Shown here: in pieces, positions 1 to 64,000 of the stretch | How positions within the stretch are numbered: position 1 is the first letter of the stretch | Layout: every line of letters begins with the position of its first letter | Program-made: the position numbers and the translations under genes | Assembly (NCBI RefSeq): GCF_028641065.1 | Contig: NC_073393.1 | Span: 1 to 64,000, forward strand | Length of the DNA stretch: 64,000 bases | Direction: 5' to 3' | Origin: Leucoraja erinacea | Lineage: Eukaryota | The notes under the pieces: generated by a model | Database searches by the model: none | What the model saw: the letters and a program-made list of their open reading frames with translations, nothing else | Told to the model about the DNA's origin: nothing

Positions 1-1456
1 ACTATTGTTGGTATTTGCGCTCCCTCCTAACTGCAAGCGGCTCGTGCTATTCGTCTGTCTTTTTATTCTTTTTACTTTGTTCAAATGTATTCTTGCGTCA
101 GTTTTTAGGCCAACTTCGGAGCGGGAAGAGATGTGGTGGCGCGCGGCTGCGACCCGACTTTTGTAGTTCGGAGGCACCGGCCGCAGACCCGGTGGACGGG
201 AACATCGGGAGCTCGCAGGTCCCCGGTGGGAGACCGCTTTTCTGAGCTCCCCAACGGCGACTTCTCCCGCTGGAACCGTGGGTTTAAGGACATGGAGCCG
301 GGGCCTAACATCGCCCGGCGTGGCTTAAACGGCCTCAGGATTTACCATCGCCCGCCGGGGGCTTTAACATTGGAGTCCCAGTTCGCCTCGACACTGCAGT
401 TGGACTGCTGGACCACGGGAGAAGGAACAAAGGGAAGAGATAAAGACTTTCCCTTCCATCACAGTGAGGAGATGTTGGCGACTCACTGTGATGGATGTTT
501 ATGTAAACTGTGTTAAGTGTGGGTCTTGGATTGTTTTGGAATGTAAAAAAACTGTAGAAATGATATTTCGTTCCAACCTAGGTTTGCATTCTATTCTATT
601 CTATTCTATTCATGGCCAGTGGGGGGGGGGGGGGTGCTTTCTGGAGCGCTAGTATGGGTGTTATGGGCTGAAGGGACTGGTTTCCAGAGGGCTAGTATAA
701 TAATAATAATAATAGTAATAATACATTTTATTTATGGGCACCTTTCAAGAGTCTCAAGGACACCGTACAAAAATTTAGCAGGTAGAGGAAAAACATGTAA
801 GGGGAATGAAATAAATAGTAGACATGACTAGTACACAAAGTAAAGACAGTATGGACATTGTGGGCCGAATGGATTCTTTTGCTGGCAGCACTCAAGCCTG
901 TTGTGCTTGCAGCTCACTCACTCACGGCTCATGGACTGGCAGTTGACTCACGGCTATTCCTTGAAATTTCAAGCAGGGTGCAAGTCCACCAAATTCAAGT
1001 GCAGTTTCATACCATTTCAAGCAGGATGCAAGGCCAATAAAGACAGCGAGTTGTGATCTCTCCCTCCTCCATCTTGCAGAGACTGAGCCACGCCCACACT
1101 TCTGGGTTTTATAGTCCCCCACCCCCCTCTGACCAGAAGGGTCATGGCCTTCATGGCGTGATTGACAGGAGAGAGAGAATCTCAACATTTTTAAAAAACT
1201 AATAACTCTTTTATTTTTCATCGATGGGAAAAATCCTCGACACCTGATGAGCGGAGGGGGACTCCGAGTAAAATGGCCAAAAATCACAGCCGTAAGTGGC
1301 AGCGTTTTTTCTAAAATCAATATACAGAACAATAAGAAGTGGTAAAGATCAGACTTTTAGTAATATAGATATATGGTATATGAACACACTGATCTGTATT
1401 TATGCCTACAATATTCTGTTGTGCTGCAGCAAGCAAGAATTTAATTGTCCTATCTG

Positions 1457-3569
1457 TAGCGTTGCTACTAAACCTACTATCAGCGGCGCTACAAATCTGC
1501 CACTCCCTGCGCGTACGATTCCGGAGGCTTTGTGGAGGGGGCGGGGTTAAAATGCAGGTTTGCATTGGTTGTCGGAGAGGGATGTCCTTGGGCTGCGAGC
1601 TGGTGAATAAAAATCATTCACTCTACCGTTCCCGTTTTAAAAAAAAACAATTTGCTGGACGATTCGCTGGATTAAACGCGATTAAAAAGGTCTTCAACAT
1701 CACGGATTACAATATCAGGACAAAACAAAAGGTATGTCATTTATTTATCATATTATCTTGCTTTTTGGTGTGGCTTCATTTTAATCTTATGATGCGAAAA
1801 TGTTATTTAGGCCCCCCTACAAATCGTGTCTTGCCTGCCGATATGGGCTTAAAATATATGGCAACAGCAACATTCCAATCGATCACATTCCAGAAACATC
1901 CACTCTCAAGATAATCAAATTCATTATTTTTTAGTCAGATGTATTGTGCAAAAAATAATCATTTTGATTATCTTGAGAGTGGATGTTTCTGGATTAATTC
2001 ATGGGAATTAAACATTAAATTCCTTCCATTTGGCATATAAATTCATGACAAAGTGAGATTTTAAAATCATGTTATATTGTGAATTCTTGTGTGAATGGGA
2101 TCAGTTTGTTATTTGTTATTTGGATACTTAGGCTATTTAAAAATGTTAGCCTTTTCTTAAGAACAATAATTGATAGATGTTTAGATCTAGTAATTTAATT
2201 TAGATGAAACTGATGAATATGATTTTTTTGTTGGGTATTTACTATTTGTTATAGCGTTTAACTTTATCATTTCTACCTTTTTTTCTAAAACTGCAAATTA
2301 TAACTTGTTTCTGTAAATGCTGTTCAGTGGGTTTTTTCCTTTACATTTTAAACAGATGTCTCCGAAGAAGAAATGCAAAATTGTCAATCCAAACGCCCAG
2401 CAAAAGAGACTGATTTAGACAGCATTCGCAGAGATTATCCGGATTTGGACTACTCCAAATGTGATGATCTACAGGACATTCTTAATGGGAAAGTAGTGGG
2501 CAGAAAGGCATGTCATGCGTGGTTGGAAGAGCAAAATCTTGTAGTTTCCAATGCGAAAATTGAAAAGTTGAGGAAAAAATAGGTGTACAGAGTTGCTTAT
2601 TGGTTACAATCTGAGGAGTATGATGATGCCACTGATTATGATATTCCAATGTACCAGCTAGCAACTGATCTTCTCCATAAAGACTTGGTCTTTTGCTAGA
2701 AAATGTAATTTCTTTACCTGTCTGTTACAGACTTACAGCATATAATACAATAATATTAAAGTTCTGATCTTGAGAATATCACATTTTTGAATTTTCAAGG
2801 CAGTCTGGGAATTTATTACTATTTCCGTCACAACGGTTAATTTTGTAATTAGCTACAATTAGGTAACTAACTAATAATATGCTTTAATTTCAGGTCATCC
2901 AAGTAAGATGTTTCATATTTGTTTCAGAATGCTTCAATCTATAATAACTGAATATTTCATTCAGTTCTCCTAATTTTTAAGAAAGTTATGGGCTTTTGAC
3001 TGTCCTCGATCATAGCTTTTGTGTTAAGTCAATGGAAAATCAATAGGGAACAAGATGCTAATTTCCGAGTATGAAAATGGCCATAACTTTTTTAATACTG
3101 AAGATATGAAAGTGAATTAGGTATCAATTTTTAATTTTTTTTAAATTTATTTTTATTAGGAGCAATTGTACAGAAAGAGAATGATCGCCATAACAGTTAT
3201 ACTATTTTCGTACTGCTTCAGCTTTAACGTTTTATGAACTAATAACTAGATCGGGAAAAAAGGGAACGAAAGAAGAAAAGAGAAAGAAAAGAAAGAATTT
3301 CAAGAAAAACACGAAAAAGAAAAAAGGAAAACCCCAGAACTAACGAAGAAGTGAAAGAAGCGGAGATATATCCCACTGCCCTTCCATACGCTCGCTCACC
3401 CAACCCAAGCGTCGGTTTTGAGTTTGTGTTCAACCATTGTGTTGTTGAAGAAATTCAATAAAAGGAGACTAATTAGGTATCAAATTAAAGTTATTTTTAT
3501 GCTTTTATCTGATGGGATAAATTACAGGCTTGATTTTAAAAATCTCCAAATTTTGTAACATTCCTACTA
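1457..3569. mobile_element. Non-autonomous DNA transposon with TAG...CTA ends (Academ-like) inserted in a Rex1 tail
   Basis: TCTG duplicated at 1453-1456 and 3570-3573, splitting the Rex1 tail ..ATTGTCCTATCTG|GGACACGTGACAATAAA; TAG/CTA termini. Superfamily assignment is inference. Confidence 0.6.
3128..3470 (-). mobile_element. L1 3'-end fragment nested in the Academ-like element
   Basis: T-rich tail; TSD AATTAGGTATCAA on both sides; resembles the 3' end of the L1 at 40800-41200. Confidence 0.7.
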
Positions 3570-3614
3570 TCTGGGACACGTGACAATAAACTTTCTTGAC
3601 TTGAAACATATCAA

Positions 3615-5300
3615 TATGTATGGCGATAATCGGGTTAAAAGAAGAAATTACTAATCGTATAGACAAAAAAAGTCTGCAGTGGGAGTATTTATAGATCTAA
3701 AAAAGCTTTTGTTACCATTGATCACAATACATTACATGATAAATTGGAAAGGTACAGTATCTATCAGTTGAATTGGTTGAGAAACTATTTAAGTATCAGG
3801 CAACAGTTTGTGAAGATAGGCGAGCATAAATCAACATGCTTGGATATTCCTTGCGGAGAACCTCAGTGGTCAGTATTACGACCAAAATTGTTCATTCTGT
3901 ATATAAATTATATATGTAGAGTATCAAAAATATTTAAATTTGTTTCATTTGCGAACAATATTAATATCTTTTGAGCTGGGGAGAATTTACAGCAGGTTTT
4001 GGAGGAGATCACATCAGAAATTAGAAAATTAAAAAGGTGGTTTGACATAAGCAAATTATCATTAAATTTGAACTAAACAAAGATTGTGTTGTTTGGATAT
4101 TTTAAAATAAACACACAGGTCCAAGCGAGGGCAGATGGTGTTGATATAGAAAGACTATATATGAAAATATATTTCTAGGTGTGATATTAAACCACAAAAT
4201 CTGCTGGAAATCTCATATAAAACATGCGAGCAAAGCTGTCAAGGAGCATTGCAGTCTTGGGAAGAACAAGGAACATTCTGAATCACAAAGCAATGTTCGC
4301 TTGTACTGCCATTTCCAAATTGCTGTGTGGAGTATCGGGGTAACACTTACACAAGCGCCCTATTGTGCAGACTGCCACAATGGGCCATAAGGATAGTTAA
4401 TAATGTTTAAGAAGGAACTGCAGATGCTGGAAAAATCGAAGGTAGACAATAATGCTGGAGAAACTCAGCGGGCGAGGCAGCATCTATGGAACACAGGAAT
4501 AGGTGATGTTTCGGGTGGAAACCCTTCTTCAGACTGATGAAGGAATAGGTGACGTTTCGGGTCGAGATCCGAAACATCACCTATTCCTTTGCTCCATAGA
4601 TGCTGCCTCACCTGCTGAGTTTCTCCAGCATTCATGAACTCACCAACTCTCCGATTTTAAAGTCAAATGCCTTTAAGTTTATGGATCTAGTAGAATTTAA
4701 TGTATAGCACAAATAATGTATAAAGCAAGAAATAGTTTACGACCAGGTAATATACATACAATGTTCTTTACCAGGGAGGGTGGTTATAATTTGAGAAGAA
4801 AGTTTAATTTAAAGAAACTTTGTGTTTGCACAACTATGAAATGTTTGTGTATTTCAAGCTGTGGGGTAGAGTTGTGGAATGATTTGGATGTGGAACTCAA
4901 GCAAAGCACAGACATTACTCAGTTTAAGAAGAAGTGCAAAAAAAATATTTTCCAGAGATTTAAGAATGAGGAAGGGCCGTGATGACAGATAAGTTTAGTT
5001 TCTCAACACAGTGGGATATTCGCCTTGTACATAGAATTTAGATAATTGTTTATTAACTGTACGCGTGTATGTATGGGTGCGTGTATATGTGTATGTATGT
5101 GGCTTATGTATGGATACATGTATGTATATGTTTGTGTATTTATATATATATATGTAGATGAGCTAAAGTTTGTGAATTAATTGAGGAGTAGCGGAGAAGC
5201 GGTTGGAATAAATAAGTATACTTCCTCCTACTCCTTTTCAAACATAAGAATTAATTTGTGATGTTTATGAGAATGTAATGAGTTGTGTCTAGATTTATTG
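3615..5300 (+). mobile_element. Decayed CR1-group (L2/Crack-like) LINE RT region, interrupted by a fold-back repeat at about 4405-4632
   Basis: GVFIDLKKAF.TIDH, G.PQ.SVL.PKLFILYIN, FLGVILNHKICWKSHI with stops and frameshifts. Confidence 0.75.
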
Positions 5301-5350
5301 TTCATTTCATTGATTTTTTGCCTTGTTTTTAACTTTGTGTTTTACATGTG

Positions 5351-5494
5351 NNNNNNNNNNNNNNNNNNNNNNNNNNNNNNNNNNNNNNNNNNNNNNNNNN
5401 NNNNNNNNNNNNNNNNNNNNNNNNNNNNNNNNNNNNNNNNNNNNNNNNNNNNNNNNNNNNNNNNNNNNNNNNNNNNNNNNNNNNNNNNNNNNNN
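5351..5494. other. Assembly gap (144 N)
   Basis: Run of N. Confidence 1.
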
Positions 5495-5920
5495 ACAAGT
5501 TAGGGCTTTATTCTTTGGAGCGCAGAAGGTTAAGGGGGGACTTGATATAGGTTTTTTAAATGATGAGAGGGATAGACAGAGTTGACGTGGAAAAGCTTTT
5601 CCCACTGAGAGTAGGGAAGATTCAAACAAGGGGACATGACTTGAGAATTGAGGGACAGAAGTTTAGGGGTAACATGAGGGGGAACTTCTTTACTCAAAGA
5701 GTGGTGGCTGTGTGGAATGAGCTTCCAGTGAAGGTGGTGGGGGCAGGTTCGTTTTTATCATTTAAAAATAAATTGGATAGTTATATGGACGGGATGGGAA
5801 TGGAAGGTTATGCTCTGAGCGCAGGTATATGGGACTAGGGGAGAATATTGTTCGGCACGGACTAGAAGGGTCGAGATGGCCTGGTTCCGTGCTGTAATTG
5901 TTATATGGTTATATGGTTAC
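5495..5920 (+). mobile_element. CR1 3' end, closely related to the 32030-36500 element
   Basis: LGLYSLERRRLRGDLI..FFTQRVV..WN; TTATATGG tail. Confidence 0.9.
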
Positions 5921-7152
5921 AATTACTACCTTTCACACAATCAAATATTCCAGGCAATGCCCATGTCCCAGTGTGTCCGAGATGACCACCTTGTCTAAAC
6001 ATTAGTGGCATCATCACTGCCAACACTTCCTACATCGGAACAGAACACTCAGTGGCTATCTAACTGGATCAGTCACAAAGAAACTGTGGTCACAAGAGCC
6101 GAGTCAAGTATTCTTGAAACTGGTCATCTCCTGACTCCTCACCTCCTTCCCACCATCGATAAAGCAGAAGTTGAGGCGGTGATGAAATCTTCAACAGTTG
6201 ATCGCAACTCTAAAAAAACACTCGTTATATCAGCAGCTCATCATCTACCACTTGCAATGTTCATCCCAATACAACATCACCTCCAAATAGGCTCCAAACT
6301 ATATTCACTTGTGGGCATGGCATTACTTTTGACTTTGCAATGTTATTGTCTATGTTTATGTAATTTATGTTAGGTTATCCAGAGTACTATATATATATAT
6401 CCCAATGTGCACAAACAAGATCAAATAGAACAAGTTGGCGTACAACTTTAGGCTATGCATGCCATACACAAGAAGAAGATCTATATCTCCAGAGATGCTG
6501 CCTGTCCTCCTGAGTTACTCCAGCATTTTGATCTATCTTCAGAATCTAGTGTACCGTCTCCTTCCACCAGCTTCAGTGAGATGTCTGGTTGGTGAGGTAT
6601 TACATTCCCAGTAACTACAAAGCATAGTTTTAAATTATCACTCCAAGTACCATCTTTATCAAGTTTCGCCACATTAATTAAAAGATTATTAACAAGCCTT
6701 TTAAAAATAGAACCAGTTCTCCTAGAGTTTCCTGAACGCTTCAGCAGATCTTTCCCTTCTTGTGAACCCAGTCCATTTCCAATTCATTAACGATCAACAA
6801 ATATAAAGGCAAGAGAAGGCAACTGACCAATTAAAATAAATACAATTAATCCAGAAGCTGATATATTGGGGTGGTTATTGATCCTGGATGATGGGGCTAT
6901 GATCGACAATATTGCATTGGCCACCAGTTCAATACTTAACTTATTGTTCAGTTCCATTTAAATCAACGGTGCTGAATATTGGACTTGGAGCCACACACGC
7001 CACCAAATGACCCCAATATTGAAAACAGCAGAAGTACCCAAAATTGCAGCAGAATAATCGAGCTAGCATTCTCTACGGATCCTTGATTCAGTCGGCAACA
7101 CACTATGTACCTATCCACGCAATGCAATCCATATTTGAAGTACAAGTTGGTC

Positions 7153-7418
7153 TCAGTCCTGATATTGTACCTCTGCATTGAGTTGATTCATGAAGAAACT
7201 ACAGATTGCTGCCAGGACCTGCTGCTTCAGGACAGCGTTTCCCATCACTAACGATGTCAGCTGGACAACATCGGTCCAGTCCAGGTGCTGGATAATGTTG
7301 TTCACGTCATTAGAAAGCATCAGCTGTTGGTTTGGTGGCAGCTCCATCAGGATCTGCGGCACTGGTTTAAATTGTCCGCTGGTCATCCACGCCCCCAACA
7401 GACCACCGAACGCACCCC
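7153..7418 (-). CDS. C19orf12: C19orf12 last coding exon
   Basis: Acceptor TTTCCCCAG; TGA at 7155-7153. Confidence 0.94.
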
Positions 7419-9291
7419 CTGGGGAAAGCAAAGGCGAGGGAAGAGCATTTAGTTTCTATCTTTACAATGAATAATTTGGAGGCAGGGTAGCAGGGTGGCG
7501 CAGCGGTAGAGTTGCTGCCTCACAGCACCAGAGACCCGGGTTCGATCCTGACTATGGGTGCTGTCTGTACGGAGTTTGTACGTTCTCCCCGTGACTTGCG
7601 TGGGTTTTCTCCAGATGCTCTGGTTTCTTCCCACACTCCAAAGATGTGCAGGTTTGTAGGTTAATCGGCTTGGTATCATTGTAAATTGTCCCCAGTGTGT
7701 GTAGGATAGTGTTAGTGTGCGGGGATCACTGGTCAGCACGGACTCGGTGGGCCGAAGGGACTGTTTGACATTTGTCTACGGTCTTCTAAATTCTCCAGTC
7801 TTTTACCCAGAGTTGGGGAAGCATGAACCAGAGGGGATCGGTTTAAGATGAGAGGTGGAAGATTTAATATGAACCTGAAGAGCAAATGTTTCCTCACAAA
7901 GGGCGGTGGCTGTATGGAACGAGCTGCCAGGGGAGGTAGTTGGGGCAGGGACTAGAACAATATGTATAAGACACTTGGACAGCTACATGGTTAGGAAAGG
8001 TTTAGAGGGATATGGGCCAAAAGCGGGTAGATGGGACTAGCGTAGATGGGGCATCTTGGCCAGTGTGGATGAGTTGGGCAGAAGGGCCTGTTTCCGTGCT
8101 GGATAACTCTATGACTCTGTTCCAGCAGTCCAAGGTCCCTTGACCAAAGATCCATTGTCAAGTCAGCCAGGGAAGTGACATAGCAGGTATCTCATGATTA
8201 GCTGGTGTACACACGAGAACTTACTAACACAATTAGGTCGTCAACAGGAGGAGGTGAATGGGCCCAGTAATGTCTCTTTCCACAAGCTGCCCAACTACTG
8301 TGGTGACACAAAATACATCTGGAATCTGGAGCAAAAACAAGCCGCTGGTGTAACTCAGCTTCTGTGGAGCGAAGAAAATAGGCAACGTTTCGAGTTGAGA
8401 CGGTTCTTCACTCTGAAGAAGGGTCTCGACCCGAAACTTTGCCTATTTCCTTCGCTCCATAGATGCTGCCTCACCCGCTGAGTTTCTCCAGCATTTTTGT
8501 CTACCTTCGATTTTCCAGCCTCTGCAGTTCCTTTTTAAACAGCTGGTGAAACTCAGTGGGTCAGGCAGCATCTGTGGAGCGAAAGGCATGGTCAATGTTT
8601 TGGGTCCAGACTCTGGAGTTCTAGGATTTAAATCCATTGACGATGGAAGATCAATAGTATTCGTACCAATAAGGATAGTGTGTAATTATAGAGTATAGAA
8701 CAAAATCTGGAGTAACTCAGCGGGTCAGGCAGCGTCTCTGGAGAAAGAGAATAGGTGACGTTTTGAGTAGAGACCCTTCTTCAAACTATGAGTCAAGGGA
8801 AAGGGAAACGAGAGATATGAAAGGTACATGAAACGAATGAATGAGAGATATGCAAAAGGTCAAATCAAAGGTAGCAAGGAAGGTCAAGGAAAGGTGGAGC
8901 CCACAATGGTTCATTGTTGGCTGTGTGGAAGGTGATAACGAGTTATGCAGAGTGTGAAATTCAGCAGGACGAGAGTGAAACCAGACTAGAACCTGTGGAG
9001 GACGTGGAGAGGTGATGTTTGTGTGAGGAGTGAGATAACATAGAACCAGTGTGAACGGGCGATTGTTGGTCGGCATGGACTCGCTGGGCCGAAGGGCCCA
9101 TTTCCATGCTGTATCTCCAGACTAAACTTACCGACTGCGATCCCGGGCGGGCCTCCCACCAGGCCACCGGCAAAGGCGATGGCTCCGGCTAACAGCGCTC
9201 CTCTGGCAGAGTTCTTAATGGCTACGTGCATCTTCTCCACCTCAGAGATGTGCTGCACCAAGTGCATCATCCCCTGAATGTCCACCGGCAT
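7153..9291 (-). CDS. C19orf12: C19orf12 homolog (MPAN/NBIA4 protein), 141 aa, two coding exons 9291-9132 and 7418-7153
   Basis: Spliced translation [54 protein letters not shown]|[28 protein letters not shown]...[16 protein letters not shown]...EVQYQD*. Contains the glycine-zipper and [12 protein letters not shown] motifs; GT-AG intron in phase 1; 160+266 nt = 142 codons; lies next to CCNE1 as in other vertebrates. Confidence 0.96.
7488..7765 (+). mobile_element. tRNA-derived HE1-like SINE; other copies at about 17030-17200(-), 17805-18075(+), 18190-18440(+), 24240-24505(-), 24820-25045(-)
   Basis: Pol III A box GGTGGCGCAGCGG and B box GGTTCGATCC followed by the shared SINE body. Confidence 0.85.
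9132..9291 (-). CDS. C19orf12: C19orf12 coding exon 1
   Basis: Acceptor CCCTGCAG before 9300, ATG at 9291, donor G|GTAAGT after 9132. Confidence 0.93.
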
Positions 9292-10082
9292 CTCGCCCAA
9301 CTGCAGGGTAGACAAACCCAACATTACTGTTCACCCGCTACAACTGCTCATCACAACACCAACATAGCCTTGGAATGGCAAATCATTTATAGACCACTCC
9401 AACCTCCAATCCTACCACCGAGGCTAGTGGTGAATATTTTGTGACAATGAATTATTTTCAATAAAACTACCGGTAGATGGGGTGGGAGATTACAACCTTC
9501 ACCGTTTCGACTAATGTAATCAACCCGACGTGCACAAACAAAAGATGGAATTCTCTGCCTCAGAGGGCGGTGGAGGCCGGTTCTCTGGACACTTTCAAGA
9601 GAGAGCTAGATAGGGCTCTTAAAGATAGCGGAGTCAGGGGATATGGAGAGAAGGCAGGAACGGGGTACTGATTGTGGATGATCAGCCATGATCACATTGA
9701 ATGGTGGTGCTGGCTCGAAGGGCCGAATGGCCTACTCCTGCACCTATTGTCTATCAAGTAGAACAAGTTGACCTACAACTTTAGGCTGTGCACGCCATAC
9801 GCAAGAAGAATAGAACTAGATGTTTTAGATTCAAATTGCTACCAAGCAGAGTTTATATTAAAGAGTTAGAGGATATTAGCGGTACAGAGGTCCCAGGCAG
9901 GGCATTCCCGGCATCCGCCACTCTGTAAATAAGCTTGCTCCACACATCTCAAATCTTTCTTTCAGTTGTTCTATGTACCCTTTCAAATCTCTCCTTTCCT
10001 TCTTTTTATTCTGGTGTTTGATTTTCACATGTTTAAATTATAATGTTTTATTTTTAATTGTCTACAATGTTTTGTGTTTTTA

Positions 10083-10563
10083 CATAGAAACATAGAAAAT
10101 AGGTGCAGGAGTGGGCCATTCGGCCCTTCGAGCCTACACCACCATTCGATATGATCATGGCTGATCATCCAACTCAGTATCCTGTACCTGCCTTCTCTCC
10201 ATACCCTCTGATCCCTTTAGCCATAAGGGCCACATCTAACTCCCTCTTAAATATAGCCAATGAACTGGCCTCAACTACCTTCTGTGGCAGAGAATTCCAC
10301 AGATTCACCACTATCTGTGTAAAAAATGATTTTCTCATCTCGGTCCTAAAAGACTTCCCTCTTATCCTTAAACTGTGACCCCTAGTTCTAGACTTCCCCA
10401 ACATCGGGAATAATCTTCCTGCATCTAGCCTGTCCAACACCTTAAGAATTTTGTAAGTTTCTATAAGATCCCCCCTCAATCTTCTGAATTCTAGCGAGTA
10501 CAAGCCGAGTCTATCCAGTCTTTCTTCATATGAAAGTCCTGACATCCCAGGAATCAGTCTGGT
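10083..10563 (-). mobile_element. CR1 3' fragment
   Basis: LSYEERLDRLGLYSLEFRRLRGDLIETYK..GYGEKAGTGY; (TTTCTATG)n tail. Confidence 0.9.
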
Positions 10564-11419
10564 ACTTACCATGTATGTCATGTTTTTACTATATATGTCA
10601 TGTTTTTAATTGTTCTGACTGTAGTGTACCTTTAAAATGGAAATATTATGAGTACAATAAAGGTCTGTCAATAGAAAATAGGTGCAGGAGTAGGCCATTT
10701 AACCCTTCGAGCCAGCACCGCCATTCAATGTGATCATGATTAGATAGTCTTTATTGTCATTCAGACCAAAGTCTGAACGAAATTGCAGCAGTCATACATA
10801 TAATACAATAAAACAACAATAAACACATATTAACATCCACCACAGTGAGTCCACCCAGCATCTCCTCACTGTGATGGAGGCAAAAGTCTTAGGTCTGCAG
10901 TCTCTTCCCTCCTCTTCTCCCTCTGCGCTGGGGCGATACCGCTCGGGCGATGTTATAACAGTCCCGCGGCTCAAACACCGCGGCCCGGGGTGGTTGAAGC
11001 TTCCGCCCACCAGTCCTGCAGACGCAGCCGCTGGCCCGCGGCCGAACCCCGGACTCAGGCCACCGCCACCAGAACACCGTCCCAGCCACCCTCATGTGAG
11101 TACCGTACCGTCTTCAGCCTCGGGCTGGGCCGCCCCGACATGGGTGATCATCCCCAATCAGTACCCTGTTCCTGCCTTCTCCCCATATCCCCTGACTCTG
11201 CTATTTCTAGGAGCCCTATCTAGCTCTCTCTTGAAAGCATCCAGAGAATCTGCCTCCACCGCCCTCTGAGGCAGAGAATTCCACAAACTCACAACTCTCT
11301 GTGAGAAAAAGTGTTTCCTTGTCTCCGTTCTAAATGGCTTACTCCTTATTCTTAAACCGTGGCCCCTGGTTCCGGACTCCCCCAACATCGGGAACATGTT
11401 TCCTGCCTCTAGCGTGTAC

Positions 11420-11619
11420 AAGCCCAGCCGCTCCACTTTCACGACCTGTTTCACTCGTGGACGTTTTTCATCACATTCATGATGCCACAAGAACCCACGA
11501 CTAGCATCAAGGCCTGCTACGACCTACCCACGACCTTATAACGACCATGCTGCAAGTATGAGTCAAGGGCAAACTCGGCAGAGGTCGTGAATTAGGTGGT
11601 GAAAGTGGAACAGGCCCTT
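11420..11619. mobile_element. Harbinger-like MITE remnant
   Basis: Inverted ends CCACTTTCACGACCT / AGGTGGTGAAAGTGG, right end ..ACAGGCCCTT. Confidence 0.5.
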
Positions 11620-12509
11620 AAACATGCACTTTGCCCTCGATATTACTGACAATGACCAGGCTTTTAGACACAAAATGCTGGAGTAACTCAACAGGCCAGG
11701 CAGCATCTCTGGAGAGAAGGAGTTTTGGAGGGGGGAGATTAGAGTAGGTATGGGGAGTGGGAAAAGTTGAGACGGTTGATGTTCACAGGGGGAAGAGTTA
11801 ACTTTTATTGACGTAATCTCAGACAACGACGACAAGGCCTACCGGGAGGAGGTGGCTGATCTAGCACTCTGATGCCAGGAGAACGTTTTTCCTTCCATTA
11901 TTTATTATGTAAAAGAATATGTGTGTTATGATTGTGTTTATAATTTGTTTGGTTGTTTGGTTGTTTGTCTTTTGCACAAAAGTCCGCAAGCATTGCCACT
12001 TTCATTTCACTGCACATCTCGTATGTGTATGTGGCAAATAAACTTGACTTGACTTGAAATTTCATTTCCATTATCTATTTCCCAGAATGTGGTTACACCC
12101 ATTCATAATGAGGCGCCTTGCACATGTTCCCCATGTTGGGGGAGTCCAGAACCAGGGGTCACAGTTTAAAGCGATAGGCCATTTAGGACTGAGAAGAGGA
12201 AAAACATTTTCACCCAGAAAGTTGTGAATCGGTGGAATTCCCTGCCACAGAAGGCAGTGGAGGCTGATTCACTGGATGTTTTCAAGAGAGAGTTAGATTT
12301 AGCTCTTGGGGCTAAAGGAATCAAGGGATATGGGGAGAAAGCAGGAACGGGGTACTGATTCTGGATGATCAGCCATGATCGTATTGGATGGCGGTGCTCT
12401 ACTTCTGCACCTATTGTCTATGATCAGGGGGTGAGTGAGCGCCGCGGCGGGAACATTACCCGCGGTTCTGGGTCGCACCAGGTAATGTTCAGGTGCGGGC
12501 CTGACCTGG

Positions 12510-13425
12510 AGACCCCCCACACACTGGGACCCACACACACACTGGGACCCCCCCCCCACACACTGGGACCCACACTGGGACCCCCCCACACACACACTGG
12601 GACCCACACACACACTGGGACCCCCCCCACACACACTGGGACCCCCCCCACACACACACTGGGACCCCCACACACACTGGGACCCCCCACCACACACACC
12701 CCCCACACACACTGGGACCCCCACCCCACTGGGACCCCCCCACACACACTGGGACCCACACACACACACTGGGACCCCCCACACCACACTGGGACCCCCC
12801 CACCACACACTGGGACCCCCACACCCCACCTGCCCCCACCACACACTGGGACCCCCACACCACACTGGGACCCCCACACCACACACTGGGACCCCCCCCA
12901 CCACACACTGGGACCCACACACACACTGGGACCCCCACACACACTGGGACCCCCCCACCACACACTGGGACCCCCCCACACACTGGGACCCCCCACCACA
13001 CACTGGGACCCACACACACACACTGGGACCCACACACACACACTGGGACCCACACACACACTGGGACCCCCCACCACACACTGGACCCCCCCACCACCAC
13101 ACATGGGACCCCCCACACACACTGGGACCCCCCCCCACACACTGGGACCCCCCCACCACACATTGGGACCCCCCCCCACCCCCACACCCCCCCCCACACA
13201 CACCCCCCCCACCACACACTGGACCCCCCCCACCACACACTGGGAACCCCCACACACACTGGGACCCCCCCCACCACACATTGGGACCCCCCACCACACA
13301 TTGGGACCCCCCCCCACCCCCACACACACTGGGACCCCCACACTGGGACCCCCCACCACACATTGGGACCCACACACTGGAACCCACACACACTGGGACC
13401 CCCACCACACACTGGGACCCACACA
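12510..13425. repeat. Minisatellite (CACACACTGGGACCCC)n variants, about 900 bp
   Basis: Direct tandem repeats; explains the low-complexity ORFs in several frames. Confidence 0.97.
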
Positions 13426-13443
13426 CCGCACCAGACTCTGTAC

Positions 13444-13520
13444 CTTAAACTGACACAAACACCGGCAGTCTCTCTCTCTCTCTCTCACATCCACAGGCCG
13501 GGGTTCCGCCGTCTGCGCCA
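13444..13520 (-). promoter_or_regulatory. Candidate non-coding first exon / promoter of C19orf12
   Basis: CpG-containing patch ending in a donor-like AAG|GTACAG at 13444 on the - strand, upstream of the coding exon acceptor at 9300. Inferred, no transcript evidence. Confidence 0.45.
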
Positions 13521-13556
13521 AAGATCCTATAGCGGAGCTCTGCTATAGGATCTTTG
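13519..13556. mobile_element. P-superfamily-like fused-TIR footprint (19+19 nt)
   Basis: gtctgcgc-CAAAGATCCTATAGCGGAGCTCTGCTATAGGATCTTTG-gtctgcgc; perfect 8-bp TSD. Confidence 0.85.
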
Positions 13557-13581
13557 GTCTGCGCTCTCTGTACATACGCAC

Positions 13582-13603
13582 CAGAGATCCTATAAGATCT
13601 TTG
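13582..13603. mobile_element. Fused-TIR footprint, 22 bp
   Basis: atacgcac-CAGAGATCCTATAAGATCTTTG-atacacac; TSD 7/8. Confidence 0.75.
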
Positions 13604-13670
13604 ATACACACTATCCTCCTCCCCTTCCTTCTCTCTATCCCTCCCCTTCCCTCTCTCTCCCTCTCCCACC

Positions 13671-13687
13671 TAAAGATATGATCTTTG
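13671..13687. mobile_element. Degenerate fused-TIR footprint, 17 bp
   Basis: ctcccacc-TAAAGATATGATCTTTG-ctcgctcc; TSD 6/8. Confidence 0.5.
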
Positions 13688-13706
13688 CTCGCTCCGCACT
13701 CTCCAC

Positions 13707-13928
13707 CAAAGATCTTGTCAATTTTATTCTTGACAAGAAGTTTGAACTGGCAGATTTATGAATCTAACCCACACAACATTGATTACACTGCGAGTCGGGT
13801 CGGGTCAGGTAGGCTCAGGTTGCTAAAATGGGCGGGGAAAAATGCCCATGATCCCCTCCATAGCTACTACACGTCAGCCCATTGCATTTAGCAGGAGTAG
13901 CCTATCTTGCTCTGCTATAGGATCTTTG
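13707..13928. mobile_element. 222-bp non-autonomous DNA transposon (MITE) of the same family
   Basis: ctctccac-CAAAGATCTT...CTATCTTGCTCTGCTATAGGATCTTTG-ctctccac; perfect 8-bp TSD. Confidence 0.85.
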
Positions 13929-15426
13929 CTCTCCACTCTCTCTCTCTCCCCCACCACACACACACACTTGACACTAGCCACTGTAGAAGCGCCCTGCACT
14001 CTAGACTCACCCAGTCTCCAGCCTTGTGAGTACAATGACCTCCTGGTTCCCGCCCGGGCCCCAGTGAGCGACGACAAAGATCATGTGAATCAGAATCACG
14101 AGGCTAATCCCCAGAGATAATCTAGTTATTGTTCACAGCTCTGGTCTGGAAAATCACCCTGTCCCACGTTGTAGCCTGGAGTCACGTCAGCTGGACACGT
14201 CTCGACCAGAAACGTCACGCATTCATTCTCTCCAGAAATGCTGCCTGTCCCGCTGAGTTACTCCAGCATGTTGTGTTAATCGTCAGTGTAAACCAGCATC
14301 TGCAGTTCCTTGTATTCCCGTTATGCTTTTGATGGCTTGTCCTTAAATTGAGACTTTAATCTTAAAGGAGAGAGTTAAAGAGGTCAGGGAGAAAATTAAA
14401 CTGCCCGCGTCTGAAACTAAGTCAGAAGTACTGGAAGAACTCAGTCGGTCAGGCAGCATCGGTGGAAAGAGAAACCAGTCCATGTTTCTGGTCGGGTTGA
14501 GGTGAGACAACTTCGGCCCACAAAGTCCGTGCTGAACATGACGCCAAGTTAAACTAATCTCCTCTGCCTGCACGTGATCCATATCCCTCCATTCTCCACG
14601 TATCCATGTCCCTAGCCAAAAGCCTCTTAAACACCACTATCGTATCTGCCTCCACCACCACCCCTGACAGCACATTACCCCACACACGATGAGAGGCATA
14701 GATAGGGTAGACAGTCAGAACCTTTTTACCAGGATAGAAATGTCAAAGACCAGAGGGCACAGCTTTAAGGTGAGAGGGGCAAAGTTGAAAGGAGAGTTGC
14801 GGGGCAAGCATTTGACACAGAAGGTTGGGGGGTGCTCAAATATTGTCTTCCTGTTCGGGTTGGCTGATTAAGTGTGTTTTGTCCGTAGTCAGCAGATGTC
14901 TGAGACCGCAAGTCCACTTGAACGTACTGAGCCAGATCAGTTGTTACCGAACTGAACTCACTGTGGAATGAATGCATTAATGGGGCCACTCTGCTGCTGG
15001 ATCCGAAGTTGTCCGTGCCGCTGACGGTAAAGTCTGTGAAAGCAGCCCCATCAGAAACTGTGAGGCCTCGCATCCTCGGCGCTTCTGACACGCCGGCTCC
15101 GTCATGCTGGCTGTTTGGTTTGAGGCATCGTGACAGAGCCGGGCCGGGCATCAGCGGTACGGGAAAATGTCGGCGTTTTTCGAGCAGAGCACTTCAGACC
15201 CCGAGTACTGAGTTATGTTGGGTGGGCAGTAGGCGGTGACAAAATGAGTTAGTTGGGGATGGAAGATTTTATTAAAATATGTGTACATAAAATTGTCCAA
15301 ATGTTTTGAGGAGTGCATGAGTGAATGTAAAAGTGAATTAGCTAGCGAAATGGAAGAAATCACGGCGTTTCAGCGTGTGGTTTTGGCGGACCAAGGAATC
15401 AAAGGCCGAATCTGACATACACCCAC

Positions 15427-15462
15427 AAACACACGCACACACATACACACACACACACAGAG

Positions 15463-15502
<40 letters not shown>

Positions 15503-15503
15503 T
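15427..15503. repeat. (CA)n and (GATA)n microsatellites
   Basis: Direct inspection. Confidence 0.95.
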
Positions 15504-16606
15504 ATCCAGGTACACTCTGAGAAGAAAAAAAATGTTGAAATATTTATTTTGTCCAATTTCATTTGTTGCCATATTTATTTTGTTTGTGAGGTCAAAAATC
15601 CATCTGTTTGGACTTAAAATATTTTATCAAGACTAGATGTTACATTCCTTCTTAGAATTGTACTTCCTCTGCACAGTGAATGTGTGTTGGATAATGCTGT
15701 TAACATGTGCAGTGTCGTTCCACACAGCTGTTTGTAAAGGTCATTTGAGAATGTGATGATCCAGTTAGAATGTGATCTGTGCGACATCACCCACTGCCTT
15801 CACTGCAAATGTCCATGTGGGATTCATACAGAAGGTGATACACGCCTGTCTAATAGGCAGCGGAGGAGTATGTCACTCAGTTAGTCATTCCTTCTCTCCA
15901 GAAATGCTGCCTGTCCTGCAGTGTTACTCCAGCATTTTGTGTCTTTCTTCAGTGTAAACCAGCATCTGCGCTTTAGTTTACTTTTGTGTAAGAAGGAACT
16001 GCAGATGCCAGTTTAAACCGAAGATACACACAAAAAGCTGGTGACCCAGCGGGACAGGCAGCATCTCTGGAGAGAAGGAATGGGTGGCGTTTCGAGTTGA
16101 GACCCTACTTTAGTCTCGACTCAAAACGTCACCAATTCCTTCTGTTCAGGGATTCTGCCTGTCCCGCTGAGTTACCCCAGCTTTTAGTGTCTATTTTGGT
16201 TTGGTTTGGTTTAGTTTAGTTTAGAGATACAGTGCAGAAACAGGCCTTTCGGCCCACCGTGTCCGCACTGACCAGCGATCCCTGCACACTTGAATGGTAG
16301 GGAATGTCAGGAATGGTGGAGAAAGGAACTGGAGATGCTAGTTTAAACCAAAGATAGACACAAAAAGCTGGAGTAACTCAGTGGGACGGGCAGCATCTCT
16401 GGAGAGAAGGAATGGGTGACATTTCGGGTCGAGGCCCTTCTTCAGATTCTATAAGGAGAACGTCCCAACGCTATAAACATCCTCGTCCACGGATTTCCCC
16501 AATGTTCGTCACAATAAGAAATCAGTCTCTGTATATTTGGTTAAAAAAGAACTGCAGATGCTGGAAAAATCAAAGTTGGACAAAAATGCTGGAGAAACTG
16601 ATCAGT

Positions 16607-16634
16607 CTGAAGAAGGGTCTCAACCCGAAACGTC
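16607..16634 (+). ncRNA. Minimal type I hammerhead-like core in a Penelope-type repeat (representative copy)
   Basis: CTGAAGA-A-GGGTCTCAACCC-GAAAC-GTC; same motif at about 8413, 18522, 31048, 45826 (+) and about 16445, 19277, 44101 (-). Confidence 0.6.
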
Positions 16635-17495
16635 GCCTATTCCTTCTCCCCATAGATGCTGCCTCACCCGCTGAGTTTCTCCAGGATTTTTGTCTACCCT
16701 GCATATCTGGTTGGTCTTGTTTTTTTGCAGGGATCGGACGCTGCAACTGGAGAATTTATTCTGGCTGTTCAATGCCAGACTGCCCAAATTCTGTGTCTTT
16801 CCCCCTGCGATCCACGCACACTAACACTATCGTACACACAGGGATGATGTACAATTACAACAGCCAATTCACCTACAAACTTTCAAGAGGGAGCTCTTGA
16901 AAATAGCGGAGTCAGGGGATATGAGGAGAAGGCAGGAACGGGGTACTGATTGGGGATGATCAGCCATGATCACATTGAATGGCGGTGCTGGCATGAAGGG
17001 CCGAATGGCCTACTCCTGCACCTATTGTCATAAACCTGCATGTCTTTGGAATGTGGGAGGAAACCGGAGCACCCGGAGAAAACCCACGTGGGTCACGGGG
17101 AGAACGTACAAAATCCGTACAGACAGCACCCGTAGTCAGGATGGAACCCGGGTCTCTGGCGCTGTGAGGCAGCAATTCTACCGCTGTGCCACCGAGCCGC
17201 ACTAATATACCATGCTTTGTTCTGAATATTCAGTGTCATATTTATTTCAATAGTTTTTATTTATTTCAGAGTTCAAGTAAATCCCATTTTAGAATCAAAG
17301 GAAAATATACGAGTGATTTAAATCTTCATGCATTCAAGTCAAACTCATTGAAATTAATACAGACGATGAGAACACAGTGAAGGATGACTACTGATTGTGG
17401 CAACATTAAAATGAAGTTAGTTTAGTCGAGGTACAGGAGCAATCTCGATGTTGCTTCAACAAACTGCTGTCGGGCTGTCGGAGCAGATTTGTTTT

Positions 17496-17686
17496 TCATT
17501 TCCTCAGTTGGTGTATTTTGGACATGAATTTCTTTATTCGTTCAGTGTCCAGTTCATTGGCCCAATATCCTGCTTTCTTAAAATGTGAACCAATGATGAA
17601 GCCGTCTGCAGCCATGTACTGCTCCATGTTTTCATAGCTCACACCTGAGCCAACCAACACGGGAATCTTCAAAGCTTCTTTAACCT
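17496..17686 (-). CDS. BtpA-family exon 6 (last)
   Basis: EVKEALKIPVLVGSGVSYENMEQYMAADGFIIGSHFKKAGYWANELDTERIKKFMSKIHQLRK*. Confidence 0.93.
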
Positions 17687-20600
17687 CTGCACAGAATAGA
17701 GGATACTCATGTATAATATTAACACTAATAAATGTTACAATATCAAATGCCTCATTTTAGAGAGGACTAAGAACTTGAAAATAAAGTTTTCTACTTTAAC
17801 GTGGCGACTCGGTGGCGCAGCGGTAGAGTTGCTGCCTCACAGCGCCAGAGACCCGGGTTCCATCCTGACTACGGGTGCTGTCTGTACGGAGTTTGCACGT
17901 TCTCCCCATGACCGTGGGGGTTTTCTCCGAGATCTTCGGTGTCCCCCCACACTCCAAAGACCAGGTTTATAGGTTAATTGGGTTGGTATAAATGTAAATT
18001 GTTCTGAGTGTGTGTAGGATAGTGTTAATGTGCGGGGATCACTAGTTCACACGGACTCGGTGGGCCAAACTAAACTAAAGAAATAGCATAATACAGCCAA
18101 ATCATTTAGTTTAGAGATACAGCATGGAAACAGGCCCTTCGGCGCAATGTGTCCACACCTACTAACGATTACCCTTCACATTGCCTCATAGCACTGGAGA
18201 CCATGGTTCGATCCTGACCATGGGTGCTGTCTGTATGGAGTTTGCACGTTCTCTCTGTGACCACGTGGGTTTCCTCTGGGTGCTCCGGTATCCTCCCACA
18301 TTCCAGAGACGTGGGGATTGTAGTTTAATTGGCCCTGTGGAAATTTCCCCTTGTGTGTAGGATACGAAGTGGGATAACATAGAACTAGTGAGCAGGTGAT
18401 GAATGATTGGTATAGACTCAGTGGGCCGATGAGTGCGTTTCTACGAAGTATCTCTAAACTAAACTAAACCAAGGAACCAGCTACAATCACATTATCAGGT
18501 TCTATGACTGTAAGATTGGGTCTGAAGAAGGCTTCTGTCCCGAAACATCAGCTATTACATTTCTCCGTAGATGTTGCCTGACCTGCTAAGTTACTCCAGC
18601 ACTTTGTGATTATCTTCAGTATAAACCAGCATCTGCAATTCCATGTGTTGGAAGGAACTGCAGATCTTAGTTTAAACCAAACTAATAGATACTAGACAAT
18701 AGGTGCATGAGTAGGCCATACGGCCCTTCGAGCCAGCACCGCCATCCAATGTGATCATGGCAGATCATCCACAATCAGTACCCCGTTCCTGCCTTCTCCC
18801 CATATCCCCTATCTTTAAGTGCCCTATCTAGCTCTCTCTTGAAAGTTTCCAGAGAACCGGCCTCCACCGCCCTCTGAGGCAGAGAATTCCACAATCACAA
18901 CTCTCTGTGTGTAAAAGTGTTTCCTCATCTCCGTTCTAAATGGCTTACCCCTTATTCTTAAACTGTAGCCCCTGGTCTGGACTCCCCCAACATCGGGAAC
19001 ATGTTTCCTGCCTCTAGCGTGTCTAAACCCTTAATAATCTCATATGTTTCAATAGGATCCCCTCTCATCCTTCTAAATTCCATAGTATACAAGGCCAGGC
19101 GCTCCATTCTCTCAGCATAAGAATATACAAAGAATATACAAACAATGATAGACTTGGAGTCATAGAGTGTAGGAAGGAACTGCAAATAGACACTAATAGC
19201 TGGAGTAACTCAGCGGGACAGGCAGCATCTCTGGAGAGAAGGAATGGGTGACGTTTCGGGTTGAGTCCCTTCTTCAGAAGTAGGGTCTCAACCTGAAATG
19301 TCACCCATTCCCTCGATCCAGAGATGCTGCCTGTCCCGCTGAGTTACTCCAGCTTTTTGTTTTCTATCTTCGGTTTAAAGGATGCACGTACCTTTCAGCT
19401 GTGCAGGATCAGTCTCCTGCCCCGTGGCTATTCCGGTCACTATGACTCCGTCAGCCAGGAAGAATTCAGCAGCCCTACCGGTCTCTGCTATACTAACGTC
19501 TGCAGTCAGGGCGTGTGAGCTGGAAACAGACCAGTCAAACTAAATGCATGATTTCAGCAGCAGACAAGTTTTAACACTGACATGCTTGTGTTTTTCAGTT
19601 ACGGAGGAACAAGACCAGGTAGCAATTTAAAGACAAGAGTGAGGACTTTAAAGTGGAGACATGAGTGTATTGGCAGACCTTCAGCAGCTCTAGAGACGGG
19701 AGACTGGTCAGCAGGGAAATAGGTTTCATGTGGATGGGGAAAGATTCTTGAATAAAACACAAAGTGCAGGAGGAAATTAGCGGCTCGGGCAGCATCTGTG
19801 GAGGGAATGGATAGATGACGTTTCTCGACCAAAAACGTCATCCATTCCTTCTCTCCAGAGATGCTGCCTGTCCCGCTGAGTTACTCCAACTTTTTGTGTC
19901 TCTCTTCGGTTTAAACCAGCATCTGCTGTTCCTTCCCATACACAGATGGCGTTTTGAGTCAGGACCTTTCATCAGACCCAACACGAAAAATGCTGTCTGT
20001 TTATTCCTCCCCCAGATGCTGCCTGACCCGCTAAGTTCTTCCAGCACTTTGTGTTTTGATCTAGAATCCAGCACTTGAAGTTCCTTGTGTCTCCAGGAAA
20101 TGGATTCTCACTGAGCAACGCTCAGGAAAATACAACATCTCAAGTTCAAGTTCAGGTGAGTTTATTGTCATGTGTCCCTGTATGGGACAATTAAATTCTT
20201 GCTTTGCTTCAGCACACAGAGCATAGTAGGCATTTACTACAGAACAGATAAGTGTGTTCATATACCATAATATAAATATATACACACATGAATAAATAAA
20301 CTGATAAAGTGCAAATAACAGAAAATGGGTTATTAATGAGTTTTGTCCGAGCCAAGTTTAATAGCCTGATGGCTGTGGGGAAGTAGCTATTCCTGAACCT
20401 GGTTGTTGCAGTCTTCAGACTCCTGTACCTTCTACCTGAAGGTAGCAGGGAGATGAGTGTGTGGCCAGGATGGTGTGGGTCTTTGATGATACTAACAGCC
20501 TTTTTGAGGCAGCGACTGCGATAAATCCCCTCGATGGAAGGAAGGTCAGAGCCAATGATGGACTGGGCAGTGTTTACTACTTTTTCTAGTCTTTTCCTCT

Positions 20601-23600
20601 CCAGGGCGCTCAAATTGCCAAACCAAGCCAAGATGCAACCGGTCAGCATGCTCTCTACTGTGCACCTGTAGAAGTTAGAGAGTCTTCCTTGACAAACCGA
20701 CTCTCCGTAATCTTCTCAGTAAGTAGAGGCGCTGATGAGCTTTCTTGATAATTGCATTAGTGTTCTCGGCCCAGGAATGATCTTCAGAGATGTGCACGCC
20801 AGGAATTTGAAGCTCTTGACCCTTTCAACCATCGACCCGTTGATATAAATGGGGCTGTGGGTCCCCCTCCTACTCCTTCCAAAGTCCACAATCAGTTCCT
20901 TGGTTTTGCTGGTGTTGAGGGTCAGGTTATTGCGCTGGCACCATATGGACAGTTGCTCGATCTCACTTCTATACTCTGACTCATCCCCATCAGTGATACG
21001 TCCCACAATAGTGGTGTCGTCAGCGAACTTGATGATGGAGTTCGCACTGTGATTGGCTAAGCAGTCATGGGTATAGAGTGAGTACAGCAGGGGGCTGAGC
21101 ACGCAGCCTTGAGGTGCTCCCGTGCTGATGGTTATTGAGGCTGACACATTTCCACCAATACGGACAGACTGTGGTCTGTGAATGAGGAAGTCGAGGATCC
21201 AATTGCAGAGGGATGCGCAGAGACCCAGTTCTGCAAGTTTGGTAACCAGCTTGGAGGGGATGATTGTATTAAATGCCGAGCTGTAATCGATGAATAACAG
21301 CCTGACATATGAGTTTTTGTTGTCCAAGTGGTCCAAAGCGGAGTGGAGGGCCAGCGAGATCGCATCCACCGTTGATCTGTTGTGGTGGTAAGCGAACTGC
21401 AGTGGGTCCAGGTTTTTGTCGAGGTAGGAGTTGATTTGCTCCATGATCAACCTCTCAAAGCACTTCATCACCACCGGCGGTAGTGCCACTGATCGATAGT
21501 TATTGAGGCACGTCACCTTACTCTTCTTGGGCACTGGTATAATTGATGCCCTTTTAAAGCAGGTGGGGACCTCAGACCTCAGAAGTGAGAGGTTGAAAAT
21601 GTCCATAAAAACTCCAGCCAGTTGGTCCGCACAGGTTTTTAGAACACGACCGGGTATACCATCAGGTCCAGGTGCTTTTCGGGGGTTCATCCCTCTGAAG
21701 GATTTCCTGACGTCGGCCTCTGTGACTGAAACTGAAATACCATCACAGCGAATGGGGGCTCGGGACGGCACATCAGTATTCAACCTATCAAAGCGTGTGT
21801 AGAACACATTGAGCTCGTCAGGGAGTGATGTTTCGCCGACATTCGAGCTGCCTGCCGGTTTCGCCTTGTAGGAGGTGATTGCATTCAGGCCCCACCACAG
21901 CTGCCGAACATCTGTCTCATCCTCCAGTTTGGAGCAGAAGTCCCTTTTGGCCTTTTTTATGACCTTACCAAGGTCGTATCTGGACTTCATGTAGGCCACT
22001 GTATCATTGGAAGTGAATGCCCTGTGTCTGGACTTCAGAAGAGTGCGGATCTCAAAGTTCATCCAAGGTTTCTGATTGGGAAACACTCGGAAGGTTTTTG
22101 TAGGGATGCAGTCCTCTACACATTTCTTTACGAAGTCTGTAACGACTGTGGCGTATTCGTTCAAGTCCGTTGCCGAGTCCTTGGAACATAGCCCAGTCTA
22201 CAGACTCCAAACAGTCCTGGAGTTGTTCCTCTGCCCCCCCCCCCCCCCCCCAACCAGCTCTGTACAGTCCTCACCTCTGGGGGTACGCTCTCAATTGCTG
22301 CCTGTAGGCAGGAAGAAGCAGCACCGCGGTATGGTCGGATTTACCGAAGTGAGGGCGAGGGATAGAACGATAGGCATTGTTGATGGTGATGTAGCAGTGG
22401 TCGAGGGTGTTGGGTCCTCTGGTGCAGCAGGAGACATGTTGGTGGAAGTTAGGGAGTGATTTCTTTAGGTTTGCCTTATTGAAGTCCCGAGCAATGGTGG
22501 TAAATGCCTCGGGGTAAGACTTCTGGTGTTTGTTGACCACGGCGTGCAGCTCCTCCAGTGCCAGACGGACGTCTGCCTGGGGTGGGATGTAGACCGCGGT
22601 CAGGATAACGGAGGTGAATTCCCTTGGGAGGTAGAAGGGACGGCACTTCACCACCAGATGTTCGAGGTGTGGAGAGCAGGAGTTGGACAGGACTGCCACG
22701 TCCGAGCACCACGCAGAATTGACCATGAGGCAGACGCCCCCTCCTCTCCCTTTTCCAGATGCCAGTGTACGGTCCATATGGTGGATGGAGAACCCTTCAG
22801 GCTGGACCGCTGAGTCTGGGGAGCTGGGGGTGAACCATGTCTCTGTGAAACAGAACACAGAGCATTCCCTCAGCTCCCTTTGATAAAGCAGCCTTTCCCT
22901 TAAGTCCTCCACTTTGTTTTCAAGGGACTGTACGTTGGCCAGTAGGATAGTAGGGAGAGGGGGCCGAAGTCCCCTGCGCTTCATTCTGACCTGAAGTCCT
23001 GCCCGTCAGCCACGTTTCCGGACACAATGGAGGCTTCCCCTTTGTTTCCAGGTACTGTACTTGCTGTACCTGCTGTTTCTGCGGACCTGCGCTGGAACGG
23101 GGATTCCCTCAAAGTTCGCAGCTCCAGCTCCGTTGTTCCTGGAAGATCCAGCCCGTCGGCTCTGGGGGTCATCCCGGGGTCTCCAGGTACAGTACCTGGG
23201 ATCCTCGGTCGGGTCAGGAGTTTCACAGCCAGCGTGGGAATATTTAAACTCCGGGGCTCCCGCAGCTGCGGGAGATCGCGAAATTGCGAGAGCCTTGAAG
23301 TGCTCAAACAGCGTGTCCAAAACGGCACCGATTTCTGCCGTTTTTCTGATCCAGGTAAGTTGTTGGAAGTTGTAGTTGAGCCTTTTATGTTCCGGAGCTC
23401 TGCAAAAGTCGCAGCAGGCAGGCTCCAGTTACTACAAATGCAAAATAACAGCAAATGTTGGCAACACTCAACAGATCAGGCATCATCTGTGGACTCTTAT
23501 GACATTGCACGTCATAAGAGTCAGTGATACAGTGTGGAAACAGGCCCTTCGGCCCCACATTCCCTCACGTCCTAGCTACACCTGAGCCACCTGCTGCGTT

Positions 23601-26600
23601 TGGTCCATATCCCTCCAAACCTGTCCTCTCCATGTACCTGTCTAACTGTTTCTTAAAGGTTGGGATAGTCCCAGCCTCAACTGCCTCCTCTGGCAGCTCG
23701 ATGCATACACCCACCACCCTTTGTGCGAAAATGTTACCCCTCAGAATAGAAACATAGAAAATAGGTGCAGGAGTAGGCCATTTGGAGCTTTGAACCTGCA
23801 CCGCCATTCAATATGATCATGGCTGATCATCCAACTCAGTATCCTGTATCTGCCTTCTCTCAGGCCAAGCACTCTTTATCGGAACAAAGGAGAATACTTC
23901 TGCAGAATACTTGTTGAATGCTTTGAATATGCTAATTACTGGGTAGAAATAATGACTGATATCAACAGTACCTGTGCTTTTTCTTAATGTCAGCAAAGAT
24001 TTGAATGTTCTCAGCTCCTATTTGCTTGCGGTATCTAAGCAGGTCGCTAGCACATGCATCTAGAAACCCTTCATCTGAAATTTGTGAGAACACAAACCCT
24101 TCAGCCCGAATAAAATCAGCGTCTAGGAAAGAAATAGATGGAATGTTCAATTTGTTTATTCCTGAGAGTAGACATACTCTAAACGAGAAATTATATAGGA
24201 GGAAAAAATAGCTGGATGTACAGGTGAGTCTAGTGTAGTTTAGTTTAGGGATACAGCGTGGAAGCAGGTCCTTCAGCTCATTGAGTCCACAGCGACCATC
24301 GATCACTGTACACTAGTTCTACCCTACACACTTAACCTACAAACCTATACGTCTTTGCGATGTGGGAGGAAACCTGGGCACCCTGAGAAATCCCACGTGG
24401 TCACAGGGAGAACGTACAAATTCTGTACAGGCAGCAGCAGCTGTAGTCAAGTTTCAACCCAGGTCTCTGGTGTTATAAGGCAGTAACTCTATTGCTGCGC
24501 CACTGTGCTCTGGTACTGTCCCTTTCACATTAGTTAATTCTCTTCTGAATTTAAGCTGGCCTTTGTAGGACTCAAGGAGTTGGACAGGCTCATTGCCAGA
24601 GACACTTTAATGTCAGATTGGTGAGTCAAGGAAAATATGTGGCTGTTAGAGAACAGAGAAGTCACTTCATGGTTGGACAAGTAAAATGGAAGATATTACT
24701 ATGTTTAAAAGATGCTTTTGATTTATGAATCTTACGCATGCAGATTTTTAATATAATTGTTGTTTTTGTGTAGTCTTGTCTTGTGGTCATCACTCCCGAA
24801 GAGACCACGGACTGTACTGGAACTATCCTACACCTACTAGGAACATGTTTTACATTTACCAAGCCAATTAACCTACAAACCTGTACGTCTTTGGAGTGTG
24901 GGAGGAACCGAATATCTCGGGGAAAACCCAAGCAGGTCATGGGGAGAACGTACAAACTCCCTACAGACAGCACCCGTGGTCGGGATCGAACCCGGGTCTC
25001 CCGCGCTGCATTCGCTGTAAGGCAGCAACTCTACCGCTGGGCCACTGGTATTAGGTTTCTATTAGGTTTCAGGGTGGATAAACAAACCAATCAAAGAATG
25101 AGAGGAGATTTCATTGAAACTTAAATAATTTGCTACCACAAATAAAGACACAGAGTGCTGGAGTAACTCAGCGGGTCAGGCAGCATCTGTGGAGAACAGG
25201 GATTGGTGATGTTTCACAGAATGCTGGAGTAACTCATTGGATCAGGCAGCATCTGTGGAGAACATGAATAGGTGACGTTTCAGAGTGCTGGAGTAACTCA
25301 GGAGGTCAGGCAGCATCTGTGGAGAACATGGATAAGTGACGTTTCACAGTGTGCTGGAATAACTCAGCGGGTCAGGCAGCATCTGTGGAGAACATGGATA
25401 GGTAATGTTTCGGCTCAGGATCCCTCTTCAGACCTCTGAAGGGGCCCAACCTGAAACATCACCTATCCAATGTTCTCTAGAGATGCTGCCTGACCCACTG
25501 AGTTACTTCAGCATTTTGTTTTATGTTCAAGACCCTTGTGTGCCTGTGATAACAGAGGTTGTTCTAACGTCTAAACGCACGCGCTTCATTTAACAGGTGA
25601 TCTGGGCTCGGGAATGGAATTGTTCACATATATACAGACCTGTGGCCAGTGCGACGGCCATGGCTTGTTGATTGGCTGCAGAGAGCATCTGGACACCGAG
25701 AGGAAGGCTGGGGTAAGACTGTCTGACTGCAACACAAATGGCGGCCATGATCGCTGTCACCTCCGGACCCACTCTTGGACTGTAGGGAATGTCGTGCATG
25801 TTCTCCACAATCAATCCATCCTTTGGAATACCAGACAGATCCAGGAAATATATATCAATAAATATATTTGAACATGATCATCTTTACCATATCAACCAAT
25901 TCCAATCTCTAGAACATAGAAAGCTCAGGACTATATTCTGTATCTTACACATTGCTCTATCCATTATACTGAGTTTGAATTGATTGTCTAAAGATAGCGG
26001 GGCCTCGCGGCAGCAGCCTTTGCAATCCGTCTGTCTTTAAAAACATTTTTTTGTCCTGTTGAGTGTATAGTTTGGTTGTAGTTTATATATTATTTTTAGC
26101 TGTGTATATGTGAGGGGGCGGGGTGGGGGGTGGAAACTTTTAAATCTCTTACCTGTACGGGGGCCCGACCCTTTCTCTGTCGGGTCTCCGTTGTCATTGG
26201 GGCCTAACACCGTGGAGTGGCCTGCAACCGGAACGACCTGGGGGCTCCAGTCGTGGAGCCTGCAGACTCACCATCGTGGAGCTGGCCGGCTTCGGAGCGT
26301 GGAGAGGTGTGCGACCCGACTTCGGAACTTTGCAGGCTCCAGCCGCAGGCCCGGTGGACGATGACATCGGGAGCTCACGAGTCCCTGGTGGGAGACGGCT
26401 TTTTGGAGCCCTCGCAACGGCAACTTCTCCCGCCCGAGTTGCGGGGTTGAAAACGACCCAGAGCGGGGCCTTACATCGCCCGGTGCGGCTTTAACAGCCG
26501 CGGGACTTGCCATCGCCCGCCAGGGGCTTTAACATCGGGAGAAGAATTGAAAACAGGGTAGAGGCAAGACTTTGCCTTCCATCACAGTGAGGAGGAGATT

Positions 26601-29600
26601 CACTGTGATGGATGTTTGTGTAAATTGTGTTAGTTGTGTGTCTTGGTTTCTATTCTTGTTGTATGACTGCAGAAAACAAATTTTGTTTGAACTTCATTTG
26701 AGGACAATAGACAGTATTATATTGTATTGTATTTACCTTTAGTATTATCTGATCTGATCTTTTCACTGTACCTCGTTACAAGTGACAATGGCAAACCTAA
26801 ACCTAAAGGTTGTTCAGAAAATAATATTGATCATATAATTATTAAATTAACCAATTGTTTACTTAAATCACTGAGATTATTCTAAGTGCAGAATAACACT
26901 GAAGTTATGAATCAATAGTTTTTAAAATTTCAAATCCTAATTCTGTTTCTCATTTTAGGTTAGTTGAGTTTATTGTCAAGCTTTTGTTCTGTGCTAACCA
27001 GTCAGTGGAAAGATAAAACATGATTACAATCGAGCCATTCACTGTGTACAGATACAGGATAATGCAAGGTAATACGCGTTTAGTGCAAGGTAAAGCTAGT
27101 AACGTCCATTCAAGGGTCTCCAATGAGGGAGACAGTAGTTCATGACTGCTCGCTAGGTGTTGACAGAATGATTCAGTTGCCTGGTATTTACTCTGGGCAC
27201 AGAATACCACCATGCTGTCAGGTCAGCAACCTGATTCTGATTCACAAATAATAATGCATGAATATTTTTAATTTAATCGTGGTCCTTATGGGATTGTCTA
27301 TTCGATTTCAGGGTGGATAGGCAAACCGACCACAAAATGAGTCAAATGATTCTTGCAGTGTTAGTTGGGGTAGATGCAGATAAATTGTGTAGGAAGGAAC
27401 TGCAGATGCTGGTTTACACCAAAGATAGACATAAAATGCTGGAGTAACTCAGGGGACAGGCTGCATCTCTGCAGCGAAGGACATTGTCAACATGGCCTGG
27501 CCAGGTCGATCACTGGAACTCTGACACAGTGCCGTTGCCAGGACAACGGGCCTATATGGCAAAGATGAGATTCTGCTTTTTTTAACCAACTTTCTACTTA
27601 AATCATGTAAAATGGCGACAAAAACATGGTGAATCTTGTGTACTGTCTCAGTGTAATCTACAGTTCCTACACTCTTATACTTAAATATGATTACGTATAT
27701 GTGTAGTAAGTTTTTTACTGAACAGTATGCAAGAGGGGTACCTAGGTACATGTGACAAGAGTATCATTGAACATTGGAATGTACAATCTGTGGTCACAAA
27801 CTCAGAATAAGTGGTCGGCTTGAGATGAAGTGGGCTGTTAATTCTCAATTGTTGAGTTAATTGAAAATTTATCAATAGATTTCTGAACTCTGAAGAGAAT
27901 TGAGGGTTATATGGGGATAGTACAAGGTAAAAATAAGCCATGGTCTCACTGAATGGTTTTAGACGGGAAAGCTCCAAACAACTTATGTCAGGGTAGACAC
28001 AAAATATATATCCTGTTCAATGTATAGTTTGTTGTTTTTATATTGTTTTTAGCTGTGTATGTGTGGGGGGCGAGGGAAACTTTTAAATCGCTTCCCTATA
28101 CGGGTGACCCGACCTTTTCCCTGTCGGGTCTTCGTTGTCGTTGGGGCCTAGCACCGTGAAGCGGCCTCTAACCGGAAGGACCTGGAGGCTCCAGTCGCAG
28201 AGCATGCGGACTTACCATCGTGGGGCTGGCCGGCTTTGGAGCGTGGAGAGCTGTGGTGACGCGCGGCTGCGACCCGACTCCAGAGCTCGGAGGCTCCAGT
28301 CGCAGGTCCGGTGGATGGTGACATCGGGAGCTCGCTGGTCCCTGGTGGGAGACCGCTTTTCGGAGCTCCCGCAACGGCAGCTTCTCCCGCACGAGTTGCG
28401 GGGTTGAAAATGAGCCGGGCCCTTACATCGTCCGGCGCGGCTTTAATGGCTGCGGGACTTGCCATTGCCCACCGGGGGCTCCAACATTAAGACCCGGAGT
28501 GGGGCCTTACATCGCCCAGGCGCGGCCTTAACGGCCGTGGACTTGCCATCGCCCGCCGGGGGCTTTAACATCGGGAGAAGAGAAAAAGAGACAAGACTTT
28601 CCCTTCCATCACAGTGAGGAGGAGATTCACTGTGATGGATGTTTGTGTAAATTGTGTTGGTTTGTGTCTTGGTGCTTTTCTTGTTGTATGACTGTAGAAA
28701 CCAAATTTCGTTTGAACTTCATTTGAAACATAGAAATTAGGTGCAGGAGTAGGCCATTCGGCCCTTCGAGCTTGCACCGCCATTTGATATGATCATGGCT
28801 GATCATCCAACTCAATATCCATCCAGAAGTGGCGGCGCTGCCTTGCAGCTGCGGCTCGCCTGCAGTTCGTTTGTCTTTTCTGTTTTTTCAATCAATCAAC
28901 CTTTATTGTCATCTTGCAAGCAACAGTTGTACAGTGCAAAATGAAAAGACGTTTCCATGGGAATAGCGGAGCATCGCACATGAAATTTAAAACGTTTCAC
29001 ACATAATAACACTAAAAACAATCCAGTCCCTGATGGAACAGTATAAATAAATAGTTAAAAGCAGGTTAAACACAACGTTAAAATACAATAAACCAATCAT
29101 AAAAATGTCCGGGGCAGCTGATTTGAATGGCCAGTGCCAGTTATTAAAGTGTTCGTGCCAGCTGCAGAATCAAGTGACTGTGAGTACAGAGTGACTGTTT
29201 AGCAGCCTCACAGCCTGTGGTAGGAAGCTGTTTAGCAGTCTTGTAGTCCGGGCTTTGATGCTTCGATATCTCTTGCCTGATGGCAGGAGATCCAGGTGTA
29301 TGTGAAGGGGGTGCAGTTTGTCCTTAGCAATTCTTCGAGATTTTTTCAGACAGCGGCTCTGGAACAGTTCTTGTACCGAGGGTAGGGATATGCCAATGAT
29401 TCTCTCTGCTCCCCTCACTACCCTCTGCAGAGCCTTCCTGTCCGAGCAGTTGCAGGTGGAGTACCACGTATTTATGCAGTACGTGAGTACAGACTCCACC
29501 GTACCCCTGTAGAAAGTCCTGAGGATGTTGGTGGGGAGTGAGGCCTGTTTTAGTTTCCTCAGGAAGTGCAGTCGCTGATGGGCTGATTTGTTTTCTCTTG

Positions 29601-32600
29601 TCCCCTTTTGTATTTGTATTTGTATATCTTTATTGTCATTTCCCAAGTATTCACATACCCAGAGGAAACAAAAAAACGTTGCTCAACCAGTGTCCATTCA
29701 GTGTGCATCAAAAATAAATAGAAATAAAAATACATATATCATGAACAAATTTAACTCTACTAAACATTCAACAGGCGTTCCGATCGGCAGCGGCATGACA
29801 GTGGCTCTGCTGCAGTGTGTCCAGGTTGGTGGTTGGTGCGCGAGACTTTGGCAGGGGGCAAAGTCCGTTTAGCAGTCTTATAGCCTGCGGGAAGAAGCTG
29901 AGGAACATCCTGCTGGTTTTGCAACTAATGCTCCTGTACCTCTTCCCTGATGGCAGGATGGAGAATATGTGATGCGATGGGTGGTAGGGATCTTTGATGA
30001 TGGAGATGGCTCTGCTGATACATCTCTTCCTGTATATGTCCAGCAGGAAAGGGAGTGGAGCACCAATAATCCTGCTGGCGGTCTTCACAATTCTGTCTAG
30101 TTGGTGCCGTTCGTACGCCTTGCAGCTCCCGAACCAGGAAGTGATGCCGTAGGTTAATGTTTTACAGTTTATTTCGGTTTATTTAGTTGTGTATGTGTGC
30201 GGGGGTGGGTGTAACATGTTTTTTGACTTCCTTCGGGGGGGGATGCGACCTTTCCTGCCGTATCCCCCGTCTCCGTGTCCGTCTGCGCTGAGGCCTATCG
30301 CGAAGCTGGCGGCCTCCAACTGCGACCGACCTCGAGGCTGCGGAGTCAGAGCCAGGACTTACCAACGAGGCTGGCCGACTTCGGGGCTGTGGTTGCAGTG
30401 CGACCCAACTTCCGACCCGACTTTGGAGCCTCGGAGGCTCGGCCGCGGGCCAGTGGATGACATCATCGGGAGCTCGAGTTCTGTTTTCCGGAGCTCCCGC
30501 AACTACAGCTGCGTCCGCTGGACTGGAGGGCGGCAGCTTCGCCAGCTTCGACCGCCCCGGGCCGCGGAGTTTGAACCGGCCCGTTTGCGGAGCACGGATT
30601 CAGCCACGGGACTTACCTACCATCACCCGGCGGGGTCACAACATCGGAGGCTTGGATTGCCTCAGCGCAGAGGGAGAGCAAGGAGGGAAGAGACAATGAC
30701 TTTGGGACTTAAACTGTGTTGAGTGTTTGTTATTTATTCTATATTATGACTGCAGGCTAAACCATTTTGTTGCACTGAAAAGTGCAATGACAATAAATTG
30801 AATCAAATCAAATCAAATCCCGTACCTCCCTACTCTCCATACCCCCTGATCCCGTTAGCCACAAGCTTACTCCCTCTTAAATATAGCCAATGAACTTGCC
30901 TCAACTACCTTCTGTGCCAGAGGTTCAAATTACAATAGATAAATTGTATATTGTATAATTGTAAATGCTAGAGTAGCTCAGCGGGGCAGGTTGCAATCTC
31001 TATGGAGAAGGAATGGGTGACTTTTCAGGTTGAGACCCTTCTTCAGTCTGATGAAGGGTGTCGGCACGAAATGTCACCTATGCATGTTCTCCAGTGATGC
31101 TACCTGACCCGCTGGATTTCTCCAGCTCCAGCATTTGCAGTTCATTGTGCCTATCTCTGTGGTCAGTGTCACCACCTATCTCTGCACTGATACATTCTGT
31201 CATCACCCCCCTGCGCTAAAACAATCTGCCACCTTCTTAGACCCCCTTCGGTCGTGGCTAACCATGGGTGTCTCCAGGGTTCTATTCCCTATATGGAGGA
31301 CGCCAGTGCGTGAACGTGGGGAGACTGGTGCACAGACAGCTACCCCACGGTCATTGACAGATCTGGGTCAGGATCCAGTGACATGGAGTCCAAGACAACC
31401 GGAGACCCTTTTCTGCTGCAGCCTTCATCCACCTTCCTAGCCATTGTGACTAAGGTCAGCCATCGTCCTCCGCCTGATTCCTGGGATGGCAGGACTTTCA
31501 TATGAAGAAACACTGGATAGACTCAGCTTGTACTCGCTAGAATTTAGAAAATTGAGGGGGGATCTTATAGAACGTACAAAATTCTTAAGGGGTTGGACAG
31601 GCTAGATGCAGGAAGATTGTTCCCGATGTTGGGGAAACCCAGAACAAGGGGTCACAGTTTAAGGATAAGGGGGAAATCTTTTAGGACCGAGATAAGAAAA
31701 ACATTTTTCACACTGAGAGTGATGAATCTGTGGAATTCTCTGCCACAGAAGGTAGTTGAGGCAAGTTAATTGGCTATATTTAAGAGGGATGTTTAAGAAG
31801 GAACTGCAGATGCTGGAAAATCATAGGTACACAAAAATGCTGGAGAAACTCAGCGGGTGCAGCAGCATCTATGGAGCGAAAGAAATAGGCAGAAACGTTT
31901 CGGGCAGAAACCCTTTTTCAGACCTTGGGAGGGAGTTAAGAGGGAGTTAGATGTGGCCCTTGTGGCTAAAGGGATCAGGGGGTATGGAGAGAAGGCAGGT
32001 ACAGGATACTGAGTTGGATGATCACTCATGATCACAGAGGCCCAGGACCGTCGGAGAGCAGTGGAGGAGGGTCAGGGCGGTGAGTATATAAATCGGGCGC
32101 GGGGCTTGTTTTCACAGAGGCCCAGGACCGTTGGAGAGCAGTGGAGGAGGGTCAGGGCTTTTACCGAAATCCGTAACGTTCCACACTCCATAGTGAGGGT
32201 TCTGGTGGAAGCCGCTGATTGGTGGAAGCAGACTAGAGGAAGCAGCTGATTGGGTGCAACATCAGGTTAGCATTTGTGCTTTCTGGTTAAAGGGGCAGTG
32301 CTTTAGTTAAGGTACAGTGGGTTAAAGGTGCAGTGCTTTAGTAAAGGTACAGTGAGCCAAGGGTACAGTGGGCTAAAGGTACAGTGCTTTTTGTTTATAT
32401 AATAAAGGTGCAGTTTAAAGGTCACGAGGGAGCAGCTGTTGTGAGTCAGATACCTGCTGATTTCTCCCAGCAGTTTCTATTGTATTATACTGGTATCAGA
32501 TCCAGGGTAAGGCGGGAGAATGACAGTCAGAGCAGTATACTGTTCTGGATGTCAGATGTGGGAGGTCATGGTGTCGGGATGGCCCTCCAGACATCCACAT

Positions 32601-35600
32601 CTGCACCAGGTGCAGCGAGATGGGGCTCCTAAGGGACCGTATTAGGATCCTGGAGCAGCAGCTCGATGACTTCGCTCTGATCAGGGAGAGTGAGGAGGTC
32701 ATAGAGGGGAGTTATAGAGAGGTGGTCACTCCAAAACCACGGGAGAGAGACATGTGGGTCACGTTAAGGAAGGGCAAGGGGCAGAGGCAGGAACGAGTGA
32801 GTACTCCAATGTCGGTACACCTCGCAAATAAGTACTCCTGTTTGAGTACGGATGGGGGTGACAGCCTACCCGGGGGTAGTGACAGCGGACGGGCCTCCAG
32901 CACAGAGACCGGCCCTGTTGCTCCAAAAGCTAGGGAAAAAAAGAGGGCAATAGTAATTGGGGACTCCCTCGCCCCAACCATTCTAGTTTAAATTGTTAGG
33001 GGGTCGGATAGGCGATTCTGTGGACGCAGTCGGGAGACCAGGATGGTGGTCTGCCTCCCTGGTGCCAAGGTCTCGGACGTGTCTCAACGCATCCAAGATA
33101 TCCTTAAATCAGAGGGAGAGGAGCCTGAGGTCGTGGTACATATAGGTACCAATGACATAGGAAAAAAAAGGGAAGAGGTCCTGAAGGGAGGATTTAGGGA
33201 GTTGGGAGGAGAGTTAAGAAAAAGGACCAAAAAGGTAACAATCTCAGGATTACTGCCTGTGCCACGTGACAGTGAGAGTAGGAATGGAGCGAGGTGGAGG
33301 ATAAATGCGTGGCTGAAAGACTGGTGCAGAGGGCAGGGATTCAAGTTCCTGGATCATTGGGACTTCTTTTGGGGAAGGTGGGACCTGTACAGAAAGGATG
33401 GGTTGCACTTGAACCCGAGGGGGACCAATATCCTAGCGGGGAAATTTGCAAAGGCAGCTGGGGAGACTTTAAACTAGAATGGTTGGGGCGAGGGACTCAA
33501 ATAGCGAAAGGTAGTAGACAGAATGGGAGGCAGGAAGCAGAAATGGGAAGCACTCGGACACAAGAGGAGAAAGAAAAAAAAGGAAATAAACAGAGAATAA
33601 GAGACGGGGGTTTTTTTAAATGTGCATATTTTAATGCTAGGAGCATTGTAAGAAAGGTGGATGAGCTTAGAGTCTGGATAGACACCTGGAAGTATGATGT
33701 TGTGGCGATCAGTGAAACGTGGTTGCAGGAGGGCTGTGATTGGAAACTAAATATTCCAGGATTTCGTTGCTTCAGGTGTGATAGAATTGGAGGGGCAAGA
33801 GGTGGAGGTGTTGCATTGCTAGTCAGGGAAGATATTACAGCAGTGCTTTGGCAGGATAGATTGGAGGGCTCATCTAGGGAGGCTATTTGGGTGGAATTGA
33901 GAAGTGGGAAAGGTGTAGCAACACTTATAGGGGTGTATTATAGACCGCCAAACGGGGAACGAGAATTGGAAGAGCAAATATGTAAGGAGATAGCAGAGAT
34001 TAGTAGTAAGCACAAGGTAGTGATTGTGGGAGATTTCAACTTTCCACACATAGACTGGGAAACACATTCTGTAAATGGGCTGGATGGGTTGGAGTTTGTA
34101 AAATGTGTGCAGGATAGTTTTTTGCAGCAATACATAGAGGTACCTACTAGAGGAGGGGCAGTGCTGGACCTCCTGTTAGGAAATGAGACTGGACAGGTGG
34201 CGGAGGTATGCGTTGGGGAGCACTTCGGGTCCAGTGATCACAATACCATTAGTTTCAATATAACTATGGAGAGGGTCAGAACTGGACCTAGGGTTGAGAT
34301 TTTTGATTGGAGAAAGGCTAACTTTGATGCGATGCGAGATGATTTAAAAGGAGTGAACTGGGACATTTTGTTTTATGGGAAAGATGTAGAAGAGAAATGG
34401 AGGACATTTAAAGGGGAAATTTTAAGAGTACAGAATCTTTATGTTCCTGTTCAGTTGAAAGGAAACAGTAAAAATTGGAAAGAGCCCTGGTTTTCAAGGG
34501 AAATTGGACATCTTGTTCGGAAAAAGAGGGAGATCTACAATAATTATAGGCAGCATGAAGTAAATGAGGTGCTTGAGGAGTATAAGGAATGTAAAAAGAA
34601 TCTTAAGAAAGAAATTAGAAAAGCTAAAAGAAGATATGAGGTTGCTTTGGCAAGTAAGGTGAAAGTCAATCCAAAGGGTTTCTACAGCTATATTAATAGC
34701 AAAAGGATAAGGAGGGATAAAATTGGTCCATTGGAGAGACAGAGTGGACAGCTATCTGCAGAGCCAAAAGAGATGGGGGAGATATTGAACATTTTTTTTT
34801 CTTCGGTATTCACCAAGGAGAAGGATATTGAATTATGTGAGTTAAGGGAAACCAGTAGAGTAGCTATGGATACTATGAGGTTCAAAGTAAAAGAAGTACT
34901 GACACTTTTGAAAAATATAAAAGTGGATAAGTCTCCAGGTCCTGACAGGATATTCCCTAGGACATTGAGGGAAGATAGTGTAGAAATAGCCGGGGCTATG
35001 ACAGAAATATTTCAAATGTCATTAGAAACGGGAATAGTCCCCGAGGATTGGCGTACTGCGCATGTTGTTCCATTGTTTAAAAAGGGTTCTAAGAGTAAAC
35101 CTAGCAATTATAGACCTGTTAGTTTGACTTCAGTGGTGGGCAAATTAATGGAAAAGATACTTAGAGACAATATATATAAGCATCTAGATAAACAGGGTCT
35201 GATTAGGAACAGTCAACATGGATTTGTGCCTGGAAGGTCATGTTTGACTAATCTTCTTGAATTTTTTGAAGAGGTTACTAGGGAAATTGACGAGGGTAAA
35301 GCAGTGGATGTTGTCTATATGGACTTTAGTAAGGCCTTTGACAAGGTTCCTCATGGAAGGTTGGTTAAGAAGGTTTAACTGTTGGGTATAAATGCAGGAA
35401 TAGCAAGATGGATTCAACAGTGGCTGAATGGGAGAAGCCAGAGGGTAATGGTGGATGGCTGTTTATCGGGTTGGAGGCAGGTGACTAGTGGGGTGCCTCA
35501 GGGATCTGTGTTGGGTCCTTTGTTGTTTGTCATGTACATCAATGATCTGGATGAAGGTGTGGTAAATTGGATTAGTAAGTATGCAGATGATACCAAGATA

Positions 35601-37165
35601 GGGGGTGTTGTGGATAATGAAGAGGATTTCCAAAGTCTACAGAGTGATTTAGGCCATTTTGAAAAATGGGCTGAAAGATGGCAGATGGAGTTTAATGCTG
35701 ATAAATGTGAGGTACTACACCTTGGCAGGACAAATCAAAATAGGACGTACATGGTAAATGGTAGGGAATTGAAGAATACAGTTGAACAGAGGGATCTGGG
35801 TATAACCGTGCATAGTTCCTTGAAGGTGGAATCTCATATAGATAGGGTGGTAAAGAAAGCTTTTGGTATGCTAGCCTTGATAAATCAGAGCATTGAGTAT
35901 AGAAGCTGGGATGTAATGTTAAAATTGTACAAGGCATTGGTGAGACCAAATCTGGAGTATGGTGTACAATTTTGGTCGCCAAATTATAGGAAGGATGTCA
36001 ACAAAATAGAGAGAGTACAGAGGAGATTTACTAGAATGTTGCCTGGGTTTCAACAACTAAGTTACAGAGATAGGTTGAATAAGTTAGGTCTTTATTCTCT
36101 GGAGCGCAGAAGGTTAAGGGGGGACCTGATAGAGGTCTTTAAAATGATGAGAGGGATAGACAGAGTTGATGTGGACAAGCTTTTCCCTTTGAGAATAGGG
36201 AAGATTCAAACAAGAGGACATGACTTCAGAATTAAGGGACAGACGTTTAGGGGTAATATGAGGGGGAACTTCTTTACGCAGAGAGTGGTGGCGGTGTGGA
36301 ATGAGCTCCCAGTGGAAGTGGTGGAGGCAGGTTCATTGGTATCATTTAAAAATAAATTGGATAGGCATATGGATGAGAAGGGAATGGAGGGTTATGGTAC
36401 GAGTGCAGGCAGGTGGGACTAAGGGGAAAAAAATTTGTTCGGCATGGACTTGTAGGGCCGAGATGGCCTGTTTCCGTGCTGTAATTGTTATATGGTTATA
36501 TGATCATATTGAATGGCGGTGCAGGCTCGAAGGGCCGAATGGCCTACTCCTGCACCCATTTTCCATGTTCCACCGTTGAGGTCTTGGTTGCCACCATACA
36601 CTGAGATATTCTACCACCCCACCTTCCTGCACTGATATAATCTGTCACCCCACTGTGTATTGACACCTTCTGCCACCAACCGCTGTACTGACACATTCTG
36701 TCACCCCTCGCCCTACTCTGAGGGTCACCCATTCCTTCTCTCCACAGCTGCTGCCTGTCCCGCTGAGTCACTCCAGCATTTTGTGTCGATCTTTGTGATA
36801 TAATCTGTCACCCCCCCCCCCCCATGGCAGCCCCGCTACTCACGATGCCGGCCTCCATGTACACGGCTGCCTCCTCGCACGCCTTCTCCACTATCTGGGG
36901 CACAGAAAGGCTGTGCCGCGGTGCCCCTGGGGGGGAGAGGAGAGGGTGAGGGTGAGGGTGAGGGTTAGGGTGAGGGTGTGAGGGTGAGGGTGAGGGTGAG
37001 GGTGAGGATGAGGGTGAGGGGGAGGGGGAGTGTGAGGGGGGGGGGGGGGGGAGGCGGCGCTGGAGCGCGGGGGGGGGGTCCGGGCCTCACCTGGCAGCGC
37101 CCGCAGGTGCACCACCATCCCAGCACGGCGCAGCGCACCGAAGCCCACAACCGCTGTAGCCGCAT
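17496..37165 (-). CDS. BtpA/SgcQ-family TIM-barrel protein (C. elegans F13E9.13-like), about 269 aa; exons 37165-37091, 36926-36844, 25820-25640, 24122-23972, 19519-19392, 17686-17496; apparent 1-bp frameshift in exon 1
   Basis: Family motifs across exons with GT-AG boundaries and matching phases: (G)MVVHLRALPG, EEAAVYMEAGIDGLIVENMHDIPY, LPLGVQML, DFIRAEGFVF, LLRYRKQIGA..IFADIKKKHSSH, AEFFLADGVIVTGIATG, IPVLVGSGVS..N, ADGFIIGSHFKKAGYWANELD. Confidence 0.92.
19392..19519 (-). CDS. BtpA-family exon 5
   Basis: SSHALTADVSIAETGRAAEFFLADGVIVTGIATGQETDPAQLK; TTTCCAG acceptor, GTACGT donor. Confidence 0.92.
20140..23400 (-). mobile_element. Near full-length Rex1/Babar-clade LINE (APE + RT) with frameshifts
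   Basis: LPTILLANVQSLENK, CFTETW, CRPFYLPREF, SDH; GAPQGCVLSPLLYSLYTHDC, KFADDTT; DPHHPGH..LPSGRRYRS; (CTTGAA)n tail near 20140. Confidence 0.93.
23972..24122 (-). CDS. BtpA-family exon 4
   Basis: DADFIRAEGFVFSQISDEGFLDACASDLLRYRKQIGAENIQIFADIKKKH; AG/GT flanks. Confidence 0.93.
25150..25410. repeat. Four tandem copies of a 60-70 bp unit from the fold-back repeat family
   Basis: GCTGGAGTAACTCAGCGGGTCAGGCAGCATCTGTGGAGAACATGGATAGGTGACGTTTCA repeated. Confidence 0.9.
25640..25820 (-). CDS. BtpA-family exon 3
   Basis: DGLIVENMHDIPYSPRVGPEVTAIMAAICVAVRQSYPSLPLGVQMLSAANQQAMAVALAT; AG/GT flanks. Confidence 0.93.
25990..26740 (+). repeat. GC-rich interspersed repeat family; other copies at about 15-610, 10740-11130(-), 28000-28725, 30170-30815, 55560-57140(-)
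   Basis: Shared blocks CGGGAGCTC, GGCTTTAACATCG and CCTTCCATCACAGTGAG..TCACTGTGATGGATG, then simple-repeat tails. Confidence 0.8.
28890..30160 (-). mobile_element. Two tandem Rex1/Babar 3' fragments
   Basis: QRLHFLRKL..FYRGTVESVLTYCI..W; DPYHPSH..LPSGKRYRSI; each with its own tail. Confidence 0.85.
31476..32030 (+). mobile_element. Older CR1 3' fragment that hosts the young CR1; its tail resumes at about 36500-36565
   Basis: ...GGATGATCACTCATGAT | ATGATCATATTGAATGGCGG... split around the young CR1. Confidence 0.8.
32030..36500 (+). mobile_element. Near full-length young CR1 LINE in intron 2 of the BtpA-family gene. ORF1 (Zn finger, coiled coil, SGNH esterase) about 32520-33477; ORF2 (APE + RT) about 33294-36422 with one premature stop at 35376-35378
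   Basis: ORF1 motifs IVIGDS, HIGTND, DGLHLN; ORF2 motifs YFNARS, ISETWL, GDFN, SDH, YRPVSLTS, QHGF, GVPQGSVLGP, KYADD; (TTATATGG)n tail. Confidence 0.95.
36844..36926 (-). CDS. BtpA-family exon 2
   Basis: CCCCAG|GG GCA CCG..= GAPRHSLSVPQIVEKACEEAAVYMEAGI|GTGAGT. Confidence 0.9.
36943..37020. repeat. (AGGGTG)n hexamer repeat in BtpA-family intron 1
   Basis: Direct inspection. Confidence 0.9.
37091..37165 (-). CDS. BtpA-family exon 1 (needs one extra base in CTG-GG-ATG to stay in frame)
   Basis: ATG CGG CTA CAG..GTG CTG GG/ATG GTG GTG CAC CTG CGG GCG CTG CCA G|GTGAGG. Confidence 0.75.
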
Positions 37166-37207
37166 AGCGACGGCCCCCCCGGCCCCGACCCCGGCCTGGG
37201 CCACAAC

Positions 37208-37241
37208 CAAAGATACCAGAGGAGCTCCTCTATGATCTTTG
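37208..37241. mobile_element. Fused-TIR footprint (17+17 nt) just upstream of the BtpA-family ATG
   Basis: gccacaac-CAAAGATACCAGAGGAG/CTCCTCTATGATCTTTG-gccacaac; perfect 8-bp TSD. Confidence 0.82.
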
Positions 37242-37249
37242 GCCACAAC

Positions 37250-37540
37250 AAGCCCGAGCGACCGTGGGGCGGGACTTGTCGATGGGGGCGGGGGGTGGGG
37301 CTTGTCGATGGGGGTGGGGCTTGTCGATGGGGGTGGGGCTTGTCGATGGGGGGGGCGGGGCTTTGTCGATGGGGGTGGGGCTTGTCGATGGGGGCGGGGC
37401 TTGTCGATGGGGGCGTCGATGGGGGCGGGGCTTGTCGATGGGGGCGGGGCCTGCCGCGCTCGTCTCCCGCCACGGATTTAAAGAGGCCGGCGCAGGCGCG
37501 CTGCGGAGAGAGTGTTGGCGGCTGCGGGTGAGCGCGGGAA
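37250..37540. promoter_or_regulatory. Bidirectional CpG-island promoter of CCNE1 and the BtpA-family gene, with GC boxes, E2F sites and CCNE1 non-coding exon 1 (donor at 37528)
   Basis: GGGGCGGGGC repeats 37270-37450; E2F-type TCTCCCGCCA 37463-37472 and GCGCGGGAA 37532-37540; TTTAAA at about 37477; GCGG|GTGAGC donor. Confidence 0.75.
37266..37451. repeat. Minisatellite (GGGGYGGGGCTTGTCGATG)n, about 9 units
   Basis: Direct tandem repeats in the bidirectional promoter. Confidence 0.93.
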
Positions 37541-38269
37541 TGAGAGACCAAATGATGGAGGGAAGAGGAAGAGGAGGAAGAGGAAGAGGAGGAGTAGGAG
37601 GGCTGTGAGGGGCCGAATGGCAGCTGACAGGGCAGAGGAGGGTAGCGGGACAAGGGATGATGAGGGTTATAGGATGACTGGCGGTGTGAGTTAGGAGAGG
37701 AATGAGGGGCTAAATGGTTGTGCGGAGGGAGAGGGGGATGAATGGCGGTGGTATGGGATAGCAGCTGAAGAGGGGCTGAATGGCTGCAGAGGGGGAGATG
37801 GACGGATGGTGGCATCGTGGTGGGGAACTGAATGGTGGTGGTGAGGAACTGGATGGTGGTGGTGGATGATAGGGGTGGGATGAGAGGCTGAATGGTTGTG
37901 GAGAAAGGAAAAACCAAATGGTGGCGGAGAAGAGTGGGGGATGTGAAGGCTTGATGAGGAAAAACCTTTTCACCCAGAGTTGTGAATCTGCCACAGAAGA
38001 CAGTGGAGACCAATTCATTGGATGTTTTCAAGAGAGAGTTTAGCTCTTGCAGCTAAAGGAATCAAGGGCTATGGGGAGCAAGCAGGAATGGGGTACTGAT
38101 TTTAGATGATCAGCCATGATATATTGAATGGCGGTTCTGGCTTGAAGGGCAGAATGGCCTACTCCAGCACCTACTTTCTATGTTTCAATGTCAGTGAGGG
38201 GATTTGACTGGCTCTCACCCTGTCCCTCTCACTCACAGGACGCCTTTCACCCACACAGCTGCTTGGAGG

Positions 38270-41200
38270 ATGCCCAGGAAAAGGTGTGTGAATGCCCATG
38301 TAACCGTGCCCCAGCCTGTGCTGTGAATTGCCATGGGTTTAAAGCCTTTTATTTTCAATTCAACTTTCAGTGCAAGAACAGAAGAACATTCAACAAAGCC
38401 AGCCAAACCTGACGAGGTACTGCGACCCAGAAAGCGAAAGATATCCGCTGCAATTGTGAGTTTACCTGCACACCAGTGTGACATAGCCCAGTAGTGTGTG
38501 ACATAAAACTCTGACTTTGGTAATCTGTATCCTTTGATCGTAGTGTGTGCAAGATTTGGATAAAATTACTGAAGAATGGGCAGTGAAACCATTTGAAGAT
38601 AAGGTATGCCATGTTTGATATCGAAATGCCAATTTCTGAAGAAGGGCTCTGACCTGAAACATCACCTACTTTTTTTTTCAGAAATGCTGCCTGATCTGCT
38701 GTGTTGCACCAGCATTTTGTGTCTATCCTACTAATTTCTCTAGCTGCAAATACTGAACAATCTGCTCCTATAAAGGCAGGACACTGTCCTTTCACCATTT
38801 TGCATAAACTGGATTTTATTGTGGCATTTAATTTTATTTTGCCTGTATGCATCAGCCTAGATCTTCTGGGACCTTGAGGGTTAAGTTCTTATAGTTGCCC
38901 AACTTGCTGAGTTTCTCCAACATTATTTTTGCTCAAAATCCCAGCATCTGCAGTTCCTAATCTTGGATCTATTTGGGTTTCTAATCTAGGAACAATGGTT
39001 AGGAACTGGAGATGAAGACTTTGAGCATTGTTCCTAATCTAATTAATAGAAATTAATGAAGCTAAATTTCCTAGGCAATTCATTCCTTTCCTACAATCCT
39101 GAATTATTATTTCCTATTTGCATCGCCTATTCCTTCTCTCCATAGATGCTGCTACACCCGCTGAGTTTCTCCAGCATTTTATTTCTACCTTCAGGATAAT
39201 TATTGTTCACTGTTGCAGGCTTTCACATGTTCCACATTCCCAACACTTGCGTAGCCTCATCATGGAATGACATGGATAGTTTAGACAGCAATGTGCCTTC
39301 CCCAAATGTCATCAGTTCACATAGCAGTTGCTCGAATAGCAATCACCGGTTTCATTGTCCCTTCTATTGTCCCCTCCTGTTGGCTCTTTGATTAAATTTA
39401 GAATACTTCAGAGATTCTTCAGCTGGTTGAAATGGAACTCTCATCAGATGTTTGCGTGGCTTCTGAGTAACGTAATCACGTTTTAGCTTGCAGGCAATCG
39501 GGAGCATTTTGTCACTACAATGGTTGAAATGACTGTCAGCACTTCACCGGTCAGAGTTGAGACTTTCTTAAGGCAGTTATAAAATCAATAATACTGCTAA
39601 AGACAGACAAAAAAAGCTGGAGTAACTCAACGGGACAGGCAGCTTCTCTGGAGGGAAGGAATGGGTGACGTGTTGGGTCGAGACCCTGCTTCAGATTCGA
39701 CCCGAAACGTCACCCATTCCGTCTCTCCAGAGATGCTGCCTGTCCAGCTGAGTTACTCCAGCTTTTTGTGTCTACCTTCGGTTGAAACCAGCATCTGCAG
39801 TTCCTTCTTACACAATAATACTGCTGTACCATTTCACCCCTGTGACAGTGAAAGGTGATGTTTTGGGGGACACGGCAAAGCAGGATCTTGACTTTTCCAT
39901 CATAAAATGGATTTGTGCCTACTACCAGGAAAAAAAACCGATGTGTATGCAAAAACAAAGAATTTCACTGTACCGTCATGGCACATGTGACAATAAAGTA
40001 TCTATATTTTGCATTTGCAAAATTGACTTTAATTGCAGGATTGTTGGAAAATTAACACCAACTGCGTGAGTCCATACAGATTCATTTCATCGCGGAAAAA
40101 TCCAGATGGCAACATTACAGCGTACTCGACAAGTAATTGCAAATTCAAAAGTGTATTGGTCACCCCAGCTAGAGCTTCACCATTACCAGCCTTGTGGTGA
40201 GTTTATTTACGTGCACTGTACAATTGTACATATTCCAAGTTATCTATTATCCATGTTACCAGATAATACATTATCATTGTATTTTTGAAATATAAACAGC
40301 TGGGCCAATGGAGATGATGTATGGAATGTTCTTCTGAAAAAGGAACAGATGTATCTGAGGGACAAAGATTTTTTCCAAAAACACCCACTCTTGCAACCAA
40401 AGATGAGGACAATTCTTTTGGACTGGCTAATGGAGGTAAGGGCTCCCTCCACGTGGAGAATTTGTTATCATGGTTTGATTTTCATTTCAACAAACACGTG
40501 AATCTGTCTTGGGAAAGGTGTTTTCAGTCAAATTCTAAAGCCATTGTTGTGTTATTTGTGGATGTTGGCAAAGCTCATTGCTTGTTTCTAGTTGTCCTTT
40601 AACCTGTTCAGTGCCACCCCTGAGTATACTCTAGTCATGGCCAATAGTGGGGGGGAAAACATGGCATGTAAACAGGTTAAAGTTGGGTCAGCAAGCAGTT
40701 GCTCTAGTCCTTGTTGGAACATTAGAGTTTTGATCTACGTGAATAAAGTCCATGTTAGGATGGTTGTGTGAATTGTAAATAGTTTTTTTTTTTTTTTTTT
40801 TTTTTATTAGAAGTTAATACAGCACAAAACAGTACAGTGGAACCTAATTTTAGGTGCCAACTATGTAATACCGTAATCCATTCTATGTACAACCTCTAGT
40901 TTTATGTTATGAGAAGGAAGTAAGCAAGACAAGAAAAAGAAAACAATAGAAAGAGGAAAAAGTGGAAAAATAGATGGTAGAGAGTAGAAAAACGTGAAGT
41001 GTGTATATAAAAAATAAAAAAGGAAGAGAGAAAGTGGAAAGTAGAAATAGAAGAGAAGGCCCCTTAAAAGAGAATTTTTCAAATCTGTATTCGGAGATGT
41101 AGATCTATCCGCGTCATGAACTGAAATCAGCAATCTTTACGGTACCGCTGCATCACATGATTCCAAAAAGTCGATGAAAGGAGACCAACTCCTTAAGAAT

Positions 41201-44200
41201 TGGTCATATTTATCTATTAGTCGGAGTCTCATTTCTTCAAGGCGTGCTATGTCCATCATATTCCTAATCCGCATTTTAATAGTTGGTATGGTTGTATTTT
41301 TCCAAAATTTAAGTATCAATTTCTTTCCAATTATTAACCCATAATTTAAAAAAAACATTTTGATCTTTATTTAAATTGGTATCTTCTCCTATTATTCCAA
41401 ATATAATCCATTCCGTTTTGGGTTCTATTCTTGACTTGAAAAGCTTTGTAAATATATCAAATATATCACTCCAAAATTTATTCAACTTTGTACATCCTAC
41501 AAATGAATGTGTTATATTAGCGTTTTGAAACAAACATTTATCGCATCTGGGAGAGACGTTTGGATAAAATTTATTCAACCTCGTTTTTGAATAATATAGT
41601 CTATGTAATAATTTGAATTGAATTAAATTATGTCTTGCATTAATAGAACAGTTATGTGTATTCATCAAATACTTTTCCCATCTATCCTTCGGGATCTTTA
41701 TCATTAGCTCATGTTCCCAATCTTCCCTTAATGCTTCTGTTGAGGGTGATTCTCTATTTAATATATTATTATAAAAGTATGATATTAATTTTTGTGAATC
41801 AGCCTTAATATTCATTGCTTCTTCTAAAGGATCTAAAAATATAGTTTGAAATCTATGTGTATATTTCTTCATAAAGTCACATACCTGTATATATTTAAAA
41901 TATTGATTATCCTTCAATTTAAATTTTTATTTTAATTGTTGAAATGATAACAGTTTGCCCACTTCATACATATCCCCTACTTTCCTAATCCCCAGTCTAT
42001 CCCATTGTTGATATGTGTTGTCGATGAAAGAAGGTTTGAATGCGGGGTTGTTCAATAGTGGGGTTAGTACTGATAAATTATTTAATTTCAAGGATACTTT
42101 TATTTGTTTCCAAATTCTTATTATATTGTGAATAATTGGGTTCTTCTTATATATTATACTATTCAATTTTATCGGTGAGAGCAGGATCGTTCCTATATCG
42201 TGCGGATAGCACTCCTCTTTCTCCATTCTTATCCACTCCAACTGCTGAGTGGAACTATCCAGCCAGTACATTATGTTCTTAATATGCACTGCCCAGTAGT
42301 AATACATAAAGTTAGGTAATGATAAACCCCCAACTTCTTTAGATTTGCACAAATGCTTTCGTTGAATTCTATGTGTTCTGTAGTCCCATATAAAATTAGT
42401 GATAGTGGAATCTAGTTTTTTGAAAAAATATTTTGGAATATATATTGGGATCGCTTGAAACAAATATATTAATTGTGGTAAGAAAGTCATTTTTATAGCG
42501 TTAATTCTACCTATCAATGAGAGCGGAAGCGTTTTCCAAAATTTAATCGTATCATTCAGTTTATTTAATAGTGGTATAAAATTGGCACTAAATAATGATT
42601 TGCGTCTTCTCGTAATTTGAATACCCAGATACTTGAATTTTTCTGTTGCAATTTTGAAGGGGAATTTTAGTAAGTGTCTCGAATCCTGTGGTTTTAAAGG
42701 ATGGTTGTGTGAATAATTCAAGAATGATAGTTACAATATAAAAGTAGACTTGAGTCCTCCAAGCAGGAGGTGAGAAATTTGGGAAAGGCTAAATATTGGA
42801 AAAATAAGTTGTCATCCAGCTGTCTGTGGAGAGTTGATAACCCACTGAAAACCGGAAAGAGTGAATGGTATAATTGTCCAGAGAGAAGAGCCAAGAGTGT
42901 TTTATTGTCATGTGTCCCAGATAGAACAATGGAATTCTTGCTTGCTGCAGCACAACAGAATATGTAAACATAGTACATCACGGGAGAAAAAAAGTCTAGT
43001 GTGTGTGTATATCCACGCACCCATACTCAATAAATATAGTGCAATAATAATAATAGTCTGTTGTATTTCAGAGCTTTTTTTGATGTTGTGTTTAATAGCC
43101 TGATGGCTGTAGGAAAAAAGCTGGTCCTGAACCTGGACATTACAGTTTTCAGGCTCCGTTCTTCCCAATGGCAACGGTGAAATGAGTGTGTGGCCAGGAT
43201 GGTGTGGTCTTTGATGATGTTGGCAGCCTTTTTGAGGCAGCGACTTCGATATATCCCTTCGATGGTGGGGAGGTCATGGCCTGGGCAGTGGTCACAACTT
43301 TTTGCAGTCTTTTCCGCTCCTGGACGTTCAAGTTTCCGAAACAGGCCACGATGCAACCAGTCAGTATGCTCTCCACTGTATGCTCTCCACATACTGAGAG
43401 GGGAATTGTACACGGCCTTTCATTATTGGTTTGCAGGAATGCTTTTACAAATTTAAGAAATAACTAGAAGCAGTTGTAATGGAAACATGTTAACTTCGAT
43501 TTTTTTTTTTTAAACTATTGGAAAGGTTTGTGATGTCTACAAGCTACAAAGAGAGACGTTTTATTTAGCACAAGACTACTTCGATAGGTTTATGGCAACA
43601 CAGAACAACGTTGTGAAGACCCGATTACAGCTTATTGGAATCTCAACTTTATTTATTGCTGCAAAGCTGGAGGTACGGAAACATTTACAAGCAAGTGAAG
43701 TATAGTATCTATTTCCAAGTAACAACAGAACACTTCATTCTACCACTTTTGCAGGAAATCTACCCACCCAAGTTGCACCAGTTTGCATCTGTAACTGACG
43801 GGGCTTGCACCGAAGAAGAAATTCTTGACATGGAACTTGTTATTTTGAAGGTAAAATTAAAAGTATTATAAAATTAAAGTATTTCAAATAATGACTAATA
43901 TACAAATTGGCTGAAGAAATAGAATACACGGTTTTGTATCACCTTGAATGGAAAGACATTAAAAATTATCTCTGTTCAAGAAGGAACTGCAGATGCTGGA
44001 AAATCGAAGGTAGACAAAAGTGCTGGAGAAACTCAGCGGGTGCGGTAGCAGCTATGGTGTGAAGGAAATAGGTGATGTTTCGGGTCTCGACCCTTCTTCA
44101 GACTGATGTCGGGGGGGGGGGGTCTCGACCCGAAACGTTGCCTTTTCCTTCGCTCCATAGATGCTGCCTCACCCGCTGAGTTTCTCCAGCATTTTTGCCT

Positions 44201-46970
44201 ACCTTCCAAAGTATTTACAAATGCTGCCAGTTGAGCTGAATTGTATACAACAGTTTATCCAATGTTTTCTCATTATTCTAGGCTCTCAAATGGAGTTTGT
44301 GTCCTGTCACAGTTGTGTCTTGGCTTAACATCTACATGCAAGTTGCTTATTTGAAGGAAATGTATGAAGTATTGGTACCACAGTACCCCCAGGAAATATT
44401 TATTAAAGTAATGGAGGTAAAAGCATCTTGAATCATTTGTTTTAAGTTGATAACCTACTGAAATGTTCTGCCTCAGAACGCAGCGGAGGCCAGTTCTCTG
44501 GAAAGTTTCAAGAGAGTTAGATAGGGCTCTTGAAGATAGTGGAGTCAGAAGATATGGGGAGAAGGCAGCAACGGGATACTGATTGTGGATGATCAGCCAT
44601 GATCACATTGAATGGTGGTGCTGGTTTGAAGGGCTGTATGGCCTACTCCTGCACCTATTGTCTATTGTTGACAAATCCCGGGTCAGTAATATCTCAATTT
44701 GGCATCTGTGGCTCAAACAACAAATTACAGTAAAAATCAACATTTTTCATGGGTTTCTGAAGAAGCAAGTAGAACAAAATTACTGCAGGACTGTCCGAGT
44801 CAAAACCATCATCAAGAATGCAGAGGTTACATACTATTGGAAAAAGCATCTTGCTCTACCTTTGTACACGTGACAATAAACTAAACTAGAAACAAGTTTC
44901 ATCCTGAATGACGTTGGAATTTTAAATGTATATTTTTAAAGAATGCATTCAAATAACTTTGTCCCCAATTGTGAAGAATCTTGGAGATGTGCAGTATTGC
45001 ATGGACTTTCACCTGACTGCAGGAAATACTAGGCTAGGTTTCCATAGATCCCTGTACATGCACAGAATGGAATTGGCTTAACCACTTCAACGGACTGGTG
45101 TTTGTAGGGGTTGTGGAGGTGGTGCAAGGAATATTCTTATCCTCGACCCAAAACGTTGCCTATTCTTTCGCTCCATAGATGCTGCCTCACCAGCTGAGCT
45201 TTTTTGTCTTCCTTCTTAAATAACCAGTCTCTTCTGCTTTTGAAGGTATTGCATTAATAACAGCCAAACTTCTTTGTTCTCTCCATAGCTGTTGGATCTC
45301 TGTGTCTTAGACCTCAAGTGTTTGAAGTTCCTTTATGGAGTTGTGGCAGCTTCAGCTTTGTATTTCTTTTCTTCCTGTGACTTGGTTCACAAAGTATCAG
45401 GTAGGATTCTTACTAGCATGCAACAAACTCTTTTCACTGCACCTAGGTACATGTGACAATAAACTTAAACTAAACTGTATAATGTACATTTATTTCAATT
45501 AACAATCTAATTAATGTTTAGGTTTTGAATGGAGTGAAATAGAAGGATGTGTAAAATGGATGATTCCTTTTGCCATGACCTTAAGGGAAGCAGGAAGCAT
45601 AAAACAGAGGAATTGGAAAGGCATCTACCCTGAGGATATGCACAATATACAGCCGCACTACAACTATTTGATATTATTGGTAGGTATTGCATGCACACAG
45701 GACTAGACATGTTATAACTGTTAACTTGCACCTATTGGTACAAAATGAAAGGCGGGGGGGGGGGGGGGGGGGGGGGGGGTGAATGGAACATGCGACATCT
45801 ATGGAGATCATGGATACTGATCAGTCTGAAGAAGGGAATCGACCCAAAACGTCGCCTATTCCTTCTCTCCATAGATGCTGCCTCACCCACTGAGTTTCTC
45901 GAGCATTTTTGTCTACCTTTGATTTTTCCAGCATCTGCAGTTCTTTCTTAAACAGTTAGGTCTTTAGCCTAAGGTACACAAAAATGCTGGAGAAACTCAG
46001 CGGGTGCAGCAGCATCTATGGAGCAAAGGAAATAGGCAACATTTCGGGCCGAAACCCTTCTTCAGGCTTTTAATCTTTAGTCTATTTCTGATCAATCCTG
46101 TAAATATTCAAGTGGTTGGATGAATTATTTGGGTGACACTTGGTGCATTTATCCTGTGCTAATGATGATAACATGGTCAGACACTGAAATGTCACTAAAG
46201 AGGCATGTCACAGTTTGGCTACTCACCACGTGATTGAAGAGGAGGCATGCTGTGTCATAGACCTGAACAATATTTATCATTGGCATCACTGGAAATATCA
46301 CCTGCAGGCTTCTGCTGGATCTTGCAGCTGTAATTTGGCTGTATTCCTTTGTTTTACAATAATGATTAAACTCAAGTATTTCATTAAAGTATTGAAATTA
46401 TAAAAAGCAAGCACCACCAAGGTAACATCTGCAAACTGTTAAAGGTATTCCCTCTTGTTGAATTGAAATACAGCAAATCTTAGATCTTTCACATCATAAG
46501 ACAAAGAGCAGAATTGGGCCACTCAGCCCATCGAGCCTGCTCTGCTCATCTATTTTTCCCTCTTAACCCCATTCTCCTTCCTTCTCCCTGTAACCTTTGG
46601 TCTCTTACTAATCAAAAACCTATCAATCACTGTTTAACAAATACCCAATGACTTGGTCTCCACCATCAGCAGTGGCAATGAATTTCACATTCACCACCTT
46701 CTGCCCAAAGAAATTCCTCCTCCTCTCTATTCTCAAGGTACATCCTTTTATTCTGAGTTTGTGCCCCTCGGGTCCTAGACTTTTCCACTGGGGGAAATAA
46801 AATAATTGTTTCCAGTTCACCTAATTAGCTAATACTTTGCATTATTTCTAAAGGACAAAGCTCATTCGAAGCAGGTGCTGCTACTGGAGCAAAGTTCACC
46901 TGCATTGCCAGGTCTTTTAACCCCACCACAAAGCGGCAAGAAGCAGAACTACGGGTGTGGCTCCTTGTGA
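38270..46970 (+). CDS. CCNE1: G1/S-specific cyclin E1, 405 aa; exons 38270-38283, 38371-38455, 38544-38603, 40039-40196, 40300-40435, 43526-43672, 43755-43850, 44282-44416, 45289-45400, 45522-45679, 46854-46970
   Basis: MPRKS..RPRKRK N-terminus; SPLPALCWAN; [41 protein letters not shown]; [34 protein letters not shown]; C-terminal [12 protein letters not shown]. All introns GT-AG with matching phases, 1218 nt in total; located between C19orf12 and URI1. Confidence 0.96.
38371..38455 (+). CDS. CCNE1: CCNE1 exon ([28 protein letters not shown])
   Basis: TTTCAG / GTGAGT flanks; RKRK NLS-like motif. Confidence 0.88.
38544..38603 (+). CDS. CCNE1: CCNE1 exon ([20 protein letters not shown])
   Basis: TAG / GTATGC flanks, phase 0-0. 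Confidence 0.8.
40039..40196 (+). CDS. CCNE1: CCNE1 exon (DCWKIN...[11 protein letters not shown])
   Basis: TTGCAG / GTGAGT flanks; SPLP motif. Confidence 0.88.
40300..40435 (+). CDS. CCNE1: CCNE1 exon (WANGDDVW...[11 protein letters not shown])
   Basis: Start of cyclin box; GTAAG donor. Confidence 0.95.
40774..42697 (-). mobile_element. 5'-truncated L1-clade LINE (3' part of ORF2) antisense in a CCNE1 intron
   Basis: [26 protein letters not shown]-terminal CxxC..HxF..C; poly(A) tail (T-run 40783-40805); 17-bp TSD AGGATGGTTGTGTGAAT at 40757-40773 and 42698-42714. Confidence 0.92.
42890..43380 (-). mobile_element. Rex1/Babar 3' fragment
   Basis: [24 protein letters not shown]; [16 protein letters not shown]. 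Confidence 0.85.
43526..43672 (+). CDS. CCNE1: CCNE1 exon ([23 protein letters not shown]...AAKLE)
   Basis: Cyclin box; AG/GT flanks. Confidence 0.95.
43755..43850 (+). CDS. CCNE1: CCNE1 exon ([32 protein letters not shown])
   Basis: Cyclin box; AG/GT flanks. Confidence 0.95.
44282..44416 (+). CDS. CCNE1: CCNE1 exon ([23 protein letters not shown]...[13 protein letters not shown])
   Basis: AG/GT flanks, phase 0. Confidence 0.94.
45289..45400 (+). CDS. CCNE1: CCNE1 exon ([29 protein letters not shown]...)
   Basis: AG/GT flanks. Confidence 0.94.
45522..45679 (+). CDS. CCNE1: CCNE1 exon ([19 protein letters not shown]...EDMHNIQPH)
   Basis: AG/GT flanks. Confidence 0.93.
46854..46970 (+). CDS. 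CCNE1: CCNE1 last coding exon with the Fbw7 phosphodegron LLTPPQSG
   Basis: [38 protein letters not shown]. Confidence 0.94.
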   Translation, partial: DKAHSKQVLLLEQSSPALPGLLTPPQSGKKQNYGCGSL

Positions 46971-47324
46971 AGCCGAATTCAACAATGACATGGAGTGGTT
47001 GAATGTTTCATGCTTAGGAATCCAAATGCGAATATGCTGTAATGCAAGACCAGGTGGGACTTGATTTGTGTGATATTGAAAGTTGAACGCGGCCAGGAAT
47101 TGGACTTGCATTCTTCCAGTGGCTGTGTCACGTAATTCTGGATGTTAAAGATAAATTATTTGTTTTTAATATTGACCTTGTCGCCAAAAACTCCAACCAA
47201 ATAAGGAGTACTTTTGAGTAATCCTTTAAGCTGCTATGGAGGGTGGCTCTGATAAATGATCAGTAAGGTTATAATATTGATTTATAAAATTGTTTATGAA
47301 CTTTAAGCTGCTATGTTTATTTCA

Positions 47325-47330
47325 AATAAA
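47325..47330 (+). terminator. Probable CCNE1 polyadenylation signal
   Basis: AATAAA about 355 nt after the stop, followed by a T-rich tract. Confidence 0.55.
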
Positions 47331-47869
47331 GGTACATCTACACTCTTCGCCCTTTGTTTCATCTCTATCGATTGAAAAGGCAGCTGGCTGCACAGACAAA
47401 GGGATGCAAGTTTAAGTTCTACCCAAATAATGAGTGGTCAAGTGGCAGCAGTGTATGGGCTTTTTAGCACCACGTGTGCTCATGATAGGATTAGAATTAG
47501 GCCATTTGGCCCGCCATTCAATCATGATTTATCTTTCCCACTCAACCCCATTCTCCCCATAACCCCTGCCACCCCAGGTACCAGCCATGCATCGCCCCCT
47601 CCCCACACTCCATGCACCTCCCACGCTGGTTATATCCCACACTCTGCATTTCACGCCTGATTATACCCCATGCTCTACCCTCCCCACCCTCCTCCATGCC
47701 CCTTCTCCACTCCTCCTGGTCACCCTGCCACCCCCACTCTCTGCTTTATTTCTGGGAACTGGTCACCATGTGCGGTCTGTACCCCACCCCTCCACACCAC
47801 ATGTGTAGGAAGGAGCTGCAGATGCTGGTTTATACCAAAGGTAGATACAATCTGCTGGAGTAACTCGGG

Positions 47870-48575
47870 CCTGGTGCTCATCTCTGGGGGTCATGGTACA
47901 AGGATAAGTAGGGAAACTCTCTTAAATCCAAACTCTAGCGTAAACTGAGACTTTTTAAACGCTGTACTTACCGATCCAGCGTAGCCAGCAGAGATGAACA
48001 GAGAGCGCCGTGGCAACAAACAATGGGAGCGTGGCTCCAAGGAAAACCCGGAGAAAACATCGGGGTAAGCGGGGGAGATTCGGAATAGGCTGAGAGCCCA
48101 AGCCTTTCGTCCTCCTCTGCCCAGCATTCTTCTGGCGAACGTCCACTCCCTGGAAAACACGCTGGATATAAAGGTCTACAACACCCTCTGCCTGACCAAA
48201 ACATGGCTGACCTCGCTGATTCCGGATCAGGTAATCTGCCCAACCGAGTCCTTCACTGTCCACCGTGCTGACAGAACAGAAGCATCTGGGAAATCCAAGG
48301 GTGGAGGAGTCTGCTTCATAACCAATAACAACTGGTGCAACCCTGGAAATATTAAGATGCTTTCACATTCCTGCTCCCCAGACCTGGAACACCTGACGAT
48401 CTCATGCCGCCCATTCTACCTTCCCCGGGAGTTCGGTTCAGTGATCGTCACAGCCGTCTACATTCCACTGCATGCGGACACCGACGTGGCACTATTGACC
48501 CTACACGATGTGCTATTGTCGACATCAAAACAAGAATCCAGATGCGGCTATGGTGGTGGCTGGAGATTTTAATAA
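47870..48575 (+). mobile_element. Rex1/Babar 5'/endonuclease fragment
   Basis: PPLPSILLANVHSLEN; GGGVCF; CRPFYLPREFGSVIVTAVYIP. Confidence 0.8.
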
Positions 48576-48579
48576 ATCA

Positions 48580-48823
48580 ATATGAGGGGGAACTTCTTTA
48601 CGCAGAGAGTGGTGGCGGTGTGGAATGAGCTCCCAGTGGAAGTGGTGGAGGCAGGTTCATTGGTATCATTTAAAAATAAATTGGATAGGCATATGGATGA
48701 GAAGGGAATGGAGGGTTATAGTACGAGTGCAGGCAGGTGGGACTAAGGGGAAAAAAATTTGTTCGGCACGGACTTGTAGGGCCGAGATGGCCTGTTTCCG
48801 TGCTGTAATTGTTATATGGTTAT
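48580..48823 (+). mobile_element. CR1 3' end nearly identical to that of the 32030-36500 element
   Basis: Near-identical to about 36257-36500. Confidence 0.9.
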
Positions 48824-48842
48824 GCCGAACTGTTGCCCCTCA

Positions 48843-49262
48843 GACCACGTGCCCCCCCCCCCCCCCCCTCACTGGGACCACGTGCCCCCCCCCCCCCCAC
48901 CACGTGCCCCCCCCCACCCCCACTGGGACCACGTGCCCCCCCCACTGGGACCACGTGCCCCCCTCCACAGCACGCACTTCCCACCACGTGCCCCCCCCCC
49001 CACTGGGACCACGTGCCCCCCCCCCCCCACTGGGACCACGTGCCCCCCTCCACAGCACGCACTTCCCACCACGTGGCCCCCCCCCCCCCACTGGGACCAC
49101 GTGGCCCCCCCCCCCCCCCCCTGGGACCACGTGCCCCCCCCCCCCACGTGCCCCTGGGACCACGTGCCCCCCCCCCCCCCCCCCCACTGGGACCACGTGC
49201 TGGGACCACGTGCCCCCCCCCCCCCCACTGGGACCACGTGCCCCCCCAATTGTGACCACGTG
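48843..49262. repeat. Minisatellite (CACTGGGACCACGTGCCCCC)n directly upstream of URI1
   Basis: Tandem units each containing CACGTG. Confidence 0.95.
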
Positions 49263-49320
49263 CGGCAGTAGACAGTGCGCATGCGGGCGCGGGGCAAGAT
49301 GGCGGTGGTAGTGAGGTGCT
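49261..49320 (+). promoter_or_regulatory. URI1 core promoter with NRF1 and YY1 motifs
   Basis: TGCGCATGCG at 49276-49285 and CAAGATGGCGG at 49295-49305, at the start of a CpG island. Confidence 0.7.
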
Positions 49321-49562
49321 GAGGGCGGGCGGGAGAGAGAGTGAGAGTGAGAGAGACGGAGAGAGGGGGAGCCGGCAGGAGGACGATGCGAGTGTGAGAT
49401 GTCCGCCGTTGCTGCTGCCGTTGCTGCTGCTGCCGCCGGGGAGGAGTCGCGGATGAGAAGCGCCGCCGCCGTTGTTGCCGTCGTGTGTGCGAGGAGAGCG
49501 CGGCTCCGCGGCCACACGCACAAACACTTCTATAGGACTGCCTGTTGTTGAGGCCGCGGGAC

Positions 49563-49646
49563 ATGGCCGCTCCGCCGCCGCCGCCCACACCAGCACCTGC
49601 ACCCGGCCCACACGCCCGCTCCCGGCTCCGGGCCGAGCACGCCAAG
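49563..49646 (+). CDS. URI1: URI1 coding exon 1
   Basis: GACATGG Kozak context; AAG|GTAAAG donor. Confidence 0.85.
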
Positions 49647-52600
49647 GTAAAGGGCCTCGGGCCGCAGCAACGCTGCCTGCCCCGGCCCCGGCTCTCCCGC
49701 TGCGGCTGCCAATGTGAATGTTCCCCTGAGCTGTTGAAGGGAAGGCGCTGGAGGTTGTACACAAGTTAGAAACATAGACCATAGGTGCAAGGGGAGACCA
49801 CTCGGCCCTCACCAATGGCTGATCATCCACAATCACTACCCGTTCCCGCCTTCTCCCCATATCCCTTGACTCCGTTAGCCCTAAGAACTAAATCGAACTC
49901 TCTCTTAAACATCCCCCCCCACCCCCACCAAAGCAGCTACAACGTGTGGTGGGATCCGCTGGCAGCTGGCTGTAAACACAAGCACCCACACCACAGCCGT
50001 CAACACACACACACACACAGTGAAGCAAATAACCTCTAGCGAGCTATAGGATCTTTGCACTGAAGGGTCTCGACCCGAACCGTCCACCCATTCCTTCTGT
50101 CCAGAGATGCTGCCTGTCCCCCTCAGTTACTCCAGTATTCAATGTCTACCGTAGATTTTAAACTAGCATCTGCAGTTCTTTCCCACACACACACACCTTC
50201 ATACTTTCACTTTAAACCGTTCTTCTACTTAGTTAGAAATGTTCGATCAATGTTTTCTTTTTTAAAGAAAAACGTCCATGTTATAATTTACATTCCCCCT
50301 CGCCCCCGCCCCCTTTTTAAACAACACTGAAACGTGATATAACTCAATCGCAGCTGTAAACAGTCGGCACCAACACCACTGCACTTCAATACTGCACATT
50401 TCTTCAATTTCAAAAATCGAGTGTTTTTATATCCATGTGTCCCCAAACGGAACAAATGAGAATCTTACTTGCAGCAGCACAACAAACATTAACATAGAAA
50501 CATAGAAATTAGGTGCAGGAGTAGGCCATTCGGCCCTTCGAGCCTGCACCGCCATTCAATATGATCATGGCTGATCATATTGAATTACTTAGTAAAACTC
50601 ACAGTAAACAAAAATCAGTATATATAAATGGACAATAGTAGTGATTGTAGGTGTCATCCTATTTCCGTCTTGCTTTCTGGATTGCGTACAATCATAAGTA
50701 AATCGGAGATTCCCATTGTTAGCAAATGGAAATAATTTTATGTTATGCTTGCTTCTGGTCGTGTAGTTGAGTCGTTTTAATGAAGATCATGATTTCTGTT
50801 TTATATATTAGTGACTTTTGCGTAGGTATCAGACGTTTCTTCAATACTTGGTTTTCTCCAGCTCACTTAGCAAATGTTTTCTTATCCCGTATTGTTTGAA
50901 GCCAATGCTGAGTGTTTTTATTGAGGCCCGTTCGTCATGGCTGTTGTGTGGAGGTTCTTGCTGCCAGTTAGACAGAGCAGCGCCTTCTGCTGGGCGTCTG
51001 GGATCTGTGACTCATCAGAACGACTAACTGTCTCCACTGAACCTATCAGATTAAAGTCAGTGCAGGACTGAACCAGGAAATGTCCAGTTCATAAGAGTCA
51101 AATGGGGACAGCTCCTTCGGCCCACCTAGTCCATGCTGGCCAAGTGCCCATGTAAACCAGTTCAATTTGCTTATGTTTAAGAAGGAACTGCAGATGCTGG
51201 AACAATCGAAGGTAGATAAAATTGGTGGAGAAACCCAGCAGATGAGGCAGCATCTATGGAGGGAAAGAATGGGTGATGTTTCGAGTTGAAAAACGTCACC
51301 CATTTCTTCGCTCCATAGATGCTGCCTCACCTGCTGACTTTCTCCAGCATTTTTGTCTACTTTCCATTTGCTTAGGTTCGCAACGGAATCAAGGGACATG
51401 GGGAGAAAGCAGGTACAGGGTGCTGATAGGGATGATCAGCCTTGATCATATTTAATGGCTCAAAGGGCCGAATGGCCTACTCCTGCACCTATTTTCTATG
51501 TTTGACCCATATCTCTAAGCTTTCCGATCCATGTGGAGTTGGATATGGAAAAGAAGGATTGTACTTTAATGATGAAGATATAGTGACCTATACAATTTTT
51601 ATTCTGGCTACTGGTGCCCAGTAACAATTATGTAATTAAGTAAGCTAACCAGAAATATTTGTAAATAATTACCATGTTTGAAATCAACACTGATTTTTTA
51701 AAAGGGTGATGCAATGGTACAATGAAACTTTGTATTTCTGTAACGTTTTTAAATCTCCATTTAGGTCTAATTTATTGCTATACATTTTTTAAGTAAGGGG
51801 ATTTAGTATTGAGCCCTTTGTAGGGCCACCCACGACAGTCATCCACCACATACCCATCACAAAATACCCATCAGTTGGTGCTTCTGACACTGACTCATTT
51901 TAGATCCAATGTGCCACTCTCTTTTAGATCCCACTCTATCTGACCAGTCTGCCTTGCGAAACCTTGGCAAAAAGCCCTTGCTGAAACCTGTGTTAACTAC
52001 ATCAAACACCCCATCCTCCTTATTACCGCCTCGAATAAATTCAAACACTTTATTAAGCACTTACTACAAGGTAGATACAAAATGCTGGAGTAACTCAGCG
52101 AGTCAGGCAGCATCTCTGGAGCGAAGATTTAAACCAGCATCTGCAGTTCTTTCTTACACAGTCAGGTACTGCATTCCCATTAGTAAATCTGTGCTAACTG
52201 TCCTTGATTAATCTGTGCCTTTTAAAATATGTTAATGCTGACCCTTAGCGTGACAATAAACTGAAACTGAATGGATTATATTTGTACACCATCAAAGTTA
52301 AATAAGTCGGCTTGTTGAGTGCCAGGAGAGAGCGTGGAGAAAGGCTAAGGAGATTTGGAGAAATTACTGATATGTTTCGAAGCCCTGATATGTTGATGCA
52401 CCAAAGATGATGTGATAACAGAAATACTTGTCGCTTATTGTTAAAACAATTCTGTGATTTTGTTCATTTGAACTTTAATTTTAGATCATGCATTGTATAT
52501 TCATAACTTGCCATTTTTCTGGATGGAAGCAAATGAATCGCAATTAATCTGCATAAATGAAGTTGTTTCACTCTGTCAATTATGTTCCTAGGTGGTTGTA

Positions 52601-55600
52601 AAATGGAACATGTTGCATCAGGTTTAGTAAACTATGTAACTATGTAAAAGTAAAAATGTGATAAGTGAACAATGGACAGTATGCAGAAAGCAGAACAGCA
52701 ATAAATAAATCAATGGAGCCACATTTGTAGTTGTTGGAGAGCTGAAAATAACAAAATGGTGGAAGCAATGAGCAGGATGATCAGTTGGTCGACATTTTAG
52801 GTGAAGGAGCCTTCATCTCAAAGTGAAAAGACAAGCAAGTCTTAAATTGTAGATGGGAAGGACAGGAGAGAATGTTTGCGATAGTGTGCAGACCAAATTA
52901 GTTTAGTTTTCTCCACCCTCCTCCCTGTTTGCAGCTTAAAATACACCACTCTTCTCACTTTACCCAGTCTGTTGAAGGGACCTTGACCTGAAATGTTAAC
53001 TCTACTGTTCTCACATGCCCCTGCCTGCCCTGATGATTGGTTCCACTAAATACCGAATATTCTATTTTCAAACATGCGAAGTTACCGACATAATGGCATA
53101 TAACATTTCAGTTCACAACAGTTTTACTTCCCGATGTTATGCATCTACGTTTTTTGACTATTCGGATCTGATACATATTTATATGTGACCCGTTAAATTT
53201 AGCATCTGAATTCAAGAAGGATCTCACACTCTTCATGGCTTACTCAAGTTCCCCCAGTCATAATCTAACAGCTCCTTCCTTTATTTACATGTAGATTAAT
53301 TATATACAGACTTGTTACTCTACAGTTTACAGTTGTTTTTAAATGATCGACATGTATTTTTAATGTGAGAAATCCATTTGTATGTTTAATAATGTAGTAT
53401 TTATGGGATTATGGATGGTCTTGTAATTGTTTTGGGGACATTGAACTTCAACCACATTGGTTTAACCAAATAAATGTGTACCTATCTTGTGGCATTCTGC
53501 ATTATCGTTGTACCAGCATCACAAAGTTGTGGTCTCATTAATGATTGCATTTAAAAATTGCTTTTGCTAAAAGTTCTTGTTTGTCACTATTGTTTGAAAT
53601 GTAAATGTGACTTATTTATGGTATTAACTAAATACATAATATCTCGGCATTTGGGATTGTTCAAGGAGCATCATGCACATTTGGCTGTTAATGTTACAAT
53701 ATAATTATGTTTTTTCATGTTGAAAGTATAATTTTAATTTTAATATACTCTGCAGCTTTGTTGTTTGTTATTTTTTTGGCTGTTGCGTTTTTAGGATTTA
53801 CATGCTTTATCTTGGAGTGTTCTTATAACTGACTGACCGCCTTCAGTGCATTTTCTTGACCTGAATGTATAGGATGTCAGGAGACACAACAGACTGCAGG
53901 TGTTGAAGTCTTGAGCGTCAAGAACGGTCCCAACCCAAACATCATCTGTCCATTTCTCTCCACAGATGATGCCTGACCCCTGAGTTCTCTGGCAGCTTGC
54001 TTATTGAGTAGGGTGTTAGCTTGGAGATTGGTTTCATTGATGCTTTGATACATCTAGCTCTCTGTGCTAATTGAGGCAAGCCAGTTTTATTGAGCTGTAG
54101 TATTGTTGTGCCCTTGAAGAGCTCAGTGAGCATTACTGATAAGTCCGTGGCAACGCAAGTCCCTGTGTTAATCCTGGATCCATTTTAAGAAAGGTGTTAT
54201 TAATGTTGCTGCATTTTCCTTACCTGATCAGCTGGATATATTGGGAAATATAGGTTGACATGCACATTCATCATTATTCAGTAACCTGTTTGGAAGTACA
54301 TCAGATGAAGTGATTGGTTATCAAGGTATGATGCTGAGGTTGATCATTATCCAGTGAAGTATATGCTCGTAAACAGTCACTGCTTTCAGGGTCCAGATAC
54401 CGTAAATTGATCATAGGTGTGCTCTTAAAAAACATTCATTGTGAATGTTAACTTCTGATACTTTGGTGATCTGAAACATCACCTATCCATGTTCTCCATT
54501 GATGCTGCCTGACCCACTGAGTTACTATGCACTTTATCTTTAAAAAAAAATCAGCACCTTGTGTCTGCTCCAGTGGTTTTCTCTTTGCTCAAGATTCCAT
54601 CATCTGCAATCTCTTGTGCCTCAGTTAACTGAGCTGTAGTGGATAAAATACTTTACCTGGTTTCTCATGTATATCCAAACATTGTCATCAGATTGACTTT
54701 GTGTTCAGGTTTTCCTGCCATTGTTGTACTTTCCATTAGTTCTCCACACTTCTTTTTCTGAAGGAGAGTTTGATGCAAGCATTTCAGAAGATATGTAAAT
54801 GTTCCATATGATCAGAACTGGCTACATGTTATGTAAATTAACCTTGATTGTACAGGAAAGCTAGGACGATAGCTTCCCCAATTTTTCCCTCATTTTCATT
54901 GTTCAGTAAGCTGTCACTGGTAGCAAAATACCTTTATAAATGTTGATATGCCAAAGGGTTTAAACACATTTTACAGCATATATTTATAAAGTACATTCTG
55001 AAAGTAATGTTACTACTTGATACGTAAGGGGTGAATGTTATCAATTCCGCATATAATTAATGCTTTATAAAAACAGTATATACAGCAGTACAGCTCTTCA
55101 GGGTCGGGTCCTTCGGCCATTAATATCTTTGCCGAATAAGATGCTAAACTAAGTTCCTCTGCCTGTATGTGATCTATATACCTCCATTCCCTGCGTGTCC
55201 ATGTGCCCATCTAAATTATAATTATTATAATGTGCATCAAAGTTTGTCCAATCTCACCGTATAACTAATACCCACTAATGCGAACATCACTCTGATGAAC
55301 TGCCTCTGCACCCTCTTCACTACCTCCACATCCTTCCTGTAATGGGGCGGCCAGAATGTGTCCTAACCAGTATTTTATAAAGGTTATAAAACAGCTTGCT
55401 GACTTCCTGACTTTTATATGCAAAGCCCTGACCGATGAAGGCAAACATACCATGCATCTTCTTTTCCACTCAATCTACTTGTGTTGCCACTTTCGGGGAG
55501 TTTTGGACTTGGACCCCAAGATCCTTCTCTACATCAATGCTGTTAAGGGTCTTGACATTAATACAAGATACAAGATACATTTATTTGTCACATGTGCCAT

Positions 55601-58600
55601 TTGTCACATGTGATTACAGCCATACAATAAAATAAAGAACACAACACACAATAGAGTTCAACATAAAACATCCCCCCACAGCAGAATCAAAAGTTTCCCA
55701 CTGTGAGGGAAGGCACCAAAGTCGGTCTCTTCCTCTGATGTTCACCCGTGGTCGGGGCCTCCGGAGCCCTCCGCAGTCGCCGCTACGGGCAGCCCGCCGC
55801 TCAGGCCCGCTCGCCGGTATGTTGGAACTTCAACGTCGGAACGGGAGGCCAACCTGAGCGGCTTGCACCTCCAAATTGACCACTTCCTATCAGAGCCCAT
55901 GGCTCCCTATGTCTCCAGGCCGCGCCAGGCGGGGATTCACGCTGGCGGCCCTCGGCAAAGGGCTCCAGGGACTCCGCGATGTCAGTCAGCGCCGCCGGTG
56001 CTGGGAGCTCCACGAACCACAGCCCCGCGATGTTGGAGCAGAGGCCCAACACTCAGGAGCACCAAACGGTGATCCAGGTAGGTATCCGCAGTGAATCCAG
56101 CGCCACGCCGCCGCTGCCGAAGCTCTGGTTCGGTCTCAGGTAGGAAAGGCCGTTCCGATCCAGTGGTAGGCCGCGAGGAGGGGGGCCGAGGACGTGACTC
56201 GGAGAAATTTGATTTTTTTTTTTAAACTTGATTCCTTTATTGTCATTCAAACCTTCCGGTCTGAACGAAATTTTGTTGCCTGCAGTCATACACAATAATA
56301 ATAAATAACAAAACATACAATAAACACAAATTAACATCCACCACAGTGAGTTCACCAAGCACCTCCTCACTGTGATGGAGGCAAAGGTCTTAGTCTTTGT
56401 CTCTTCCCTCCTTGTTGTCCCTCTGCGCTAAGGCGATCCAGGCCGAAGATGCCGCCCTCCAGTCCAGCGGACCTCCGTGGTGATGTCGCCACTGCCGAAA
56501 GCCTTAACGCTGTCTCCGCTCCGAGTCGGCCCGCCACAGCCTCAGCTCCGAGTTGGGCCGCTGCCAAAACCTGGAACGCCGCCTCAGTGAGTCGGGCCAC
56601 CGCTGCCTCAGCTCCGAGTCCCGCTGCATCAGCGAGTCGGGCCACCGCTGCCTCAGTTCCGAGTCCTGCTGCCTCAGCTCCGAGTCCCGCTGCCTCAGCT
56701 CCGAGTCCCGCAGCCTCGGCTCCGGGCCGCTGCTGAAAGCTGGAACGCCGCATCAGCGAGTCGGGCCACCGCTGCCTCAGCCCCGAAGTCGGCCAGTCTC
56801 GCGTTGTAGGTCCTGGCTGGCTCTGCCTCCGGAGCCTCGAGGTCGGTCGCAGGTTGGAGACCGCCAGCTCCGCCATTAGGCCTCAGCGCAGGCGGAGGCA
56901 GAGAAGGGGGATACGACAAGAAAGTCGCATTCCCCCGAAGGAAGAGACAAAAAAACAAATAGTCGCATCCTCGCCAGGAAGCGACAGGGGAACGGTTTCC
57001 CCCCTACCCTACCCTATCCCCCTCCCCACATAGAAAAAGTAAAGAATCCCCAAAACAAACAGTTTAGAGATAAACTAAAATTAAAAAAAGATAGGAAAAA
57101 AACTAACAGACGGTAGGCAGAGGCGCCTTCAATGCAGCGCCCATAGTGGTCTGTATACTTTCTGTATGACTATACTTTCTCCTTACATTTGACCTCACAA
57201 AGTGCCACACCTCAAACTTGCCCAGATTAAACTCCATGTGCCAACCGTAACTCATCTAAATCCCGCTCTATCCTTTGACAGCCTTCCTCGTTGCCCACAT
57301 ATTCACTTTTTGTGTTGTCTGCAAACTTGCATCCTAGTTGTTTATATCTGTGTCTCAAACAACAGTGGACATGGCACAGATCCCTGTGGAACTGTACTGC
57401 TCACTGATCTCCACTGTGAATAACAGCCTTCCAATCTACCTCCTGTCTTCTACAATTCTACAGTTAAGCCAGGTCTGAATGCAAATGATCATGTCACTAT
57501 CTCGTGCATCTCAATCTTCTTGCCTGCATTTAAATTTCTTCCTTTAAGAAGGTTTTCAGCAACCAGAAACTGTATTGGTAAATAATATTTTAAATATTTT
57601 TCATTGGTGCTTTAAGGTGGAAGATAGAATATTTAATACTCAGAAATGGAAAGGAAATTCAAAATTTATACCATTAATGAAATGCTGTAAATAAATACTA
57701 TATTGAAGCTGTCGAATGTGAATGGGAGAGTAGTTCTAGTTAACTTGTGTAGTATTAGAAATACTGATAAATTTCGTTCCTAACCCCACTTCATGCTTAT
57801 GATGGCATTGCTTTACCTCAGATTCCACAGTAATTGGAATTCCACAACCGAGATGTCCTGTTTTTCACAACCTCAGGATTATTCCCCAAATTCTTTCACT
57901 GGCATTAAGTTTTTGAAGTATTCACCCAGCCCCTGTTATCAGTGTAGGATAAAGGCACGCACTTACCCCTGGATAAATGAAAATGCAGGTGACAGTAAGA
58001 CCCCCTTCTATGTTCCGATGTCCCCAAATAAAGGTAAAAATGCCCCATAATGTTTTAAAAAGATTAACATTTATCGTTAAAATATTTAACCATTCAAATG
58101 CTCTGTTATTTGAAGAGTTGCTTGGAGTCGAGCCTCAGATGTATCATCTCTATTCACTCTGATGCCAGGTACCTTAAACCTCAATGCATTCATTGTAGGT
58201 GGATCATTGGCTGGTTCCTATATTAACTATAATGCCTCTGGAAAATATTTAAAATGGGACCAGGGTTGACTGCTTAAGTATGTGGATCTATGGATAACAA
58301 ATCAATTGCTTACGGGGATTCAGTGTATGCTTAGCTTTTTAATACTTTGCAGGACTACTCCTGCTTATGTATTGGTGTTTTCGACTAAAGATGGAAAATT
58401 GAGCACAGCTGAATTAGAGAGGGGTTCTCTGGAACATTGTAGTAACTATTGTGTTTCCGCAAATGAATACATCTCAGGAGTGTTATAAAGATTAGCGGAG
58501 TTATCAAGGACATTACTGCAACTATCGTGCTCCCACATAGGAATCCTGAGAAGCACTGCACTAATTAGATTGGTGGCCAGTAAAGAGTTCATTCTTTTGA

Positions 58601-61600
58601 CAGATGAGAGGAAAGAAACCGGTAAAATGGGGTGAGGTGGCTCGGGGCTGTTTAGTGGAAGTGCATAAATCTGTACAAGCCAGCTACATATTTGGAAGTT
58701 AATTATTCTCTTCCTTTCTGGGAAGCTCTGGATAAGATGAATACACCAATATGTGTTCACATCATCCATCGTTTTTATTCCTCCTGCGAGTTTTCTCGTG
58801 GTACCACAGATACTGCTCTCTACAGCGCAATGTTTGGTGCCATATTCAAGTGACAAATCTTCACACAAGTCCAGACAGTGATGTAGGCCATTTAATCACA
58901 GAAGGTATTGCAGCTGAACCAATCCTGTCATAACACGATGTCCATATCTGCAGTAAGATTTGTTGGATGTTGATTCATACTGGATTTAATTTTTCTCTCT
59001 CATTTACCAAAAGTTGAGGCTAGTTATAGTTATTTCCTGCTGCAAGTTCAATAATGTCAGAACAACTCGGAAATTGATCAAGATGTTATTTATCTCAGCA
59101 TTTTAGAAAGGATAGAATATGGTTTATAAAATAGCATGATATGCAGTGTACATTATTACCGCAGAAAAGCTTTTGACAGCACTCAAATCGTGTGGCTGAA
59201 GGACTTTATGGAGGTGATGTCATGAAATAATTTAGAGTATATACAGGTTGTTTGGTTTTGTTAGAGGACTTGCTTCTTTCTTCTGTGACATTAATTTCAA
59301 AAGAACCCTCTTAAGCCATGCAGAGCCTATTTGGTTTGTTTTTTCTGCAGCAATTTCATATTCATTCTGATTCCTTTCTGTACAGAATATATAATTAATA
59401 TAAATTGCCCAAAGAGGCACGTGCCAAACTGCCATGATTTATAGAGAATTTATGTTCTAATATCACTTTGGAACCATTTTAGTTTATGTGAAAATATGTT
59501 GCTAATGTAATCTTTGTCAGATATGTCTGTGATTATATCTCCATGCTTAGTTGAGACCTATTCAAAAATTTCCTTTGTGTCTGTGTTTTCTATAAACTAT
59601 GCAAACACCAAAAATCCTGTAGAATTTTAATTGTCAGTAGTGCTAAATCAAATTACACCCTGTATGTGTTTTTATATGGCCATGTCTGTACCTACAGGTT
59701 GAGCATATTGCTCCAATCAACAGCGACCAAACTGCTTTGCCTAAAATCTCACTTGAATGAAGTGGTGTCACTCTAACAATGAACCCATTGCCAAATGAAG
59801 GGGAAGTGGGGAAAAGATGTTACTTCAAAACAACATTTCAAGGCCTCAGTAAAATTGCTAGGTGTACATTGCTGAGCTAGTTTTGCCGGAGCCTGTTAAA
59901 TTATTCAATTAATGTAGAATCACTTGGATTATTTAATTAAGATCATCTTGAAGATTAATATGATTTTGGATTAAGTTAAATCGCACCTTTTTGTGGGTAT
60001 AGTATGGACAGTTTCTGAATTCTTAATATTGCTTTTCATGAGCAGTTGTTTATTTCAATAACAGGTGGTCTCAAGCTGCAAAGAAAAAATCCAACACTGG
60101 TAAGCCCAACATTTCTTAATATATTAATTGATTTTGCTTGTCAGGTATAAATCCTGTCAATAAAAGCATTGTGTTTGAGTAAAAGTAAAATGATTGTACA
60201 TTTCATATAGATTGAGTATTGTATGTATTTTAAAGGCAATAATATCCTTCCTGTAGATAGACACAAAATGCTGGAGTAACTCAGTGGGACAGGCAGCATC
60301 TCTCCTGTGCTTTGCAGTACTCCCGATATTACCGCAGAAGATCAAATAAGTCAGAATAACTTGGCTCAGTATTTCTTGTTGAATAGTTAATGAATAGTTG
60401 TGCTCTATGCAAATTACTTACAAATTCCAAAGCAAAATGACTGGTTTGAATACTAGAAATAAGCACACAATAGATTCAAATATTTCATAATTCAAATAGA
60501 AGTAATTGCACCCAAAGCAATTGATCTTAATAATGGAAAGCAGAGGTGTGTGGTTTTCTGCAGGTGCCTTTGAGATCTTGTATTAGTCCTGCATGGTCGA
60601 GCTGTTCTATGTGATATTACATTGCAGTAGTGACCTACCTGACAGATAATTGCAAGACAAACTGGTCTCATTTGCCTGGCGCGCTCCATTTACAATTGCT
60701 TTTTATCCTGACCTTTTGAAGCAACTTTATCCGAATGACACTCGCTTCCTTAAACAATTGGATTCTCTGAAAGATACAGCCTTACTTAACGCTACTGTGC
60801 CACCACCTGTGAGGTTGTCAAAATGTCTTTATTGAACAATATTGCAGCTGAGGAGCTGTAGATAATCCAAACCTGGAAACATTACTCATGGCCCTTTCCT
60901 TTCATCAATGTCATTACATATAGCTGAGTCCCCTGTCCTGATTCTACTGATATCCTGCAAAATATCCTCATTTACGTTTTCCCTTTTCTGTGATCATTCC
61001 TCTAAGCATGTTAATATATTACCTCAAAGCCATGGACCCCTATTTTGTGTAACAGTCTTTGATGTGAGACTTTATTAAATATCTTAAATATCCCACAGCT
61101 TCCATTATTCTCATTTTTTTATTTGTCAAAAACATTCACCTTTTATGAAATCACCTTTTCGCTGCTTAATAATGGTCTTATAGATGGCTTATTAATAATC
61201 ATTTTCCAGCAGATTCCAGCATTTCCTTGTGAACTGATACCAGGATAACATCGAACATAGAAAAGTACAACACAGGAACAGGCCTTTTTGTGTACAATGT
61301 CTGTGTCGAAAATGATGCTAAGATTAACTAATCTCCTTTGCTCTGTATCCCTCCATTTTCCCGCACCCTCCTGTTTGAACAGTGGTACCTTCCAAACCAT
61401 TGGGGCTGTTCCAGAACCTAGGGAATTTTGAATGAATGCAATAAATGCTTCCATTCTCAGTGCAACTGCCCGTTTCAGAACACGTCTGAGAGATCTGATA
61501 GCATTCAGTCTCATTATTTTCTCCAAGCTTGTGTTAATTATTTAATTTCCTCTATTATTAGCTCCTTGGTTCCTTCTGCTATGATTAGTATCTTTTATTG

Positions 61601-63280
61601 AGAAGGCATAAAATATTTGTCAGTACTCCCCTTTATTTCCATTATAATGTATTCTCTCTGCTTCTAATGGTCATATGACCACACTTGCTACTTTTTAAAT
61701 ATTTGAAGTTCCTATTTGTATTCTTGCCAGTTTCTTTTCAATCTATTTTCTCTCTCCATCAATTTTTTTGGTTGTTCCTTGTGTTATCTTGTGTTATCTA
61801 AAGTTTCCAATCTACATTCTGGCAACATTACAAGACTTCTAACATTGTACTATCCTTGCATCTTCAAGTAACCATCAATTAATTATTTTCCAAAATATTA
61901 ATGACTGTAATTCATGAATCAGAACCTTTGTCTCTCACGAAACTCTTCAACTTACAAAATGCACTTGGCTCAGGTAGTTACGTGGATATTTCTGGTATTA
62001 TTGTAGATAAAGTTAACCATTGATATTCTCACTGTATACCTTGAATGCCTTCAGATGTTTATTTCCAGTTTAATCATCGTTGTTCATTTCCATGTTAGTG
62101 CAATTTCCATTTTGTCTGAAGAAAGGTCTCGACCTGAATCTTCACCCATCCCTTTTCTCCAGAGATGTTGCCTGTCCTGCTGAGTTACTCCAGTTTTTTG
62201 TGTCTATCTTCCATTTTATACTCTTTCTATAACGATCATGAGGCACTGCTCAAGTTGCTCGATGTACTTTTATTTTTGCACTATCTTGGTTTGGTTTAGT
62301 TAGAATAACTGGTGTTTCATAATGTTTTTTAGTTCCAGTTCATATCCTGTGCATATGACAAATAATCATTGTTGACTTGATATCTTTAATGCAAGCACAG
62401 GATAGCCGAGAAGGCATTTGGGATTCCTGGTCCCATTTGCTGTGGACAGTGTCTCCTCATATTGTTGCCAATCATTACTATTTGTTTCATTCGTTTGTTG
62501 CAAGAAGATTTAAGAAACATACTTAGTTATTGGAGCAATCTTCTTTCCCTGTTTAGTAGCTTGGCAGTAGAAGCCTTAGCTCTTAAGTTACCAACTTTTT
62601 ATTTTCAAGCACCATTAAGTTTCTAAAGATGATTAAGGCTGACATTTCAGTGGAATAAGGGAGGTGCACCTTTCAAGATCCATCTTCTACTGAGCCATTA
62701 AACGGGTGTTGCTACCTGCTTAAGCTGTAAGCTTTTGATCAAAACCACCTGATGGAGTATCAGTAGCCCAATGGGGTTTCAATTTACCATTGATCCATTT
62801 TACATTGATAGAATTTGGTATATTCATCTATGTCATGTCCAGAGAGCTCAGTTATTGTGCAATGTCCTGGCCAATCCTTAAACTTCAACAACACAATTTG
62901 AATGGCGGCTGATTAATTATTTTGTTTATCAGCATATTATCATTTAAGAACATTTTTCACAATGTTCTTCTTATATTTGAACAAAATTCACGAATTTTAT
63001 ACAAATCCCACGAGGATCTGTTGCCAATCAAGCTTCAATCAATTTCAAAATTGGTGTGATCACTAATGTATAATTTCTGTCATAAAAGCAAGTCAAGTCA
63101 CATGGATTTATAATTTACATTGTACTTCTATTATTCAGATTTGAGTGCAATTTAAAATGTAATTTAAATAAACATTTAAATGTGAATGTTTTAATATTTA
63201 GGGTTAAAGTACAAAGTGACTATGAAGCACTTCAAGAAAGGCTCAAGACTCTACCTGATAAGCTGTGTTATGATGTAATG
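49563..63280 (+). CDS. URI1: URI1 (unconventional prefoldin RPB5 interactor), partial: exons 49563-49646, 60065-60099, 63202-63280; continues beyond the window
   Basis: MAAPPPPPTPAPAPGPHARSRLRAEHAK|VVSSCKEKIQHW|VKVQSDYEALQERLKTLPDKLCYDVM matches the URI1 prefoldin-alpha N-terminus; GT-AG introns; located downstream of CCNE1. Confidence 0.93.
50026..50057. mobile_element. Fused-TIR footprint (16+16 nt) at the start of URI1 intron 1
   Basis: cagtgaag-CAAATAACCTCTAGCG/AGCTATAGGATCTTTG-cactgaag; TSD 7/8. Confidence 0.75.
60065..60099 (+). CDS. URI1: URI1 exon 2
   Basis: ACAG|GTG GTC TCA AGC TGC AAA GAA AAA ATC CAA CAC TG|GTAAGC. Confidence 0.9.
63202..63280 (+). CDS. URI1: URI1 exon 3
   Basis: TTTAG|...DYEALQERLKTLPDKLCYDVM|GTGAGT. 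Confidence 0.93.
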
Positions 63281-64000
63281 GTGAGTATGAAATCCTGAAA
63301 GGCTTTCCTACCGAGGGAAATTGTGTTCTGTTTCTTCCTCATGACAGCTGCTATTGACTTTAGGACAGTTTAAATCTGGAGCAGTATCAATCTACTCCAG
63401 GTTTCCCTGTCAGGACTGTTTGTCATATACCAAGTTATGCTATTCTTAGTGGGGGAGGGAGGAGACAAAGAAATTTGAGCTCTGTGGAAACGAACAAAGA
63501 TGCAGGTCTCCGAGGAAGAAAACAATTTGCTTTGAGATTTCCACCCTAAGATAACAATTTGATTGGTTCTTATAAAATACAAAATAGCTGTTTGCACAAT
63601 CCACAAAAATATCTACCCATTATTATTTTATCTTTTTAGAATGGGTTTAAGCCATAATTTAATATTGGCGTCATTTACGGTATTTTGAGACGTATGTAAA
63701 ATGGGCAATTACTGATCTTTGGTTAATTTTCTCTGCTCCATAAGAAGCTGACTCTCTGAGTTAGATTTACAGTGGCCACCCGGCGAGTTTTCATGCATGA
63801 GTGCAGATTATGAGCTACTTCAGTCTACTTGTATGCAATAAGTGTTGCAGTTGAGCATAATCTTGTTTAACTCGGGCTCAGGTGGGGCTGCTCAATGGTA
63901 ATTAATATCGACATTAGTTTGCTACCAACCAGGATTGGTTTCTTCTCTACCCTACCATAATCAGTCTGAAGAAACATCGCTGTTCCACGTTTTTCAGAGG

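Follow-up and report, generated by a model that had tools for sequence, protein, structure and literature searches.

Five short inserts in the window, the 64,000-nt stretch of Leucoraja erinacea DNA analysed here, are probably excision footprints of a transposase with a long staggered cut. They can be read as scars that a cut-and-paste DNA transposon left at its donor sites, its ends presumably having been cut with a stagger of about 19–20 nt, a reading to which we give a little better than an even chance. The five inserts, together with a sixth, non-coding one, have matching ends and are flanked by target-site duplications (TSDs) of 8 bp, as the initial annotation had proposed and as direct reading and a combined motif and TSD scan bore out. 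The duplications are present at all six inserts and are perfect at three (Table 1). The consensus of the terminal inverted repeat (TIR) of the transposon family is CAAAGATCCTATAGC[G/A]GAGC.

Table 1. Inserts of the transposon family and coding features in the window.
Feature	Position	Position with TSDs	Strand	TSD or domain match
38-bp TIR-TIR palindrome	13519-13556	13511-13564	+	TSD GTCTGCGC, 8/8
22-bp remnant	13582-13603	13574-13611	+	TSD 7/8
17-bp remnant	13671-13687	13663-13695	+	TSD 6/8
222-bp non-coding element	13707-13928	13699-13936	+	TSD CTCTCCAC, 8/8
34-bp palindrome	37208-37241	37200-37249	+	TSD GCCACAAC, 8/8
32-bp remnant	50026-50057	50018-50065	+	TSD 7/8
C19orf12 coding exon in ORF	8989-9330		-	Pfam PF20721, E 3.3e-12
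Cyclin E-like gene, three ORFs with Cyclin_N	40289-43868		+	Pfam

The five short inserts are made up of TIR sequence only, in keeping with their earlier description as joined element ends, although the division of the 32-bp insert into 16 + 16 nt did not survive alignment of its arms to the TIR. The arms of this insert measure about 19/20 and 15 nt, with the left arm running to about TIR position 20 (with 4 edits), the right arm to position 15, and a 2-nt GC overlap between them. Both arms of the 38-bp palindrome extend to TIR position 19/20, and a blunt 19 + 19 join and a 20 + 20 join minus a GC overlap fit equally well. Both arms of the 34-bp palindrome belong to a TIR sub-variant that is 2 nt shorter, and the centre of this palindrome, GAGCTC, is shared with the 38-bp insert. 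In the 22-bp remnant, the arms are at most 13–14 nt long, and the junction lies inside a self-complementary TATA stretch of the TIR. The 17-bp remnant, with arms of about 7 + 10 nt, is the most decayed and the least certain of the six. The 222-bp element carries a complete TIR and high-copy interior sequence at its right end; at its left end, the TIR match covers just 8–9 nt and is followed by a fold-back (element positions 1–15 against 24–38).

That the inserts are chance palindromes or local duplications of low-complexity, GC-rich DNA is very improbable, even with the CT- and C-rich repeats that make up the hotspot DNA around the four leftmost inserts. Strict end-motif pairs with a TSD of at least 6/8 were found 5 times in the window, against a mean of 0.105 in shuffled sequences, and a looser end motif gave 7 pairs, against a mean of 0.11 (200 Markov shuffles, with a maximum of 1 pair for both versions of the motif). 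The seven pairs comprised the six inserts and 16349-16539, the latter with a TSD of 6/8 and within a SINE-like repeat, which was dropped as a chance pair. The end motif CAAAGATC occurs 13 times, compared with 3.06 expected (at least 13 in none of 100 shuffles), and 8 of the 13 occurrences fall within the inserts. A search for a TSD-flanked partner end at the stray copies of CAAAGATC or ATCTTTG (positions 8145, 14075, 29996, 36795, and 63721) found none, and these five are taken as chance occurrences, because 5 were observed against 3.06 expected. A motif-free scan for palindromes with TSDs recovered the 38-bp and 34-bp inserts alone, and nothing in each of 10 shuffles. Besides the excess of 5–7 pairs over the roughly 0.1 seen in shuffles, one and the same 20-nt end at three distant loci and on an unrelated contig argues against chance, as does the interior of the 222-bp insert, which is a high-copy repeat. 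A chance origin was refuted for the 38-, 222-, 34-, and 32-bp inserts, and is conceivable for the 17-bp insert alone, whose length and 6/8 TSD make it weak evidence of another origin.

No arm extends past TIR position 20. Of the 12 arms of six footprints (the five in the window and one on an unrelated, animal-like metagenome contig, L001), 6 stop at TIR position 19/20 and 2 at position 15, while the other 4 do not go beyond position 14, in what is a small sample of 5 scars from one window and 1 from elsewhere. The arms reach 19–20 nt, and not the 16–17 nt that the initial annotation had put forward on the model of the Drosophila P element. Arm positions 17–20 represent true element sequence, because the 222-bp copy has matching nucleotides at its right end. 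Position 16 is a G in the left arms (38-bp, 32-bp, and L001 footprints) and an A in the right ends (38-bp and 222-bp inserts), and the arms therefore derive from two distinct element ends. The junctions of the short inserts fall on microhomologies of 2–4 nt, with an ambiguity of 2 nt (GC) in the 38-bp, 32-bp, and L001 footprints and a wider one in the 22-bp remnant. The footprint lengths vary (17, 22, 32, 33, 34, and 38 bp), which argues for independent repair and against copies of one unit. The arms of the 34-bp palindrome, 2 nt shorter but with the same end sequence, require either a cut whose position is set by the sequence or the trimming of a 2-nt flap.

From these features, we infer a staggered cut, a possible link to the P superfamily, and an order of events in which an element would have been inserted at each site and later excised. 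The transposase would cut the transferred strand at the tip of the element and the other strand about 19–20 nt inside the end, and a 3′ tail derived from the TIR would therefore remain on each flank. In end-joining repair by the host, the two tails could then anneal through very short self-complementary stretches (GC, TATA), the flaps would be trimmed, and the break would be sealed; the predicted product has two arms of up to 20 nt each between its TSDs. The 222-bp insert would represent a small non-autonomous copy, or else incomplete repair synthesis from the right end. To our knowledge, a long stagger is documented for the P superfamily only (17 nt, in the Drosophila P element).

The layout of the scars closely follows that of Drosophila P-element footprints, in which two stretches of up to 17 nt each lie between the TSDs and are joined through microhomologies in the tails; the 8-bp TSD and the TSD-TIR-TIR-TSD order are likewise common to both (PMC2895639, available in part). 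The P element is cleaved with a 17-nt stagger and prefers promoters and local hotspots for insertion (available part of PMC7776569), the latter being a possible further likeness, and the skate TSDs are GC-rich in a manner similar to the P target motif, GTCCGGAC, with a tendency towards T2, A7, and C8. The differences are that the arms measure 19–20 nt here rather than 17 nt, that the host is a vertebrate, and that the skate scars are fixed genomic fossils, whereas the P scars are laboratory products. The proposal in the initial annotation that these are P-type footprints is partly supported: it held for the layout, since TIR-only remnants between TSDs match P end joining as the available excerpts describe it, but not for the arm length or for kinship of the TIRs, itself a weak and not strictly defining feature: only the initial CA is shared with the ends of Drosophila P and zebrafish Pdre2. 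The Pdre2/THAP9 system resembles the skate family in being a vertebrate cut-and-paste system with TSDs of 8 bp, short TIRs, and copies that carry internal deletions, and differs in its 13-bp TIR of another sequence, as far as the excerpts at hand describe it. In cell assays, zebrafish THAP9 produced larger flanking deletions and not neat TIR remnants (PMC10983969, available in part). A Pfam search of 10 ORFs, chosen from the 44 in the window that are 110 aa or longer, gave LINE RT/endonuclease domains only, with no DNA-transposon transposase and no THAP/GTP-binding transposase among them, and a term search of the available part of PMC10824691 for THAP9 of cartilaginous fish found nothing. Because no DNA transposase was found among these 10 ORFs or elsewhere, the P/THAP9 label stays a suggestion drawn from the shape of the scars.

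Standard annotation criteria (YARNG termini plus an 8-bp TSD) would label the family hAT. All three termini, CAAAG, CAGAG, and TAAAG, conform to YARNG, the hAT signature as defined in the available part of PMC3014272, and the hAT elements (hobo, Ac, Hermes, Tol2, and Charlie) share these termini, the 8-bp TSD, and short TIRs with the skate family, non-autonomous hAT copies being common in vertebrates. T2 and A7 also occur in the hobo target motif, GTNCGNAC. The TSD pattern (T2, A7, C8) fits the P and hobo target motifs equally, and was rejected as a discriminator between P and hAT, because the published motifs are nearly identical. The excision products are different. When hAT, Transib, and MULE elements excise, the flanking DNA forms a hairpin and no TIR remnant is therefore expected, and the whole element is removed in hAT (PMC5499845, available in part), whereas 13–20 nt of each TIR are kept here and five of five short inserts are TIR sequence instead of TIR-free scars.

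Flush excision, by a hAT or another transposase, could nevertheless have given rise to the scars if refilling templated by the sister stopped within about 20 nt and the ends were then joined, which would make the inserts internal-deletion derivatives. This origin is unlikely, though it has some support: P-element gaps in flies are most often repaired by incomplete synthesis followed by end joining (available part of PMC2895639), the YARNG termini favour hAT (PMC3014272, in its available part), and the 222-bp insert, with its left end of 8–9 nt, a filler that folds back, and some 200 nt belonging to the right end, fits one-sided synthesis. Aborted synthesis, however, would be expected to yield arms of widely differing length, yet 6 of the 12 arms stop at 19/20, and no arm is intermediate between 20 nt and the 222-bp insert. 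If it did produce the scars, they would be uninformative on cut geometry.

It is also possible, but distinctly improbable, that the 34–38-bp palindromes are mobile two-TIR units copied or moved in trans by a transposase, with the shorter inserts as their decayed forms. Their common centre despite unequal arms is reminiscent of subfamilies, the bin over the 38-bp insert is strongly repeated in four runs, and short TIR-only MITEs are known, for example Made1, which is likewise a small palindromic unit of two TIRs in the excerpts available. Made1 is of the mariner type, whereas the inserts here range between 17 and 38 bp, as end joining would explain. A separate TSD flanks every copy, as in MITEs, yet the lengths in the window (17, 22, 32, 34, and 38 bp), the asymmetric arms, and the microhomology junctions resemble repair products. 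Made1 is much longer than these inserts, and we know of no eukaryotic mobile element below about 80 bp. Furthermore, a 19–20-nt stagger at both ends would be expected to split a 38-bp unit into unpaired single strands, and, given the stiffness of DNA, a 38-bp duplex is probably far too short for its ends to be paired in a transpososome. Slightly more doubtful still is the fuller proposal that the palindromes are the smallest eukaryotic transposable units, generating 8-bp TSDs on insertion, with a preference for CpG-rich gene starts and with 17 + 17 and 19 + 19 subfamilies.

The transposon family is highly repeated in runs of four organisms (X3, X15, X16, and X19). Summed contig depth in X3, which is not a copy number, was 6.0e5–1.2e6 over 13768-13931 and 7.5e4 over the 38-bp insert, compared with 20–160 in unique bins, and the other three runs showed a similar pattern. 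The 20-nt end had a single match in metagenome contigs, which is the further footprint on L001, and scans of genome contigs and of viral contigs gave 0 matches in each. The same scars were present in contigs of two other organisms (X16 over 13529-13776 and X3 over 13585-13703); a search of the run contigs for empty or full alleles found none, as each contig either has the scars too or fails to extend across the sites. A 60-aa frame of the 222-bp insert gave no candidate in a protein database, and an Rfam search of 13300-14200 gave no match near the gathering score. Matching of literature text with the 14-nt end and its complement returned one unrelated match only, and no report of TIR-retaining footprints in vertebrate genomes was found in a limited literature collection.

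If the inserts are true footprints of a long-stagger transposase, they constitute a natural genomic record of donor-DNA cutting by a vertebrate transposase, a record that is likely large, judging by read depth. They would imply cuts offset by about 20 nt, a geometry otherwise documented for the Drosophila P element alone, and would make a long stagger among vertebrate P/THAP9-like enzymes testable by genome analysis, while the spectrum of microhomologies could reveal the ways in which such breaks are repaired by end joining in the germ line. If the partner were instead a hAT transposase, the scars would contradict canonical hAT excision, the more surprising outcome. The identical 20-nt end in a cartilaginous fish and in the unrelated animal of contig L001 could also reflect horizontal transfer of a long-stagger family, though this bold reading is improbable.

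The initial annotation placed the inserts at gene 5′ ends, and this gene context is partly confirmed, whereas promoter targeting is a proposal based on three loci in one window. The C19orf12 and cyclin E-like exons were verified, and the 34-bp and 32-bp inserts lie in CpG-island-like DNA, but the C/CT-rich hotspot of the first four inserts, 4.2–4.6 kb upstream of the C19orf12 exon on the minus strand, has a CpG o/e of just 0.30, and a C19orf12 promoter there is putative. Two stretches which we take to be URI1-like (63086-63295 and 49536-49766) had no Pfam match, nor did the putative BtpA ORF at 37087-38031 on the minus strand. Targeting of CpG-rich gene starts by the family would become testable from genomes if the footprints are true; the scars bring small palindromes and 8-bp duplications into promoters, and would thus be a source of cis-regulatory variation. 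All three loci fall within the GC-rich 18% of the window: the 34-bp palindrome lies about 3.1 kb upstream of the cyclin E-like Cyclin_N exons, within a CpG-island-like stretch (36901-37900), and the 32-bp remnant is located at the edge of another (49101-50100).

Direct reading of three places in the window, a cluster of four inserts (fp1, fp2, fp3 and the longer el4; the hotspot) and the separate inserts fp5 and fp6, revealed six inserts that start with a CAAAGAT-like motif, end with ATCTTTG and carry 8-bp direct repeats (target duplications, TSDs) on either side, as the initial annotation had described. A pairing script combining these end motifs with a TSD of at least 6/8 returned five pairs in the window with the strict motif and seven with a looser one, far above the means of 0.105 and 0.11 pairs, respectively (maximum 1), in 200 Markov shuffles. 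The seven comprised the six inserts and 16349-16539, which lies inside a SINE-like repeat with a TSD of only 6/8 and was set aside. The 8-mer CAAAGATC occurred 13 times against 3.06 expected, a count reached in 0/100 shuffles, and eight of these 13 occurrences lie within the inserts; a partner end with a TSD was looked for at the other five, and none was found. The 14-mer of the terminal inverted repeat (TIR), allowing up to 3 mismatches, gave 14 matches, compared to 7.27 expected (3/100 shuffles get to 14), with 10 in the inserts. A motif-free scan for palindromes of 16-60 bp flanked by a TSD of 7/8 or better returned fp1 and fp5 only, and 0 in each of 10 control shuffles. The six-insert observation is real, and chance is an extremely improbable explanation for it; fp3 is weak when taken alone, the sole weak one among the six.

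Inserts and Pfam-supported gene matches in the window
Feature	Coordinates	Length	TSD	Strand
fp1	13519-13556	38 bp	8/8	
fp2	13582-13603	22 bp	7/8	
fp3	13671-13687	17 bp	6/8	
el4	13707-13928	222 bp	8/8	
fp5	37208-37241	34 bp	8/8	
fp6	50026-50057	32 bp	7/8	
Cyclin_N matches (Pfam)	40289-43868			+
C19orf12 match (Pfam)	8989-9330			-

Every arm of the short inserts (one TIR remnant each) was aligned to a reference end, the right end of el4 read inward (CAAAGATCCTATAGCAGAGC, then AAGATAGG...). Both arms of fp1 extend to TIR position 19/20 with 1 edit in total; the point where they meet can be shifted over 2 nt, which allows both a 20+20 reading with a GC overlap and a blunt 19+19 one. The insert fp5 shares the central junction of fp1, and each of its arms is a TIR sub-variant that lacks 2 nt (7 edits). 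The arms of fp2 reach at most 13-14 nt and meet inside a self-complementary TATA stretch, and those of fp3 are about 7 + 10 nt. The proposal that the five short inserts consist only of joined ends stood, in that the aligned arms are all TIR, but needed correction for fp6, which is not 16+16: its left arm runs to about TIR position 20 and its right arm to 15, with the 2-nt overlap of fp1. Among the 12 arm ends of these five inserts and a further footprint on the metagenome contig L001, half (six) fall at position 19/20, two others at 15 and the remaining four at 14 or below, and position 20 is exceeded by none (0/12). At positions 17-20 the arm letters belong to the element itself and are not filler. 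Position 16 is G in the left arms of fp1, fp6 and L001 and A in the right ends of fp1 and el4, so the two arms derive from two slightly different ends of the parent element.

The scar layout (TSD, two TIR remnants, TSD) is like that of the Drosophila P element. The staggered cut of unusual length (17 nt) made by P transposase, and the preference of P insertion for the surroundings of promoters, both cited in the initial annotation, are stated in excerpts of PMC7776569 and PMC10983969. According to passages of PMC2895639, P excision leaves a 17-nt non-complementary 3′ tail on each flank; in the end-joined product, two remnants of up to 17 nt each, with or without filler between them, are enclosed by the TSDs, joining often occurs at microhomologies within the tails, and repair by incomplete synthesis and subsequent end joining is common. 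Drosophila P tails are 17 nt, whereas the arms here are limited to 19-20 nt. In the simplest account, each flank would keep a 3′ tail of about 20 nt after excision. In fp1 the terminal GCs of the two tails would pair with each other; in fp6 and L001 the terminal GC of one tail would pair with the GC that the other tail has at positions 14-15, and a 5-nt flap would be removed; the fp2 tails would pair at TATA, and fp5, because its sub-variant lacks 2 nt, would lose a 2-nt flap. That the 20+15 junction recurs in two organisms is consistent with the same microhomology having been used repeatedly.

The upper limit on arm length argues against gap repair aborted after a flush cut, which we consider unlikely, and the variable, asymmetric junctions, together with the geometry, disfavour mobile micro-palindromes, a less probable reading still. 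Excision by hAT, Transib and the MULE Muta1 forms a hairpin on the flanking DNA, as described in part of PMC5499845, so their scars should hold no TIR; the same part bears out the premise that hAT normally removes the whole element. We therefore hold with moderate confidence that the excising system works like P. Whether it is a P element, rather than hAT or another family, is about evenly balanced. Points in favour of P are the shape of the scars, their 8-bp TSDs and their GC-rich context at 5′ ends. The termini (CAAAG, CAGAG, TAAAG) match YARNG, which with an 8-bp TSD is given as the hAT signature in a portion of PMC3014272, and the TIR is unlike both the Drosophila P tail and the zebrafish Pdre2 TIR; each of these points is against P or neutral. 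The TSDs, with T at position 2 in 4/6, A at position 7 in 4/6 and C at position 8 in 5/6, fit the P target motif (GTCCGGAC) and the hobo target motif (GTNCGNAC) alike. No transposase was found among 10 window ORFs scanned against Pfam, nor was an autonomous copy. The footprint sample is small (five in the window plus L001), and a literature search of limited reach, with Repbase and Dfam outside it, found no description of TIR-retaining footprints as vertebrate genomic fossils.

Parts of the hotspot region were present in sequencing runs of five coded organisms; of the 24 listed runs, four were compared, each from a different organism (B, C, D or E). The fp1 bin is strongly repeated, with a summed depth of 7.5e4 (X3), 4.3e4 (X16), 7.2e4 (X19) and 579 (X15, in which unique bins gave 0-16), values used qualitatively only, since depth sums are not copy numbers. 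An X16 contig covers 13529-13776 with 1 differing letter, and an X3 contig covers 13585-13703 with 2 mismatched and 6 gapped letters; because these contigs span fp2 and fp3, both scars are shared. Neither an empty nor a full allele was seen among contigs of the four runs.

The left end of el4 agrees with the TIR over 8-9 nt only, and its first 15 nt recur inverted at element positions 24-38. A further copy of el4 beyond its last 20 nt was sought in the window and none was found; the element has no notable ORF, and an Rfam search gave nothing near threshold. Contigs of the four runs aligned to 13440-14640 revealed that its interior and right end are extremely repeated, with a summed X3 depth (again qualitative) of 6.0e5-1.2e6 over 13768-13931 versus 20-160 in adjoining unique bins. 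The bin with the left end reached 3.3e4, 10-30 times lower than the interior and right end, indicating that the right part is common family sequence and the left end atypical. At loose contig ends (13774/13776), other copies have about 12 more letters. Either el4 may be a non-autonomous copy of small size, or it may have arisen by one-sided repair synthesis and end joining with fold-back filler.

When JGI metagenome contigs were scanned for exact copies of the 20-nt end, a single locus emerged, L001 2962-2994; the bacterial/archaeal and viral contig collections gave 0 matches. This 33-bp insert has a left arm of 20 nt, a right arm of 15 nt and the 2-nt overlap of fp6, and shows no clear TSD. 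Given its AT-rich sequence and an apparent Ig-domain exon, judged by eye, the contig probably comes from an animal different from the window's. Two other palindromes lie on L001, one near-perfect and about 100 bp long (770-880), the other made of 15+15 nt around a 3-nt centre (1570-1620), neither related to this TIR; both could be TIR-TIR scars that other families left in that animal. A scan of L001 palindromes up to 60 bp, a size range that excludes the 100-bp one, gave no TSD of at least 5/8.

The placement of the inserts at gene 5′ ends (C19orf12, CCNE1/BtpA, URI1), as initially annotated, held in part: fp5 and fp6 lie within CpG-island-like stretches, whereas the hotspot, 4.2-4.6 kb upstream of the C19orf12 exon, is in a stretch rich in GC yet poor in CpG (o/e 0.30) that consists of C- and CT-rich repeats. 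The segments 63086-63295 and 49536-49766, which gave no Pfam match, are putatively URI1. Blocks with GC of at least 0.55 make up 11,400/64,000 bases of the window; five of the six inserts lie inside such blocks, and el4 begins 7 nt past the end of one. By our own arithmetic on this one window, three independent loci would all be GC-rich by chance at about 0.178 cubed, or 0.006, which is suggestive.

The hotspot is set in CT-rich (other strand GA-rich) tracts (13470-13487, 13616-13668 and 13929-13952), a possible parallel to P insertions in fly heat-shock promoters, with which a published study reportedly dealt. Two of the three footprint loci each have a long C-rich minisatellite array immediately upstream (12529-13357 and 48830-49281; families D1, D6-D8); both arrays have units of about 20-22 nt and a common core, CACTGGGACC, and they may mark the same kind of chromatin. 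Only 27 nt past fp5, inside the CpG-island-like stretch that precedes the cyclin E exons, lies a tandem array (37268-37477) in which a G-rich unit of 19 nt (GGGGCTTGTCGATGGGGGC-like; family D12) is present in at least 9 copies. The window holds 144 consecutive N at 5351-5494. A 245-nt segment at 36255-36499 recurs at 48579-48823 with 99% identity, and a related copy is found at 5671-5915 (D10); the first copy comes after LINE RT ORFs at 33294-36422, and the segment is a young LINE 3′ end beside both CpG-island-like stretches.
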